A stretch of DNA of 62,877 nt from Chara braunii. Taxonomy: Eukaryota > Plantae > Charophyceae. Below are positions 1-62,877 of this stretch, in pieces. The notes below the pieces were generated by a model. That model had not been told where the DNA came from. It made no database searches and saw only the letters and a list, made by a program, of their open reading frames with translations. The stretch is taken from the NCBI GenBank assembly GCA_003427395.1, contig BFEA01000002.1:67048-129924 (forward strand). Direction: 5' to 3'. Position 1 is the first letter of the stretch, and each line of letters opens with the position of its first letter. Both the position numbers and the translations under genes were made by a program.

Positions 1-3
1 TGA

Positions 4-66
<63 letters not shown>
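1..66. repeat. (TG)n microsatellite, insertion site of the LTR at 67
   Basis: TG run that resumes as TGTGTG after 2754. Confidence 0.95.
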
Positions 67-71
<5 letters not shown>

Positions 72-1393
72 TGCGCAGGGGGTTCCCCTGTGCTGTCTTT
101 CGTTCGGAGTGTGAGACGTGCGGAAAGAGGCCCAGAAAAACAGCAAGATGGGGTGTGCCAAGGATTTTTGGGAAATTGAGTGTGGGGACACAGATGGAAC
201 TGAAATCCCCCGTGATGGTCCGATGAAGCAAGTCAATTAGTTTCGCGCGTCGAGGACTGCGCGCGTGGACATGGTGCGAAAACAGAAAGATCCAAATTCA
301 ATCCAGAAAGTACTGTCGAGCTTCCCACCGGGCTACAGCCCGTCGTTTAGAACGGAAAGGCTCTGGCACGCTTCGCGTGTCTCGTTTTCGTATCAGATCT
401 CATCGTCGTTCACTGGTCAGCTCTGAATCCGACGTGGATGGTCTCAGCCGAGTGGCTCTTTCCTTATCCTCGTCCTCACTCCGTATTCGGTAGTGGAAGC
501 CCTTCGCTTCGTAGCGATCGAAACGCTGGCACTCCGTGCACAGAGTGCGGGGCCAATGGGGCCCCACGGCCGTCCACGGAATGACGATCAGCTCGTTAAA
601 CGGCAACAATATCGAGTAGGGTGGAAAGTGCGTATCGATAATGACAAATCCAGCGTCTACGAACCCAGAACAACGGTTGGCCTGAGGGAAGTAATACTGC
701 CCGCCGATTTGTGCGACGGCTTCTCGTACGTCCCACTCACATACACGTGTCATTTCCTCACTGTAGGGAAAAGGTCGCGTTGGGATGGGAGATACGGGAG
801 GTTGGCGCCCAATCGAAGGGTGCTTGTTAGTCCACATATCAATCAATCACATATATCCAGCAAAAATCATCCATGCGACCCTCAATCTACCCTTCTTGAC
901 ACACGAGGGAGCAGACACACATCAGCTTGATCATGCATAATGCTAAGGGACCGACCCGCGACTCAGTTCAACACAACGTTGGTTTCCGGCGCCTTATTTC
1001 TCAAGGTCGCCTGGTGGCGTGGCTGCTGATGTCGTGCCGCATAAGGCAGATGGCATGCGGAGTGCGTTCGGGACTATAGATCTAAACACTCTTGTATTCT
1101 CGAACAAAATCCCGACGACACTCGTCTAATCAATCCGAAAAGTCACGCATCTCTATACATGCATTCACTGTGGAAGGTGCGAAAATAAGACATTCACAGG
1201 AAAAAGATGGATCGCATTGCACAGTACACACGCATCCAACGTTCACAAGACAAGTTGACGGGGTCCTTGCGTAGGAGGATTACCCAGGAAACTAATGGAA
1301 GAGTTCCGGAAGAAGTTCTTTCACACAGAAACAGGAGGCCGACTCATTCCCATTCAAGAGAGGGACAATCATTCACACGCATCGTCTTTCGAG

Positions 1394-1437
<44 letters not shown>

Positions 1438-2754
1438 AGGGAAAGAAAGTCCAAAATAGAAGATGACAAGATCCAGGAAGAGAAAAGTTCGGCGTCACCG
1501 CCGTACACTCACGCCACGATAACAATCCGCAACAAAGGCGCATTCGCCGTTAATTCCAATATGCCCCGGGCCAATCAACTCAACATCGATCCTCATACCC
1601 GCACCGATGATCCCGGTCGTCGCGTGCTAACTCCNACCACTGCGATCGTCACCCCGCTGTCGTAAACTCGACCCGGTTCACCCAGATCCCACAGTCCGTC
1701 GTGGCGATCCAGCGCGCAACCCGCCAGTCTATCGTCAGCCCGACAGGACTTTCCGAATCGCTTCAAACACTCGGCCTAGCCACTGCTTCCCGGAAGTTGG
1801 CTTGAGAGTCGAGAACGTAAGAGAGCTTTGGCGGGCACGCTTGCGGGTTTTATAGTTGCGATAGAGGAGATAGAAGGGGGAGAGAACGACGGGAAGGCGG
1901 GGGTGTAGGAGGAGAAGGAGGAGAAGACTTTGAGAAGAGCGCTCCGAGAACGCCATGTTGATCCCTTGGAACTCAAGGTTCAACCAATAAGATTCGTCGC
2001 GCGATAGGAAGGTCCTATCGATCCACGCACCTGATTGGCGAGCGGGAGTTATCGGGGGATCGACTGGGAGTCGTACGCCAGACTCAGAGGGTGAGAAGAG
2101 AAAAGGCGCGAGAGGTGGCGCAAGACGGGTCCAAGATTCAGACGATCAAGAAAGGGAAATGGGCGCGCAAAACAGCAAGACGGGGGAGGGGGTGAGAGGA
2201 ATAAACAGTTACGGGGAGAGAGAAAGAGGAGGGAGAAGGAAAGGGAGCGCGGGAAGGAACGATGCGGGGGACGGAGAGGAGAAAGCTTGTGCATGCGTGG
2301 CGCCGTCAACAAAAAAAAAAGAAAAAGGCACCTAAACAGTTACAGTTTGCTTCTATCCTAATTCAAAATTGAAATCACCATATCCGCGCGCGAAAAAGCG
2401 ACGCGGGAAAAATCCTACGCCTATTCGTATTCACGCGAAATTCCGAGAGTTTTCCCCGACGCGCCCAAGAACATTCACACACCCAAAAAGGACACGTCGA
2501 AGTTCCGCTTATCCCGAAATTCCCAACTACCGAGCCGAATTCCCAGTGCGCTCGCTAAGGCGCACGTAAATTCCTATGTATTTCCCGACTTTGCAAGAAG
2601 AAAAACAGAACTCAGCAGTCGAAAAAACTCTAAAAAAGGAAAATACGGCACCCGAAAGCAAGAACTCAAAAACGGGGTTTTCCTGGGGTTGGTATGATAC
2701 AAGCAAAGGAAAGGGTACGAAAGATGGCACGGGGTCGGGAAGTGGTTCGTCACA
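67..2754 (-). mobile_element. Solo LTR, family A (Ty3/gypsy)
   Basis: Termini TGTGATG...CGTCACA, flanked by TGTG/TGTG. Colinear with 38993-41680 and with 53236-56064, which abuts the PBS and gag on the minus strand. Confidence 0.85.
298..837 (-). pseudogene. LTR-encoded CxxC protein, family A copy with one premature stop
   Basis: MWT...FPY...CEWDVREA...HFPPY..LLPFNELIVIPW...CTEC...GFHYRIRS...LRPSTSDS. A TGA at 400-402 (CGA>TGA) is followed in frame by DLIRKRDTRSVP...QYFLD*, as in the 39204 copy. Confidence 0.75.
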
Positions 2755-3676
2755 TGTGTGAGTGTGTATGAGTGGGTGGGTGGTGGGTGGATGGGTGGGG
2801 CGTGAACGCGTGGGTCGGTCGGTGGGTGGGTGAATGGTGGATCAGTGGGTGGGTGAGTGGTGGGTCGGTAGGTGGGTGAGTGGTGGGNNNNNNNNNNNNN
2901 NNNNNNNNNNNNNNNNNNNNNNNNNNNNNNNNNNNNNNNNNNNNNNNNNNNNNNNNNNNNNNNNNNNNNNNNNNNNNNNNNNNNNNNNNNNNNNNNNNNN
3001 NNNNNNNNNNNNNNNNNNNNNNNNNNNNNNNNNNNNNNNNNNNNNNNNNNNNNNNNNNNNNNNNNNNNNNNNNNNNNNNNNNNNNNNNNNNNNNNNNNNN
3101 NNNNNNNNNNNNNNNNNNNNNNNNNNNNNNNNNNNNNNNNNNNNTATGTGTCTGTGTATGTGTGTGTGTGCCCCCGTGTTTGTGTGCGTGTCACGTGTTT
3201 GTATCTGTGTTTGCAACAAAATTAAAAAGAACCCGCGACGGAAAAAAAAAACAAGAAAGCGGGAAATAACGAAAACAAAAGAAAAAAAAAGGTCGCGGCA
3301 GCAGGAAACAACAAACTTCGAGGCGCACACGCGGGCAGTCAGGCAGGGTCGCACGCTGTCTACCCGTGCTTTGTTTCTCGGAATTCAACACATTTTCAGT
3401 TTTTGCCACTCTTTCCGTTATCCACACTATACTACCGGCAGCCCTGATGAAACCGTGTTACCGGTCCCCCAAATTTCTTGACGTCGGAGGGAGTTGTGGT
3501 TTAAAAGAATAAGGCTGAAAAAAAAAAAAAAAAAAAAAAAACATTATTGACCCGCCTACCACACTGTGCGACGTAAGACGACCAGTCCCCCCGGCGTAAA
3601 AAACCTCGGGGGTACTGGTAGTGGCGTTTCACGACGGGTACCGGTAGTACAGAACGGAAAACCGGACTGGCCTTGA

Positions 3677-4290
3677 AAATTGAATTTGTGAAAAAAAAAT
3701 GAATCGGCGCGGCGCTAATTTCACGATCAAAATGATTTTTTTTATTTTTTCTGATATTTTTCCTTGAAAGATCACGACTTAATCTATGGACCCACAAATT
3801 TTCAGGCGATTTGATGAATTCTTCTGAGCTACAAAAATCGCCAAAGTTACCGCTTGCAAATGGCGCGATTGGACCGGGAGGGCCACGAAAATTGACTTCG
3901 TGAAAAAAAATCGGCGCGGCACTTATTTCACGGTCAAAATGATTTTTTTAATTTTTTCTGATATTTTTCTTTGAAAGATCACCAATTAATCTACAGATCC
4001 ACAAATTTTCAGGCGATTTGATGAATTCTTCTGAGCTACAAAAATCGCCAAAGTTACCGCTTGCAAATGGCGGGATTGGACAGGGCGGGCCACGAAAATT
4101 GACTTAGTGAAAAAACGATGCGGCGCGGCGCTTATTTCACGGTACAAATTTTTTTATTTTTTTTTTTCTGATATTTTTCCTTGAAATATCACAACCTAAT
4201 CTACGGACCCTCAAATTTTCAGACGATTTGATGAAATCTTATAAGCTACAAAAATCGTCAAAGTTACCACTTGCAAATGGCGGGATTGGA
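3677..4290. repeat. Three tandem ~210-bp units
   Basis: AAATTGA..TGAAAAAA..CGGCGCGGC.CT.ATTTCACG...GAGCTACAAAAATCG..AAAGTTACC.CTTGCAAATGGCG.GATTGGAC recurs at ~3677, ~3888 and ~4096. Confidence 0.9.
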
Positions 4291-5345
4291 CCCGCCAGTG
4301 ACGAACGGTCGCCGCCCCTCCGTAGAACCCGGCCCTAACTCACAGGGACTGGGGGGGTTCGGCGGCGGGGCGACTGGCTTTGGACACAGGCACATCCTAA
4401 CGTTGCCAGCAGCCTGATGCGGATACACTTCAAAAGAAAGCAGTCCCCTAAAACATACAGGGACCCAGTTCGCCTCAACGGTTATCTCAATGAGCAATTC
4501 GGTATTTCNNNNNNNNNNNNNNNNNNNNNNNNNNNNNNNNNNNNNNNNNNNNNNNNNNNNNNNNNNNNNNNNNNNNNNNNNNNNNNNNNNNNNNNNNNNN
4601 NNNNNNNNNNNNNNNNNNNNNNNNNNNNNNNNNNNNNNNNNNNNNNNNNNNNNNNNNNNNNNNNNNNNNNNNNNNNNNNNNNNNNNNNNNNNNNNNNNNN
4701 NNNNNNNNNNNNNNNNNNNNNNNNNNNNNNNNNNNNNNNNNNNNNNNNNNNNNNNNNNNNNNNNNNNNNNNNNNNNNNNNNNNNNNNNNNNNNNNNNNNN
4801 NNNNNNNNNNNNNNNNNNNNNNNNNNNNNNNNNNNNNNNNNNNNNNNNNNNNNNAAAAAAAAAAAAAACAAAAGAAAAGCGAGTGAAAAACGAAATAAAA
4901 AGAAAAGAAAAAAGGAAAACGACGCGTTCTTGCTATCCGACGGCGGGCGCTTCGAGATGTTCCCTCTTATCGACGCCCGCTGCCGCACGGCCTTGTGGGC
5001 GCGCTCTTTCGTTCTTTGGCGCGCTGTGAACAATTCGGTACGCGCACCACTCTGCACACAGCCGCTCCCTCGATCGCCTTCATCCCCCGGCCCTCATCAA
5101 AAGTTGAACCCGATTCCGGCGCGCAGCGGACCACCGGCCTCCCCCCGCGGCCAATGCTCCTTAAGTGTTAGGATATAATTAAAACGTAATAAAATTTAAA
5201 AAAACGCATTTTTGGCTCGGCTGGGCAAGCGGTCCTGGGCCACTATGGTAACGCAGATTACGATTAGATTTGATTTGATTCGATTGGATTTAGTTAGAAT
5301 TGATATGATTTGATTGGATCTCAATGTCATTTGATTTGTTTCGCA

Positions 5346-7631
5346 TGTGACGCCCAACCTCACTCCCAGCGCGACTTCCTGTTTTCAGAGTAAGAGGGGG
5401 CCCGAAAGTGCGTAGTAGGGGTGTGCCAAGGATTTTAGGAAAGTGGGGTGGAGTCCCAGGCCGGAACTGAGATCTTTGGTGTCAAGTTTCAAGGTCGGAC
5501 ATGCAAGTGGTTCTCTGTAGGCCCAGGTCTTGGGTTTTGCCTTTCTAAGGATCGAGCGACTAATTTCGTCGGCCCCGCCGCCTAGGGCAGGCTCCCACTT
5601 GGCGCATTGTTGGAACACAGTGGGTGTCTCGTTATTCAAACACCTGTCGTCGGCGGGTCTCACAGATCTTCGAATCCAACGTGGACGGCCTCAGCCGACC
5701 TCAGCCGGAAACTGTGTTCTCGGTGCTCAGCTTCGGAGCGGGTCTGCCGAACGAATCTCGCAACTCAGTAAGTGTTGTACTGCTGGCACTCAGAACACGG
5801 CCTTTGGGGCCAGCAGTGCGCAGTCGACTCCCAAGGGACGACCCCCAAGGGACGACCGTCAGACTATGGTAGGGAAGGACGAGGTGGAATGGAGGAAAGT
5901 GGGTCTCGATGGCGACGAATCCCGGTGAGGTGTAGTATTGGTGACTATGGACATCCGGGTACTCTGGGATTCGAGAATTTCGTCCGATGGCCTGGTGAAA
6001 GTCCCAAGCACACAGCCGATCGCCCTCCATTTGACAGGGGTAGGTCGGGAGCCTTAAGGTTGATCGACGAGAGAGCTGTTCATTCTCCCAGTATTCCCGG
6101 GACTCGGGGTTTCTTAAGATGGCACGGTCAGTGATCCAGAATGGAATGCTGCCATATTTTGCAAGAAGGACCTATCTCGTACATTTGGTTGTGCAAGGAG
6201 AGGTGGTGTTAGGAATGCGTCACGCAGACACGCGTATACAGGATGACTACCGTAGGGTGATCATTTGTATGCGTGCATGCACATGATCTGTTCCTACCGA
6301 ATCCGAATCAATTTAGATCGATCGGATGGTCGTTCGTCGAGCAAAAGGAAAGCAGTGAATAATCATTCTCATGCATCAGATGCCAATTGCGCGTAGATCA
6401 TGCAAGGGAGAAATCCAACCCATACTCAGGCATGTACACAAATCGCAACCTACTTGTTATACATGCATCTTCCCCGACCCAGGTTCGTTTAGGGAGACAG
6501 TCCCAACAGGCTTAAGGCAAGATCACTGAGTCGATCACTACCGCATGTACAAAGACATAGTCATTCCAAAAGTGGGCGGGATCACATACATTTCTCCACA
6601 CATCAGCAGGGCGTTCATTCCCTACGTCCTCATTTCTACAATCGGCAATCCTCCATGCAAACAAAACGAAGAGATGGGGGAGATAAAGATAGCTCAGACA
6701 TCAACCAAAGAAAAGAAAATCCGAGAGTGCCGCAAGCCAGGTTCGCCCGTGTGCCACAGTCCTTCGCGGCCACATGTCAACCCCGCCTACCCAGCACCAG
6801 CTCGTCGGATCTCGCCCGACTTCCTACTCACCTTTTTGTCTCCAATCGTTAGCCGATCCTCTCGACCGTGCTAACTCCCACGTGTAGATCAGAGAGCAAA
6901 TTATTCACACTTGCCAGCTTTATAGCATCCGTAGTTGCGCAACATGATTCTGGATTATTCTGAAGTAAGAGGAAAGGGGAGAGGAGGGAGTGCCTATGGG
7001 TGCATGACAGCGCCGCGACGTGGGGGACGTAGCCGCGCTCCACGCATCGATCCTGTCATGCGTAAGTGGGCCAATGAGGTAGTCAGGAAAGAGACGCCAA
7101 TTTTTGCGCGAAGAGGAAGAGATCAAGAAGAGAGAAGATTACAGTTACACCTGCGCTTGCCAAGAAGGAGCAAGAAGAAATTTGCTATTAGAATTTAGGC
7201 GCGGCGGGGGCAGAGCGCAGAACAGGACACAGTAATGCACGCGCAAGTAGGGAGCCTCGTGTAGTTGCAGCCAAAAATTACGATGCTCCCAAATTCCTAG
7301 TCTAATTAAAATCCTAATTGCAAAAAGAAATTTCGCGAACCCGTGTGGATTCAAAATTTAAAAAGAAGGAAATTCAAAAAGAAGGAAATTCAAAAAGATT
7401 CCCTGTGTGGTGGTCGCGCCAAAAAAATTCCCGTCCCACAACAGAACAAGAAAGAAGCTATGGCAACAGTTATTTCCGCGCTCGCAAAGGCGCAATCAAT
7501 TACCAACCGTTGTGGGGCCAACCTCCTTCAAAAGACAGGGGCATCCATGCAATTGGGCGGACCCCTCCCGATCAACCCCCGAAACATTGTCGCGCAGAAA
7601 ATCGCACGTTTATGGAAAGTAGTTCGTCACA
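5346..7631 (-). mobile_element. Solo LTR, family B
   Basis: TGTGACGCCCAACCTCAC...GTTCGTCACA, flanks CGCA / (A)CGCA. Reverse-complement homology to 17315-19614. Confidence 0.85.
5560..6160 (-). pseudogene. LTR-encoded CxxC protein, family B copy (frameshifted)
   Basis: IPFWITD...REYWE...CAWD...HFPPF..LPYHSLTVVPW. Removing a 14-bp tandem duplication (CCCAAGGGACGACC x2, ~5830-5857) and a 10-bp one (CCTCAGCCG. x2, ~5689-5708) restores PCSECQQ...RLRPSTLDS. One in-frame stop remains. Confidence 0.7.
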
Positions 7632-7711
7632 ACGCAACCTCAAACAGAATTGTAATGAACCCAGTCTTGTTGAGAAGCCAGACACCAACGCAATAGGAGT
7701 CCGAACTCAGC

Positions 7712-7804
<93 letters not shown>

Positions 7805-8489
7805 NNNNNNNNNNNNNNNNNNNNNNNNNNNNNNNNNNNNNNNNNNNNNNNNNNNNNNNNNNNNNNNNNNNNNNNNNNNNNNNNNNNNNNNNNNNNNNNN
7901 NNNNNNNNNNNNNNNNNNNNNNNNNNNNNNNNNNCACTTCCACTCTGGGCTCCTCCTCTATCGCCACCACAGCAATTCATGTTCTGTCTGACATCCTCTG
8001 ACATAATTACTATGCAGATCATAACAGGGCGCCCAACCTTCGTGGAGACAGCAGCAGATCACATGTGTCGTCGCCAGGTAAGTCCAGGTAAGCTTCCCCA
8101 CAGCTCCCTTCAGTCTCACAGCCCTGATCCTCCTCCTCGACAATCCTCATCACGTAGTCTACATCTACGCAGCCATGCCCGCGCCAACATAAACTTCCCT
8201 CTAGGCTGGCGCCCACTAGCAGATTAGCCCGATCTCAACGCCCTGGATGCAGCCCGGAAGCAGCAGTACCTTTTCCCAGTCGGGAGTGGAATCTTCCGGA
8301 TACCTGCAGACAACCATTGATGTGCATCTGATCTATGCCCGAGGCTGACTACCAGGTTGACTTTTGACGTTGGTCCTGCTTTCGCGTGCGTGGTCTGACT
8401 CTTGATTTTCCATGAGTCGACTACCCCACGTGGGGGCTCTGGACGCTGTTTTTGACCCAAGCCCTGATACCCCTTGACCTTAGGCCCTG

Positions 8490-8735
8490 TCCTAGACATT
8501 TCTCAGACTTGGGACGTGACCTTTGAACCCTGTTTCTCAGACTTGGGACGTGACCATTGGGGGGGCTTTCCTAGACATTTCTCAGACTTGGGACGTGACC
8601 TTTGACCCCCGTTTCTCAGACTTGGGACGTGACCTTTGACCCCTGTTGCACGTTCCAATCCAGACGCTGTTTTTGACCCCACGTGGGGGCCCTTTCCTAG
8701 ACATTTCTCAGACTTGGGACGTGACCTTTGACCCC
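8490..8735. repeat. Minisatellite, core TTTCTCAGACTTGGGACGTGACCTTTGACCCC
   Basis: Five copies of CTCAGACTTGGGACGTGACC. Confidence 0.9.
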
Positions 8736-9294
8736 TGTTACTGGGCTTTGACCAAAAGTGACGACCCTTGCACGGCCATGAACTGAGTTTATTGCAAAAG
8801 CAAACAGACAAACAAAAAGGCAAACAACTCCATCTCAATGATTGCTTTGTTGTTTACTTTCTTTTTGGTTCCCCAAGAATCATCAGTTGGATCGTCAATA
8901 TCCAATCGTCATCAAACTGATCGTTCAAATCCAATGATGTATGATCGTCATCAAACCGATCGATGGTCCAAATCCGATGGTGTGGAAAAAATTAAGTAAA
9001 TAAAAAAAAATCCAAAGCGATCATCAGCAAACCAATCAATCGTCCAAGTCCGATCTTGTAAAAAAAAATAATAATAAAATCTGATCATATCAGCGGTTCG
9101 TGTTTCCTTTCCTCTGGTCAAAGACGGGACGCATTCTCAGAGCGTGATTTCGCCGTCATTCTTTACTTGATGATTTATTAACAAAATAAACTGACAATCA
9201 AAGAAAAATAATAAAATACATAAATAGATGAAGCACCAGCTGCATGCTCCGTTAGTACGACCCTTCTTGAGCGTACTCAGTACGCTCTTCCTTT

Positions 9295-9383
<89 letters not shown>

Positions 9384-9462
9384 NNNNNNNNNNNNNNNNN
9401 NNNNNNNNNNNNNNNNNNNNNNNNNNNNNNNNNNNNNNNNNNNNNNNNNNNNNNNNNNNNNN

Positions 9463-9554
<92 letters not shown>

Positions 9555-9910
9555 CGCACTCTCTCTCTCTCTCTCTCTTCACCAGAGAGGTGATCAAATC
9601 TCTCAACAAATTGCAAAAGAGCAAAAGATAACCTTAACCATGGTTGATGGCCACCAACCTCTCTCTCTCCCCCTCTCTCCCCCCCCCCCCCTCTCTCTCT
9701 CTCTCTCTCTGTGTGAAAAACATGGGCCAGAGTCCATCGCCAAAGCAGAACTCCTCAATTGAACATTCCTTTCCATTTTTTGAGGTGATCGTCAATCACC
9801 CAGCAGCTGATTGGCATTGCTTTCCTCTGAATGGCATTCATCCCAGCTCTCGCCTGTGTCTTGTGCGTGTCAGGATGCACGCACAAGGGGGGAGGAGGAG
9901 ACAGAGAGAC

Positions 9911-9976
<66 letters not shown>

Positions 9977-10639
9977 GGTAGTTCGGTAGGAAAATATGTA
10001 CTTTTTTTTGGTTACCCTACAATGGAATGCTGGATATGGTTCATCTTGCATTTGCATACAGACACTATGAACCTATGCAAGGGGCGCTGATGGATGTTCA
10101 ATATGATTCCAAAGCTCGTCTGTTATTGCACTTCTCACCGTTATCGTGTTCCTTTTGTGCATCAGTTCATCAATGACAGTTTTTGGTTGTTGTTCTTTTC
10201 CGGGTCCATTGTTCCGATATCGCAATGCTGCCAATGGTGCACCATAAGTCGTTTCACAGACAATGTTGGAGGGAGAGGGAGGGGGAGAGAGAGAGAAAAT
10301 GTGCACAGATCATAACAGCACATCACAGAATGTAAAAGTTTTGAATATGTCTACACAGCACATATCTATAATTCCATTGCTTGGTAGAACGAATACATCC
10401 TAACTCGACCACTAGTCTTGTTCACACGTGCACAGTGTGTGATGTGCGGCAGGGCCATCGCCATGGCGGAATGACACACTTGACTGACAGTTGGCTGGGA
10501 ACCCGTCCCTCCATAACCCAAATAAGGAGGACAGGGACATCTGGCCTCACCACCATCATCACCACTATTCTCACAGTCCAAGCTAACCAGGAGTGTGTTG
10601 TTGTCCACAAGGCAACGCCGCATATTGAAAGGGGGTGGG

Positions 10640-10657
10640 GATGTGTATAAGAGACAG
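10640..10657 (+). other. Tn5 mosaic-end (Nextera) adapter sequence, probable assembly artefact
   Basis: GATGTGTATAAGAGACAG (18 of 19 nt of the mosaic end) between two identical ~46-bp copies. Confidence 0.85.
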
Positions 10658-10919
10658 GTGTTGTTGTCCACAAGGCAACGCCGCATATTGAAAGGGGGTG
10701 GGGTTAATATTCCCGAACAGGGCTGTGGAAGTCGAAGGTAACGTAAGCAGCTACGAAGATACGGGTGGGGGCCATGGGGAGGGTTCTCTCACCCTTTTTT
10801 TATGCCCGGCCCCTCCTCTATCATAAGGTTTGTGCAGAATGCAACATGTCATGATCTCTCAAAACAGAATCCTTATGTTAGCTCTATGACAACGCCCAAA
10901 ACAGTGCCACACACCCTTC

Positions 10920-11224
10920 AACTCACCAAAAGGTTATTTTAACCGATGACCGAAGCACGCTCAACTTCTTGCCATACAACCCTCTTCTGGAGTCCTCCAC
11001 CTGCCTCCAACGGGGTAGCATAAAACAAGGTATTGTCGAGTACCCAGCATCTCCCAGTAGGTACCTGCCAACACTGGTGCCATAGCGCAGGACATGTTGC
11101 CCTTCACGAAGAGGCTCCTTCCTGGTCTCAACATCATCAAAGAGTTGGGACAAAAAGAGCACACATGCGCCATGAACAGATTCCAGAGCCTCAATGAACA
11201 GATCCGGGAGCCTCGGTGCGCACA

Positions 11225-11311
<87 letters not shown>

Positions 11312-11401
11312 NNNNNNNNNNNNNNNNNNNNNNNNNNNNNNNNNNNNNNNNNNNNNNNNNNNNNNNNNNNNNNNNNNNNNNNNNNNNNNNNNNNNNNNNN
11401 N

Positions 11402-11469
<68 letters not shown>

Positions 11470-11800
11470 GCAGTCTATCATACCTATGCACCCAGGAAAC
11501 ACTGCACCTACCTATACAAATGGCCACACTCCTCAGAGTGGTCCAATGCTACCCGAAGCCAGGCCAAACGGCCTTGATATCAAATGGCCACACTTTTGAA
11601 TGATTGCCCTTCACACATGGAATGTGCAACGCTGAGCACTCTACAGACCAATCCCGAAGGGCTTCCCCCTCTGCCCATAGTATCTTCCTGTTCCTCACTG
11701 GTACAGAGCAAAAGCCGATTTCAAACCTGCGGGTAATGTACTACTCCAGCGTGCAAAAAGAACCCAATCGAATGTCCTCCAGTTACAGACCCGTATACGG
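10920..11800 (-). pseudogene. PIF/Harbinger DDE transposase (HARBI1-like) remnant split by (AG)n and a gap
   Basis: ALYQ*GTG..Y..G..FGIG; FPGCIGMIDCT (~11500); ESVHGACVL (cf. GSVHDARVL); YLLGDAGY; KKLSVLRSSV. Confidence 0.75.
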
Positions 11801-11941
11801 TCACCATCCCGTCCGCCTCGCAAGGCGTTCACCGGGTGAAGCAGCACACCCAACATACTCAGCGCTGAGTTCTCGCTGTGCACAACCTGCCCTGGGCATG
11901 ACCGGGAAGCTGCACTGCCATGACTGCCACGGCCCTTACTA

Positions 11942-12046
11942 CCGTCTTCACCCGAATAGAACGCCCGGTCATTATAACCATATTTGGTGCAACTTTCAGT
12001 CTACATACAGCAATAATGACCGGGCGTTCTATTCGGGTGAAGACAG
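11942..12046. mobile_element. 105-bp Tc1/mariner(pogo)-type MITE
   Basis: TA|CCGTCTTCACCCGAATAGAACGCCCGGTCATTAT ... ATAATGACCGGGCGTTCTATTCGGGTGAAGACAG|TA. Confidence 0.85.
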
Positions 12047-12546
12047 TAGTTGGATCCACCACAGAACAGCTGCGAGAAACACCATGACCTGGGCATCGGT
12101 CTCCGCAAGGTTGTGAGGCATTGTGAGCGCTGGAGCCCTGCTCGTGTAGGGGGAGGCTGAAGACGCCCCTCTGTGGCGCTATGCACATCACCTTCATGCA
12201 AGGGGGGCTGTCCAACCCACGGAGTTTGAAGGCTGTCCGAACCGGACGGTGGTGTTGCAAGAACGCATTTCGAAAATCAAATCCTCAAATCTGTCGGTAG
12301 TTGCTTTTTTTTTTTTTTTTTTAACTGCCCTACTGCCCCCTGCAGGGTGACAGCCCTCGATGGGGGACCGGGCACCTGCATACATAGCCTACCAGAACTG
12401 ACTGGGTGGACAACAGACAGGCCATAGACTTAAATTTTCGAGATGGCCGTTCGATGCTGCTGCTGCATTCACCATTATTGAAAACTCTGTGGGGCCCGCT
12501 ACCAAACCCATCTCTTTCGGTATTCCCAAAAAATCCATTAGGAAAA

Positions 12547-12781
12547 TCCATCTGGGGTAGCTAAGCCTTTGTTCGTTTTTTTTTTCTTTTCTTCCAAGAT
12601 TGCTTGGGCTTTATTTCTTTTTTAACTACGATATATTCAGTCATGAAAATGAAGCGGCACTCGGTCCATCTGGGGTAGCTAAGCCTTTGTTCGTTTTTTT
12701 TTTTCTTTTCTTCCAAGATTGCTTGGGCTTTATTTCTTTTTCAACTACAATATATTCGGTCATGAAAATGAAGCGGCACTC
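12547..12781. repeat. Tandem duplication of a ~118-bp unit
   Basis: TCCATCTGGGGTAGCTAAGCC...TCATGAAAATGAAGCGGCACTC occurs twice. Confidence 0.9.
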
Positions 12782-12931
12782 TGGGGTCAATCCTTGTCCA
12801 GTCATGAAAATGAAGCTGATAATCCCTTGTGATGTCGACCTCCGATCGTCCTGTCTGTCCTGGTGTTGGCCTTGAGAAGAATCTCCTGTCCAGGTCACCT
12901 CTGCCATCCATCCCCCCCCCTTCCCCCCCTA

Positions 12932-13060
12932 CTGTCTTCACCTGAAAATAATGCCAACGCGTCGTATACAAATATACCCAGCGGCCGGTATATTTCTTTA
13001 TAACATCCAGGCGTTATAATCAATAAATTAGCAGCAACTTTGGTGCCCCTCTCCCCCCTC

Positions 13061-13093
<33 letters not shown>

Positions 13094-13506
13094 ATGCAAA
13101 AAAAAAAAAAAAAAAGATCAAAATTTTCTTTAAAAAAAATATGTTGTCTAGAAGTGCAATGCAACCAACTTTTGGCTGAGGGTCGCTTCAGAATTCCCCT
13201 TGTAAATTCAGAAACAAAAAAAAGAAAGAAAAAGAAAAAAAGAAAAAAAAAGAAAACAAAACAATACACCTTCGAAGTCCCAACCACTTTCAACCCCCTT
13301 AAAAACCCATGCTTACCCCCCTTCCCCCGACTCTACAAGGCACTCTGACCATCCCACATTCAAATAAAATGCCCGGTTGTTCTATTAGAATACAATGCCC
13401 GGGCGTTATATTTGAAGGGGGGTTAAAAAGTGAGTAAAAACAAAAATCTGATTTTTTAAGGGTAAAGTTGAATACAAAGCCCGGGCATTATTTCAGGTGA
13501 AGACGG
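12932..13506. mobile_element. Tc1/mariner(pogo)-type MITE, same TIR group
   Basis: TA|CTGTCTTCACCTGAAAATAATGCC ... GGCATTATTTCAGGTGAAGACGG|TA. Confidence 0.8.
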
Positions 13507-13832
13507 TACCCAGTTCCTGCAAAAACTTGTTATGATCATGGATATGTCCTTGTGAGTGTTGGCAAGATCCAACTTTTGCTTTGCTGTCAGCCTCTTTTGG
13601 GTGAGTTCTGATTGAATATGTTACTTCATTTTCTGTGTCTTTTCCTCTCCCTCGTTTGATTTGCTCTGTCTATTCCTCTCGATCGACCATTGCATCCTCC
13701 ACGACAAGGATATATCTCTGCCACCAGAGTATCCACAGAATGGTCCGTCTGCCCAGGTGAAACATGTTCTCAGTTATCAGTCACCTTGCGGGCTTCGGCA
13801 TGGCCAGCAAGTATCGCCTGCCAGTGCCACAG

Positions 13833-15180
13833 TGTTACATGCTGCACATGCACACACGGGCCATTTTGCAGGCCCGACGTCGTTCAGGCCAAAAACCTGA
13901 ATTTTGGGCTTTAAGCCTGATATCCAAGGCTTACANGCCCCGCCGACGGTTCAGCCTGACAGCCCGAGAAAGGACCTACAGGCTCCAGCCTGTTTCCCTA
14001 CANGGNAACTTCCANGCTCTTGCCTGGAAGCTTCCTTCTGACAGGGCCTACAGGCCCCAGCCTATTTCCCTACAGGGAAACTTCCAGGCTCTTGCCTGGA
14101 AGCTTCCTTCTGACAGGGCCTACAGGCCCCAGCCTGTTTCCCTACAGGGAAACTTCCAGGCTCTGGCCTGTAAGCTTCCTTCTGACAGGGCCTACAGGCC
14201 CCAGCCTGTTTCCCTACAGGGAAACTTCCAGGCTCTTGCCTGGAAGCTTCCGCAGGGTCTAGGCCAGGGAGGCATTGGCAAGAGCGGCCTCCTGCGCATA
14301 GGGCATTGGCACAACCAGCCTCCTGCACGGGCCAGCACTATAAAGGACTGGCCCGCCCTACAGGAGGGAGGCAGTCGGCAGTTGTAGTCTTCAGGATTCG
14401 GGAGCAGCCCTCTGGAGGGAGCGCTTCGTTATAGTAGTGGTAGCGTTAGCTAGTAGCCTTCGGCGCTGGGCGCCACAGCTAGGATAGTGGTAGAGAGAGA
14501 GAGAGAGAGCTTGGGCGGAGGCCAGGGGTACCTACCTGCAGCGCCGTTGCTCCAGCTTCGTCTTCNNNNNNNNNNNNNNNNNNNNNNNNNNNNNNNNNNN
14601 NNNNNNNNNNNNNNNNNNNNNNNNNNNNNNNNNNNNNNNNNNNNNNNNNNNNNNNNNNNNNNNNNNNNNNNNNNNNNNNNNNNNNNNNNNNNNNNNNNNN
14701 NNNNNNNNNNNNNNNNNNNNNNNNNNNNNNNNNNNNNNNNNNNNNNNNNNNNNNATTTGGGATCGGTGACAAAGACTTGGTGTTAACGACACTCCCATCT
14801 TCCTCCCTCCTTTCGTCTGATCCTTACCTCTTCGTCTATGCATGTCTGGACCTGGCGCTTTCTTCCTGTGTGCAGCGCCAGGCTCCTTCACACCTGGTGA
14901 GGGGTGCGATGCATGTTTGGTCTGAGTTCAACCATCGGTTGGACTAGTTATCAACATTCTAGCAGTCTGTTTCGCTACTTGCTACTACGTGTGTAAGGTC
15001 AGTCCTTGTCAGGTCAGTCTTTGTATCTAAGTCTTCCCTGCGCTATTCAGCACTTTTGTATGTATGAGAATGCACATTGTCTGTCGAGATTCTACTCTCA
15101 CCGCATTGTCCATTTCAGTCCTTTTCGTCACATTGCAGTTCCTCGGTTATTACAAACATCACATATCTGTGCATGTAACA
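13833..15180 (+). mobile_element. Solo LTR, family C
   Basis: 10-bp inverted termini TGTTACATGC...GCATGTAACA, perfect 5-bp TSD CACAG, TATA-like CACTATAAAG at ~14337 (used to infer strand). Confidence 0.85.
13975..14250. repeat. 72-bp tandem repeat (~4 units) inside LTR C
   Basis: AAGCTTCCTTCTGACAGGGCCTACAGG at 14028, 14100 and 14172. Confidence 0.9.
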
Positions 15181-15442
15181 CACAGCCTGAGCGTCCTGGG
15201 GACAGTTTTTTCCCAAATCTTGTCCCACCATTGCCATGCAGGGACAGAGGAGGGGCACTGCAGAAAGATATGCTCAATTGTTTCAGCTCTTTTCTGCATT
15301 GGGTAGCACTGCAGGCACCTTTTGCACCGTGGAGTGGCTCTGCCTTGTTGTTCCAGGTTCGTGTAGTCTATCAGCCAGTTGCTAGTGGGTACACAGCAGT
15401 GTGCTATCTGCCACTGAAGTGAGGATATCTTAGCTGGCCTAA

Positions 15443-16864
15443 GGGCCTCGTTCGACACCACTACAAAATCGTTACTTTGTAAGGGCGCCCTTACGACGAG
15501 AAAGAGATTAATTTCCCCTTACCCCGTTTTCGTTCCAGGGCGCCCTTACGACGAGAAAGTGATTAATTTCCCCTTACCCCGTGTTTCGTTCCAGGGCTCC
15601 CTTACGACAAGAAAGTGATTAATTTTCCCTTACCCCATTTTTCATTCCAGGGCGCCCTTACGACGAGAAAGTGATTAATTTTCCCTTACCCCGTTTTTCG
15701 TTCCACAACCACTTACAAAAACCCTACAGTTAGGCGCACTTATGTTTCAAGTGCCTCCGTTTGCGTTCTAAGCGGCCGAAAGAGGAATCTTAATGTCCAA
15801 CCCGCAGTTGCGTCGGACAAAATCGTGCCTGCCACCTTTGGGCCCGTGGGACACCAGGTCCGGCCTCATCCCGAAGCCGGGCGGGGCCGTGATCTGGGCG
15901 CGTGATAACATCCGCCCGCAAGGAGAAAGCGCGTGCGGACCCTCACCATTCGAATTCAAATTCTGCACTACCAGTTTGCTTCGCACACATTGCATTCTAG
16001 AGTCCTTGTGTGTGCGTTTTCGACGTTGCATGCGCCAATACTCTACCGTCGCGGAACCGCAAGTGGCTCCGCATGGCTGCCGTGTGGCATGTTTTCGCAT
16101 GGGAGTTCAGGTATGGACGGCAGCTGAAGGGATAAGGCGGCGACGAGGAGACTGTCACCCTGTGAGAAGACCATGGTCGCCAGTGTCGTCATCGTGGTCT
16201 GTCGGCACATGGAGACGGTGAATGGACTACGGTTGGAGGCTGGGAGAGGTAAGGGGAGGAGGGAGGTCGCCATAGCCCAGGCGTTGGCAGACAGACCACG
16301 AGGGCGACACTTGCGGGGCACCGCACAGCCATCTCACCCGCCTCCACACAGACCCAAGACCGCCAACGGCCATCTCACCGGCCTCCACACGGACCCCTGC
16401 AACAGTCGCCTCGAAACGCCAGCCAAAACGGCAAACCGGAGGGACTGCGGGGGCACAGGCGGGGCACCGCACGACCGTTGGAGGTTGCCGTGGGACTGCG
16501 GTCCCACGGTCTACCGGACAACACCGTCGTTGGAGGTTGCCATGGGACCGCTGTCCCAGCAGTCTACCGGACAACACCGTCGTTGGACCAGGAATCCCCA
16601 GGGCACACCTGACATAACAAACAAACAAAAAAAAAAACGTTTTTTTCGCAGATGTACCGGTGCCACCCCCTACTTTCAAGTCACCTCCACGGTCGTCCTT
16701 ACGTTAAGGTCCATTTTGGCTGGGGAGTCCTTACTTTTGTAGGGCCCACCCTTACGGCCGCGAGTGTGAAAACAAGTTTGACTTCTTTTTCTTTGTGATT
16801 AGGGAGGGGTGGAACGATGAAAACCTTACATGTAAGGGTTTTGTAATGGTGTTGAACGATGCCC
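15443..16864. mobile_element. Non-autonomous PIF/Harbinger (Tourist-like) element
   Basis: TAA|GGGCCTCGTTCGACACCACTACAAAA ... TTTTGTAATGGTGTTGAACGATGCCC|TAA, with four ~58-bp subterminal repeats at 15483-15705. Confidence 0.85.
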
Positions 16865-17314
16865 TAATTTTACTCTCCTGGAACCGTCAAATGGGCTTGA
16901 GAAGTTGGCGGCTGACATTGAGGTGTCCTTGCCATCTCTCATTCACAATGTCCCGCAGTGCTCTTTTGACCCTGAGAATTTTGTATGCAGTCTCGACTTG
17001 GAGATTAGCTAGGGTTCGGGGTTTCTGCGGGTGTCAACCCCTCTTTGTTTACGGGGGGACTACAGCCATTCTGCCGCGTCCAGTGGCAGTTCTGACAGTG
17101 GCGTATCCGGGCGGTAGGCCCGTTGGTCCTTCCCTTCCCCTAAGATTCGGATACAGTACAGCTAATCCTTGTCAGTCCATTCAAAGGGGCGGCTGCTCCC
17201 CTGCAAGGATCCATTTTCCCCAGGGAAAAGTGTTCCACCGACACATTGTCCTGTCGTACGAGGTGGATCAGGCCTACCCATCCCAGGGCATTCTTTTGGG
17301 CCACCTAGTCTCCC

Positions 17315-19614
17315 TGCGACGAACTGTTTTCTGCAACCGCGCGATTTTATGCGCAAGGCTACTTCGTGGGTTGAATCAGGAGGGCCCGTGGGATTACATG
17401 GGTGCCCTTGCTTTTCTTGTATTTTGGAATCGAGGCCGGGTAATCTTGTGACGATTGGTAGCTGGTCGCGCCTTAGCGAGCGTGAAAGATAATTGTTGCC
17501 ATAGCTTCTTTCTTGTTCTACTGTGGGAAATGGCAATTTTGGCGCGGTCGTCGCAAGGGAAAATCTTTTTGAATTTTCAACTGTCAAGCCCCCGTGGGCT
17601 CTCGGAATTTCTTCGTTCGAAATTTCTTTTTGCAATTAGGATTTAGATTAAGAATTTGGGCATGTCTCAATTTTTGTTGCACGGCGCTTCGTGCTTGCGC
17701 ACGCTCTGCCGCGTCAGGATCTGTGTTCTCATTTTTCCTCACCTTAATCCTTGCCTCTAACTGTAACTTTTGTTTTGGCGGCCATAATTGCAACTGTAAT
17801 CCTCCTGTTATTGATATCTTTTGTGGCATCCCTGTGCGCACGTAGTTCTTCTTCCTCTGTCCTATTGGCCTGAACGCTTGCATGACTGGATCGACATGTG
17901 GAGTGAGGCTACGTCCCCCGCGCCACGGCTCGGCCATGCAGACGTAGGCACTTCCTTCCTCTTCCTTCTTTTCCACTTAAGCACAACCCCGGGTATCTCG
18001 TGCAAGCATGCATGCTATAAATTTCGCAAGCGCAATTAACTCGCTCTCTAAGAATTCTTGGAGTTAGCATGGTCGAGAGGATCGGCTAACGAGCGAGATT
18101 TGGAAGGTGAGCAGAGAGTTGGGCGATCCGACAAGCTGGTGCTGGGCATGTGGGGTTGACGTGGGCCGCGACAGACTGTGGCACACGGGCGAACCTGGCT
18201 GGCATGTTCGAACTAAGAAGGTGACAACTCTGTGTGGGTGCGAGGCGATGGACCACCCGCATCGAGATGTTGTGGGGAGAGGGAGAGAGACGGGATGTGT
18301 TGTGGTGATGGTTCTCTTCCATCCTTCTGAGCAATTTTGGTATTCCGTGCCAGTCGCCTTGTCCTTCTTTTTTATCGGCATCTCGGATTTTTCGTTTTCC
18401 TTGCTTCCTTTCTTCGGAGATTGACATGTGGATTGTTTTTCCCCACCCTCTGTCTCTGTCTTTTTGAATCGGGAAATCTGATTGATTGGTACCAGACGAT
18501 CGAGCCATGTGTGATATCTATGCTGATTGGCCAAACAGTTGTTTGCATGATCCTCGATTTTTTCTGTTTGTATGAAAGCTAGATGCATGCATGATAGGCG
18601 TGATTTTGTCTGTGTATGAATTGGATAAGCATGCTAGACTATTAGATGACCGTCTCACTATAGGATGATCCATCTCACGAATCGCTGGCTTTCACACATA
18701 TGATTGAAGGACCGGTCCCGCACACGCACGTGTAGGCTTGACCAAAGACGATCGCTGCCTACACGCGCGTCTGCAACGCCTGAACTCGACTAATTTCCCG
18801 AATGGTTGGTGTTCCACCCCGACTTGCAGCATGAATTTCGGCGTTCCCTTTCGTGTCACTAACCGCGAGTGTTTGAGGGATCGGGAATTCCGGGAATATT
18901 GGGAGCACTCTTGTTTGCCTGCACAACCCTGGGCGGAACCTCCAGAATTTCCCTACTTGACGGGGAACGAGTGTATTTGCGAGTGGGACCTCAACCAGGC
19001 CTTGGGACATAACCCCCATCTCCCCAGCTACTCTAGCCCATACACGTGTCACGTCCTCACGGGGCCCAAAATCACTATCTTAGGGACCGAATTCCCTCCC
19101 TATCACCGCATCCTACCCTACCATTCCCTAACCATCGTCCCTTGGCTCGCAATCGCTCCTTACCGGCCCCAGCCCCCGTGCTCAGAGTGTCTGCGCGACC
19201 ACGAGTACCGAGCCTCCGGCTTCATCTGGCGAACTTGTTCGGCGGAAGAACAACGGGTGCACAGTCTTCGATTGAGGCCAGCCGCATCGGATTCGAAAAC
19301 TTGCAACGTTGGACATCGACAGGTGACGAATCAGCGGGATACCCATAGCGTCCCGATAGTGCACCAGATACGACCCCGACCCAGACGACGGAACCAACGG
19401 AGGCGGTAGCTCTGTCCCCCGAAGCAAAACAGAACTCCAGTCCACGCCTACCCTCCTGCATTCGTATCCCGGAGCTTGCCACAAGAGATCTCAGTTCCGA
19501 CCTCGGACTCCACCCCCACTTTCCTAAAATCCTTGGCACAACCCTTTTTCGCACTTCCAAGCCCACTCACACTCTGATCAGGAAGTCGCGTCGGGCGTGA
19601 GGTTGGGCGTCACA
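17315..19614 (+). mobile_element. Solo LTR, family B
   Basis: TGCGACGAAC...GTGAGGTTGGGCGTCACA with a perfect 4-bp TSD TCCC. Confidence 0.9.
18738..19409 (+). CDS. Uninterrupted LTR-encoded CxxC protein of unknown function, family B (first ATG at 18831)
   Basis: 223-codon open frame with PF.VT...FREYWE...FPY...CEWD...FPPY..LPYHSL..VPW...CSEC...GF..R..S.EE...LRP..SDS, homologous to six other copies. Confidence 0.65.
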   Translation: MTKDDRCLHARLQRLNSTNFPNGWCSTPTCSMNFGVPFRVTNRECLRDREFREYWEHSCLPAQPWAEPPEFPYLTGNECICEWDLNQALGHNPHLPSYSSPYTCHVLTGPKITILGTEFPPYHRILPYHSLTIVPWLAIAPYRPQPPCSECLRDHEYRASGFIWRTCSAEEQRVHSLRLRPAASDSKTCNVGHRQVTNQRDTHSVPIVHQIRPRPRRRNQRRR

Positions 19615-21730
19615 TCCCTCTTCGAGTGTAGGCGCTCTTCTGAGAATATTATGCCATGCTATAGGGAGGCTCTATCAGATCCTCCAAGGCAAACCCTATT
19701 TGGTGACAATAACATAGGCAGCACCGGAGCTCGTCCTCCTTCCAACAATCCTCTATGTCCTTATCCCAGAAGTCCCAACCCGTAAAATTTTCATTCTTCA
19801 CGCACCCTCTCCACGGAGAGTCCGTGCTGCAATGGACCCAGCCATGTGGGTCGGAAATCCACCAATTGCCTAAGAGTGATTGCCTAGTTACTTCCTCCCA
19901 CCGTGTGGGCACCAGTCTGCCCGGGACCGGAGTTTCCTCCAGGTTACAAGGAGCCTCAATTAGAAGTCCTCCATGGCCAGGTCCCTCCTTTGCTCGGTGG
20001 CTATGGTGGTGTGGTTACTCCTTGGCCTACGTGGGATCTTCTAATACCTGTCTTCGAGCCAGATTAATGGGTCTACACCTGGGAGGGTCTCATGAGTTAA
20101 ACGGTCGAGCTGGTCGAGGGCTAGGAGGCACCGTGAGGACTTTCAGGTGGACAGGGTGAGTGTCCTCACCCACTGCAGTCCACGGGGTTAATAATACCCA
20201 GCCCACCTTTTGCTTTGGGTTGGATCACCGAGTCCCAAGCGACTCAGTTGATGGCATGTGGGCTCTCGCCGCCCCTCATCCATAAGAAGGCTGCCACCTG
20301 CCGCCTTAGTCTTCTCAATGCAGCCTCCCCTAGGGACCACAGGACTGACTTGTACCATAATGCAGCCAGCACCGCGTTGTTTATGACAAGAGTGTGCCCA
20401 AAAATAGAGGTATGCTTATTGTTCCAAGGAGAGTTTGGCCAGCGCAAGGGATTGCACCCATTCATAGTTCATCGCCGGCTTCCCCTGTGCTGATGTGGAA
20501 ACCTCCAGGACCCAAACCGTGGCTTCCAGCCAGAGCCATAAGATTTGAGGGGTCTTGAGAGGTCTCTCCCCTTTATGATTCAGCCACCATCCCAAAGTTT
20601 TATGTCCCAGTTCACCGGCATATCAGACAGGCTGCAGAAGTGGTCCATCAGCCATTCAATCTCCCATCAGCCGTCCAATCTCGTCCATATTTTGGGGACT
20701 AGCATCCAGCATGACTGTGAGGTCGTCCGTGAAGGAGGAGCGCACCCGTATAGCTTCCTCTGGGATCTGCGTAATTATAATTGTCTGGAGGTCCTTGTGC
20801 CAACAACGCCTCCATTATAATGAGGAAGAAAAAGGGTGCGATTGGACCTCCTTGTCTAATCAATCGTTGTAACCAAATTTTGAGGGCTAAGGAACTGATA
20901 ATCTGAACTATGGTGGTGGTGTTCCCATGCAGAATTAGGACCCATCTCAAAGTTCTTCTCGAGGAACTTGCCCAAGAAGACCCACCCAGTCTAAGTGATC
21001 GTACGCTTTTTCAAAGTCTATAAAAATAAAGGTGGCATTCTGTTTGTTAGTTTGTCCCATCAGCTTGATCATTTCTTCGATTAGGAGGATGTTCTCTTTT
21101 CTGTGTCAATTATGGATGAACCCGCTGTGTGCTGGATGAAAGATGATCTCCATCACCCAATCATGCGGTTGGCCAATGCTTTTGACAACATTTAGTACAC
21201 CGCCATCAGGAGGGTGATGTCGTGGTATTTCCTCAAATTCATCTAACCTCCTGTCTTGTGAAGGAGAGATATTGTTCAAGGGTTTCCTCAAGTGTACACG
21301 GAACCATAAATCGAGTGCGCATAAATTAATCACAATTTCTCTTCTAGTGTGCACTTGAAACTCAAGTATTTTGAAGTGGTGTCAAGCGAGGCTCAAATAC
21401 CTTCAAGTAACTTGCCTTCTCCAAGAAGAGATTGTTTTTTTAATTAAACCACCAGTACTTGGCCCAGCTATCAAGTCCGAGCCTCGGCCGACCGGTATGC
21501 CAAGCCTTGCCGAGACTCGAACTACCGGGCGCTAACCTCCCGTCCTTGGAGAAGGACACGGAAAAAAAAAAAAAAAAAAAAAAAAAAAACAGAAAAAAAG
21601 AAACAAAAAAAAACAACAACAACAGAAAATGCAAAAGGCAACGACAGAAAAACATGGAATAAAGAAAAAAAAACGGTTACCTCGACGGTGTATCTTTGCA
21701 TGTTCACGATTCACTCTCGTTTTCATTTTC

Positions 21731-21800
<70 letters not shown>

Positions 21801-21893
21801 CTCGAACTACCGGGCACTAACCTCCCATCCTACGCTTTACCGGGCAGCTCTGTTTGACTATATATATCTAGTCAACCCAATATATATATAATA

Positions 21894-22183
21894 TGTGACA
21901 GACCTTTCTTTGTTTCGTGGATGTTTTGCTGGCTTGTGATGGGGTGTGGACCGACAGTCTGTAGACTTTTCCATCTGGTGTGGGCGAGTGATAGTCTACT
22001 TTGATTTTGGTTAAGGTAGATTATCATTTACAGTGTAATCAGAGAGGGGATTCTGCAGACTGTTGAGGGTTCAGCCTCCTGATGAGTCGGTGAAACTCCG
22101 ACGAAACAGTTTGTCACAGCCCCTCGGTTGTTGTCCTCTTCTCTCTCTCTGCCTCCGGTTTACCGGGCAGTTCTGTTTGTGAC
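21894..22183 (+). mobile_element. (TA)n-flanked, 5'-truncated hammerhead-bearing element
   Basis: Lies between TA runs and ends ...TACCGGGCAGTTCTGTTTGTGAC|TATATA like its other copies. A longer copy starts at ~22191 and runs into the gap, and a 30-bp 3' stub sits at ~21829-21858. Confidence 0.75.
22055..22114 (+). ncRNA. Type III hammerhead ribozyme
   Basis: Stem III GCAGACUGU/ACAGUUUGU; cleavage triplet GUU (cut after 22064); stem I GAGG/CCUC with loop GUUCAG; core CUGAUGA; stem II GUCGG/CCGAC with loop UGAAACU; GAAA. Confidence 0.85.
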
Positions 22184-24464
22184 TATATATGCTACGACTT
22201 CGCTAGCTTCCTGCTACGTTTTTTCCCGTCAGGTCGAGCGGCAGTGGTCGGGCCCGTTAATAGGCGGCCATGCTGTGCCTCTAGTGCCAGCGGCGTGTCT
22301 GGAGTGTATTTTTTGGCTGTGACAGACCTTTCTTTGTTTCGTGGATGTTTTGCTGGCTTGTGANNNNNNNNNNNNNNNNNNNNNNNNNNNNNNNNNNNNN
22401 NNNNNNNNNNNNNNNNNNNNNNNNNNNNNNNNNNNNNNNNNNNNNNNNNNNNNNNNNNNNNNNNNNNNNNNNNNNNNNNNNNNNNNNNNNNNNNNNNNNN
22501 NNNNNNNNNNNNNNNNNNNNNNNNNNNNNNNNNAGATCTTATGTAGTGTACACATCTGTGGTCACTACAGGCGCTTCTTGCGCTCCGAGTGTTTGTTTCG
22601 TGCACAGAGAGGACAGAGAAGAGGGAGAGACAGGAGGAAGAGAAGAAGAACCGGAGAGGACGAGGCTGGAGGAAGAGGGGAGGAGGGGGAGGAGGAGGAG
22701 AAGAGCGGCGGTAGAAGAGAGAAACGACAAAAATTTTCGAGGGCACTGACGAGTCTCAAGAGTTTGAAAAACGATCTGATTTGATTCGATTCGGACGCCA
22801 ACTGCACTTCCTCGATCGGCGTTCCCGTCCGAGTCAAAAATCTTCCAGCAAGGACCAGATCCATCGCTGGACGAATCCTGACCGTTGGTTTAAGTGCGAA
22901 TTGAGGAGGATCGATCCCTTGACTGATCGTCGGCACAATTACAAAATGGATCCATAGAGAGAGGGGGGAAGAATGAGGGCGAAGAGGCACCACAGGACCT
23001 AAACCAAAAATTTGAAAAGGGAAAGTTAAAAAAAAAAGTACAAGTAAAACAAAAAGGAAAACCGCAACAAAGAGCAGATGGACGAAGGGAGAATCAGAGT
23101 CAAGATGGAAGAGTTCTGACAGGTAAGACAGCTTCATGCGCAGACGGGTAAGATAGGGAGGGGGCTGGGGACGGGGGCTGGGGGGCAGGGGACGGGGGGC
23201 GGGGGGGATGCAGTGAATGAGTGAGCTGTGGACAGACAAGATGCGGGGCAGATACATTTGGGTGGGGATATGAGATGGGGGGGCGTGGAAGAAGATGAAA
23301 AGAGATCAGGAAATCTGGCGACAGAGGAGGAGCAGATGATTTGGGGTGTGGATTGGGGATTGTGGTCGGGGAAAAGGGGGTGGGGGGCGGGGCGGGGCGG
23401 ACACGGGAGGAGGATGGGCTAGGGAGCAGGAGACGAAGGATGGGGAGCAGGGAGGAGGCGGGCGTTGATGGCGCAGGTGGACAGGGATTAGGAGAGCGCG
23501 GAAGGGAGGGGAGAGAGGGGGATGAGGAGCTAACGGATCCAGGTAAGCGGCCGATGGGCGGGGAACGAGGCTGACGGATGGGATCGGGGCGGCGAATGGA
23601 AGGTACGGAAGAAGATGGATGCGGTGGCGGTTGCAGATGAGTGAAGCCAGATCAATGCCTGACGGATGCATCTGAATCGATCCGCAGATGGGATAAGGTT
23701 AGATGGATAAGAAGATTTTAGATGGATAAAGTAAGATGTTTAATAAGGTTTATATGGATGGATGGATGGATAGGATATTGATGGCTGGCGAACACAAGGA
23801 TCGGCCGCCCGCACGCGGATGCATGCGAAGAAGACTAATGGCAGCAGCCACAGACAGACCACGTGGACCCTGCTGCAATTGGATAAAGTCGGATGGATAA
23901 GGTTATAATTGGCCGTTCACGCATGTCTGCTACACAGATGCATGCCACGTGGAATTTGCGGAAGTGCAAGAACATGCAGGATCGAGGTGAGGGGGTATGG
24001 GTCGTGGGTTGAGGGGAGAGGGAGAATGGTAGGGGGGTGGAGGGAGGAGAAGTGGGAGAGCTGGGGAGAGGCAAAAGGATAAGGTTGAGCAAGTCACAGG
24101 ATGGTGGTCGCTGATCTGCCGTCACAGGATAAGGCTCTCACAAGCTCGGCAGAGAGCGAGTTAATTGCGTACATACCGACAGCAAGCAGATAGACGACAA
24201 TATGCCCTTGTTAACAACGTTTGTCGGCATCTTACGTGTCCATGGCGAGAGTAGATCTTTGAAAATGCCTGATGAAGCCGCTAACGAAGAGGAAGAAGAA
24301 AAGAGTGTAGAAATGCATATAGCTGCTATGCTGTCTTTCTTCAGGCGATCGCGCTCTCCTAACACAAACAGACGGCAAGGGCTACCTTCCTGTCAGTCTC
24401 AGCCACATTGACACAATGCTTCTATGTGGGCGACGAGAGAAGCGAGAAAAGGCGGCAGAGTTCC

Positions 24465-24575
24465 TCGCCGTACCACTCACCAAATGTGAAAAAGACAAAA
24501 ATATATCGGGTTCACCTTTCCACGTTCTGGCGGGAAATACATTCCCATTTTGCACATTTGGTGATTGGTGCAGCC
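24465..24575. mobile_element. ~120-bp inverted-repeat MITE family (also ~26165-26300, ~38155-38265, ~45020-45100, ~46510-46630, ~47186-47308)
   Basis: Arms CCACT(A)CTCACCAAATGTG(C)AAAA / TTTTGCACATTTGGTGAGTAGTGG around a shared core AAGACAAAA.AT..GG...TTCCA.GTTCT. Confidence 0.6.
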
Positions 24576-24875
24576 AAGCTATCTATCTCTATGGTTCCGT
24601 TTCACAGGAAGTTCCCGTCAGATTCGGGACACCCACTGGCGCCATAACAGCGTTGTTTGATATCCTCCGAATATTGTCATCGCCTCACATTTCCCGCCAT
24701 CATCTCATTTTCCGCCATCATCTCATTTGCCACGTGGACAATGAACATTCGAGCGCCCGTACTGGAACCGGCCACTCAGCCCGTCCAGGCGGGACCAGCT
24801 TGCACCATGACCGAGGTTTCGGAATCAGGCCCACTGCACGTTAACCCTTCGCGACTGTCCTCGTATACCAGACCG

Positions 24876-24974
24876 GGGGCAAGGTCCCAGTTGCGCAAAT
24901 AAGCAGATTTCGGCCGTTGATCTTTGCTATCTACGGTCAGTATCTCTTAATTCGTGCAAGTGGGACCTAGCCCC
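24876..24974. mobile_element. 99-bp MITE (GGGGC termini, Harbinger-like), copy 1
   Basis: GGGGCAAGGTCCCAGTTGC ... GCAAGTGGGACCTAGCCCC. Confidence 0.7.
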
Positions 24975-25417
24975 AGGGAGGGGATCACCGCCAGACGCTA
25001 CCCTATGTTCGTGCTTAGGAAACATGAATCTTGCCTGCCTAACAATCCGCCGGGTTCGCGCTTAGAGCTTTTTGAAAAGAAAAAAAAACGGGGCCTCCCG
25101 CAAATTGCCTTGCCGAGGGGGAAGCAGCATAGTAAACCAACCTGCCTTGCTGTGCTGCAGCAGGCGAAGGTGTTCTGCCATACTGAAGCACACTTTGCAC
25201 TGGGTAGAACTCGCGGGGAACGGAGGCTACGCCCCCCACCGCCCGCCTCCCCGTACACCCCCTCTCTGCACCTTCCTGCCCCTCACGCTCTTTTTTTTCT
25301 TTTGGGGTAAAACAGTTTGTTTGTTTGTTTGTTTTTCCGAAGGTAAGCTATATTCTCCTCTCGGAGTTGTGATAGATGGAGGGAGGGCTGGTACCCGGCG
25401 GGTAGGGGTAGTGCTCC

Positions 25418-25516
25418 GGGGCAAGGTCCCATTTGCACGGATTAGGAGATTTCAGCCGTTGATCTTCGCTATCGACGGTTAAGATCTTTTAATTTGTGCA
25501 AGTGGGACCTAGCCCC
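25418..25516. mobile_element. 99-bp MITE, copy 2
   Basis: Same TIRs and interior as 24876-24974. Confidence 0.7.
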
Positions 25517-25710
25517 CGGTAACAGCATAGCTGCGCCTCTTACCGCGCCTAGTGCTGTTTACCTGGGAAACTCGCCACCAAGAAGAGAAGCAGGACGAAG
25601 GATGTGCTCGCGCCTCCTCGTGGGTGGAGGCTAGGCCTCATGGCACCGTCCTCCATCAAACAGTCCAGAGCGAAAGTAGGTAGGTTCGTGACCATAGCTG
25701 GAGATGACTA

Positions 25711-25995
25711 CCGTCTTCCCCCGAACATAACGCATATGTGTTGTATTCGAGTTTTCCAAAAAAAACGATTTTTGGAAAGTTAGACATTTTTCTTCGAATA
25801 CAAAGGCACTTTAAATATAACTCATATGCGTTCTATTTGAATAATATGCGCATGTATTATATTTGAATTTCACGAAGAGAAAATTGTTGTATTCGAATAT
25901 AACCTTTTTCTTTTTTTCCCCCGAAGGTCGCCTGTTCCATTCTTGCCCTGGTGAACGGGACAGGCCCGTGCAGGCCCGTAATCACAGATCACTGT

Positions 25996-26067
<72 letters not shown>

Positions 26068-26558
26068 CCCCCCCTCCTTCCCCCCCTGTGAACGAAGGCG
26101 CAGCTGACAACCAAGAATGTGGTGCGGCCAAGAAAGTGGTGCAGCCAAGAAAGTGGAAAAATAAGAAAGCCACTCACCAAAGTCTTGCTACACTACCATG
26201 GTCACCGAGACAAAAAAAAAAAGGGGTTGTATTTGTCCATGGTCTAGTGGAAGATTCATTCGTTTTGCACATTTGCTGAGGAGTGGAGCAAGGGCCCAAG
26301 TAGGGGAAAGGAATGAAACTCAACCCAGAACATGGAAAGGTACATAGCTACTTTTATTTTTACCTTTTTGCCAAGGCTCTGAGCCCCCCAGCTGTGGTCC
26401 AGAACTGAGCCTACTCAGCCTGGACCCGACCCCCTTGTGCAGACAAAGTTGGTCTCGTTCACTCGAACATATCGTATAGGCGTTGTAAACGAATACAACG
26501 CACGGTATGCGTTGTATTCGTTTACAAACGCATATGCCTTATGTTCGGGGGAAGACGG
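25711..26558. mobile_element. Tc1/mariner(pogo)-type MITE
   Basis: TA|CCGTCTTCCCCCGAACATAACGCATATG ... CATATGCCTTATGTTCGGGGGAAGACGG|TA. Confidence 0.85.
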
Positions 26559-29436
26559 TAGAGTTTCGTGCAAGTTCTTTCTAACAGAACAGCGGGTAAT
26601 GCGAACAGGAAAGGAGCGTTGACCTAGAATGAGGGGGCTACTGAGGCTTTTTCATCATGGTTAAACACAATGTTCAGTACACTCATGGGAAGCTACGGAG
26701 ATACTGAAGGCGGGTTAGAGATGCATATCCTGCATATAAATAGTTACCGCAACAAAATCGCAGCTTTTTGTACCCATCTCTCTCTCCCATAAGTATCCTA
26801 CGCACTATTTTACTCCAACAAGATCATCCAGACGGGTTTGAATTACTGTAACGGCATCGTTTGACCCAAGTACTTCACATAGAACGATCAAGCTAGGTAT
26901 GGCGACAGAGGACTTCGAGTATTGGTTCCTTTAGAAATGAACAATTTCATACGCAATGTGTAATTAGGATTGGAGAGGACGTCATCACTCGAACTGTTGT
27001 CAGATGAAAGCAGCGTGACTAAGGCGAAATCTCATTGTGATAGCCCACGCACATAACGTGTTTTTTCTTGAAGGACAAAAACATAGTTCAAGTTGTATTA
27101 GTTGTTGGGCTTTACCTTCTTCTTTTACCATCTGGTTTTACCATCCTGTCTCCCGAGGGTATTCAGAGGGCACGGGGAATTAGGTACAGGGTTGTGGGAG
27201 TTAAATACACCAATTGAGCAGGATCACATGTATAGACGATAGCAACCTGTCTAGAGTGGGAAAATCGTCAGCTTGGGGAACACTAAAACTAAGAAAATTA
27301 CCATAGTTCGCTTTACCCTCGGTATATCGCCAATCTTAAGTCAATGTCTCGTGCTCAGACCGAATAGGTTGGCGAGGAAAGCCTAAGCAGGAGTTCCTTT
27401 AGCATTCCTCCTTGTATGCCTGCTAAATATGCCGAAGAGCAAATACGTCCAAGCCCATTTTGTGCTTACACTCGAGAGCAGTTAGCATACACAGAGATGC
27501 GCCTCAACCCTCGCTCGAACCCATTCCGTAAACTTCACCTCGACGTCTCAGTTCATCAGCACTCAGTGCAAATGCACAAAATAAAGAAGTAGGACGGACT
27601 AACCTCCTAACCTACGATCCACCCACTACTCGCACGTTGGAAGCTCGGAGCCTTGAATACACAAGAAAGGAGTAAATTGTCAGACCTGACACAACACGGA
27701 ATGGAAAGAGAGAGGGGTAGAGCGGCTTCGAACAATCCGGGCCAGTATGTACCTCCAGTAATGAGAACAACTGAATACCGTCAAGGCGAAGGAGAGCAAA
27801 GAACAACAGACTGGGTAAGTACTCCTGCAAGACATTCGCTCCCGATTCAGCCCAGGCAACCACAAGGAGTAGAGGACCGAGTGAGGGAGTCGGTAGGCAG
27901 ATGCTATGATGAAGGCATCTGCCCGGATGATCTTGAGTTAGGCGAAGTGGTGGAAGATGAGTACTAGGGGGGACGCTTTGTAGTGAACGAGGCAGTGAAC
28001 AATATCAAAGAGCAATGGTTGAAGGAACGCACTGTGATTGTAATCTTTCAGGAGGAGGTAAGGCTTTTGTCAAGACAAGTTAATGAAGATCTACTCAGAG
28101 CATAGTATGAAGGCGATTGGATGCCACAGAAAATCTTCAATCCAGAGTCCAAGAGAGGACGAATCCGATTCGAAGGTCTAAATGTAATCTCCTATGCAGC
28201 TAAAGCAAAGTAAGTCGCAAATTGGTTGCTGAGGAGGAAAGAGGTGAAGCTGAAGCTGGGTACTAAGGAATATCTTGCAACATTCAAGGCCAGGATGCCA
28301 AGGCAGGAGTTGAGAGACATCAAATTATAAGGAGCAGAAACAAACTTCTGGATAATAGCTCTGAGAGTGCAACTAGACGCCTACTACTACCTCCATGAGG
28401 CTGTCAAGGACATGTTCGGGGAGGTGATTGAAATGCATCCTTGAGAGTATGACAGATCAAGACCAAAGCTAATGAATGTGAAACTAGATATGCATCCAAA
28501 TGCTCGATTTCATGTCGAGGACGAGCTTGTCATAGAGTCCCCAAAGGGTGAAAGGTGGAAAGTGGAAATAACCAACCCCTGAACCGATTGGTGCAGGAAG
28601 TGCCGTTGGTATTTCCACACAGAAGAGCACTGTCCAAGGAACCATCAAAACGAGGAGGGTAGAAGTGATGGGGGAGGGAGAGCTGGAGGGCACAAGGAAC
28701 GATTTCGCTAGAACATAAGAAACAGTGAACAAGCAGCGAACGGCGAAGCAGAACCAGTGGAGGCTCCAGGTTCTAGACCGAACGGCAACCCGAGTCAGCA
28801 AGGAGGAAGGCACACCAACGACAGAGCAGTCATGAGAATTCAACGTGCGACACCAAAGAAGAGAGTATCACCCAACACCTTCAGTTATGCCGCATTCGGG
28901 AAACAAAGGGAATTGGTCAGTGACACCTATCCCAGAAGACGTGGCACGGCTGCTGGACGATAGAGACCCAAACAGGAGAACGCAGCAGCAACGTCACTAG
29001 GAGCACCAGGACTAGTACGGTTGGCAAGGCCCACCTCCGCCGCTACAAATCAACCAACAACTCTACTCGCAGGCGCCCAGGAGGAGCACTGGGGTAACCA
29101 TGCGACCCTGATACAACAGTTCACACAACCAATCATACCGGGACATCCAGCGGCGAGGTATCTAACAAACTCATATAACTAGGGACCACCTGCACAACAA
29201 TAGACAAATGGTTTATCCAACAAGACAGGTCAGTTGGAGCAGTACATGGTGAGACTGTGAGGACCACGGGACCAACAACAAACAGTGGGCCACAGAAGAA
29301 GAAACGAAACGAGAAGACATGAATATGTGAAACAAGGACAAGAGGGGAGTGTGCACATAAATCCATCCGCCACGAGATTGGGGGACCAACGTGAAGGCAT
29401 AGGAACCTCCAGCAAACAACTGAGAGGTCCGGAGGG

Positions 29437-29507
29437 CTATGAAACCGTATGAGCGCGCGTAAGCGCGAGCACGCACGCTTTATCACCCCCTCTTACGCTC
29501 AAAGCGC

Positions 29508-29538
<31 letters not shown>

Positions 29539-30547
29539 NNNNNNNNNNNNNNNNNNNNNNNNNNNNNNNNNNNNNNNNNNNNNNNNNNNNNNNNNNNNNN
29601 NNNNNNNNNNNNNNNNNNNNNNNNNNNNNNNNNNNNNNNNNNNNNNNNNNNNNNNNNNNNNNNNNNNNNNNNNNNNNNNNNNNNNNNNNNNNNNNNNNNN
29701 NNNNNNNNNNNNNNNNNNNNNNNNNNNNNNNNNNNNNNNNNNNNNNNNNNNNNNNNNNNNNNNNNNNNNNNNNNNNNNNNNNNNNNNNNNNNNNNNNNNN
29801 NNNNNNNNNNNNNNNNNNNNNNNNNNNNNNNNNNNNNNNNNNNNNNNNNNNNNNNNNNNNNNNNNNNNNNNNNNNNNNNNNNNNNNNNNNNNNNNNNNNN
29901 NNNNNNNNNNNNNNNNNNNNNNNNNNNNNNNNNNNNNNNNNNNNNNNNNNNNNNNNNNNNNNNNNNNNNNNNNNNNNNNNNNNNNNNNNNNNNNNNNNNN
30001 NNNNNNNNNNNNNNNNNNNNNNNNNNNNNNNNNNNNNNNNNNNNNNNNNNNNNNNNNNNNNNNNNNNNNNNNNNNNNNNNNNNNNNNNNNNNNNNNNNNN
30101 NNNNNNNNNNNNNNNNNNNNNNNNNNNNNNNNNNNNNNNNNNNNNNNNNNNNNNNNNNNNNNNNNNNNNNNNNNNNNNNNNNNNNNNNNNNNNNNNNNNN
30201 NNNNNNNNNNNNNNNNNNNNNNNNNNNNNNNNNNNNNNNNNNNNNNNNNNNNNNNNNNNNNNNNNNNNNNNNNNNNNNNNNNNNNNNNNNNNNNNNNNNN
30301 NNNNNNNNNNNNNNNNNNNNNNNNNNNNNNACCTTAACCAAAATCAAAGTAGACTATCACTCACCCACACCAGATGAAAAACTCTACAAACTGTCGGTTC
30401 ACACCTATATATATAGCATTGTTTGCCCGAAAAACAAATATCCCCGCACCCGCTCAAACCCCGCTCAAGGCGCTTTGAGCGCGGGATTGAGCGGCGCTCA
30501 AAAACTTCAGCTCCGACTGTGTGCTCAATCAGCGCGCAGTTTCCTAG
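29437..30547. mobile_element. Non-autonomous hAT-like insertion in LINE ORF1 (spans a gap)
   Basis: Termini CTATGAAACCG / CAGTTTCCTAG, 8-bp flanks CCGGAGGG / TCGGAGGG. Confidence 0.55.
30331..30405 (-). mobile_element. Fragment of the hammerhead-bearing element
   Basis: Reverse complement of ~21943-22017; 5' end abuts TATATATA. Confidence 0.8.
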
Positions 30548-31429
30548 TCGGAGGGACCCCCTCTGAGTGAGCTGTCGAAAACTTTGATATCTTCTTAGTC
30601 ATCCATAAGGATGGGCAATGATGTGAACGATGACCTGCTGAGTAGGGAGCCTTCGAGGTCTTCGATGGAGAGCTCGACCCACTCAAAAGCACAGAGGATC
30701 GTAGAAAGAGAGTCTCAGGGACCCGAACTCCAGACAAGGAGTGGACCGCAATAGACAAGCAGATACAGTCCCAAGAAGTCACGTTGAAACAGTAAAGCGC
30801 ATAGTGTTGCTTTTGATGTGTACACAAGCAAGGGAAGACACCTACTTCATAGTTCTCTCCAATACAGAAGTACCATCATATCTCCCATCAGACGAAAATG
30901 ACAAAACACTTACTCCATCAACCATCATGCAGTTAACCAGGCGCCTATACGGAGAGCACGTCCCAACCAAAATCATCCCCAACTCCTCAATGATTAACAT
31001 TATCTGTGAAACTTCACAAGGGTTTGTGAAACTGTACTTTCCGCTGATGGATGCACATATCCCCTCAAAGTCTACAGAGATGCTAGTGAAGTGGTACCGC
31101 ATGGATGTTGTAAGAGAGAGGAACACACAAGAACTGACTCAAGTGAAGGTGTTCCACGAGATAAGCGCGCTTGTTCTACAAAACCTAAATAAGAAACTGA
31201 GACCCGAGGAAGGTCTCCATTCAGACTTCATGATCTCAAGTTTAACGAAGGACTGGGCAGCTCACTCGCATGCAAACTCCTCCAGGGGCAGTTCAAGATG
31301 CAGCATGCACTTGCAATCCACGGCATAAGCCCGGCCACCAGAAAGGTCAGAAACTGCAGATCAAGAATATGCAACCCAAAGTGCGCAGTACCGCATCCAA
31401 GAACAAGCAAGAGAACAACGCCTAAAAGG

Positions 31430-34400
31430 ATAATCTCATAATTGCAACCTGGAACGGGCAGGGGCTGGGGGACACAGGGCCAGATACAATCGAAGACGAG
31501 TCAAAGGTTGGATGCACGAACGAAAAACAAACTGTCTCCTATTACAAGAGACCAAGTTGGACGAGGATAAGTTGGCAAGCTTGGGCAACTGGTGGGACGC
31601 CCCACAGATTGGGGCTCCCGCACAAGAAACGAGGGGAGGAGTGTGGATTCTGCTGCATAGAGACCTTCCGATGAAGGTAGTGGATGCAAAGGCGGATATT
31701 TGGGGAAGGTGGGCGTAACGAGGGGAGGAGTGGGTGATTATGACGATTTATGCACACATAGAGGTTAGTAAAAGGGCAAACTTTTATGCAAACTTGATCC
31801 CTCATATTCTAAGGATAGAGAACCTGATCATTGTTGGAGACTGGAATCTATCATTGGATGAGGCACTGAGAACGGACTCGAGTATGGAGGAGAGGAGGGA
31901 TGTGAAGACCCTGCTGGAACTTGCTACGGAACTGAACCTGTCGGATCTCTTCAGACTGCTAACATCGGAGGACCCGGGGTACACATGGTTGTCGCACAAT
32001 CAGAGACAAAGAGGATTAGTGGTAAGAAGAAGGTTGGACTGCCTCCTAGTGGCCAACTCGATTCTAGAGGGAGTCACTGCGGTGAGACAGATCAGCAATC
32101 CACTATCCGCTCACAAGCCAGTGATTGCAGACGTCAAGCTTCGAGTAGGCATCAAAAGAGGGAGAGGATTCTTTCGTCTGAACACACAAAACTTGGAGGA
32201 TCTTGGGTTGATGGAATGGGTGGACCAGTACATGAAGGACTGGGAGGAAACCATACAAAACTTCCCATCAGGAAAGGAGTGGGTAGAGGGGGGTTTAGCT
32301 ATCATCTCAAGTGTCCTTAATGTTTGCTCAAAGATTCTGGCTAAGGTAAGAAACGCAAAAGAAGCAGAATGCAAACGACGAGTAGAAGAGGCGGAAGACA
32401 AAATGGAGGGGCACCCCATATCCGTACACTTAGGCTGCGGAGAGAGAAAAGCGGATGGCAGAATGGGACGAACTCCAACTAGCTAAAGAGAGGAGGTGGA
32501 TAGACATACTTAAGGAAAAGGGGATCGAGACCAGCGACAAGATGGACAAAGAAACCTTTCAAAGGCTTCTCCCCCGTCAGACACTGCAGCAAATGATAGA
32601 GTTGAAGCATCCATTTGACGGTACAACACCGATGGTTTCCACAACAGCAGAAATGCTGGACTACGCCAGATTGTACTATGAGGACATCCTCACCACTCGC
32701 CGCCCACCGGACGACGCCTACACGAGTCTCACGACAATATCTAATATGTGGGAAGACACTAGAGTGAGGGTCTCAACTCCGACAAAACTGGATCTGAACA
32801 GACCCCTTACACTAGAAGAGACTACTCAAACTTTGAAGTCCATGGCAAGGGGCAAGTCTCCAGAGGTGGATAGACTGACAATGGAATTCTACGTCAAGTG
32901 CTGGAACGCGGTGGGACCACCCCTCGTAGAGTTGTACATTGAGGTGCTGACCGGGGGCAAACTGGGGGAGAGGATGACCCACAAAGTGATTTCGGTGCTG
33001 TTCAAGAAAGGGGACAAGGCGGAGGTAAGAAATTGGCGTTCGTTCTCCCTGCCGAACGTATCTTATAAGATTCTAGCGAAGACGCTCGCAAATAGGTTGG
33101 GTCGATACCTACCTAAACTGGTGGAAAAGGACCAGGGCATGTTTGTTCAAGGAAGATCGATCTTCAACAACATAGCGACAACTATTGAAGTGCTAGAGGT
33201 GGTGCAAGCAGAGAACTTAGATACAACAGTGCTTCTAATTGATCTAGAGAAGGCATATGATAAAGTGGGCTTTGGGGAAGGCTTCTGCAAATGGGTGGTG
33301 GCGCTGTATACGCTCGTCATATCAGCGGCGATTCAGCGGTCATGGTCAACAGATTCATATCCTCCCCGTTTAGATTGACGAGATCACTGCGACAGGGTTG
33401 CCCTCTAGCGCCTCTCTTGTTTTTACTGCAAAGGAAAGTATTGCTGAACCGGATTCAGAAACACCCGTTGATCCATGGAATAGGTCTGGGTAACGAGGCA
33501 TACTTTGGGAGGGAACTGCATGCTTTGGTGGGATAAGGGGGGGGAAGGTGGCACTGTCCCAAGTTGGGGCTGTGATGGGTTGCCTGCAATCTGGGTAATC
33601 CGTTTCGGCGAAGGCAACATTGGGACAGGGTGGAATGGAGGGGAGGGGGGAGACTAATCTTAGGTGTAAACACTAATTATGCTATATCAAGCTTAGTACC
33701 TGTTTTTTGTAATCCTAGGCGATTTTTGGTTTTCCCTTTGTATAAAATACATGTTTTTAGAGATGGTAGAATCCTGACTGATGTCTGCAAAGTTAATGTG
33801 TCTCGGGCTCTTGGTTTGCCGATGCTAGAACGACGCTGGCCGGTGCTGGGGTGTTAGCCCTGTGACCTGTTAGTAACAGGAGCGTGAGGCCTGGTAGAGA
33901 GATCTAGGGATTAGTCGAGGGAGGAAGGCAATCCAGTGGCGAACTGGGGGGAGCTGCCTTGACAACCTAATGGGCCGGGTTAGGTCTTGGTGGCAAGATC
34001 ACATCAGCTATGGCTGGCATTGGTTAGGAAAGTATTGTCTCTGGGGTTGTGTGTTTGGTATAAGGGATGACTAGGTTGCTCATGGATTGTGAGGCCAGGC
34101 ATTGCTGTTATAGTATAGCCTTTTCACAACAACAAGTGCTTCTAGTTTTAAGGGATGTCTAGTAAAAAAAAATAAAATAAATAAATCATGTTGTATCCAT
34201 GTGGTATTCAGCTTTCTGGTGTTTTGTAATTCTTGGCGGCATTTGGCCTTTTTCCTGATTCGGGATATAGGATTTCAGAGATGGTAGAATCCGGGCTGAT
34301 ATCTGCATAAGTTGCTTTGTTCTGTGCCCCTGGTATGCCGATGCCAGAACGACGCTGGCCGGAGCTGGGGCGTTGCCCTGTAACCTGCAAATGACAGGAG

Positions 34401-34685
34401 TGTGAGGCCTTGTAGAGAGATCTGGGGATTAGTCGAGGGAGGAAGACAATCCAGTGGCGAACTGGGGGGTGCTATCATGACAACCTATGGGTCCAGGTTC
34501 AGTCTAGGTGGCAAGAACAGGATAGCTATGGTTGATGTTCACTAGGATGGCATTGTCTCTGAGATGTAATAGCCTGGTTCAGGGAGGGCTAGGGGTTGTT
34601 ATAGGATTAGAAGGCCAGATTTGCTGATATAGCATAAATTTCTATAACCTTTTACTTATTCACATTTTTCATAGAAGCATTAGAA

Positions 34686-34745
<60 letters not shown>

Positions 34746-36956
34746 AATTACCACAATCATCATCATATGAGGGATGCTGAGCCCGGTTCTCAGCTTGAAA
34801 AAAAAAGAAAAAAAAAAAAGAAAAAAGAAAAAAAAGAATGCAGAGTAAAAGCGCAGGTGGATGATCTGTTTGCCGTATGTGAAAACACGGTACCGGCGCT
34901 GACAACATTGAAGGAAACCATGCATGAGTATGCCACACTATCGGAAGCTTCAGTCAATTGGTCCAAATCATCATACCTGCTGCCCAGCCAATTCGTATTA
35001 AGGGTAGAACGGGGTATGAAGAGGGTAGATGAAGGGGAAGAGGAAATATTTCTAGTGGCGTTAGTCAGTTTGCAGGTGGAAACTTCTTCACAAGGCCTTC
35101 TCCTGCAAGCCAGGATTGCCACAAGGTTGAACCTCTGGGGTTCTGTCGGGCACTTATCATTGATTGGCAGAGCTTTAGTGGCGAATGTAGCACTGCTCTC
35201 GATCCTGTGGTTCGTATGCATGGTCAGAGAAATCTCAGAAGGGGTGTAGTCCGCAGTACGCAGACTGGTGGCCCGATTCCTGTGGAAACCAAGATCCAGA
35301 AGTGAATAGGAATTTGTAATAAAAATTGTGTGGGATCTGCTAACGTTCCCCCTGACAAAAGAGAGCCTTGGAACGTGGGATCCTGGTAGGAAGAACAGAG
35401 TGCAACTGCAGACATGGGTATGCAAAGTGGGCATGGCAGACTGCGATGAAGACTGCATAGCACTGACAGAGAGTTTGCTGATGCGCAAATGGGGACTAAG
35501 CAGACCAGAGGATGTCCGAGTCTGCTTGTTTATGGACTCCTTCAGGCAGAAGCGACCACGGTCCAGATTCTGGAACACCATTCTGAGGGTCTGGAAGGAC
35601 CTACTGCCACATACTCTATCGCCACCTCAAACCAAGGAAGAAGTGCTGACCCAACAACTCTTCGAAAACCCCTGCATTCCTGCACCCGATGGACAGGCAT
35701 TCCCGGCAGACGGCTCTCCAGCAACCTTCGGGCTAGCTTGGGTAAGGAAGGAGTCACTCAAATTAGAGATCTTTGGTCAGTCCTACAGGGGGATTGGGAG
35801 TCACTAACAGTAATCAGAACCCGCCTATCTGGATTGAGAAGAGTGGAAGATAACTGGCGGGCCATTCGGCAAGCAATCTCCCAAGACTGACTCAGAATCG
35901 TTAGGACCAGAGGACGTAGACCCAGAGTACACCCGGTATGTTGCAGATAAGGAGGGAGAAGTGGAGGTGCTCTGGAAAATGAACGAAGTGTTGTCAAGTG
36001 GATTCCGAAGAGTTGAAGAATGGGCATGCGAAGGTCATGACAACAGACTGAGGAAGCTGGGGGAGATAACAGTTCAACGGTGGTCTAACCCACCACAGGC
36101 CAGAATTGTGGAGCAACAACATCCGGGAAATCTGACTGTGGTTACCTGGGTTGGCTGCGCCGGACTAGGACAGTTACGGATTGAACCGCTGGCCTGGAGC
36201 TGGAACAGTCAGAATCCAGCGGACACAACTGGGATTAGTCTTGCTGAGTATGATTCGAGAATTGAGTACAGACTCACCAACAGGGCTCCCAAGAAACCAG
36301 CAACAGTTGCGGTGTCCAGATGGCCGGCAGTGCTTGGAGAAAACCTCCTGGTAACCGAATCACAGTTTGAAGCTCTGTGGAAAATCCTCTGTGAACTACT
36401 GAATGGTAAACAGGTGAGCCTGTTCTGGCTGCTATCCATGTTTGTCACCCCCTCTGCAATCTGGCTGTTGAGCCGAGGAGTAAAAGTGGAGCTGGGCTGT
36501 TCAAGGTGCAGATGGCGGTTTGAATCCACAAGGCATTTGTGGTGGGACTCTTAGCGTATCTAGCGGTGGTGCATCATTGGAAGAAGATGAGATGGGGCTG
36601 TTTAGACTGGGAGGAGCGATGGGTATTGCCGGGTTTCCCGCCCACTGGCCTGCAGGGACGGAAAGGCTGCGGGTACATAGCTCAGGTTATAGTGGGCATA
36701 ACATGTGAACTCATCTGGGCAGACAAAGTGTCCCCTCTCGGATGTGGAAATCAAAGGAAGAATCAAAGCGAGCATCAAGCACGCAATAAGGGTGGACTGG
36801 AGGAGGAAGACGAAAGCCTGGAAAGGGAGCAGGAAACATAAGGCCTGGTTTCTACACACATGGGCACGTCGAAACCAACTCGCAGCAGTACACTCAAGCC
36901 GGGGTTTGGTTATCTTAAATTGGATCCTGGAACCAGAATGGAGAGCAACAGTTTAG
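31430..36956 (+). pseudogene. LINE ORF2 (APE endonuclease, RT, zf-RVT), L1/Tx1-like, frameshifted
   Basis: IATWNGQGL, LLQETK, VGDWN, YTW, RLD, SAHKPV; KSPEVD..EFY, KKGD..NWR, DLEKAYD, LRQGCPLAPLLF, VDDL; CSRC...ESTRHLWW. Confidence 0.9.
33498..34835 (+). mobile_element. Poly(A)-tailed insertion within the LINE RT, with two diverged ~519-bp tandem units and (CAT)n
   Basis: RT reads GIGLGNE|ECRVKAQVDD across it. AGAGATGGTAGAATCC at ~33758 and ~34277. Hairpin GCTGAG/CTCAGC followed by an A-rich tail. Confidence 0.6.
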
Positions 36957-38809
36957 GTGGCCACGTGGAGGCAGATAGAGTATACCGGTGAATACCAGGG
37001 CACTCGGTCTTGTGGGACTACATTAGATAGTTAGAGTGCCCACTGGAATAACCAGGACACTCGGTTGCTAAGGCCGCAATGGGCCCGTAGGAGAGTGTCG
37101 GTAGGATCCGGACGTGGTCTTCTAGGCCGCGGTAGTTCCAGATGTAATCTAGGGAGTAGCAACTAGTTTTAGCTGAGTTCCAGTTACATTTTGACAATGA
37201 ATAGGTCAGCCCTACTAGAGATCAGTTTCAGTTTCTGGCACTACCTTTATCGAATATGGTAACATCATCAAGAATTGTTTAACCTCAGTGCAGATAAGGA
37301 AGGGAGTTAGGTCCTTAGAACTCAGAAGTTGTGAGTTCTGCAGGCAAGTGCATGTAAGCTAAGCTGGCTGATGTTGTCAGTACTCCGGGTCGAATTGTGA
37401 GGTCCCCAGCCTCCTTTCTAATGCTACAATGAATTGTGAGGTCCCCAGCCTCTCGTCTATTTCATCTTTATTTTTTCTTCTTTTTTCTTTTTTCTTTTTT
37501 AACTTCGAGATACCACTTAGGGAGGTGGTAAGAGCAGCCTCCCTAAGCGGGTCCCCGGTTGAAGGCTCCATCTATTGGTGGGGAGCTGCACCTGCGGGAA
37601 ACCGGGTCCAGCGTCCCTCATATTACAGGACATATCAATGACTGACAAATGTTTGGACAACTGACATATGCTGGCAGAGTTCGCTGTCCTTCCTGTTGGC
37701 TGTCCCCCCTATTTCATCTTTCTAGTAGTGCGCATTTATCTCATCCTCTCACGGAGGAACACCAACCAACCTGGATCTCTCCCCAGCCCACGGGGTAGGT
37801 TGGCACCACAGCTGTGGTGTGAGAGCAAGGCTGTACTAGTCCCTAATCACGGTGATGAGGGGTGGGCAGGCATTGCTGATGGGGGAACTATGCAGCGACA
37901 ATATTGGCCATTAGACACCGCCATGTGGGGTTGGGGGGTGGGGGTAGGGAGAGTGCAATGACTGGCCATTGCTCCAGGTAAAACAGTTTGACAATGCACT
38001 TCACGCAATCCCGCGAACACAACACACCCCAACGCGACCCCGCCGGACCCGAAACCTAGGTTGTATACATTCACCATTATCCGCTTTTTTATTTTTTTTT
38101 ACCGGCCCTTCTTTCTTTCTTTTGCCAGAAACCCATATGGGGTATGAATTAATGGGCCTAGCTGCACTGAGCTCGCCATTCACAAAAGACAAAACATATG
38201 GAAGTGCATCTTTCCATGTTCTTGCGGAAAGTTCATTGTCGAATTCCACCTTTGGAGAGCAGTGCAGAGAGGACCAATGGTGAAGGCTTTCCTTTCTCGA
38301 ACAGACCGTGGTCATCTGGTGATGCAGGGTTTTTGCCCTCTCCCTTTATGTTTTTGGTTCATTACCGCCATATCTGAAATGGGACTGGCGGTCCCCCTCT
38401 CTAGCTTGATGTGCACCGCCCCAAAGAGGACTCACAGACCACCTTCGACAAAAGAAGGTGAACATGTGCAGCCAATGGGGAAGCACCAAGTTCACCGTCT
38501 GCCTCAATAAGCCAACATGAATACAAAGAGAATGGCCTTGCTGCGATCCATGGCAATCGCCGGTGGCAAGGAGTGTCACACAATAAGGAGGTCCCTATGA
38601 CCGAAACAGGAGCAATGCTAGTCGGACTAGGCCCCCGGGCCCAAGTCCCACTAGCTTGGTTTTGATTCCTATACCCGGTGCGGCACGGTGCGGCGGGGGG
38701 TGGCACCGTGTGACACCATTTGGAAGCTTTTTCCTTCTCGTTTTGTTTTCGAACTTTTTTTCAGGGATTATGAAAACTGTGAGATAAATATATATTGACT
38801 ACATATATA

Positions 38810-38927
38810 GTCAAACAGAGCTGCTCGGTAAACCGTAGGCAGAGAGGGAGAAGAGGACAACAAACGAAGGGGCTGTGACAAACTGTTTCGCCAGAGTTTC
38901 ACCGACTCATCAGGAGGCTGAACCCTC
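38810..38927 (-). mobile_element. Hammerhead-element copy beginning at the predicted cleavage site
   Basis: Minus strand: (TA)nGA|GAGGGTTCAGCCTCCTGATGAGTCGGTGAAACTCTGGCGAAACAG...GTTTGAC|TATAT. Stem II is retained through G-U pairs. Confidence 0.8.
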
Positions 38928-38992
38928 TCTATATATATCCTCCTGATGAGTAGATGAAACTCCAACAAAACAGTTTGTCACAGCCTCTCGTT

Positions 38993-41680
38993 TGTGACGC
39001 GCAACCTCACGCCCTGTGCTGTCTTCCGTTCGGAGTGTTTTCGATTGCGGAAGGGGGCCGTGGACAAACAGGAAGATGGGGTGTGCCAAGGATTTTTGGA
39101 AATTGAGTGCGGGGATAAGGACAGAACCGAAATCCCCTGTGTTGGTCCGACTTAGTAAGAGGGAAGGGTCCGTCACTGCGCGGGATGTTCGATGCGGGGA
39201 AATTCAATCCAAAAAGTATCGTTGAACTTCCCAGCGGGCCGTTGCCCTTCGCTTAGTGTGAAAGGGGGCGGGTACACTTCTAGTGTCTCGTTTTCGGATC
39301 AATTCCCGACGCCGCTCATTGCACAACTCAGAATCTGATGTGGACGGTCTCAATCGTGTAGCTCGTTCTTTGTGTTCGTCCTCGCTCCGTATGCGGTAGT
39401 GGAAGCCCTTGGATTGGTAACGCTCGAGGCGACAGTAGTCACTACACAGAGTGTTGGGGCAATGGGGCGCTATTGCCGTCCACGGAATGACAATCAACTC
39501 GTTAAACGGTAATAGCAGTGAATAAGGCAGAAAATGTGTATCAATAATGACAAAACCTGCTCCGACAAATCCTGAGCGACGAGTTTCAAGAGGGAAATAA
39601 TATCGGCCGCCGATCTTGGCGACGGCTTCTCGTACGTCCCACTTGCATACACATGTCATGTTCTCGTTGTACGGAAAGAGACGTGGCGGGAGTACGGGAG
39701 GCCGGTGCCTTGTCGAGTTGGGGCCTTCAGTCCACATGAAGAATCAATCAATAATCGTTCATCATTAATCCCCGTTTATCGATCGGGCTTTTCTGGTTAT
39801 CGCCTTTATCTGTCGGAAACATGCAAGGCAAAATGGGGACATCTTTCGTCTCTCAGAGAGAGAGAGCTTGCAATAGTCTATGGTTCCGCCCAGAAATTTT
39901 CATACAGTGATCGTAGGGATGGTACCTACATCAAGTGGGACCTAGCTAGTGATCCACGCATGCAGGTCGTACGTGGCGCCCTTCTTCTTTTCGAGAAGGC
40001 AAATCGCTTTTCGGGTTTGTGAAACGAGGGCAAGCCGCAGAAGGTACGCGGAACGTATTCCGGAGTGAAGGCCTGCCCGAAATCACAACATCATCAGATC
40101 TAAACACTCTTGCGATCTCGAACAAAATCGCAACAATATTGTTCCAGCCAACAGCTCAATCGCAACCCATTCATCATAATTCTTCAGCCAAATCAAAAAC
40201 CAATCCATCAATGACAAAGCATTCGCAATTACTGTCAAGTGCTTCGTGTGCTCTGCACCCCTGCCCCGTTATCCCGAGTCTATCAAAGCGCCGGCCCATC
40301 AGGCAACCATTCCCAAACATGCATAGTCATTCACATCAGAAGATAAGCAAGCGAAATGAATTTCATAGAGGACAATCACACAGAAGTATGGAGCTGAAAA
40401 ATAGTTCCGGCTTAACTGCCGGCTTAACTGCCGCGAAGCTGCACTCACACCAAAGAATAGGACAAAAACAAGGGAACGCATCCGCCATAATGTTTCGTCA
40501 TGGCCCCGGGCCATTCATCCCTTTAACTCTTGTCACTCCTCATACATGCACCAACGGTCCCGCCCGTCGCGTGCCACTTGCCACCATCGCGATCGTCACC
40601 CCGCCGACTTAGTTTCTGCGAGGGCTTGCCCTGATCCCACATTCCGTCGTGGCGATCAGGTGCATAACCAGCCAGTCTACAGTCAGCCCATCGGGACTTT
40701 TCGACTCGCACCACACGCACACCATCTAGCCACTACTTCCCGGAAGCTGGCTGACGAGTTGAGAGAGAGCTTTGCGGATGCGCCGGTGGAATTTATAATT
40801 GCGAGAGGGGAGAGAGATGCGGGGAAAGATGAAGAATAGGGTAAGAGGAGGGTAAGGGAGGGTTTGAGGGTAATCGCTCGTTGAAAGCCATGTTGATCCC
40901 TCACAACCCGATCTCAGCCAATCAAAATCGGCGCGCAGTAGGAATCTCCTCTTACACGACGCTTCTCCTTGGCTAGATGGAAAGGGAGGATCGACCTCGT
41001 TTTCGAGCGCAAGTTTGAGAGCGGGAAGAAGAAGAGTGAGAAGGATAGCACGAAATGGGTCCAAGATTCAGATGATCAAGAAAGAGAAAAAAGGCGCGCG
41101 TGGGGAAGGAGGGAGAAAAACAGTTACAGGGAAAGGGAGCGAGAAAGCATGTGCGCGCGAGGGAAGGTGCTAAGAGGAGCACGAGAAGGAAGGAGGAGGG
41201 AACTCGTTTACATGGTGCCGAATAGTAAGAGAAGAATGGGCACCTAAATAGTTGCAGTTTTTCCCAGTCCTATGCTAATTCAAAAATTGAGGTCACCATA
41301 TCCGCGCGAAAAGTAGACGTGGGAAAATAAAGTGCTACGCCCATCCCTATTCCTACAAAATTCCCAGAGTTTTTCATGTCAAGGCCAAAAACATTCGCTC
41401 GTGAAAGGACACGCCACGTTCCGTTAATTACGAAATTCCTAACTGTCGAGCCGAATTTCGAACGCGCTCACTAAGGCGCGCGTAATTCCCATGCATTTCC
41501 AAATTAAAAAAAGATGACGGAATTTCAAGAACTACTAGTGCTGACGAACGAGGTACCTTTAATCGAGCAAAAACAGAGGGGAGGTTTTCGGGGCCGATCA
41601 AGACACATCTAGATGCAGAGAAAACACGGGAAGGAAAGGGGTCCGAAAGATGGCGCAGGTCCGGAAGCTGGTTCGTCACA
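38993..41680 (-). mobile_element. Solo LTR, family A
   Basis: TGTGACG...CGTCACA, 4-bp flanks CGTT/CTTT, host repeat continues on both sides. Confidence 0.9.
39204..39737 (-). CDS. Uninterrupted 177-aa LTR-encoded protein of unknown function, family A
   Basis: ATG-to-stop ORF. The MWT start and YFLD* end are shared with the other two family A copies. Here the CxxC reads CSDYC. Confidence 0.65.
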   Translation of the reverse strand: MWTEGPNSTRHRPPVLPPRLFPYNENMTCVCKWDVREAVAKIGGRYYFPLETRRSGFVGAGFVIIDTHFLPYSLLLPFNELIVIPWTAIAPHCPNTLCSDYCRLERYQSKGFHYRIRSEDEHKERATRLRPSTSDSELCNERRRELIRKRDTRSVPAPFHTKRRATARWEVQRYFLD

Positions 41681-43409
41681 CTTTTGTTGTCCTTTTCTAC
41701 CGGGCAGCTATGTTTGACTACATATATATATGTATATATATATATATATGAATATATGAAGTAAGCGATATTCTTCTCTTAATTTCACCTCACACTACCT
41801 ACTCCTTTTTTTTTATAACAAAAACAATTTTCAATTACATCCGGGAAACGAACCCAACATCCCTAATATGAATGTTGCAGCCATACAAGGTTGAGAAAGA
41901 CACTTTCAGCCAATCCTATCCCTGACCACAACAGTTCCGCTGTCGAGACCCCGACCTTCCTAGTACTATAAGACTCAAGTTGCAAAAAGGAAAGAAAGGA
42001 AAAAAAACAGCATGCCAAAAAAAAAAAGAAAGGAGAAAAGCTAGCATGCCCAAGGCACAAAGGAAATCTACCGGCTTGTAAAGGCTAACCATATTAGTTT
42101 TCACCACCACCCTACCTTGTGCATTCCTTTGTATGTGTCGCATAATGGTTCTTACTTAGCTGGTTCCCCCTGAGTAGGACTCTCCCTTGATATTGCATAG
42201 GTATTGGGACCGTAGCGTTATTTTGGCTTCCCTGCTCCCTGATCTGGCTTCCTCCCTAGTCGGTGAGTTGTGTGCATGTTTCCCTCACCCACTACCCTCA
42301 TCACCCTAATGTCGGCCATTGCATGCCTTCAACTAGGTATATCTCTACCTTATCCCCGACTCCCCTTTCATGGTAGACCCTGCATGGTGTCACCCTTTTG
42401 TCAGGCATTACCCGCCTTGATGGTCTATTTGTTAGGGTCATTGGTTTTGTTTCCCTACCATTCCCTCGCCCTAAGCCTTATGACCTATCCCATCTTCATG
42501 TGTGACGACCCTTAGGAGTTTCGATTCTCAGGCTGCATTCACCCCCTCTGAGACGATCCCACTCTTAGTGGCTTGGCGACTCGACATTATCTTGTGACAT
42601 ATTGCAATTTTTTCCTTTCACCACCGAGGTAATTGCCTCTAGGACTTTATAATTGCACCCTGCTACATTTCGTTTCGTGCTGCTACCGAGGATGTGTATA
42701 TCAGACATTTACTTTTGCTATGATATTATGTAGCTTAGGCTGCATTGCATGCCATTGGACTCCGCATGGGGCTTGCTCCGCATCCTAGATTTCTCAGCTT
42801 TATTGTTGCAGGGTTCTGCTGCTTTTGTTGAAACGTGTTTATGACTCTTGTGATCCACACTATAGGTATCAGGATCGTGCAATGTGCCTCCAGCTGCTCT
42901 GGGCTAGAGTCAGGGCTATCTGTCTATTTTGCCTGTTCGGTTTGTGGTACCAGGCCATGTGCTCATTCAGTCCAGTCCAGTCCTACCCGATACCTTTGTC
43001 GATACCAGGCCAGTCTAGTCCAGTCCAGTCAGTCCACTGGGGGTATACCCAACTGCAGTCTATTTTCAACCGCATTCTTCATTTGCACATTTTGGAGTAC
43101 TGTTGAGTCTGCGTTGGAGCTGCACTGTGTCTTCCAACTCCTTCTCCATCTCCCTCATCCTCATTTCATTCCTTTATCCTAACGGACCGCCATCCCGGCG
43201 GGTCCATCAAAGTGTTGCTACGACTACCACTCCTATCTCTTTCCTGATGACTCGCAATGTTCTGCTTTTGTTAACTCTGGATTCGTGATCGTATATACTA
43301 TTTTTGCCCCTTATTCGATCCTGTTACCGTATAATGGGCTCACGGTTTATCCCTTGGGCCGCCATCGCTCCCTAGTGGCCTCGCACCCTGTGTTCAGACT
43401 GTAGACATA

Positions 43410-43818
43410 GTGAACATTTACAAGAAAAAGAGTTTGAGTACATGCCCCATCGAGAAGCAGAAGAGACGGATGGGACTTCGCGTTTGCGGTCGTCTGATTC
43501 CAAGTCCAAGCTTTACGAGACACGTAGACAAACCATCACAACTTTTGAAATTAAGACATTGAACAATATAAATTTTCCTCGCATTTTTTATTCGTCTGAG
43601 ATTTCACAGCAAGAAGGTCTATCCTGACTCCTTGCTATAGCTCAATCCACACATGGAACTGATCTGAGAGATTCCAGTTCCAACTTGGAACTCTACCCCT
43701 ACCCCCCCTCTTCCCAAAAATCCTTGGCACACCCTCATTTTTCTCACTTTTTTGGGCGTTCCACACTAGCACCCACTGCGAAAGGTACACAACGCTGGGC
43801 GTTAGGTTGTGCATCACA
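43410..43818 (+). mobile_element. 3' fragment of an A/B-related LTR
   Basis: TSRLRSSDSKSKLYETRR (cf. ATRLRPSTSDSELCNERR); CCAAAAATCCTTGGCACACCC; ends GTTAGGTTGTGCATCACA. Confidence 0.7.
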
Positions 43819-44206
43819 TCACAGAGCGGTGTTCACCTATGGCTTGGCAAACCCTCTTTAGCCCCTGGCCAGTACCATGCCACCTGCGACCCAGAGTAAA
43901 CATAACCCCTTTCGTCTTCACATTAATAGAAGGCCCAATCATTATGTGGTGTATTTGGTACAACTTTCAGTCTCGAGATAACGATAAGGACTGGCCAGGG
44001 TGAGGCAGAAAAAAAAGTGGTGCGGAGGGAGTGGAGGAGAGGAGGCTTTCTTTAGGATGGGTCATGTCTCTCCAAAGGCAATGCAGCTATCAACAGAATG
44101 AGAATAAATTTCATTGTTTGGAATCATACTTGCGGCGTATATGCGAGTTGCGCTGATCGCAAATGCGCAGAAAAAAAAAAAGCAACAATGATGTGTGTAC
44201 ACAGGC

Positions 44207-44261
<55 letters not shown>

Positions 44262-44351
44262 GCCCTTTGGCCCCTTTCACATTATTCAGATAACCCCAAC
44301 CCACACTTCAAGTTCAAAAGTTCCCTGCCAACTTAGCAAGGATCTCGTCAG

Positions 44352-46392
44352 CAGGCTGTGTATCTTTTTAACGGAGAACGGACATAATTCAACGCCCGAA
44401 CCCCCGTTTAACGGGTCTTGGGACCCCCGTTGAATCGCGTTTAACGCGAGAACGGGGGTGTCGCGTCGAATTCCGAAAAACGGAATTCTCACGTTGGGCC
44501 TCGGACACGTGGCCCTACGCGCCCAAACACAAAAAAACAGGGAAAAAAAAAAAACATTTTGACCTCTATTAGCAGGACGGGGTGGCCAAACATGCCCCTC
44601 CCTTTCGAAAATCAAACTGCAAGAGGGAAAAAAGATGGGGCCACCCCGTACCCCAACACTCTGAGCACATGTGTGTGCATGTTGGTGCATGTCCTTTTGT
44701 TTTTTTTTTTTTACCAAATGCTCCAATCTGTATGTCCAGTCTCATTTCCGAAGGGCCCATGCATATTAGCAAGGACCCCTCGTGGAGCAGATATGAACAT
44801 TGGACTTGTAATCTGTCTGCGTGGGCCTAGAATATATAGTCTGGATTCGAATTCAGGTCTGTGCATCACACTGCTCATAGTTATGGGTCACTAATTGTCT
44901 GTTTTCTTGTCTTTCTATTGTTTCTCGTTTTTCTTTTGTTTTCTGTTTTTCTTTTTCTTTTTTCATTTTTCTTTTGTTTTCTCGTTTTTTATTTTCTTAG
45001 GAATATGTGCAGTGGCCCTAAGGGCCTCTACTCACCACATGCATAGAAGACAAAACATATGGCAGTGTATTATTCCACGTTCTAGTAGAAGATCCATTCT
45101 TTTTTTTTTTTTTTTTTTGAAAGCCCAGGGTGTTGTAGAGGCCAAGGACCAGATCCGCGGTGATTGCTGGTATAGCAACAGCCAATGTCACAAGGCCCAG
45201 CACACCCCCTGTCCCTACTATCCTACCTCAGTGTGACCAGCACACCCCCTGTCCCTACTATCCCTATTATCCTACCTAAGTGTGACCAGCACTCAGGACA
45301 AGGCCCAACACACCCTCTGTCCCTACTATCCCTACTATGCCTACTATCCTACCTCAGTGTCACCAACACTCAGGATAAGGCCCAGCACACCCCCTGCCAG
45401 CACTCAGGACAAGGCCCAGCACACCCCCTGTCCCTACTATCCTACCTCAGTGTGACCAGCACACCCCCTGTCCCTACTACCCCTACTATCCCTACTATCC
45501 TACCTCAAGGTGTTGTAGAGGACAAAGCCCAACACACCCCCTGTCCCTACGATCCTACCCCATCACCCTACCAGTATTGAAGGCAACTTCGACCAGACAG
45601 CATTGACAAGCACCAGGGGCATAGTCCCATTAGTAGACGGATTGGAGTGTGGCCAATCCAGTCACTTTCCAGTGTGACATTGAGTGGCAGCAGCCTGACA
45701 GGTTCATTACGAGTTTCTGGGCTGAGAAAACTGGAGAAAGGCAAAAAAAAAAAAAAGAAACAGAGACCTCCCACTGGAAATCACGGTAGAGTGCTTCCCA
45801 GCCATCATATCACAAATGATCTGATGGTGGTGGTTGCAACAACAGTGAACGAAGCACGCCAAATCAGGGAGTCTACCCAACAGGGAGTCTACCCAGCAAC
45901 ATTACCTAAGCAATGCGGGCCAAAAAACATGTTTATGGTTTTGATTTTTAAAAAAATACACGAAGTTATACAAAAAAATAAAATAAAAAAATGTTGTATA
46001 TCTTTGAAAGATCTACAACCCTATATTTTTTATTTTTTTTTCTGTTTTTTTTTAGCCCTTTAAAAATCTCTGTGAAACCAAAAAAAAAAAAGACTCGTGT
46101 CATTTCTTGTTTTTGTTTTTTCATTGTACTTATGTTTTTGATTTTTTAAAAATATATTAAAAACTCAAAAAATAACAATAAAAATATGGGGTCGTAGACC
46201 TCAAAAAGATCTACGACCCCATATTGTTTTTTGTTTTTTTTTCCGATTATGTTAAGCCTAGGAAACAAATCATTGCGGACCCCGTTTTTCCCCGTCCAAC
46301 GCGCGTTTGAACGGGAGTTGAACGCGAATTTAACGCGCGTTAAATTATTTAACGCGGACCCCTCGTTAAATCCAGTTCGGACACACAGTCTG
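44352..46392. mobile_element. Non-autonomous TIR element with AACG-rich subtermini
   Basis: CAG|CAGGCTGTGTATC ... GACACACAGTCTG|CAG (3-bp flank repeat); TTAACG/AACG clusters at both ends. Confidence 0.5.
45190..45570. repeat. Complex minisatellite (CAGCACACCCCCTGTCCCTACTATCCTACCTCAGTGTGAC)
   Basis: Six or more imperfect units. Confidence 0.85.
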
Positions 46393-47059
46393 CAGGAGAA
46401 GAATAGTTGTTGGGCTTGTAGTAAGGAGGGATCAGGCCAGCTATATATGGTGTAGCTTTGAATTCAGCAGTTATGGGTTACTGACTTACTAACTCGGCAT
46501 GTGATTTTCAGGGCTTCACTCCACTACTCACCAAATGTGCAAAACTAGAATGAATCTTCTCCTCAAAACTGGAACCAAACAAGCCATATGTTTTTCTTTT
46601 ATGCAAGTGCTGATGAGTGCCGCAAGGCCGTTAGGGCCACTGCACGTAAGAAAAGGAAAAACAAAAAAAAATAAAAAAGGAGACAACTACTGTAATGTTT
46701 GTTCGTAAACCCATAGCTCTTGGAACACAGACCTGAATCCGAATCCAGAATATATTGCTGGCCTGCTCATGATCCTCCAGCAGTTCAAAGAACGTCCTTC
46801 GAAATGTGTGGGATCCCTGCTAATTCTCTGGGGGGAGGCTTTTGAAAAAAAGATGAATTCCTATGAGGAGTACGATGGGGCGCTAAATTATTTTTTTTCT
46901 GTGCACTTACAATTTTTAAACCACAAGAACCTCGCCCAGTGAAAAAAAAACCGCGTCGGACAGGGGTTAGGGGAGGAACGACCAGTAATGACCAACCCAA
47001 AAAGAAAAAAAAGAAAAACAACAACAACAACAACAATAACAACAACAACAAAACAAAAC

Positions 47060-47145
<86 letters not shown>

Positions 47146-47344
47146 TCACTTTCGATGTGGCAAGCCGTGCAACGCGCCAACTCTCTGGGCGTCGCTCCAC
47201 TACTCTCGACATGCACAAAAGACAAAAATCATGGCGGTGTACCTTTCCATGTTCTAGCAGATGCTTCGCTCTCATTTTCGTCATTACGTGAGTAGTGGAA
47301 TGAGGCCCCCTCTCTCTCTCTTTCTCCCGTGCCAGCTCTCTCTC

Positions 47345-47438
<94 letters not shown>

Positions 47439-47823
47439 NNNNNNNNNNNNNNNNNNNNNNNNNNNNNNNNNNNNNNNNNNNNNNNNNNNNNNNNNNNNNN
47501 NNNNNNNNNNNNNNNNNNNNNNNNNNNNNNNNNNNNNNNNNNNNNNNNNNNNNNNNNNNNNNNNNNNNNNNNNNNNNNNNNNNNNNNNNNNNNNNNNNNN
47601 NNNNNNNNNNNNNNNNNNNNNNNNNNNNNNNNNNNNNNNNNNNNNNNNNNNNNNNNNNNNNNNNNNNNNNNNNNNNNNNNNNNNNNNNNNNNNNNNNNNN
47701 NNNNNNNNNNNNNNNNNNNNNNNNNNNNNNNNNNNNNNNNNNNNNNNNNNNNNNNNNNNNNNNNNNNNNNNNNNNNNNNNNNNNNNNNNNNNNNNNNNNN
47801 NNNNNNNNNNNNNNNNNNNNNNN

Positions 47824-47871
<48 letters not shown>

Positions 47872-47935
47872 TGCACTGGCGCGTTCGCCAGAGAGAGAGA
47901 GAGAGAGAGTGAACCGGCACGTTCGTGCAAGGGGC

Positions 47936-48009
<74 letters not shown>

Positions 48010-48059
48010 CTCTCTCTCTCTCTCTGTGTCAAACAAACGTGTGGCGCATCACGTGCGCC

Positions 48060-48760
48060 GCATAGCGCAGGTGCACATGCGGCACAATTACGAATTAAAA
48101 TGAAAACAAAAAAATCAAAAGGGCAGGCTGTTGTAACCAAATGTGTGCCTCCCTTTTAAACCACCAGTATCTCGCTCAGCTATCAAGTGCGAGCCTCCTG
48201 CTACCGGTAAGCCGAGCCTTGCGGAGCCTAGAGCTATCGGTAGCGGACTTTGTTTCTTTTTTTTGAAAACCAAAAAAGAAAAAAAAAAGAAACGTTTCTT
48301 TAAATGACCGTTGATCCATCGATAATCTCGGGACCTCTCGGTGGCTCGACGCCTGTCGTGCTTAGTGAGATGGTCCGGTGGTTGGCCAGCTAATTTAGCG
48401 AATAATATTTTATCCGTCCATACTTCCGCCCGTCGGTATTTTTTGTTGTATTTGGGGTCGTCCGTTCGGGCGGCCTCGAATCGAACTTCCGTAGGAAGTT
48501 TGTTCGTTCTACACAGGGGGCATCTCCATTCCTTACTGCTTGTTCTGTATCGAACACACGCGTCGTGTGTCCGATTAACACACGTGGCACATTCTACCCA
48601 GTCAGTGAATCCAGACTGGAAGGGATAGTAGTCTACCCCATAAAATCGGGCAATACACGTGCAAAAATAACAAAATTTGTCTAGGAGATTGGCGAGAAAG
48701 TCCGAATGAGCGAGGGGAGCAGAATAGGTGGGAGAGGCAGAAGAAGGTGGGGTTTCCATT
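48060..48760 (-). pseudogene. PHD finger followed by pre-integrase linker and a degenerate integrase Zn-domain remnant
   Basis: CYFC...WVECATCVNRTHDACV...WRCPLC; AEVWTD...RRRA..RS.DYRWINGHL; frame-broken ARYWWF and IRNCAAC. Confidence 0.6.
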
Positions 48761-48849
48761 GTTCCGAGAGAGGGAGAGGAAAAAAAGAAGAGGGAAAGAG
48801 AGGAACGCGATTGGGTGCACGTGTCAACTTAGCCCTTTGGCGGGATCTC

Positions 48850-50672
48850 CACTTGTCCGTACTAAGGCTTGTTTTTCGGCTTCGGGTCGTGCCACGGGAT
48901 CACTTCCTCACTCCTGGAGTCCTGGGTACCTTGTTGGGGCGGTGCAGTCGTGTCAGCCCGCCCGCGTTGCCGTGTCTCTCGTGCTTTCGATGATGAATGT
49001 CGAAGTCCATACTCTGCAACGTGGTAGCTCATCGCCCGATCGTACACGAGTAATCCTTGGACTTCTTCAATGCCAGCAGCGGTTCGTGATCGGTTACCAA
49101 CGTGAACTTCCAGCCATATAAGTACGCTCGGAAGTGACTGATCCCCCATAAGGCTGCGTAGCATTCCCCCGTCGGGGCGAAGTAGTTGCGCTTACATGCA
49201 GGCACCGATTTGGACGCATATTCCACCACGTGTTCGAGGTCGTCTGGTCCTACCCGGGCCAAGATCGCTGAGATTGCCTCGGGCTGCCAATTGGTGATGA
49301 GGACAAAGGGTTTTTCCGGGTCCGAACTCATAAGGACCGGAGCTGAAATCAAGGTCACCTTGAGTTCTCAGAAAGCCCGATCGCATTGCGGGGTCCAGAT
49401 CAACGCTGATTTTTTTTCAGCAAATTCGTGAGTGGTCCGCGATCGCCGCAAACCCCTTGATGAACCTTTGATAGTACGATGCCAAACCCAAAAAAGTACG
49501 CACTTGTGTCACGGACGTTGGTAATGGTCCGTAACCACGTGGCCGACGAAGGAGATCTCGGACCTTCTGAGGCTCCGACTGCAACCCTTGGTCCGTAACC
49601 ACGTGGCCGACAAAGGAGATCTCGGTGAGGAAAAACTGACACTTCTCAACAGCCACCTTGAATCCGGCGTCCTTCAGCGCGCGCAAAGTCCATTCGATGT
49701 GCTGCACGTGCCCCTCATAGGAACCTGAATACACAAGGATATCATCCATAAAGACAATCACAAAATAATTGATTATGCTCTGCGCCAGCCGCGTTTTTCG
49801 CACGAAGTTCTAGAAAGCCATATTCATCGCGCGCTGAAACGTGGCCGGGGCGTTGCAAATCTCCATCGGGCATCGAACCCATTGCCAAGTCCCTTCGAAA
49901 AGAATGAAAGCCATTTTCGGGCGATCCTCTTTTCGAACAAGGAGATGGTGAAATCCATGTCGAACATCAAACTTGCTAAAAAAACGAGCACTACCAATAA
50001 CATCCAGCAACTCATCGATCTGGGGGAAGGGATACACATCCTTAATTGTGATGTCATTCAACTTTCGGTAATCAATGCATAAGCGGATTCCCCTTGCTTT
50101 TTTGGCACAATCACCACCGGAAACGACCATGGTCCGATGGCGGGTTCGATCCACCCATTAGCTTCGAACTCCTTTATCCTTTGAAATGCGGCCGATCTTC
50201 GCGCCGACGAATACCGATAGGGAGTGCAACTAATTGGTGAATGATCCCCGGTGAGGATCGCGTGCTCAATCACGTTGGATAACCCAATATCATTATCGTG
50301 CATACTCAACACCTCAGCATACCCATGCAAAACATCAATTAGGGATCTTCGGATCTCTCGGGGGACATAATTGGGTATTGCGATTACAGGGTGATCGGAG
50401 ATTTCAAGTGGAGTATCGATCCAATCCTTCCTTCGTGATCGTCTGTTGTCTACGCTGGAAAATATGGAACTACCAGTTCGGACCGAGAAGACGGTGACAA
50501 TCATCTGTGATTCGGTCGGGCTAATCATCTCGGTTTCCTTAATTTCGGCATCGGTTTCAAGGTCAGTGGTGCTTTCCGCCACTTTCAATCCTGTTAGCTC
50601 GGCCATTTCTTGCATAAGGCTCGGAACATCGTCTATCGGGGCTTCTGCTTCTAGCTTGATTAGGGCGATCAT
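48850..50672 (-). pseudogene. pol: Ty3/gypsy RT and RNase H (frameshifted)
   Basis: IEHAILTGDHSPI..PYRYS, GWIEP..PWSFPVVIVPKK, RLCIDYRKLN, NAPATFQR, FMDDILVYS, FLGLASYY, PFVLIT, ECYA, FTLVTDH. Confidence 0.92.
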
Positions 50673-50990
50673 GGCTCCCTGCGTGAGTAACGATCAAGGT
50701 GGGGCGCGCCCTCGTACAAAGTGCGAGCAGGTTCCAAGAGGTCAGGCATGTCTGAAATCTGCAGGATCGGTTCTCCTAGGAATGACGTGGTGGGAATCCG
50801 CTTTTCTGCAGATGCGGGAAAGAATGTCGACAGAATATGACTAGGCTCGCCACTTCCTGGGCTCAAATCGAACGTTCGGGTGGTTGCTGGAATTATTCGA
50901 AATTTCTTTTTCGTCTCTCAACCGAACATTTTCAACTAATTGTTCCCATTCTTTTCCGCTAGGTATGTAGTTCATTTCTTCCTCATAATT

Positions 50991-51794
50991 TTATTCGTCG
51001 CTTTCACCATCATCAGCAAAGTGTTGTTTATCGTCTGAGGGTGAATTTTTCGAGATCGGGACTTGGATAATTCCTATCCGGACAATACTAGGATTCTTTT
51101 TCGGTGATCGAGTAAAAACCCGTAACGGCAGCGTTTGAGGCCTCCCTCCAGTGTGCATGAGGACAAATTGTTTAGAATCGACGTGTATTCGCGCACCTAC
51201 CGCCATCGCCCAGGGCAATCCCAACAGTACCGAATAAGAGTGCACATCGACGACTAACGCTTTAACCAGAACGTGGACTCGATCCACTTTGACAACTACG
51301 TTCTCAATGATTCCTACTATATTCATAGCTTCTTCATCGCCCGAGACGTAGTTGTCCTTCCTAGGTAGTGAAAGGATCGAGTTCAATCGGCCCGTTTTTC
51401 TCACTGTGTCTAGGGATATAGCTACGACCGATGATCCGGTATCGATAAGAGCATTAAACAGTTTACCCCAGACTTTGCAATCACACTCAACACTTTTCCA
51501 TAGGACCGATCGAACACACACAAAATGATCTTTTTCCGCGTAAGAGATGGCGACGATTCGTGCCGTTTCAGGTGCGTCAGGTTCAGTCACAGGGGGAGGG
51601 TTTGCCTCAACCTCGACATATTTCTTCTTTAGCATACACTGAACACGCTGATATGTGAAGCGTTTTTTATTCTTCTGACATTGTTGCAGAAGTTTATCAT
51701 TTGTGACTTCGGATATGGTCAGCAAGTGCCCTGCTGGGACTAGAACTCGGATGTCCAACTGCTTGAGCGTTTGCAGGACATCGATTTCTCCCAT
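50991..51794 (-). pseudogene. Ty3/gypsy aspartic protease region
   Basis: ALIDTGSS and SVLLGLPW motifs. Confidence 0.85.
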
Positions 51795-52049
51795 TTGAAA
51801 TTGTGGTCAAGGTTCTGATCCCCGCTCGACCCATTCGAGCTCATCTTTGCCAAGTCGGATTGCTCCGATCAGTCCTGCCAAATGAAGGTACTCGGCAAGA
51901 TCAACGACATCGGTGGCTTTGGAAGATGATCTCGAAGTAGACGCGATGGGGTCGGTCGAAGGCGGTTGTTCGGTAGAGAAGGAAGTGGCTTCCCTTGTGG
52001 TTTCCAATACTGCGGCCACCCGACCTTGATTCAAGGTCACCGGCGCGGC

Positions 52050-53189
52050 CGCTGGCGGACATTGATTACGTTTTGGCTGGGGGCATTCACTCGCAAAGTG
52101 TCCAGGCTGTTTACAGTTGTAACATTAAATCCTCCCCGTTGGATTGACCGCATGAGGGGGAGCGGGAGGAGTTGGTCCAAGTATAGGAGGGGCGGTCAGC
52201 AGAGGGCACGAAGCAGGAATGGGGTGGGAAGGGCTGGAATTTGCTTTTATTAGGTTCCCCATAATTTGTTCCAATCGATCCATCTGGGAAGCCTACATCT
52301 TAATCAGATTATTCATCCACTCAGACTGTTTAGTCGTAGCGGTATAAATCATCTGGGCCAGATGCATGTTAGTGATAGGCACTGATGCAGCATCTTGGGG
52401 CATTACTGTATTCACGAGCGCCATCTTGGAAGGAAGAAGAGGTTTCGAGAGAGGAGGGATCCGGGGTGGGTCCGTCCTGGTAGTCGTGATCAGAACGAGG
52501 GTAAAATCATCCCACCGCTCTGAGCCACGACTGCCATTTAGCAGCCACATCTTGGATCGTGTCTGAGATTCTTCCTCTCCCTAACTGATATGCTTGCGTG
52601 TATCCAGCAGATCCAGTTCAAGGGCTTTAGCTATGATGACGGGTAGCTGGCTCGTCTTGGGAGGAACCTTTTTCTGCAGTTCTGCTTTCAACACTGGATT
52701 GCGGAGATGATCGATAAGCAGATCTCGAGCAGCGTTTTCTTCCCGTCCGGATTTGTCTAATGCGGTCCGAAATCGATCCACAAAGTCGGGTAAAAGCTCT
52801 CCGGGTTTCTGCGGACGGGTTTTTAGTACGAACCATGCAGCATCTTCGCTGACTGCGTAGAACCTTGCTAGGAACGCCCTATGGAATGTATCCCAATCTA
52901 CCCATCTATGCCTTCTAAACCAGTCATGTGCAGTGTTTCCTAGTAGCAGGGTAATGACGCGGGGAAGATCCTCGGCGTCATATCCCTGAGCTTGAATGGC
53001 TTCGAGCCATGCCTCTGGATGAGTGTTGTTGGGATAGAATGGGAAGGTAGCGGGGATGCTTACCATCACATGGGAAGGTGTTCCATTAGCATCGACCATG
53101 GGCATCTCTAGTCGAGCTTCGGCGGACCTCTGTTGAGTGACGGGAGGACTAAGACAGTTAGATCGTTTAGCTGATCTTCCTCTCACCAA
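52050..53189 (-). pseudogene. gag: Ty3/gypsy gag with CCHC zinc knuckle
   Basis: AHDWF...WDTFHRAFLARF...Q.PGE...FVDRF; CYNCKQPGHFASECP at ~52080-52125. Confidence 0.85.
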
Positions 53190-53222
53190 CTCGTCTTACT
53201 ATCGTCAGAGCCAACACATGTC

Positions 53223-53235
53223 GGCTCCGATACCA
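53223..53235 (-). promoter_or_regulatory. Primer-binding site, tRNA-iMet type
   Basis: TGGTATCGGAGCC directly after the LTR (canonical plant iMet PBS TGGTATCAGAGC, one G-U). Confidence 0.85.
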
Positions 53236-56064
53236 ACCTCACACCCTGCGCAGTCTTTCATTCGGAGTATTTAAATTGTGGAAGGGGCCCCAGAGAGATA
53301 GTGAGATGGGGTGTGTCAAGGATTTTTGGAAAGTTGAGTGTGGGGACACGGACAGAACCGAAATCCCCTGTGCCGGTCCGACTTAGTACTAAGAAGGGGT
53401 AGGGTCTGTCACTGCGTGGGTTTTGAGGGGAAAAAAGGCGCATGCGGGACACACGACGCGGGGAAGTTCAATCCAAAAAGTACCGTTGAACTTCCCATCG
53501 GGCCGTTGCTCCTCGTTTCGCGTGAAAGGGGGCAGGTACTACGTGCTTGGTGTCCCGTTTTCGGATCAAATCCCGACGCCGCTCATTACATAACTCAGAA
53601 TCTGACGTGGAGGGTCTCGGCCGCATGACTTTTTCCTTATGTTCGTCCTCACTCCGTACTCGGTAGTGAAAGCCTTTTGATTGGTAACACTCGAAGCGAC
53701 AACAATCGCTGCACAGAGTGTGAGGCCAATGGGGCGCCACTGCCGTCCACGGAATGACGATCAACTCATTAAACGGCAATAGCAGCGAATAAGGCAAAAA
53801 ATGCGTATCAACAATGACAAAACCAGCACCACCGAACCCCGAGCACTGAGTTTCGGGAGGGAAATAGTATCGACCGCCGATCTTGGCGACGGCTTCTCGC
53901 ACGTCCTACTCGCATACACGTGCCCTCTTCTCGTTGTACGGGAAGGGACGTGGCGGGGATACGGGAGGTCGATGCCCAGTCGGGTTGAGGCCATCAGTCC
54001 ACATAGCAATCCAATCAGTCGCGAAGTTTGACCTCAACCATTCATCATGAGTCTGACAAGCGTAGTGATAGAAAGTACACAACCTATCGATCAGGTTTTT
54101 TTGGCGCTAGCTTTTATTCACCTTAGTCATGCGAAACAAGGTGAGAACACTCCTCAATTTCCTCAAAAATAGTTCATAGAGAGAGAGAATATTCGCGATG
54201 ATCTAGCGGTCTCGCTAGGAAGTCTTCACAAAGAAACCGTGGGGACAGGACTCATACTGGGTGAGACGGGACAATTGATCCACGTGTGCAGGTCGCACGT
54301 GGCACCTTTTTTCTTCCGCCTCTCGGGTTTTGCGTATCGAGGGCAAGCCGCAAATGTCGTGCAGCATAAGGCAGATGGCATGCGCAGTGTATTTCAGGTT
54401 AAAGATCCTGGGGTACTCGCCCGCAATCACATCACCAACAGATCTAAACACTCTTGCAAAACATTGTCCCTGCCAACGACTCGACCATGTTCAAGCATTC
54501 CATTCGCAACAGCTCTTCGGCCTTATCAAAGACCAGTCCATCAAACGATAATTTCATCATCCGAGTATTTCCATCTACACTTAAGATCACTTATCACGGA
54601 AGGTGCAAAAATGACAGCCATGCATCATTCAGTTCTCCGTGTGCTCTGCACCCCTGCCCCGTCATCCCATGGCTAATCAAACGCAAGCCCATCAGACAAC
54701 CATTTCATGACAAGCATACATAGTCATTCATGCCATAAAGTAGGTGGGGAGATGAAGTGTGAAATGGATGTGAACAACAAGATATATGAAGATCACGCAA
54801 AAATCTGAAGACGAAAATAATTTTCGGCTTAACTGTCGTTGAGTTGCACTCACACGAAAGAATAAATTTGAGATAAGGAGGCGCATCTGCCGTGAAGTTC
54901 CACTATGGCCCCGGGCCATTCATTCATTCAACTCCAATCACTTTCCCATGCATGCACTGACGATCCGAGCCGTCGCGAGCCACTTTCCACCACTGTGATC
55001 GTCACCCCGTCGACTCAGTCTTGACAAGGCCTTCTCGGATCCCACAGTCCGTCGTGGTGATCAGGCGCACCACCGGCCAGGCTACAGTCAGCTCGTTGGG
55101 ACTTTTCGACTCGCACTTAACACATACCATCTAGCCACTGCTTCCCGGAAGCTGGCAGACGAGTTGAGAGAGAGATTTGCGGACGCGCTTGCGGAATTTA
55201 TAATTGCGGGGAGGGAGGTAGGTACGAGGGAGGATGAAGGTTGAGTCGGGGAAGGGTGAGAGAGGACTTGGGGGTAATCGCCCGGCGAAAGCCATGTCGA
55301 TCCTACTGAGTCCGATTGCAGTCAATCAGAGTCGTCGCGTAATAGGAGTTTCTCCTTACACGGCGCCTCTCCTAGGCTTGGACGGAGTGAGGGGAGGATC
55401 GATCGGGCTCTTGGGCGTAGGACTCAGAGTGGGAGGAAGAAGGGTGTGCAGGATAGCGTGAAACGGATCCAAGATTCAAATGATCAAGAAAGAGAAAGGG
55501 CGCGCGGGGAGCAAGAGAGAGAGAGAGAGGGAAGAACAGTTATGGAGTGAGTGAGCGCGGGCGTGAAGGGGGCATCGAAGATGGCGAGGGGAGCAGAAAG
55601 GGGGAAGCTCGCTTGCATGGCGCCAATCACAAGTGCAAAAAGAGGCACCAAAACAGTTACAGATTCCTAAGTCCTATGCTAATTCAAAAATTGAAATCAC
55701 CATATCCGCGCGTAAAGCAGGCGTGGGAAAGGCAGTTCTACATCCCTTCGTATTCCCACCAAATTCCCAGAGTTTTCCGCGACGTGATCGAGAACATTCA
55801 TGCATAAAAAGGACACGTCGGGTTCCGTTTATTTCGGAATTTCTAACTACCGGGCCAAATTCCTAGCGCGCTTACTAAAGCGCGCGCCATTCCCATGCAT
55901 TTCCCAAATTATGAAAACATAATTTCAAGAATCAACACGGGTCTCAGCAAGGCATCTTTAATCAAAAACAGAGAGGGGCCTTGTTGGGCCGAGTAAACTT
56001 TGGAAAGAAAAAGAGAGAGAAGGGGTCTGGAACATGGCGCAGACTCAGAAGCTGGTTCGTCACA
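53236..56064 (-). mobile_element. 5' LTR (family A) of the gypsy element
   Basis: Begins TGTGACGAACC on the minus strand, colinear with 38993-41680, lacks the last ~11 nt before the PBS. Confidence 0.9.
53468..54004 (-). pseudogene. LTR-encoded CxxC protein, family A copy with a W>stop change
   Basis: MWTDG...PFPY...VCE*DVREAVAKIGGRYYFP...CSDC...YFLD*. Confidence 0.75.
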
Positions 56065-56610
56065 CTCGTGGCAAGCCTATGAATCCGACGAGGCCGGCCT
56101 CAGACAGAGGTTGTGTGCTCGCTGCTCGGCCTCGGTCCGGGTTCGTCGAACGAATCCCGCGGCTTGGTACTCGCTGCCTTGTTGGCACTTGGAGCACGAG
56201 GTTCGGGGCTAGTAGGGGGCGATCGCGTGCCAAGGGGCAGCAGTCAGGCAATGAAAGGGCAATACGAGGCGGTAGGGAGGGAATCCCATTTCAAGGATGA
56301 TGATACCAGGTTCGGCTATGACGTGGGTTACGTGTGAGCTGGGGAATTGGGAGGGAAAGGGGATTGCGCTTGAGGCCCGTTCAATGTCCCATTCACAGAA
56401 CCGTTCTTCCCTTGTCCGATAGGGAAATTTCAGAGGGTTGGGTCTGGGTCGTGCGAGAAGACAAACGTTCTCCCACTCCCAATGCTCCCGGAATCGCCGG
56501 TACCTCATAGTTTTCTGATCCGTTATATGAAACGGAATTTCGTTATCCATACCGTCGTAAGTTTCGTCATGGGTTCTGGAGGCGGGTCTTGCAGATACGC
56601 GTGTGAGCAA
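56065..56610 (-). pseudogene. LTR-encoded CxxC protein, family B copy with stops
   Basis: IPFHITD...FREHWE...FPY...CEWD...FPPY..LPFH.L..PW..IAPY*PRTSCSKC...EY...GF.RR...LRPASSDS*. Confidence 0.7.
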
Positions 56611-57314
56611 CGTCCTTCTTGGTGACGCTTACACGTGCATGCAAAAGATCGCGCTCTCAGTCGAATGGACCCGGATCAGATGGCCATTTTCTGACAGGAC
56701 AGTCATCTAAGTCAGGGAACGATTATGCATTGAATCAATTGTTCGCTCCTCGGTTAAGACATACATCCATCAAGACGGCAAAATTTCCCACCGGACTTAT
56801 TCGTACGACCTCGAAAGAAAATGGGAATGAGAAATCGATATGTACTCATACATTAAATCCATCCATTTACAAGGAGAACGACATGCATTCCTATTAAGCC
56901 AAAAGGGTTGCAAAGATCTAACGCAAGCGCCCGAGGGGCCGATATGCCCAAATTCTCAATAAGGAGGAGGGAATGAGGGAGAACAGATCAGGTGAATATT
57001 TGTAGCCACGCGGGTAAGCGGCGACCCTCAGGGTCGAGCTTTCTCGGACGGGCGAGAAGTCGGCAAATACACATACATCACGTTACTTCAACCAAACGAA
57101 TCTTTCATTCCCATCATCATAGCCCAGAGTGCACAGAAGTCATACGCAGCCGATCATCATACCGAATCCGACAACTCACAGAGAAACAAAGACTCAGATA
57201 AAAAAATTAAATCATTCGTCATTCACCAAGAAGAAAGATAGCCGCGAGCAAAAAGATGGTCGGCGCCAATTGTCAAAATTATATAGAAGAGGGGAGAAAA
57301 TACACCATCCCGAC

Positions 57315-57402
<88 letters not shown>

Positions 57403-58398
57403 ACCTCCGATGCAGGCAGTCCGTCGCCCCGCATCGACACAGAGTTGTCACCCCGCTTGGTCCGAGCATGCAAGCCAAGTTCGCCCGCGCGCCACAGTCC
57501 GTCGCGGCCCTTACGTCAAACCCGCAAACTCGGCACCAGCTCGTCGGATCGCCCAACTCTCTCGTCTACTCACCTTCTGAGCTTACTCGTTAGCCGATCC
57601 TCACTGATCGCGCTAACTTCCAAATTCATAGAGAGCAAACTAATCGTGTTGGCAAAATTTATAGCATGCATGCTTGCGCGAAAAACCCGGGACTATGCCT
57701 AAGCAGGGGAAAAGAGGAAGTGCCTTTTCTGCATGGCCAGGCCGCGGCGGGGGGGGACGAAACCACTCTCTGCGCATCGACCCAGCCATGCAACGTTGGG
57801 ACCAATTAGAACAGAGAAGGAAGCGTGCATGCGCGGGCGAAGGTGGGGCGGGGAAAAAGACATCAAGAACGAGGAAATTACAGTTGCAATTACACCCGCC
57901 AAAAGTTACGGTTACACGCAGGATTAAGGCGCGGAGAAGTCAGAGCCTAGATTTTGTTGTGGTAAGGTGCGCGCAAACGAGAAGCGCCGTGTAGCCAGAT
58001 TGTGAGGTGCCTAAGTTCCTAGCCTAAATCCTTATTACAAAAAGAAATTCTGAAAGGAAACAATTCCGAGAGCCCGCGGGGGCTCGACATCAGTTCGAAA
58101 ATTCAAAAGCGACGTTCCTGCGTGATGATCGCACCAAAATTCCCAGTTCCCACAGCAGAACAAGAAAGAAGCTATGGGAACAGTTATCTTTCGTGCTCGC
58201 CAAGGCGCGGTCACTTTAACTGCCTACCCGGGACTTTCCCGGCCCTGGTCCGAAAGTAAAAAAAAAAAAAAAAAAGAGGGCATCCATTTAACTTGCCCGC
58301 ACGACCCATCCGGATGTTTCTCACCCTACCAACCCGTCCGAACCCGTGAAGCAGCTTCGCGCAGAAAGTCGCACGTTTACTGGAAACAGTTCGTCACA
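56065..58398 (-). mobile_element. Family B LTR, cut within its ORF by the family A element
   Basis: Right end GTTCGTCACA; colinear with 5346-7631 and 17315-19614. Confidence 0.85.
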
Positions 58399-58584
58399 AC
58401 ACAGGAGGAATGCGCCAATCCTCAACTATACACAGACGAAGAAGAGGGGGGTTAGACGAAGAAGAGGAGAAGATGGGAATGTCGTCAACACCAAGTCTTT
58501 CGTATAGTCCCAAATAATCCCTCGTCAAATGTTTGAATCCCAATGTCAAGTCTGGATCCAAATGTCATCAAATCCCAATGTCAC

Positions 58585-58633
<49 letters not shown>

Positions 58634-58653
58634 NNNNNNNNNNNNNNNNNNNN

Positions 58654-58710
<57 letters not shown>

Positions 58711-58729
58711 GTCTGCAGATACTGAGAAG

Positions 58730-59368
58730 TCAGGTAGCGAGAGGGTGAGGAAGAGATGGTGGACTTAGAAGAGGAAGCTGGACCTATGGCGCCACAGGTA
58801 AGTCTCCCTGGCCTCCACCAACCATCTCTCTCTCTCTAACGCTACTCTAGCTCCCACTAGCGCCCAGCGCTGAAGACTACTGCTAACGCTACTACTACTC
58901 CTGCAGCGCTACTCCAGAGTGCTGATGCCGAATCCTGAAGACTACCTTCTGCCTCCTGCACGTGAAGTGCCTGGGAAGTTCCTATGAACTGCCTCCTGAC
59001 TGCCTGCAGCCTGTAGGGTGGGCCAGTCTTATATAGTGCTGGCCCGTCCAGGAGGCTGCTCTTGCCAGTGCCAAAACGTGCCAGACCCTGGCGTTTAAGT
59101 TCAAACAGAGGTTTTCTTGAAAACAGGCCCAAAATGGACTGTGCTAAAACCCTGGTTTGGTGCCTAAGTTTCAGGGCAGGTCGATCTTATGAGGGCCTGA
59201 AAATCGCCCTCCGTTTCAGGCTGAAAAGACTCAGGGCCTGGAGGGCCCTTTTTAGGCTCAAACGACACAAGGCCTGTAGGCCCTTGTTTCAGGCTTTCGG
59301 GCTGAAACGACATAGAGCCTATAGGCCCTCGTTTTCAGGCTTTTAGGCTGAAACGAAACAGGCCCTAC
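58730..59368 (-). mobile_element. Diverged family C-related LTR fragment
   Basis: Reverse-complement similarity to ~13870-14565 (GCACTATA..ACTGGCCC.CCCTACAGG; GTAGTCTTCAGGATTCGG; GCGCTGGGCGC; GGAGGCCAGGG..TACCTG). Confidence 0.7.
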
Positions 59369-61867
59369 ACCTACGGACCCCTAGTCTACCTGGTCGGGCC
59401 CTGCTGGGCCCATGTGGTACTGAGTATGCCTCAGCTCCTCTCCGCGAGTGCTCCGCACAGCCTCCCCGCATTCCGTGCATTGCATCTGTGAAGTGTCGGA
59501 AAAAGCACACTGGGGTTCGAACCCTCCTGCCCACCTGTTTCCACAGAGCAAACGCAACTGTCTTGGAAGTGCCCAACAGACAGGCGACATGTGGAGCCAG
59601 CGTCTTTCGTGGAAATCAGTGCCAGTTCCACTACCAGGTGCGTGTGGATTCAGCGCTCGAATCCGGATGTGCACATGGTCAGGTGCATACAATAGCTGTG
59701 TCTGCTTCTGTGCCACTCTGCACATGCACAACGGGCACTTCGCCGCAAACAAGTCCGCATTCGAGTGCTGGTATCGCTCACATTAGCTATTGGGGCTGCC
59801 CATGGGGTGAGCTCGACGGCCTACTGGGACAGCAGCAAGGTGAGCCTTGTGTTCCAACTTTTGCCCGTTCAGGCCCAAACTATGTGGGGAAAAGAAAAAG
59901 AAAAAAGCTTGAGGGAGACCCCCGAAAACAAAACCCCACCATCTGCTGTCAGCTGTGTGACAACACAGTTAGCAGCATGCAGCAATTATCAGAAAGTCGC
60001 GGTGATGTCCCATTCAAAAGGGTCACTGTGTGTGATCAGGCAGCACACCAAAATCTCAAAACAGTGGTGGCAAAATTGCAGATTTCACAATTTTGCTCAC
60101 CGTGTGCGAGTATGTCCTAAGAGCTCTCAAAGAGACCACTGGTCCTATATACAGATTCTTCTACAATTCGTTGTGCCCTAATTTAACTCCCTGCAGGTTC
60201 CCTGGAAGGGGACGCCGAAGAGGGTGGCAGCCACGTCCACCTCCGGACCCTGCTGCGCAACGAAGTGAACAGCTTTTGAGTCAGGGTCACATCGAAATTC
60301 GTTACCCAATTAAAAACAAGAAATAAAATTGAAAACTAACGTTTTTATTTTTATTTTTTTCATGATTTTTGGGGATAGGCCGTGCAAGTGCCCCCAAGCC
60401 ATTCCAGTAGCCTAGTCCCACAGATAATAAGAACAATAATCCATTTTCTATCCACATTATCATGCTCTTCCCACCACGTGCTGCTCGCCACCAATAGATT
60501 GGAGCACAGTTCGGCATAAAAAATGGACAAGAACATTAATTCCCTTCAAGTTTTCTCTTTAACATTTCTTCTCCATGTGCAAACTACCTTTTTGTCGCCA
60601 CATTCATGCCCTCATTTTCATTTCAGTGAGCACCACAGGATTTGGCAGTCCAATAAGTGAGGCTCAGGCCATGATCACGACTTCCATTCATCAACCCATC
60701 AGCGGCATACACAAGTCCAAATTTTGAAAATACAAATGGAATGTAATGAAATGGAATGACGAAGGTCAGATCCTCTTTTCTGCTAAAGGGGAACATATTT
60801 GTTTTTCTTTTTTTGTTTCGGGCCCCTAAAAGAGGCCACTTACAAACACACACACACACACACAAACAAACGAAACAAACAAAATATAGTTTTTTTTTTT
60901 TTAATTAAAAAAAAAAACAGGCCCAGTGCCCAACAATATAGCTAACAGCCTAACAATGCAATAATTTCACAGACAATTTTGAATTCGAGGAAATTAGATC
61001 AGGAAACAATTCAGGGTTAACATTATTGGAGGAAATAAAGACAAACAAACAAAAAAGAAAGGCCAACCCGCATGGAAAAAAAGAAAAGGAAAGAAAAGAA
61101 AAAAAAAGAAATGGCAACCCACATGTCATGGATAGAATCCTGTGTCATTATTACCGAAGTTTGTCAGCCACAAGCAGAAAACGAAAGCTGCTACAGAGCA
61201 CCCAGAAAATGGGACCCAATCTGTACCTGTGTGGTGGCTGAATGGAACACATATTAAATAAAACTGTTGATAAGCGTGCAGAGTTCAAATCCTGTCAGCT
61301 ACAATAATGTTATGGCCTACCCCTTCGAAAATTTTAGAAAAAGGGGCCCACAAGCAGGAAACAGAGGGATACAAGGCACCTCTTTTCCTCAACCATCTGT
61401 TCCGAAGGGAATCCCATCCTTGAGTGCAGAGAGATGTTTGAAAATAAAACGTGGAGAACGAACTTCGAGGCAGACACCAGTACTTAGCCTAAGGACAGTG
61501 GGTTTACTGCTGGGACGTACCGGACTGACGCCGAGGACATTCATTCCTTTTGTTTTTTGTTTTTCTAAGCTTTCCTTTTCTTTGTGGGGGGGGGGTGGGG
61601 TGGGGTGTCTTACCCTTATGAGAACCCAGGGGGGGGTCTTAGCCTTATGAGAACCCACCCAGCCTTCTTTCATCGATCTTCCCGGCGCACCCCCCCTACC
61701 ATCTTGGCGGGGTACCTGGCAGGACAGTGGCTGTCGGCACGAGCACTAAGCAGGAACCCTCCTCAGCCCTGGTAGCTTGTTCAAACGAGCCCTGTCGTAT
61801 GCGTACTTCGGGGGCTAGGCATAAGGATTCTCCACACACGCCATTGGTAGACCCTGAGTGTCCCCCA

Positions 61868-62532
61868 TGTGACGTACCAGCTCCCGCGGTAGAACGATCT
61901 CCTGAAGCCCTGTGTTTTTCTTTCGGCCATTAGCGAGCTTTGCGGTATCTCCTTTTTGGCTGGTGGGTAATGCACGAGTCCAATGGCCACCAAGGCCTCC
62001 CCATTTCAAGATGTTTTTTGTTTTCCAGATTTTACGTAGGAAATATGCACACCTTAGCGAGTGCGCTCGAAATTTCTTTTTTGTTCGGCAGTTGAAAGTT
62101 ACAGAATTTGCAGGCGCACTTCTTGGTGATGTGTCTTTTCTTGTGCATGAACTTTCCCAAATTCATCCCCGTGACATGTCTTTCTTGTGCATGATTGTCC
62201 CCAAATTCATCCCGGGAAACCCCGTGAATTTTCTATAGGAATCAGAAAAGGCCTAGAAACTCGCACGCTCGATACCGCGCGCAGATATTGTTTTTTCATT
62301 TCTTAATCTTGAATTAGTCCTAGGAACTGGGTCCATCCAATATCGGAAGCGGCATAACTGTTTCGGTGCCTTTTCATTCATGGGTTGGCGCCATCCGTAC
62401 AAGCTTCCACCGTCTCTCGCTTCTCAGACTATCTTCACCCTTCTTCCTTCGCACCTTCTTCCTTCAACTTGTAACTGTTTTCCATCCCCTTTCCATCCCC
62501 TTTCTCTCTCCTTTCATCTGAATCTTGGTCCC
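61868..62532 (+). mobile_element. 5' fragment of a diverged family A LTR
   Basis: Starts TGTGACGTACCAGCT; CCTTAGCGAGTGCGC, TTGAATTAG, AACTGTTT.GGTGCC and TGAATCTTGG match the reverse complement of ~2130-2754. Confidence 0.7.
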
Positions 62533-62667
62533 TATGTGACACCCGCGGCCTAGGCCGCGGGCAATTCGGCCCCCACGGCCGAAAATGTCGGTCGCAGCCG
62601 TGGCCGCCAGGCCTAGTTTGCGGACCGATATTTTGGATATTTCTTTGGCGATCGAAAAATAAGTGAA

Positions 62668-62700
<33 letters not shown>

Positions 62701-62705
<5 letters not shown>

Positions 62706-62877
62706 CCGACGAAACAGTTTGTCACAGCCCCTCGTTTGTTGTCGTTTTCTCTCTCTCTGCCTACGGTTTACCGGGCAGTTCTGTTTGTGACGATATATAT
62801 ATATGAGTCGGTGAAACTCCGACGAAACAGTTTGTCACAGCCCCTCGTTTGTTGTCCTCTTCTCCCTCTCTGCCTAC
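62701..62877 (+). mobile_element. Two adjacent 5'-truncated hammerhead-element copies (62701-62791 and 62803-end) in (TA)n
   Basis: (TA)n AAACTCCGACGAAACAG...GTTTGTGAC GATATATAT ATGAGTCGGTGAAACTCCGACGAAACAG... Confidence 0.85.

Follow-up and report, generated by a model that had tools for sequence, protein, structure and literature searches.

A conserved reading frame inside the LTRs of Chara braunii Ty3/gypsy elements: a probable accessory gene

Copies of the reading frame and the LTRs that hold them

Annotation pipelines mask retrotransposon LTRs, which count as non-coding control regions, and do not search them for genes. A window of the Chara braunii genome, 62,877 nt in length (assembly GCA_003427395.1, contig BFEA01000002.1, positions 67,048-129,924, forward strand), raises the question of whether a selected protein-coding gene can reside within such repeats. 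In a first-pass annotation, seven copies of one reading frame had been reported from this window, two of them uninterrupted and the others carrying copy-specific lesions. All seven were found in the orientation given there: three belong to LTR family A, three to family B and one is a fragment in a third family. Copies A2 and B2 are intact, and the other five of the seven are broken, with damage that differs from copy to copy. The seventh copy, originally placed at about 43442-43530, is present, but its extent had to be revised to 43213-43543 and it belongs to the third family. The copies are:

298..837, minus strand: ORF A1; from the start at MWT to the stop after YFLD, interrupted by a premature TGA at 400-402
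39204..39737, minus strand: ORF A2; intact, 177 aa, with the stop about 210 nt before the LTR end
53468..54004, minus strand: ORF A3; a single TAG at 53906-53908, where CEWD has its Trp codon, with the stop about 230 nt before the LTR end
about 5566..6153, minus strand: ORF B1; a 14-bp duplication that causes a frameshift, and stop codons as well
18738-19409, plus strand: ORF B2, open frame with a likely ATG start at 18831; intact, 192 aa, with the stop 205 nt before the LTR end
56080..56550, minus strand: ORF B3; stops at 56209-56211 and 56077-56079, truncated at 56065 by the A3 insertion
43213..43543, plus strand: ORF C; degenerate, with a readable C-terminal half (PW...CxxC...LR.S) that contains a stop

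The ATG at 18831, which is common to B2 and B3, is the likely start codon of B2.

The intervals that had been annotated as LTRs proved to be the extents of the ORFs, while the real LTRs are 2.3-2.8 kb long. Their termini have the form TGTGACG...CGTCACA, with short inverted TG...CA ends, in A1, A2, B1 and B2 and also in L001, one of the comparison loci taken from the public Chara genome (L001, L003, L008, L009 and L010). The LTRs and associated features of the window are:

67..2754, minus strand: LTR A1, 2688 bp; solo or 3' LTR, start TGTGACGAACC, end ...CATCACA beside a (CA)n run
5346..7631, minus strand: LTR B1, 2286 bp; the right-end segment is partly repeated in front of it
17315..19614, plus strand: LTR B2, 2300 bp; solo LTR with the 4-bp target duplication TCCC at 17311-17314 and 19615-19618
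38993..41680, minus strand: LTR A2, 2688 bp; flanks AAAG and AACG, alike in three of four bases
42501..43818, plus strand: LTR C of the third family, about 1.3 kb; start and end motifs recognisable
53236..56064, minus strand: LTR A3, 2829 bp; 5' LTR of a decayed gypsy element
56065..58398, minus strand: LTR B3; truncated at the 3' side, where the A3 element inserted
53223..53235, minus strand: primer-binding-site (PBS)-like TGGTATCGGAGCC, directly after LTR A3; 12 of 13 bases as in the L010 PBS TGGTATCAGAGCC
48118..53195, minus strand: internal region of the A3 element, decayed; gag, CCHC knuckle (52124), protease, RT, RNase H and a PHD-like finger

The partial right-end segment in front of B1 suggests that B1 is a 3' LTR, and A2 is probably a solo LTR. 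Runs of N are absent from every ORF copy and from LTRs A2, A3, B1 and B2; LTR A1, which ends at 2754 before an assembly gap at 2888, contains a single N outside the ORF. The possibility that A2 and A3 are paired LTRs of a single element was considered and rejected: they are 20-27% diverged with a dN/dS of 0.17, their flanks form no 4-bp duplication, and A2 is not followed by the remainder of B3. No Rfam match was obtained in the window at gathering score.

The earlier proposal of a protein-coding gene within the LTR, in the sense of gag-pol, holds for these boundaries: the ORF falls inside the LTR ends, and full elements have it in both LTRs, so that it is copied to both ends of each new insertion. 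Its stop was measured 205-235 nt before the LTR 3' end, in line with the roughly 200-230 bp given before. At A3 the order runs from the TGTGACG start of the LTR to the PBS-like site and then to gag (CCHC), PR, RT and RH, and the solo LTR B2, bounded by its TCCC duplication, holds the entire ORF. Outside the window, three full-length elements (L008, L009 and L010) have ORF copies in both the 5' LTR and the 3' LTR, about 11.4 kb apart. The LTR pairs of L009 and L010 are 94-96.5% identical over about 2.7 kb; that of L008 is 94.8% identical over the 630 bp that can be read, the remainder being hidden by gaps. Further copies of this ORF, located 5' of gag, were found in L003 and in a second L010 element. 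In total, at least four diverged LTR families have the ORF at the same position.

Of the two gypsy LTR families postulated at first, family A is indeed gypsy, while family B has no internal region in the window. The domain order of family A, obtained from Pfam and six-frame reading, is gag(CCHC)-PR-RT-RNase H; integrase is absent from the window, where an assembly gap lies at that place. The primer-binding site follows the 5' LTR directly (TGGTATCGGAGCC at A3, TGGTATCAGAGCC at L010) and presumably matches initiator tRNA-Met. LTR A3 lacks the final 11 nt that are found in solo and 3' LTR copies. More generally, the 5' LTR is without these last 11 nt, and the segment is present once, before the 3' LTR, where it makes a palindromic junction. 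Family A thus departs from the usual Ty3/gypsy layout, in that identical LTR ends and a polypurine tract before the 3' LTR were not encountered.

The encoded protein

The ORF specifies a protein that is small (about 175-190 aa) and basic (pI 9.1-9.6). Its conserved N-terminal and central core is rich in Pro, Trp, Phe and Cys; it also has a Ser-rich, acidic patch (LRPS.SDSE) and a tail rich in Lys and Arg. The A2 and B2 proteins align without gaps at 36% identity over 143 aa (E 2e-31), even though the DNA of families A and B is barely alignable. The motif series described earlier (FPY, CEWD, FPPY, PW, CxxC, LRP/SDS and a basic tail) is real, except that A2 has CxxYC in place of CxxC. Only three Cys residues are conserved, one in C.W(D/E) and two in the CxxC pair, and no fourth Cys or His is invariant; in one copy of family D (L001) a Tyr replaces the first Cys of the pair. 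A zinc-binding knuckle would have four conserved Cys/His ligands, and with three conserved cysteines the evidence for the metal binding suggested earlier is weak. The hydrophobicity profile reached a Kyte-Doolittle maximum of 1.48, so no 19-residue window exceeded 1.5, which is below the strength of a membrane anchor.

The claim that no known domain is recognisable was borne out by Pfam, PDB-sequence and fold searches, which gave no family or fold match. With A2 and B2 as queries, Pfam returned nothing at E-values up to 1, the Sag family included. A word-indexed search of 5.8 billion proteins gave one match, an ORF on a Chara-associated contig, and an exhaustive profile search of 1.84 billion representatives gave three true matches, all from Chara and among them GBG61242.1; two weak profile matches, to an HNH repeat and to CUB, were judged spurious. 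A metagenome scan matched solely the BFBZ01 contigs. The relatives found in the protein and metagenome searches were from Chara only. Comparison of the profile with PDB sequences produced one chance match (E 0.14), and the ESM Atlas, searched by sequence features, yielded nothing usable. AlphaFold2 modelled the whole protein with a mean pLDDT of 42 and the core alone with a mean of 54. Residues 10-72 of the core, predicted to form one helix and three strands, were near 70, and the CxxC region was below 50. Fold searches with the core model remained at noise level (best Z 3.6, best TM 0.37). In literature searches, ORFs inside the LTRs of plant or algal retrotransposons were not found described.

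Selection on the reading frame and expression signals

A check of dN/dS bore out the expectation of purifying selection across the diverged LTR families, with values of 0.10-0.30 between elements: 0.12-0.17 in family A, 0.30 in B, 0.10-0.19 in D and 0.11-0.25 among A1-like elements. Differences were in excess at third codon positions (for example 30/25/80 at positions 1/2/3, p 1e-9). The other five frames all contain stop codons, and in four of them dN/dS was above 1 within family A and 0.78-0.95 for B2-B3; the fifth, an antisense frame that has the wobble position in common with the ORF, showed low dN/dS. In the same elements, the benchmark values were 0.15-0.42 for gag, 0.05-0.15 for PR, 0.12-0.13 for RT and 0.09-0.22 for PHD. 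Between replicating lineages, the LTR ORF is constrained to the same degree as gag, RT and the PHD region.

As a neutral control, the two LTRs of one element were compared with each other in three LTR pairs. The differences by codon position were 2/9/6, 8/6/9 and 5/8/8 (pooled 15/23/23), with a dN/dS of 0.56-0.96. The share of third positions was 0.38 within elements (pooled) versus 0.55 between elements (Fisher p 0.01). The view that the gene is selected to survive in every solo LTR was not upheld, as the within-element pairs show neither codon-position bias nor low dN/dS and most inserted copies carry stop codons or frameshifts. Inserted copies decay neutrally. Therefore, selection acts on the replicating lineage and not on inserted or solo copies, and the protein accordingly serves the propagation of the element and not the host.

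Concerning expression, a conserved TATAAA was found upstream of the ORF:

55197..55202, minus strand: TATAAA of LTR A3, about 1.0-1.2 kb upstream of the ORF
1849-1854 (A1), 40792-40797 (A2), 6919-6924 (B1), 18016-18021 (B2) and 57658-57663 (B3): the same motif in the other LTRs

From its sequence, this motif is a candidate promoter. GTGAGT-like donor motifs are kept in both families A and B. The A1-like group in addition has a conserved acceptor-like site (CAG, rich in pyrimidines), downstream of which AUGs persist; these motifs hint at a possible spliced leader. RNA-seq reads from three oligo-dT runs covered A3 and B3 at low depth and were mostly partial, less than 95% alike and derived from A1-like relatives. 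One run covers both strands, which could be due to DNA carry-over or to bidirectional RNA. The reads of the three runs revealed neither the start nor the end of a transcript, nor a splice joint, and such sparse reads are not evidence of silence.

Alternative explanations and possible role

The ORF is probably a genuine accessory gene that resides inside the LTR and belongs to a Ty3/gypsy lineage of Chara braunii. A purely cis-acting origin of the conservation, in which a promoter, packaging signal or R/U5 structure is preserved and the open frame is incidental, appears extremely unlikely. LTRs do hold conserved non-coding blocks, and the conserved islands seen here comprise, besides the ORF, a block of about 200-260 nt 3' of TATAAA and a short tail block common to A and B. 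Within the ORF, however, changes concentrate at third codon positions of this frame only, the other frames are all interrupted and four of the five lack such constraint, and A and B retain the protein although their DNA has diverged past alignment. It is also highly unlikely that the ORF acts like a long uORF, with its translation and not its product regulating the downstream gag. The position of the ORF in 5' LTRs, 270-370 nt upstream of gag, would suit this role, as would the short ATG-rich stretch ahead of its start, which in the three window copies reads as an upstream frame of a few codons, and a ATTGATTGA-like motif 5' of the start. But a frame needed for its translation alone would not hold its amino acids at a dN/dS of 0.1-0.2 across families that are 36% identical, and a uORF requires a transcription start upstream of it, whereas the RNA reads define none.

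The ORF could alternatively be a host gene fragment that was transduced into one LTR lineage and is carried as a passenger that does nothing for the element. Plant LTR elements do take up pieces of host genes (PMC7264820), and the annotated Chara protein GBG61242.1 contains the domain. This protein is, however, a chimeric 78-kb gene model in which an LTR copy has been joined to Myb-like and DCP1 exons, and copies outside LTRs were not found. The shared position of the ORF in at least four diverged LTR families and a constraint equal to that on gag and pol also argue against a passenger, and we regard this origin as very unlikely. That the gene benefits the host and has been kept by it in many LTR copies, solo LTRs included, is hardly credible: both intact window copies, A2 and B2, are in solo-type LTRs, but the LTRs of one element diverge neutrally, five of the seven window copies are broken, and the intact ones do not exceed what is expected for ORFs of 530-580 nt that are a few percent diverged from their source.

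As for how an accessory gene in this position might work, 21-38 AUGs separate the sole conserved TATA box from the ORF start codon. We infer from this that the protein would be translated from an RNA that contains LTR sequence and is subgenomic, spliced or started at a promoter within the LTR. The protein would act in trans, probably in the nucleus. No family or fold match was obtained, and the functional part therefore rests on analogy with complex retroviruses, whose accessory genes lie within U3 or extend across it; by this analogy, the protein may help the expression or integration of the element or shield it against host silencing. As the elements have an atypical split-end layout, the protein is a candidate for a missing factor in their replication or silencing evasion, a role that is within reach of ordinary experiments. 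A bolder and rather unlikely extension is that each LTR is a self-contained gene, with promoter, perhaps an intron, ORF and terminator, and that the orphan protein is a lineage-specific factor that enables an odd life cycle, by acting at the palindromic end-to-end junction through which split-end elements have to be integrated or by protecting its own family from silencing. If this were true, it would be a retrotransposon accessory function without a described counterpart.

Among known systems, the sag gene of MMTV, which encodes a superantigen in the U3 of the LTR, is similar to the Chara ORF in being a complete ORF inside the LTR, in gag-pol sense and at both provirus ends, and in terminating a short distance before the LTR end. 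The Chara protein differs from Sag in having no sequence similarity to it and no segment with the strength of the type II membrane anchor. Its element is an algal Ty3/gypsy retrotransposon and not a betaretrovirus, and the Chara ORF is placed by the LTR ends only and not by U3 or R/U5. The accessory genes nef of HIV/SIV and bel/bet of foamy viruses start in the internal region and extend into the U3 of the 3' LTR. Like the Chara ORF they use LTR sequence as coding sequence, and they serve the element against the host and not in reverse transcription; however, they merely overlap the LTR, whereas the Chara ORF lies wholly within it, and homology was not detected. VANC of Arabidopsis VANDAL21 is a transposon-encoded anti-silencing protein that evolves fast, is lineage-specific and acts in trans on its own family. 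It could be a functional analogue of the Chara protein, as a lead only, since VANDAL21 belongs to another transposon class and the two proteins share no homology. The additional ORFs (aORFs) of plant elements, such as ORF1 of Ogre, the env-like ORFs of Athila and Bagy2 and the antisense ORFs of Grande, RIRE2 and Retand, resemble the Chara ORF in being lineage-wide and conserved about as well as gag-pol; they have no assigned function and no host homologues (PMC7264820). They are located in the internal region, either in the stretch from the 5' LTR to gag or in that from pol to the 3' LTR, and none of those in the review lies inside an LTR (PMC7264820), in contrast to the Chara ORF, to which no sequence similarity was found.

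The probable accessory gene described here is an LTR gene under the same strict conservation as gag and pol, in families too old for DNA alignment. With it, a location for genes that is otherwise documented mainly in a few complex retroviruses (sag, nef, bet) would be extended to Ty3/gypsy elements of a streptophyte alga. The proteins it encodes form an orphan family that shows clear signs of selection and matches no known fold. The LTR gene also accounts for at least one chimeric Chara gene model, GBG61242.1.

The reading frame and its LTRs

Six-frame reading and tblastn over the window, which is from the stonewort alga Chara braunii, recovered seven copies of one reading frame inside LTRs (the LTR ORF), the number seen in the first-pass annotation. 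Copies are named by LTR family (A, B and C; a family D comes from other Chara contigs), and none is touched by assembly gaps.

LTR ORF copies in the window and the LTRs that carry them
A1: ORF 298-837, minus strand, TGA at 400-402; LTR 67-2754
A2: ORF 39204-39737, minus strand, uninterrupted, 177 aa; LTR 38993-41680
A3: ORF 53468-54004, minus strand, TAG at 53906-53908; LTR 53236-56064
B1: ORF about 5566-6153, minus strand, 14-bp duplication and stop codons; LTR 5346-7631
B2: ORF 18738-19409, plus strand, uninterrupted; LTR 17315-19614
B3: ORF 56080-56550, minus strand, stop codons, interrupted at 56065, where the A3 element inserted; LTR 56065-58398, truncated
C: third-family ORF fragment 43213-43543, plus strand; LTR 42501-43818

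As had been claimed, two copies (A2 and B2) are uninterrupted, the lesions of A1, A3, B1 and B3 are specific to each copy, and the protein is kept between families A and B despite divergence of the DNA: the A2 and B2 proteins are 36% identical over 143 residues without gaps (E 2e-31), while blastn between the two copies gives almost no signal.

LTR bounds were set by self-comparison and alignment. The repeats reach about 1.5-2 kb upstream of the ORF, so the LTR coordinates of the first-pass annotation were far too small. LTRs of families A and B start with TGTGACGAAC and end with GTGAGGTTG(C/G)GCGTCACA, motifs far commoner than in shuffled sequence. The distance from the ORF stop codon to the LTR end is 205-235 nt, close to the 200-230 bp first estimated. 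A primer-binding-site-like sequence (PBS; TGGTATCGGAGCC) lies directly 3' of LTR A3 and is followed on the same strand by decayed gag (with a CCHC knuckle), protease, RT, RNase H and a PHD-like finger, in agreement with the gag-pol sense proposed for the ORF. B2 is a solo LTR, with the 4-bp duplication TCCC on both flanks.

For full elements, a search with the protease piece led to annotated Chara braunii proteins (assembly GCA_003427395.1, the source of the related proteins and loci retrieved), and their loci were retrieved. The LTR ORF is present in both LTRs of one element: loci L008, L009 and L010 have the order LTR ORF, gag, CCHC, PR, RT, RNase H, PHD, LTR ORF, with the second ORF about 11.4 kb downstream of the first. 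The LTR pairs are 93.9% identical across 2742 bp in L009, 96.5% across 2758 bp in L010 and 94.8% across 630 bp in L008, where gaps mask the remainder. LTR ORF followed by gag was also found in locus L003 and in a second L010 element. In each of the six 5' LTRs seen, the ORF precedes gag by about 270-370 nt.

In L009, L010 and A3 the 5' LTR is without its last 11 nt, ends in ...GAGGT and runs directly into the PBS, while solo and 3' LTRs carry 11 further bases (TGCGCGTCACA). This segment occurs once just before the 3' LTR, forming the palindromic junction CGTCACA-TA-TGTGACG and a split-end arrangement (A-internal-B-A-B). The PHD-like finger, between RNase H and the expected integrase, has a weak Pfam PHD match (E 0.002). 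Purifying selection acts on this finger (dN/dS 0.09-0.22), which may be a chromatin-reading module for insertion-site choice.

Split-end sites and PHD-like fingers
Split-end sites: window 53223-53240; L009 17483-17500 and 20215-20228; L010 17265-17285
PHD-like finger: window 48118-48828, minus strand; L008 13529-14020; L009 13200-13727; L010 13156-13659

Selection on the reading frame

By the Nei-Gojobori method, dN/dS was 0.12, 0.15 and 0.17 for the family A pairs of the window, 0.30 for B2-B3, 0.10-0.19 for family D (small Chara contigs) and 0.11-0.25 for A1-like elements. Between elements dN/dS was thus 0.10-0.30, well below 1. Differences between window copies per codon position were 30/25/80, 27/31/74, 19/14/54 and 54/44/74. 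All five other frames of the region contain stop codons; four have dN/dS above 1 within family A, and the fifth, an antisense frame with its wobble position in common with the LTR ORF, has low values. In the same elements dN/dS was 0.15-0.42 for gag, 0.05-0.15 for protease, 0.12-0.13 for RT and 0.09-0.22 for the PHD region. As its values fall in this range, the LTR ORF is as constrained as the core genes while the lineage replicates.

The ORFs of one element's two LTRs, identical when inserted, served as a neutral control. They differed by 2/9/6, 8/6/9 and 5/8/8 per codon position, with dN/dS of 0.96, 0.56 and 0.63, and the pooled third-position share was 0.38 within elements versus 0.55 between elements (Fisher p 0.01). 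Since these pairs are unbiased by codon position, inserted copies decay neutrally. The first-pass reading of a selected accessory gene is therefore supported, whereas its survival by selection in solo LTRs is not.

The LTR ORF is best read as an accessory gene that a Chara Ty3/gypsy lineage carries in its LTRs and that is under selection for propagation of the element itself. Conservation as a cis-element of the LTR is excluded by the codon pattern, and a leader ORF acting through translation alone does not fit a conserved amino-acid sequence. Host domestication is likewise at odds with the neutral decay between one element's LTRs. Capture of a host gene is unlikely, as no copy outside an LTR was found among the matches and the ORF has a constant position in four diverged families.

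The protein and its expression

The protein is 175-190 residues long, with a pI of 9.1-9.6, and no membrane-type hydrophobic segment was seen in it. Invariant or nearly so in families A, B and D are a Cys-x-Trp motif; F-x-P, L-P and P-W flanking a hydrophobic stretch; and one Pro, one Gly and one R-P. The first Cys of the CxxC pair is near-invariant (Tyr in one family D copy, from locus L001). Because the conserved cysteines number only three, a zinc site is unproven. An acidic Ser-rich patch precedes a Lys/Arg-rich part in the C-terminal third.

That the protein has no known domain, as first noted, was borne out: Pfam gave no match, PDB sequences a single chance match (E 0.14), the ESM Atlas no usable match and fold searches only noise (best Z 3.6, best TM 0.37). 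AlphaFold2 pLDDT was 42 for the whole protein and 54 for the core, in which residues 10-72 form a helix and three strands (pLDDT near 70). When 1.84 billion representative proteins were searched exhaustively with a profile, just three true relatives emerged, each of them from Chara, and a metagenome scan gave nothing beyond the same Chara-derived contigs. This does not confine the family to Chara, because LTR ORFs are seldom annotated as proteins. One relative, GBG61242.1 (CBR_g19774, 1077 aa; L003 6001-84218, BFEA01000018.1), is a chimeric 78-kb gene model with an LTR ORF copy (residues about 427-576) between a Myb/SANT-like part and a DCP1 decapping domain; the gag-pol of the copy's own element follows.

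The feature is real and well supported: a retroelement accessory gene inside the LTR of an algal Ty3/gypsy lineage, encoding an orphan protein. Literature phrase searches for ORFs within LTRs returned retroviral cases only, and the closest analogues are MMTV sag and genes of the nef/bet type. If retroviral accessory genes located within or across U3 are a guide, the product would probably act in the nucleus and in trans, either assisting expression or integration or counteracting silencing.

Three stretches are conserved in the LTRs of family A: a TATAAA block, the ORF and a short tail block, the last common to families A and B at the DNA level. The TATAAA box lies about 1.0-1.2 kb upstream of the ORF and is followed by roughly 200-260 conserved nt. 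As 21-38 AUGs intervene before the ORF start codon, plain scanning from this candidate promoter is unlikely. GTGAGT-like donor motifs kept in families A and B and a pyrimidine-rich CAG site kept within the A1-like group hint at splicing. Reads of three oligo-dT RNA runs mapped to 52500-57290 were of low depth, mostly partial matches from A1-like relatives, and defined neither a start or end of a transcript nor an intron joint there; two runs leaned to the element sense and one covered both strands. The ORF may lie in U3 (like sag) or in R/U5 (as a leader cistron).

Other features

About 10 nt past the end of LTR A2 lies a hammerhead type III-like motif (38880-38975, minus strand), a 96-nt palindrome with a CUGAUGAG...CGAAAC core (23.4 bits). 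Another, at 22057-22112 (plus strand), scored 45.8 bits against an Rfam gathering score of 48.5 (E 4.9e-9), and similar arms occur at 62716 and 62829. These motifs may be what is left of a Penelope-like element or a retrozyme. In L001, an A1-like LTR has its tail interrupted, between the ORF and the final 50 nt, by an AT-rich insertion of about 530 bp (1975-2505); a family D LTR ORF (2602-2940) lies on this contig in opposite orientation. A decayed LINE-type retroposon at 30741-36554 in the window has endonuclease/reverse-transcriptase-like ORFs on the plus strand and contains a repeat of about 420 bp (33702-34117 and 34219-34636). Between two assembly gaps, at 3661-4319 (plus strand), a 207-210 bp unit is repeated three times in tandem with 71-92% identity.
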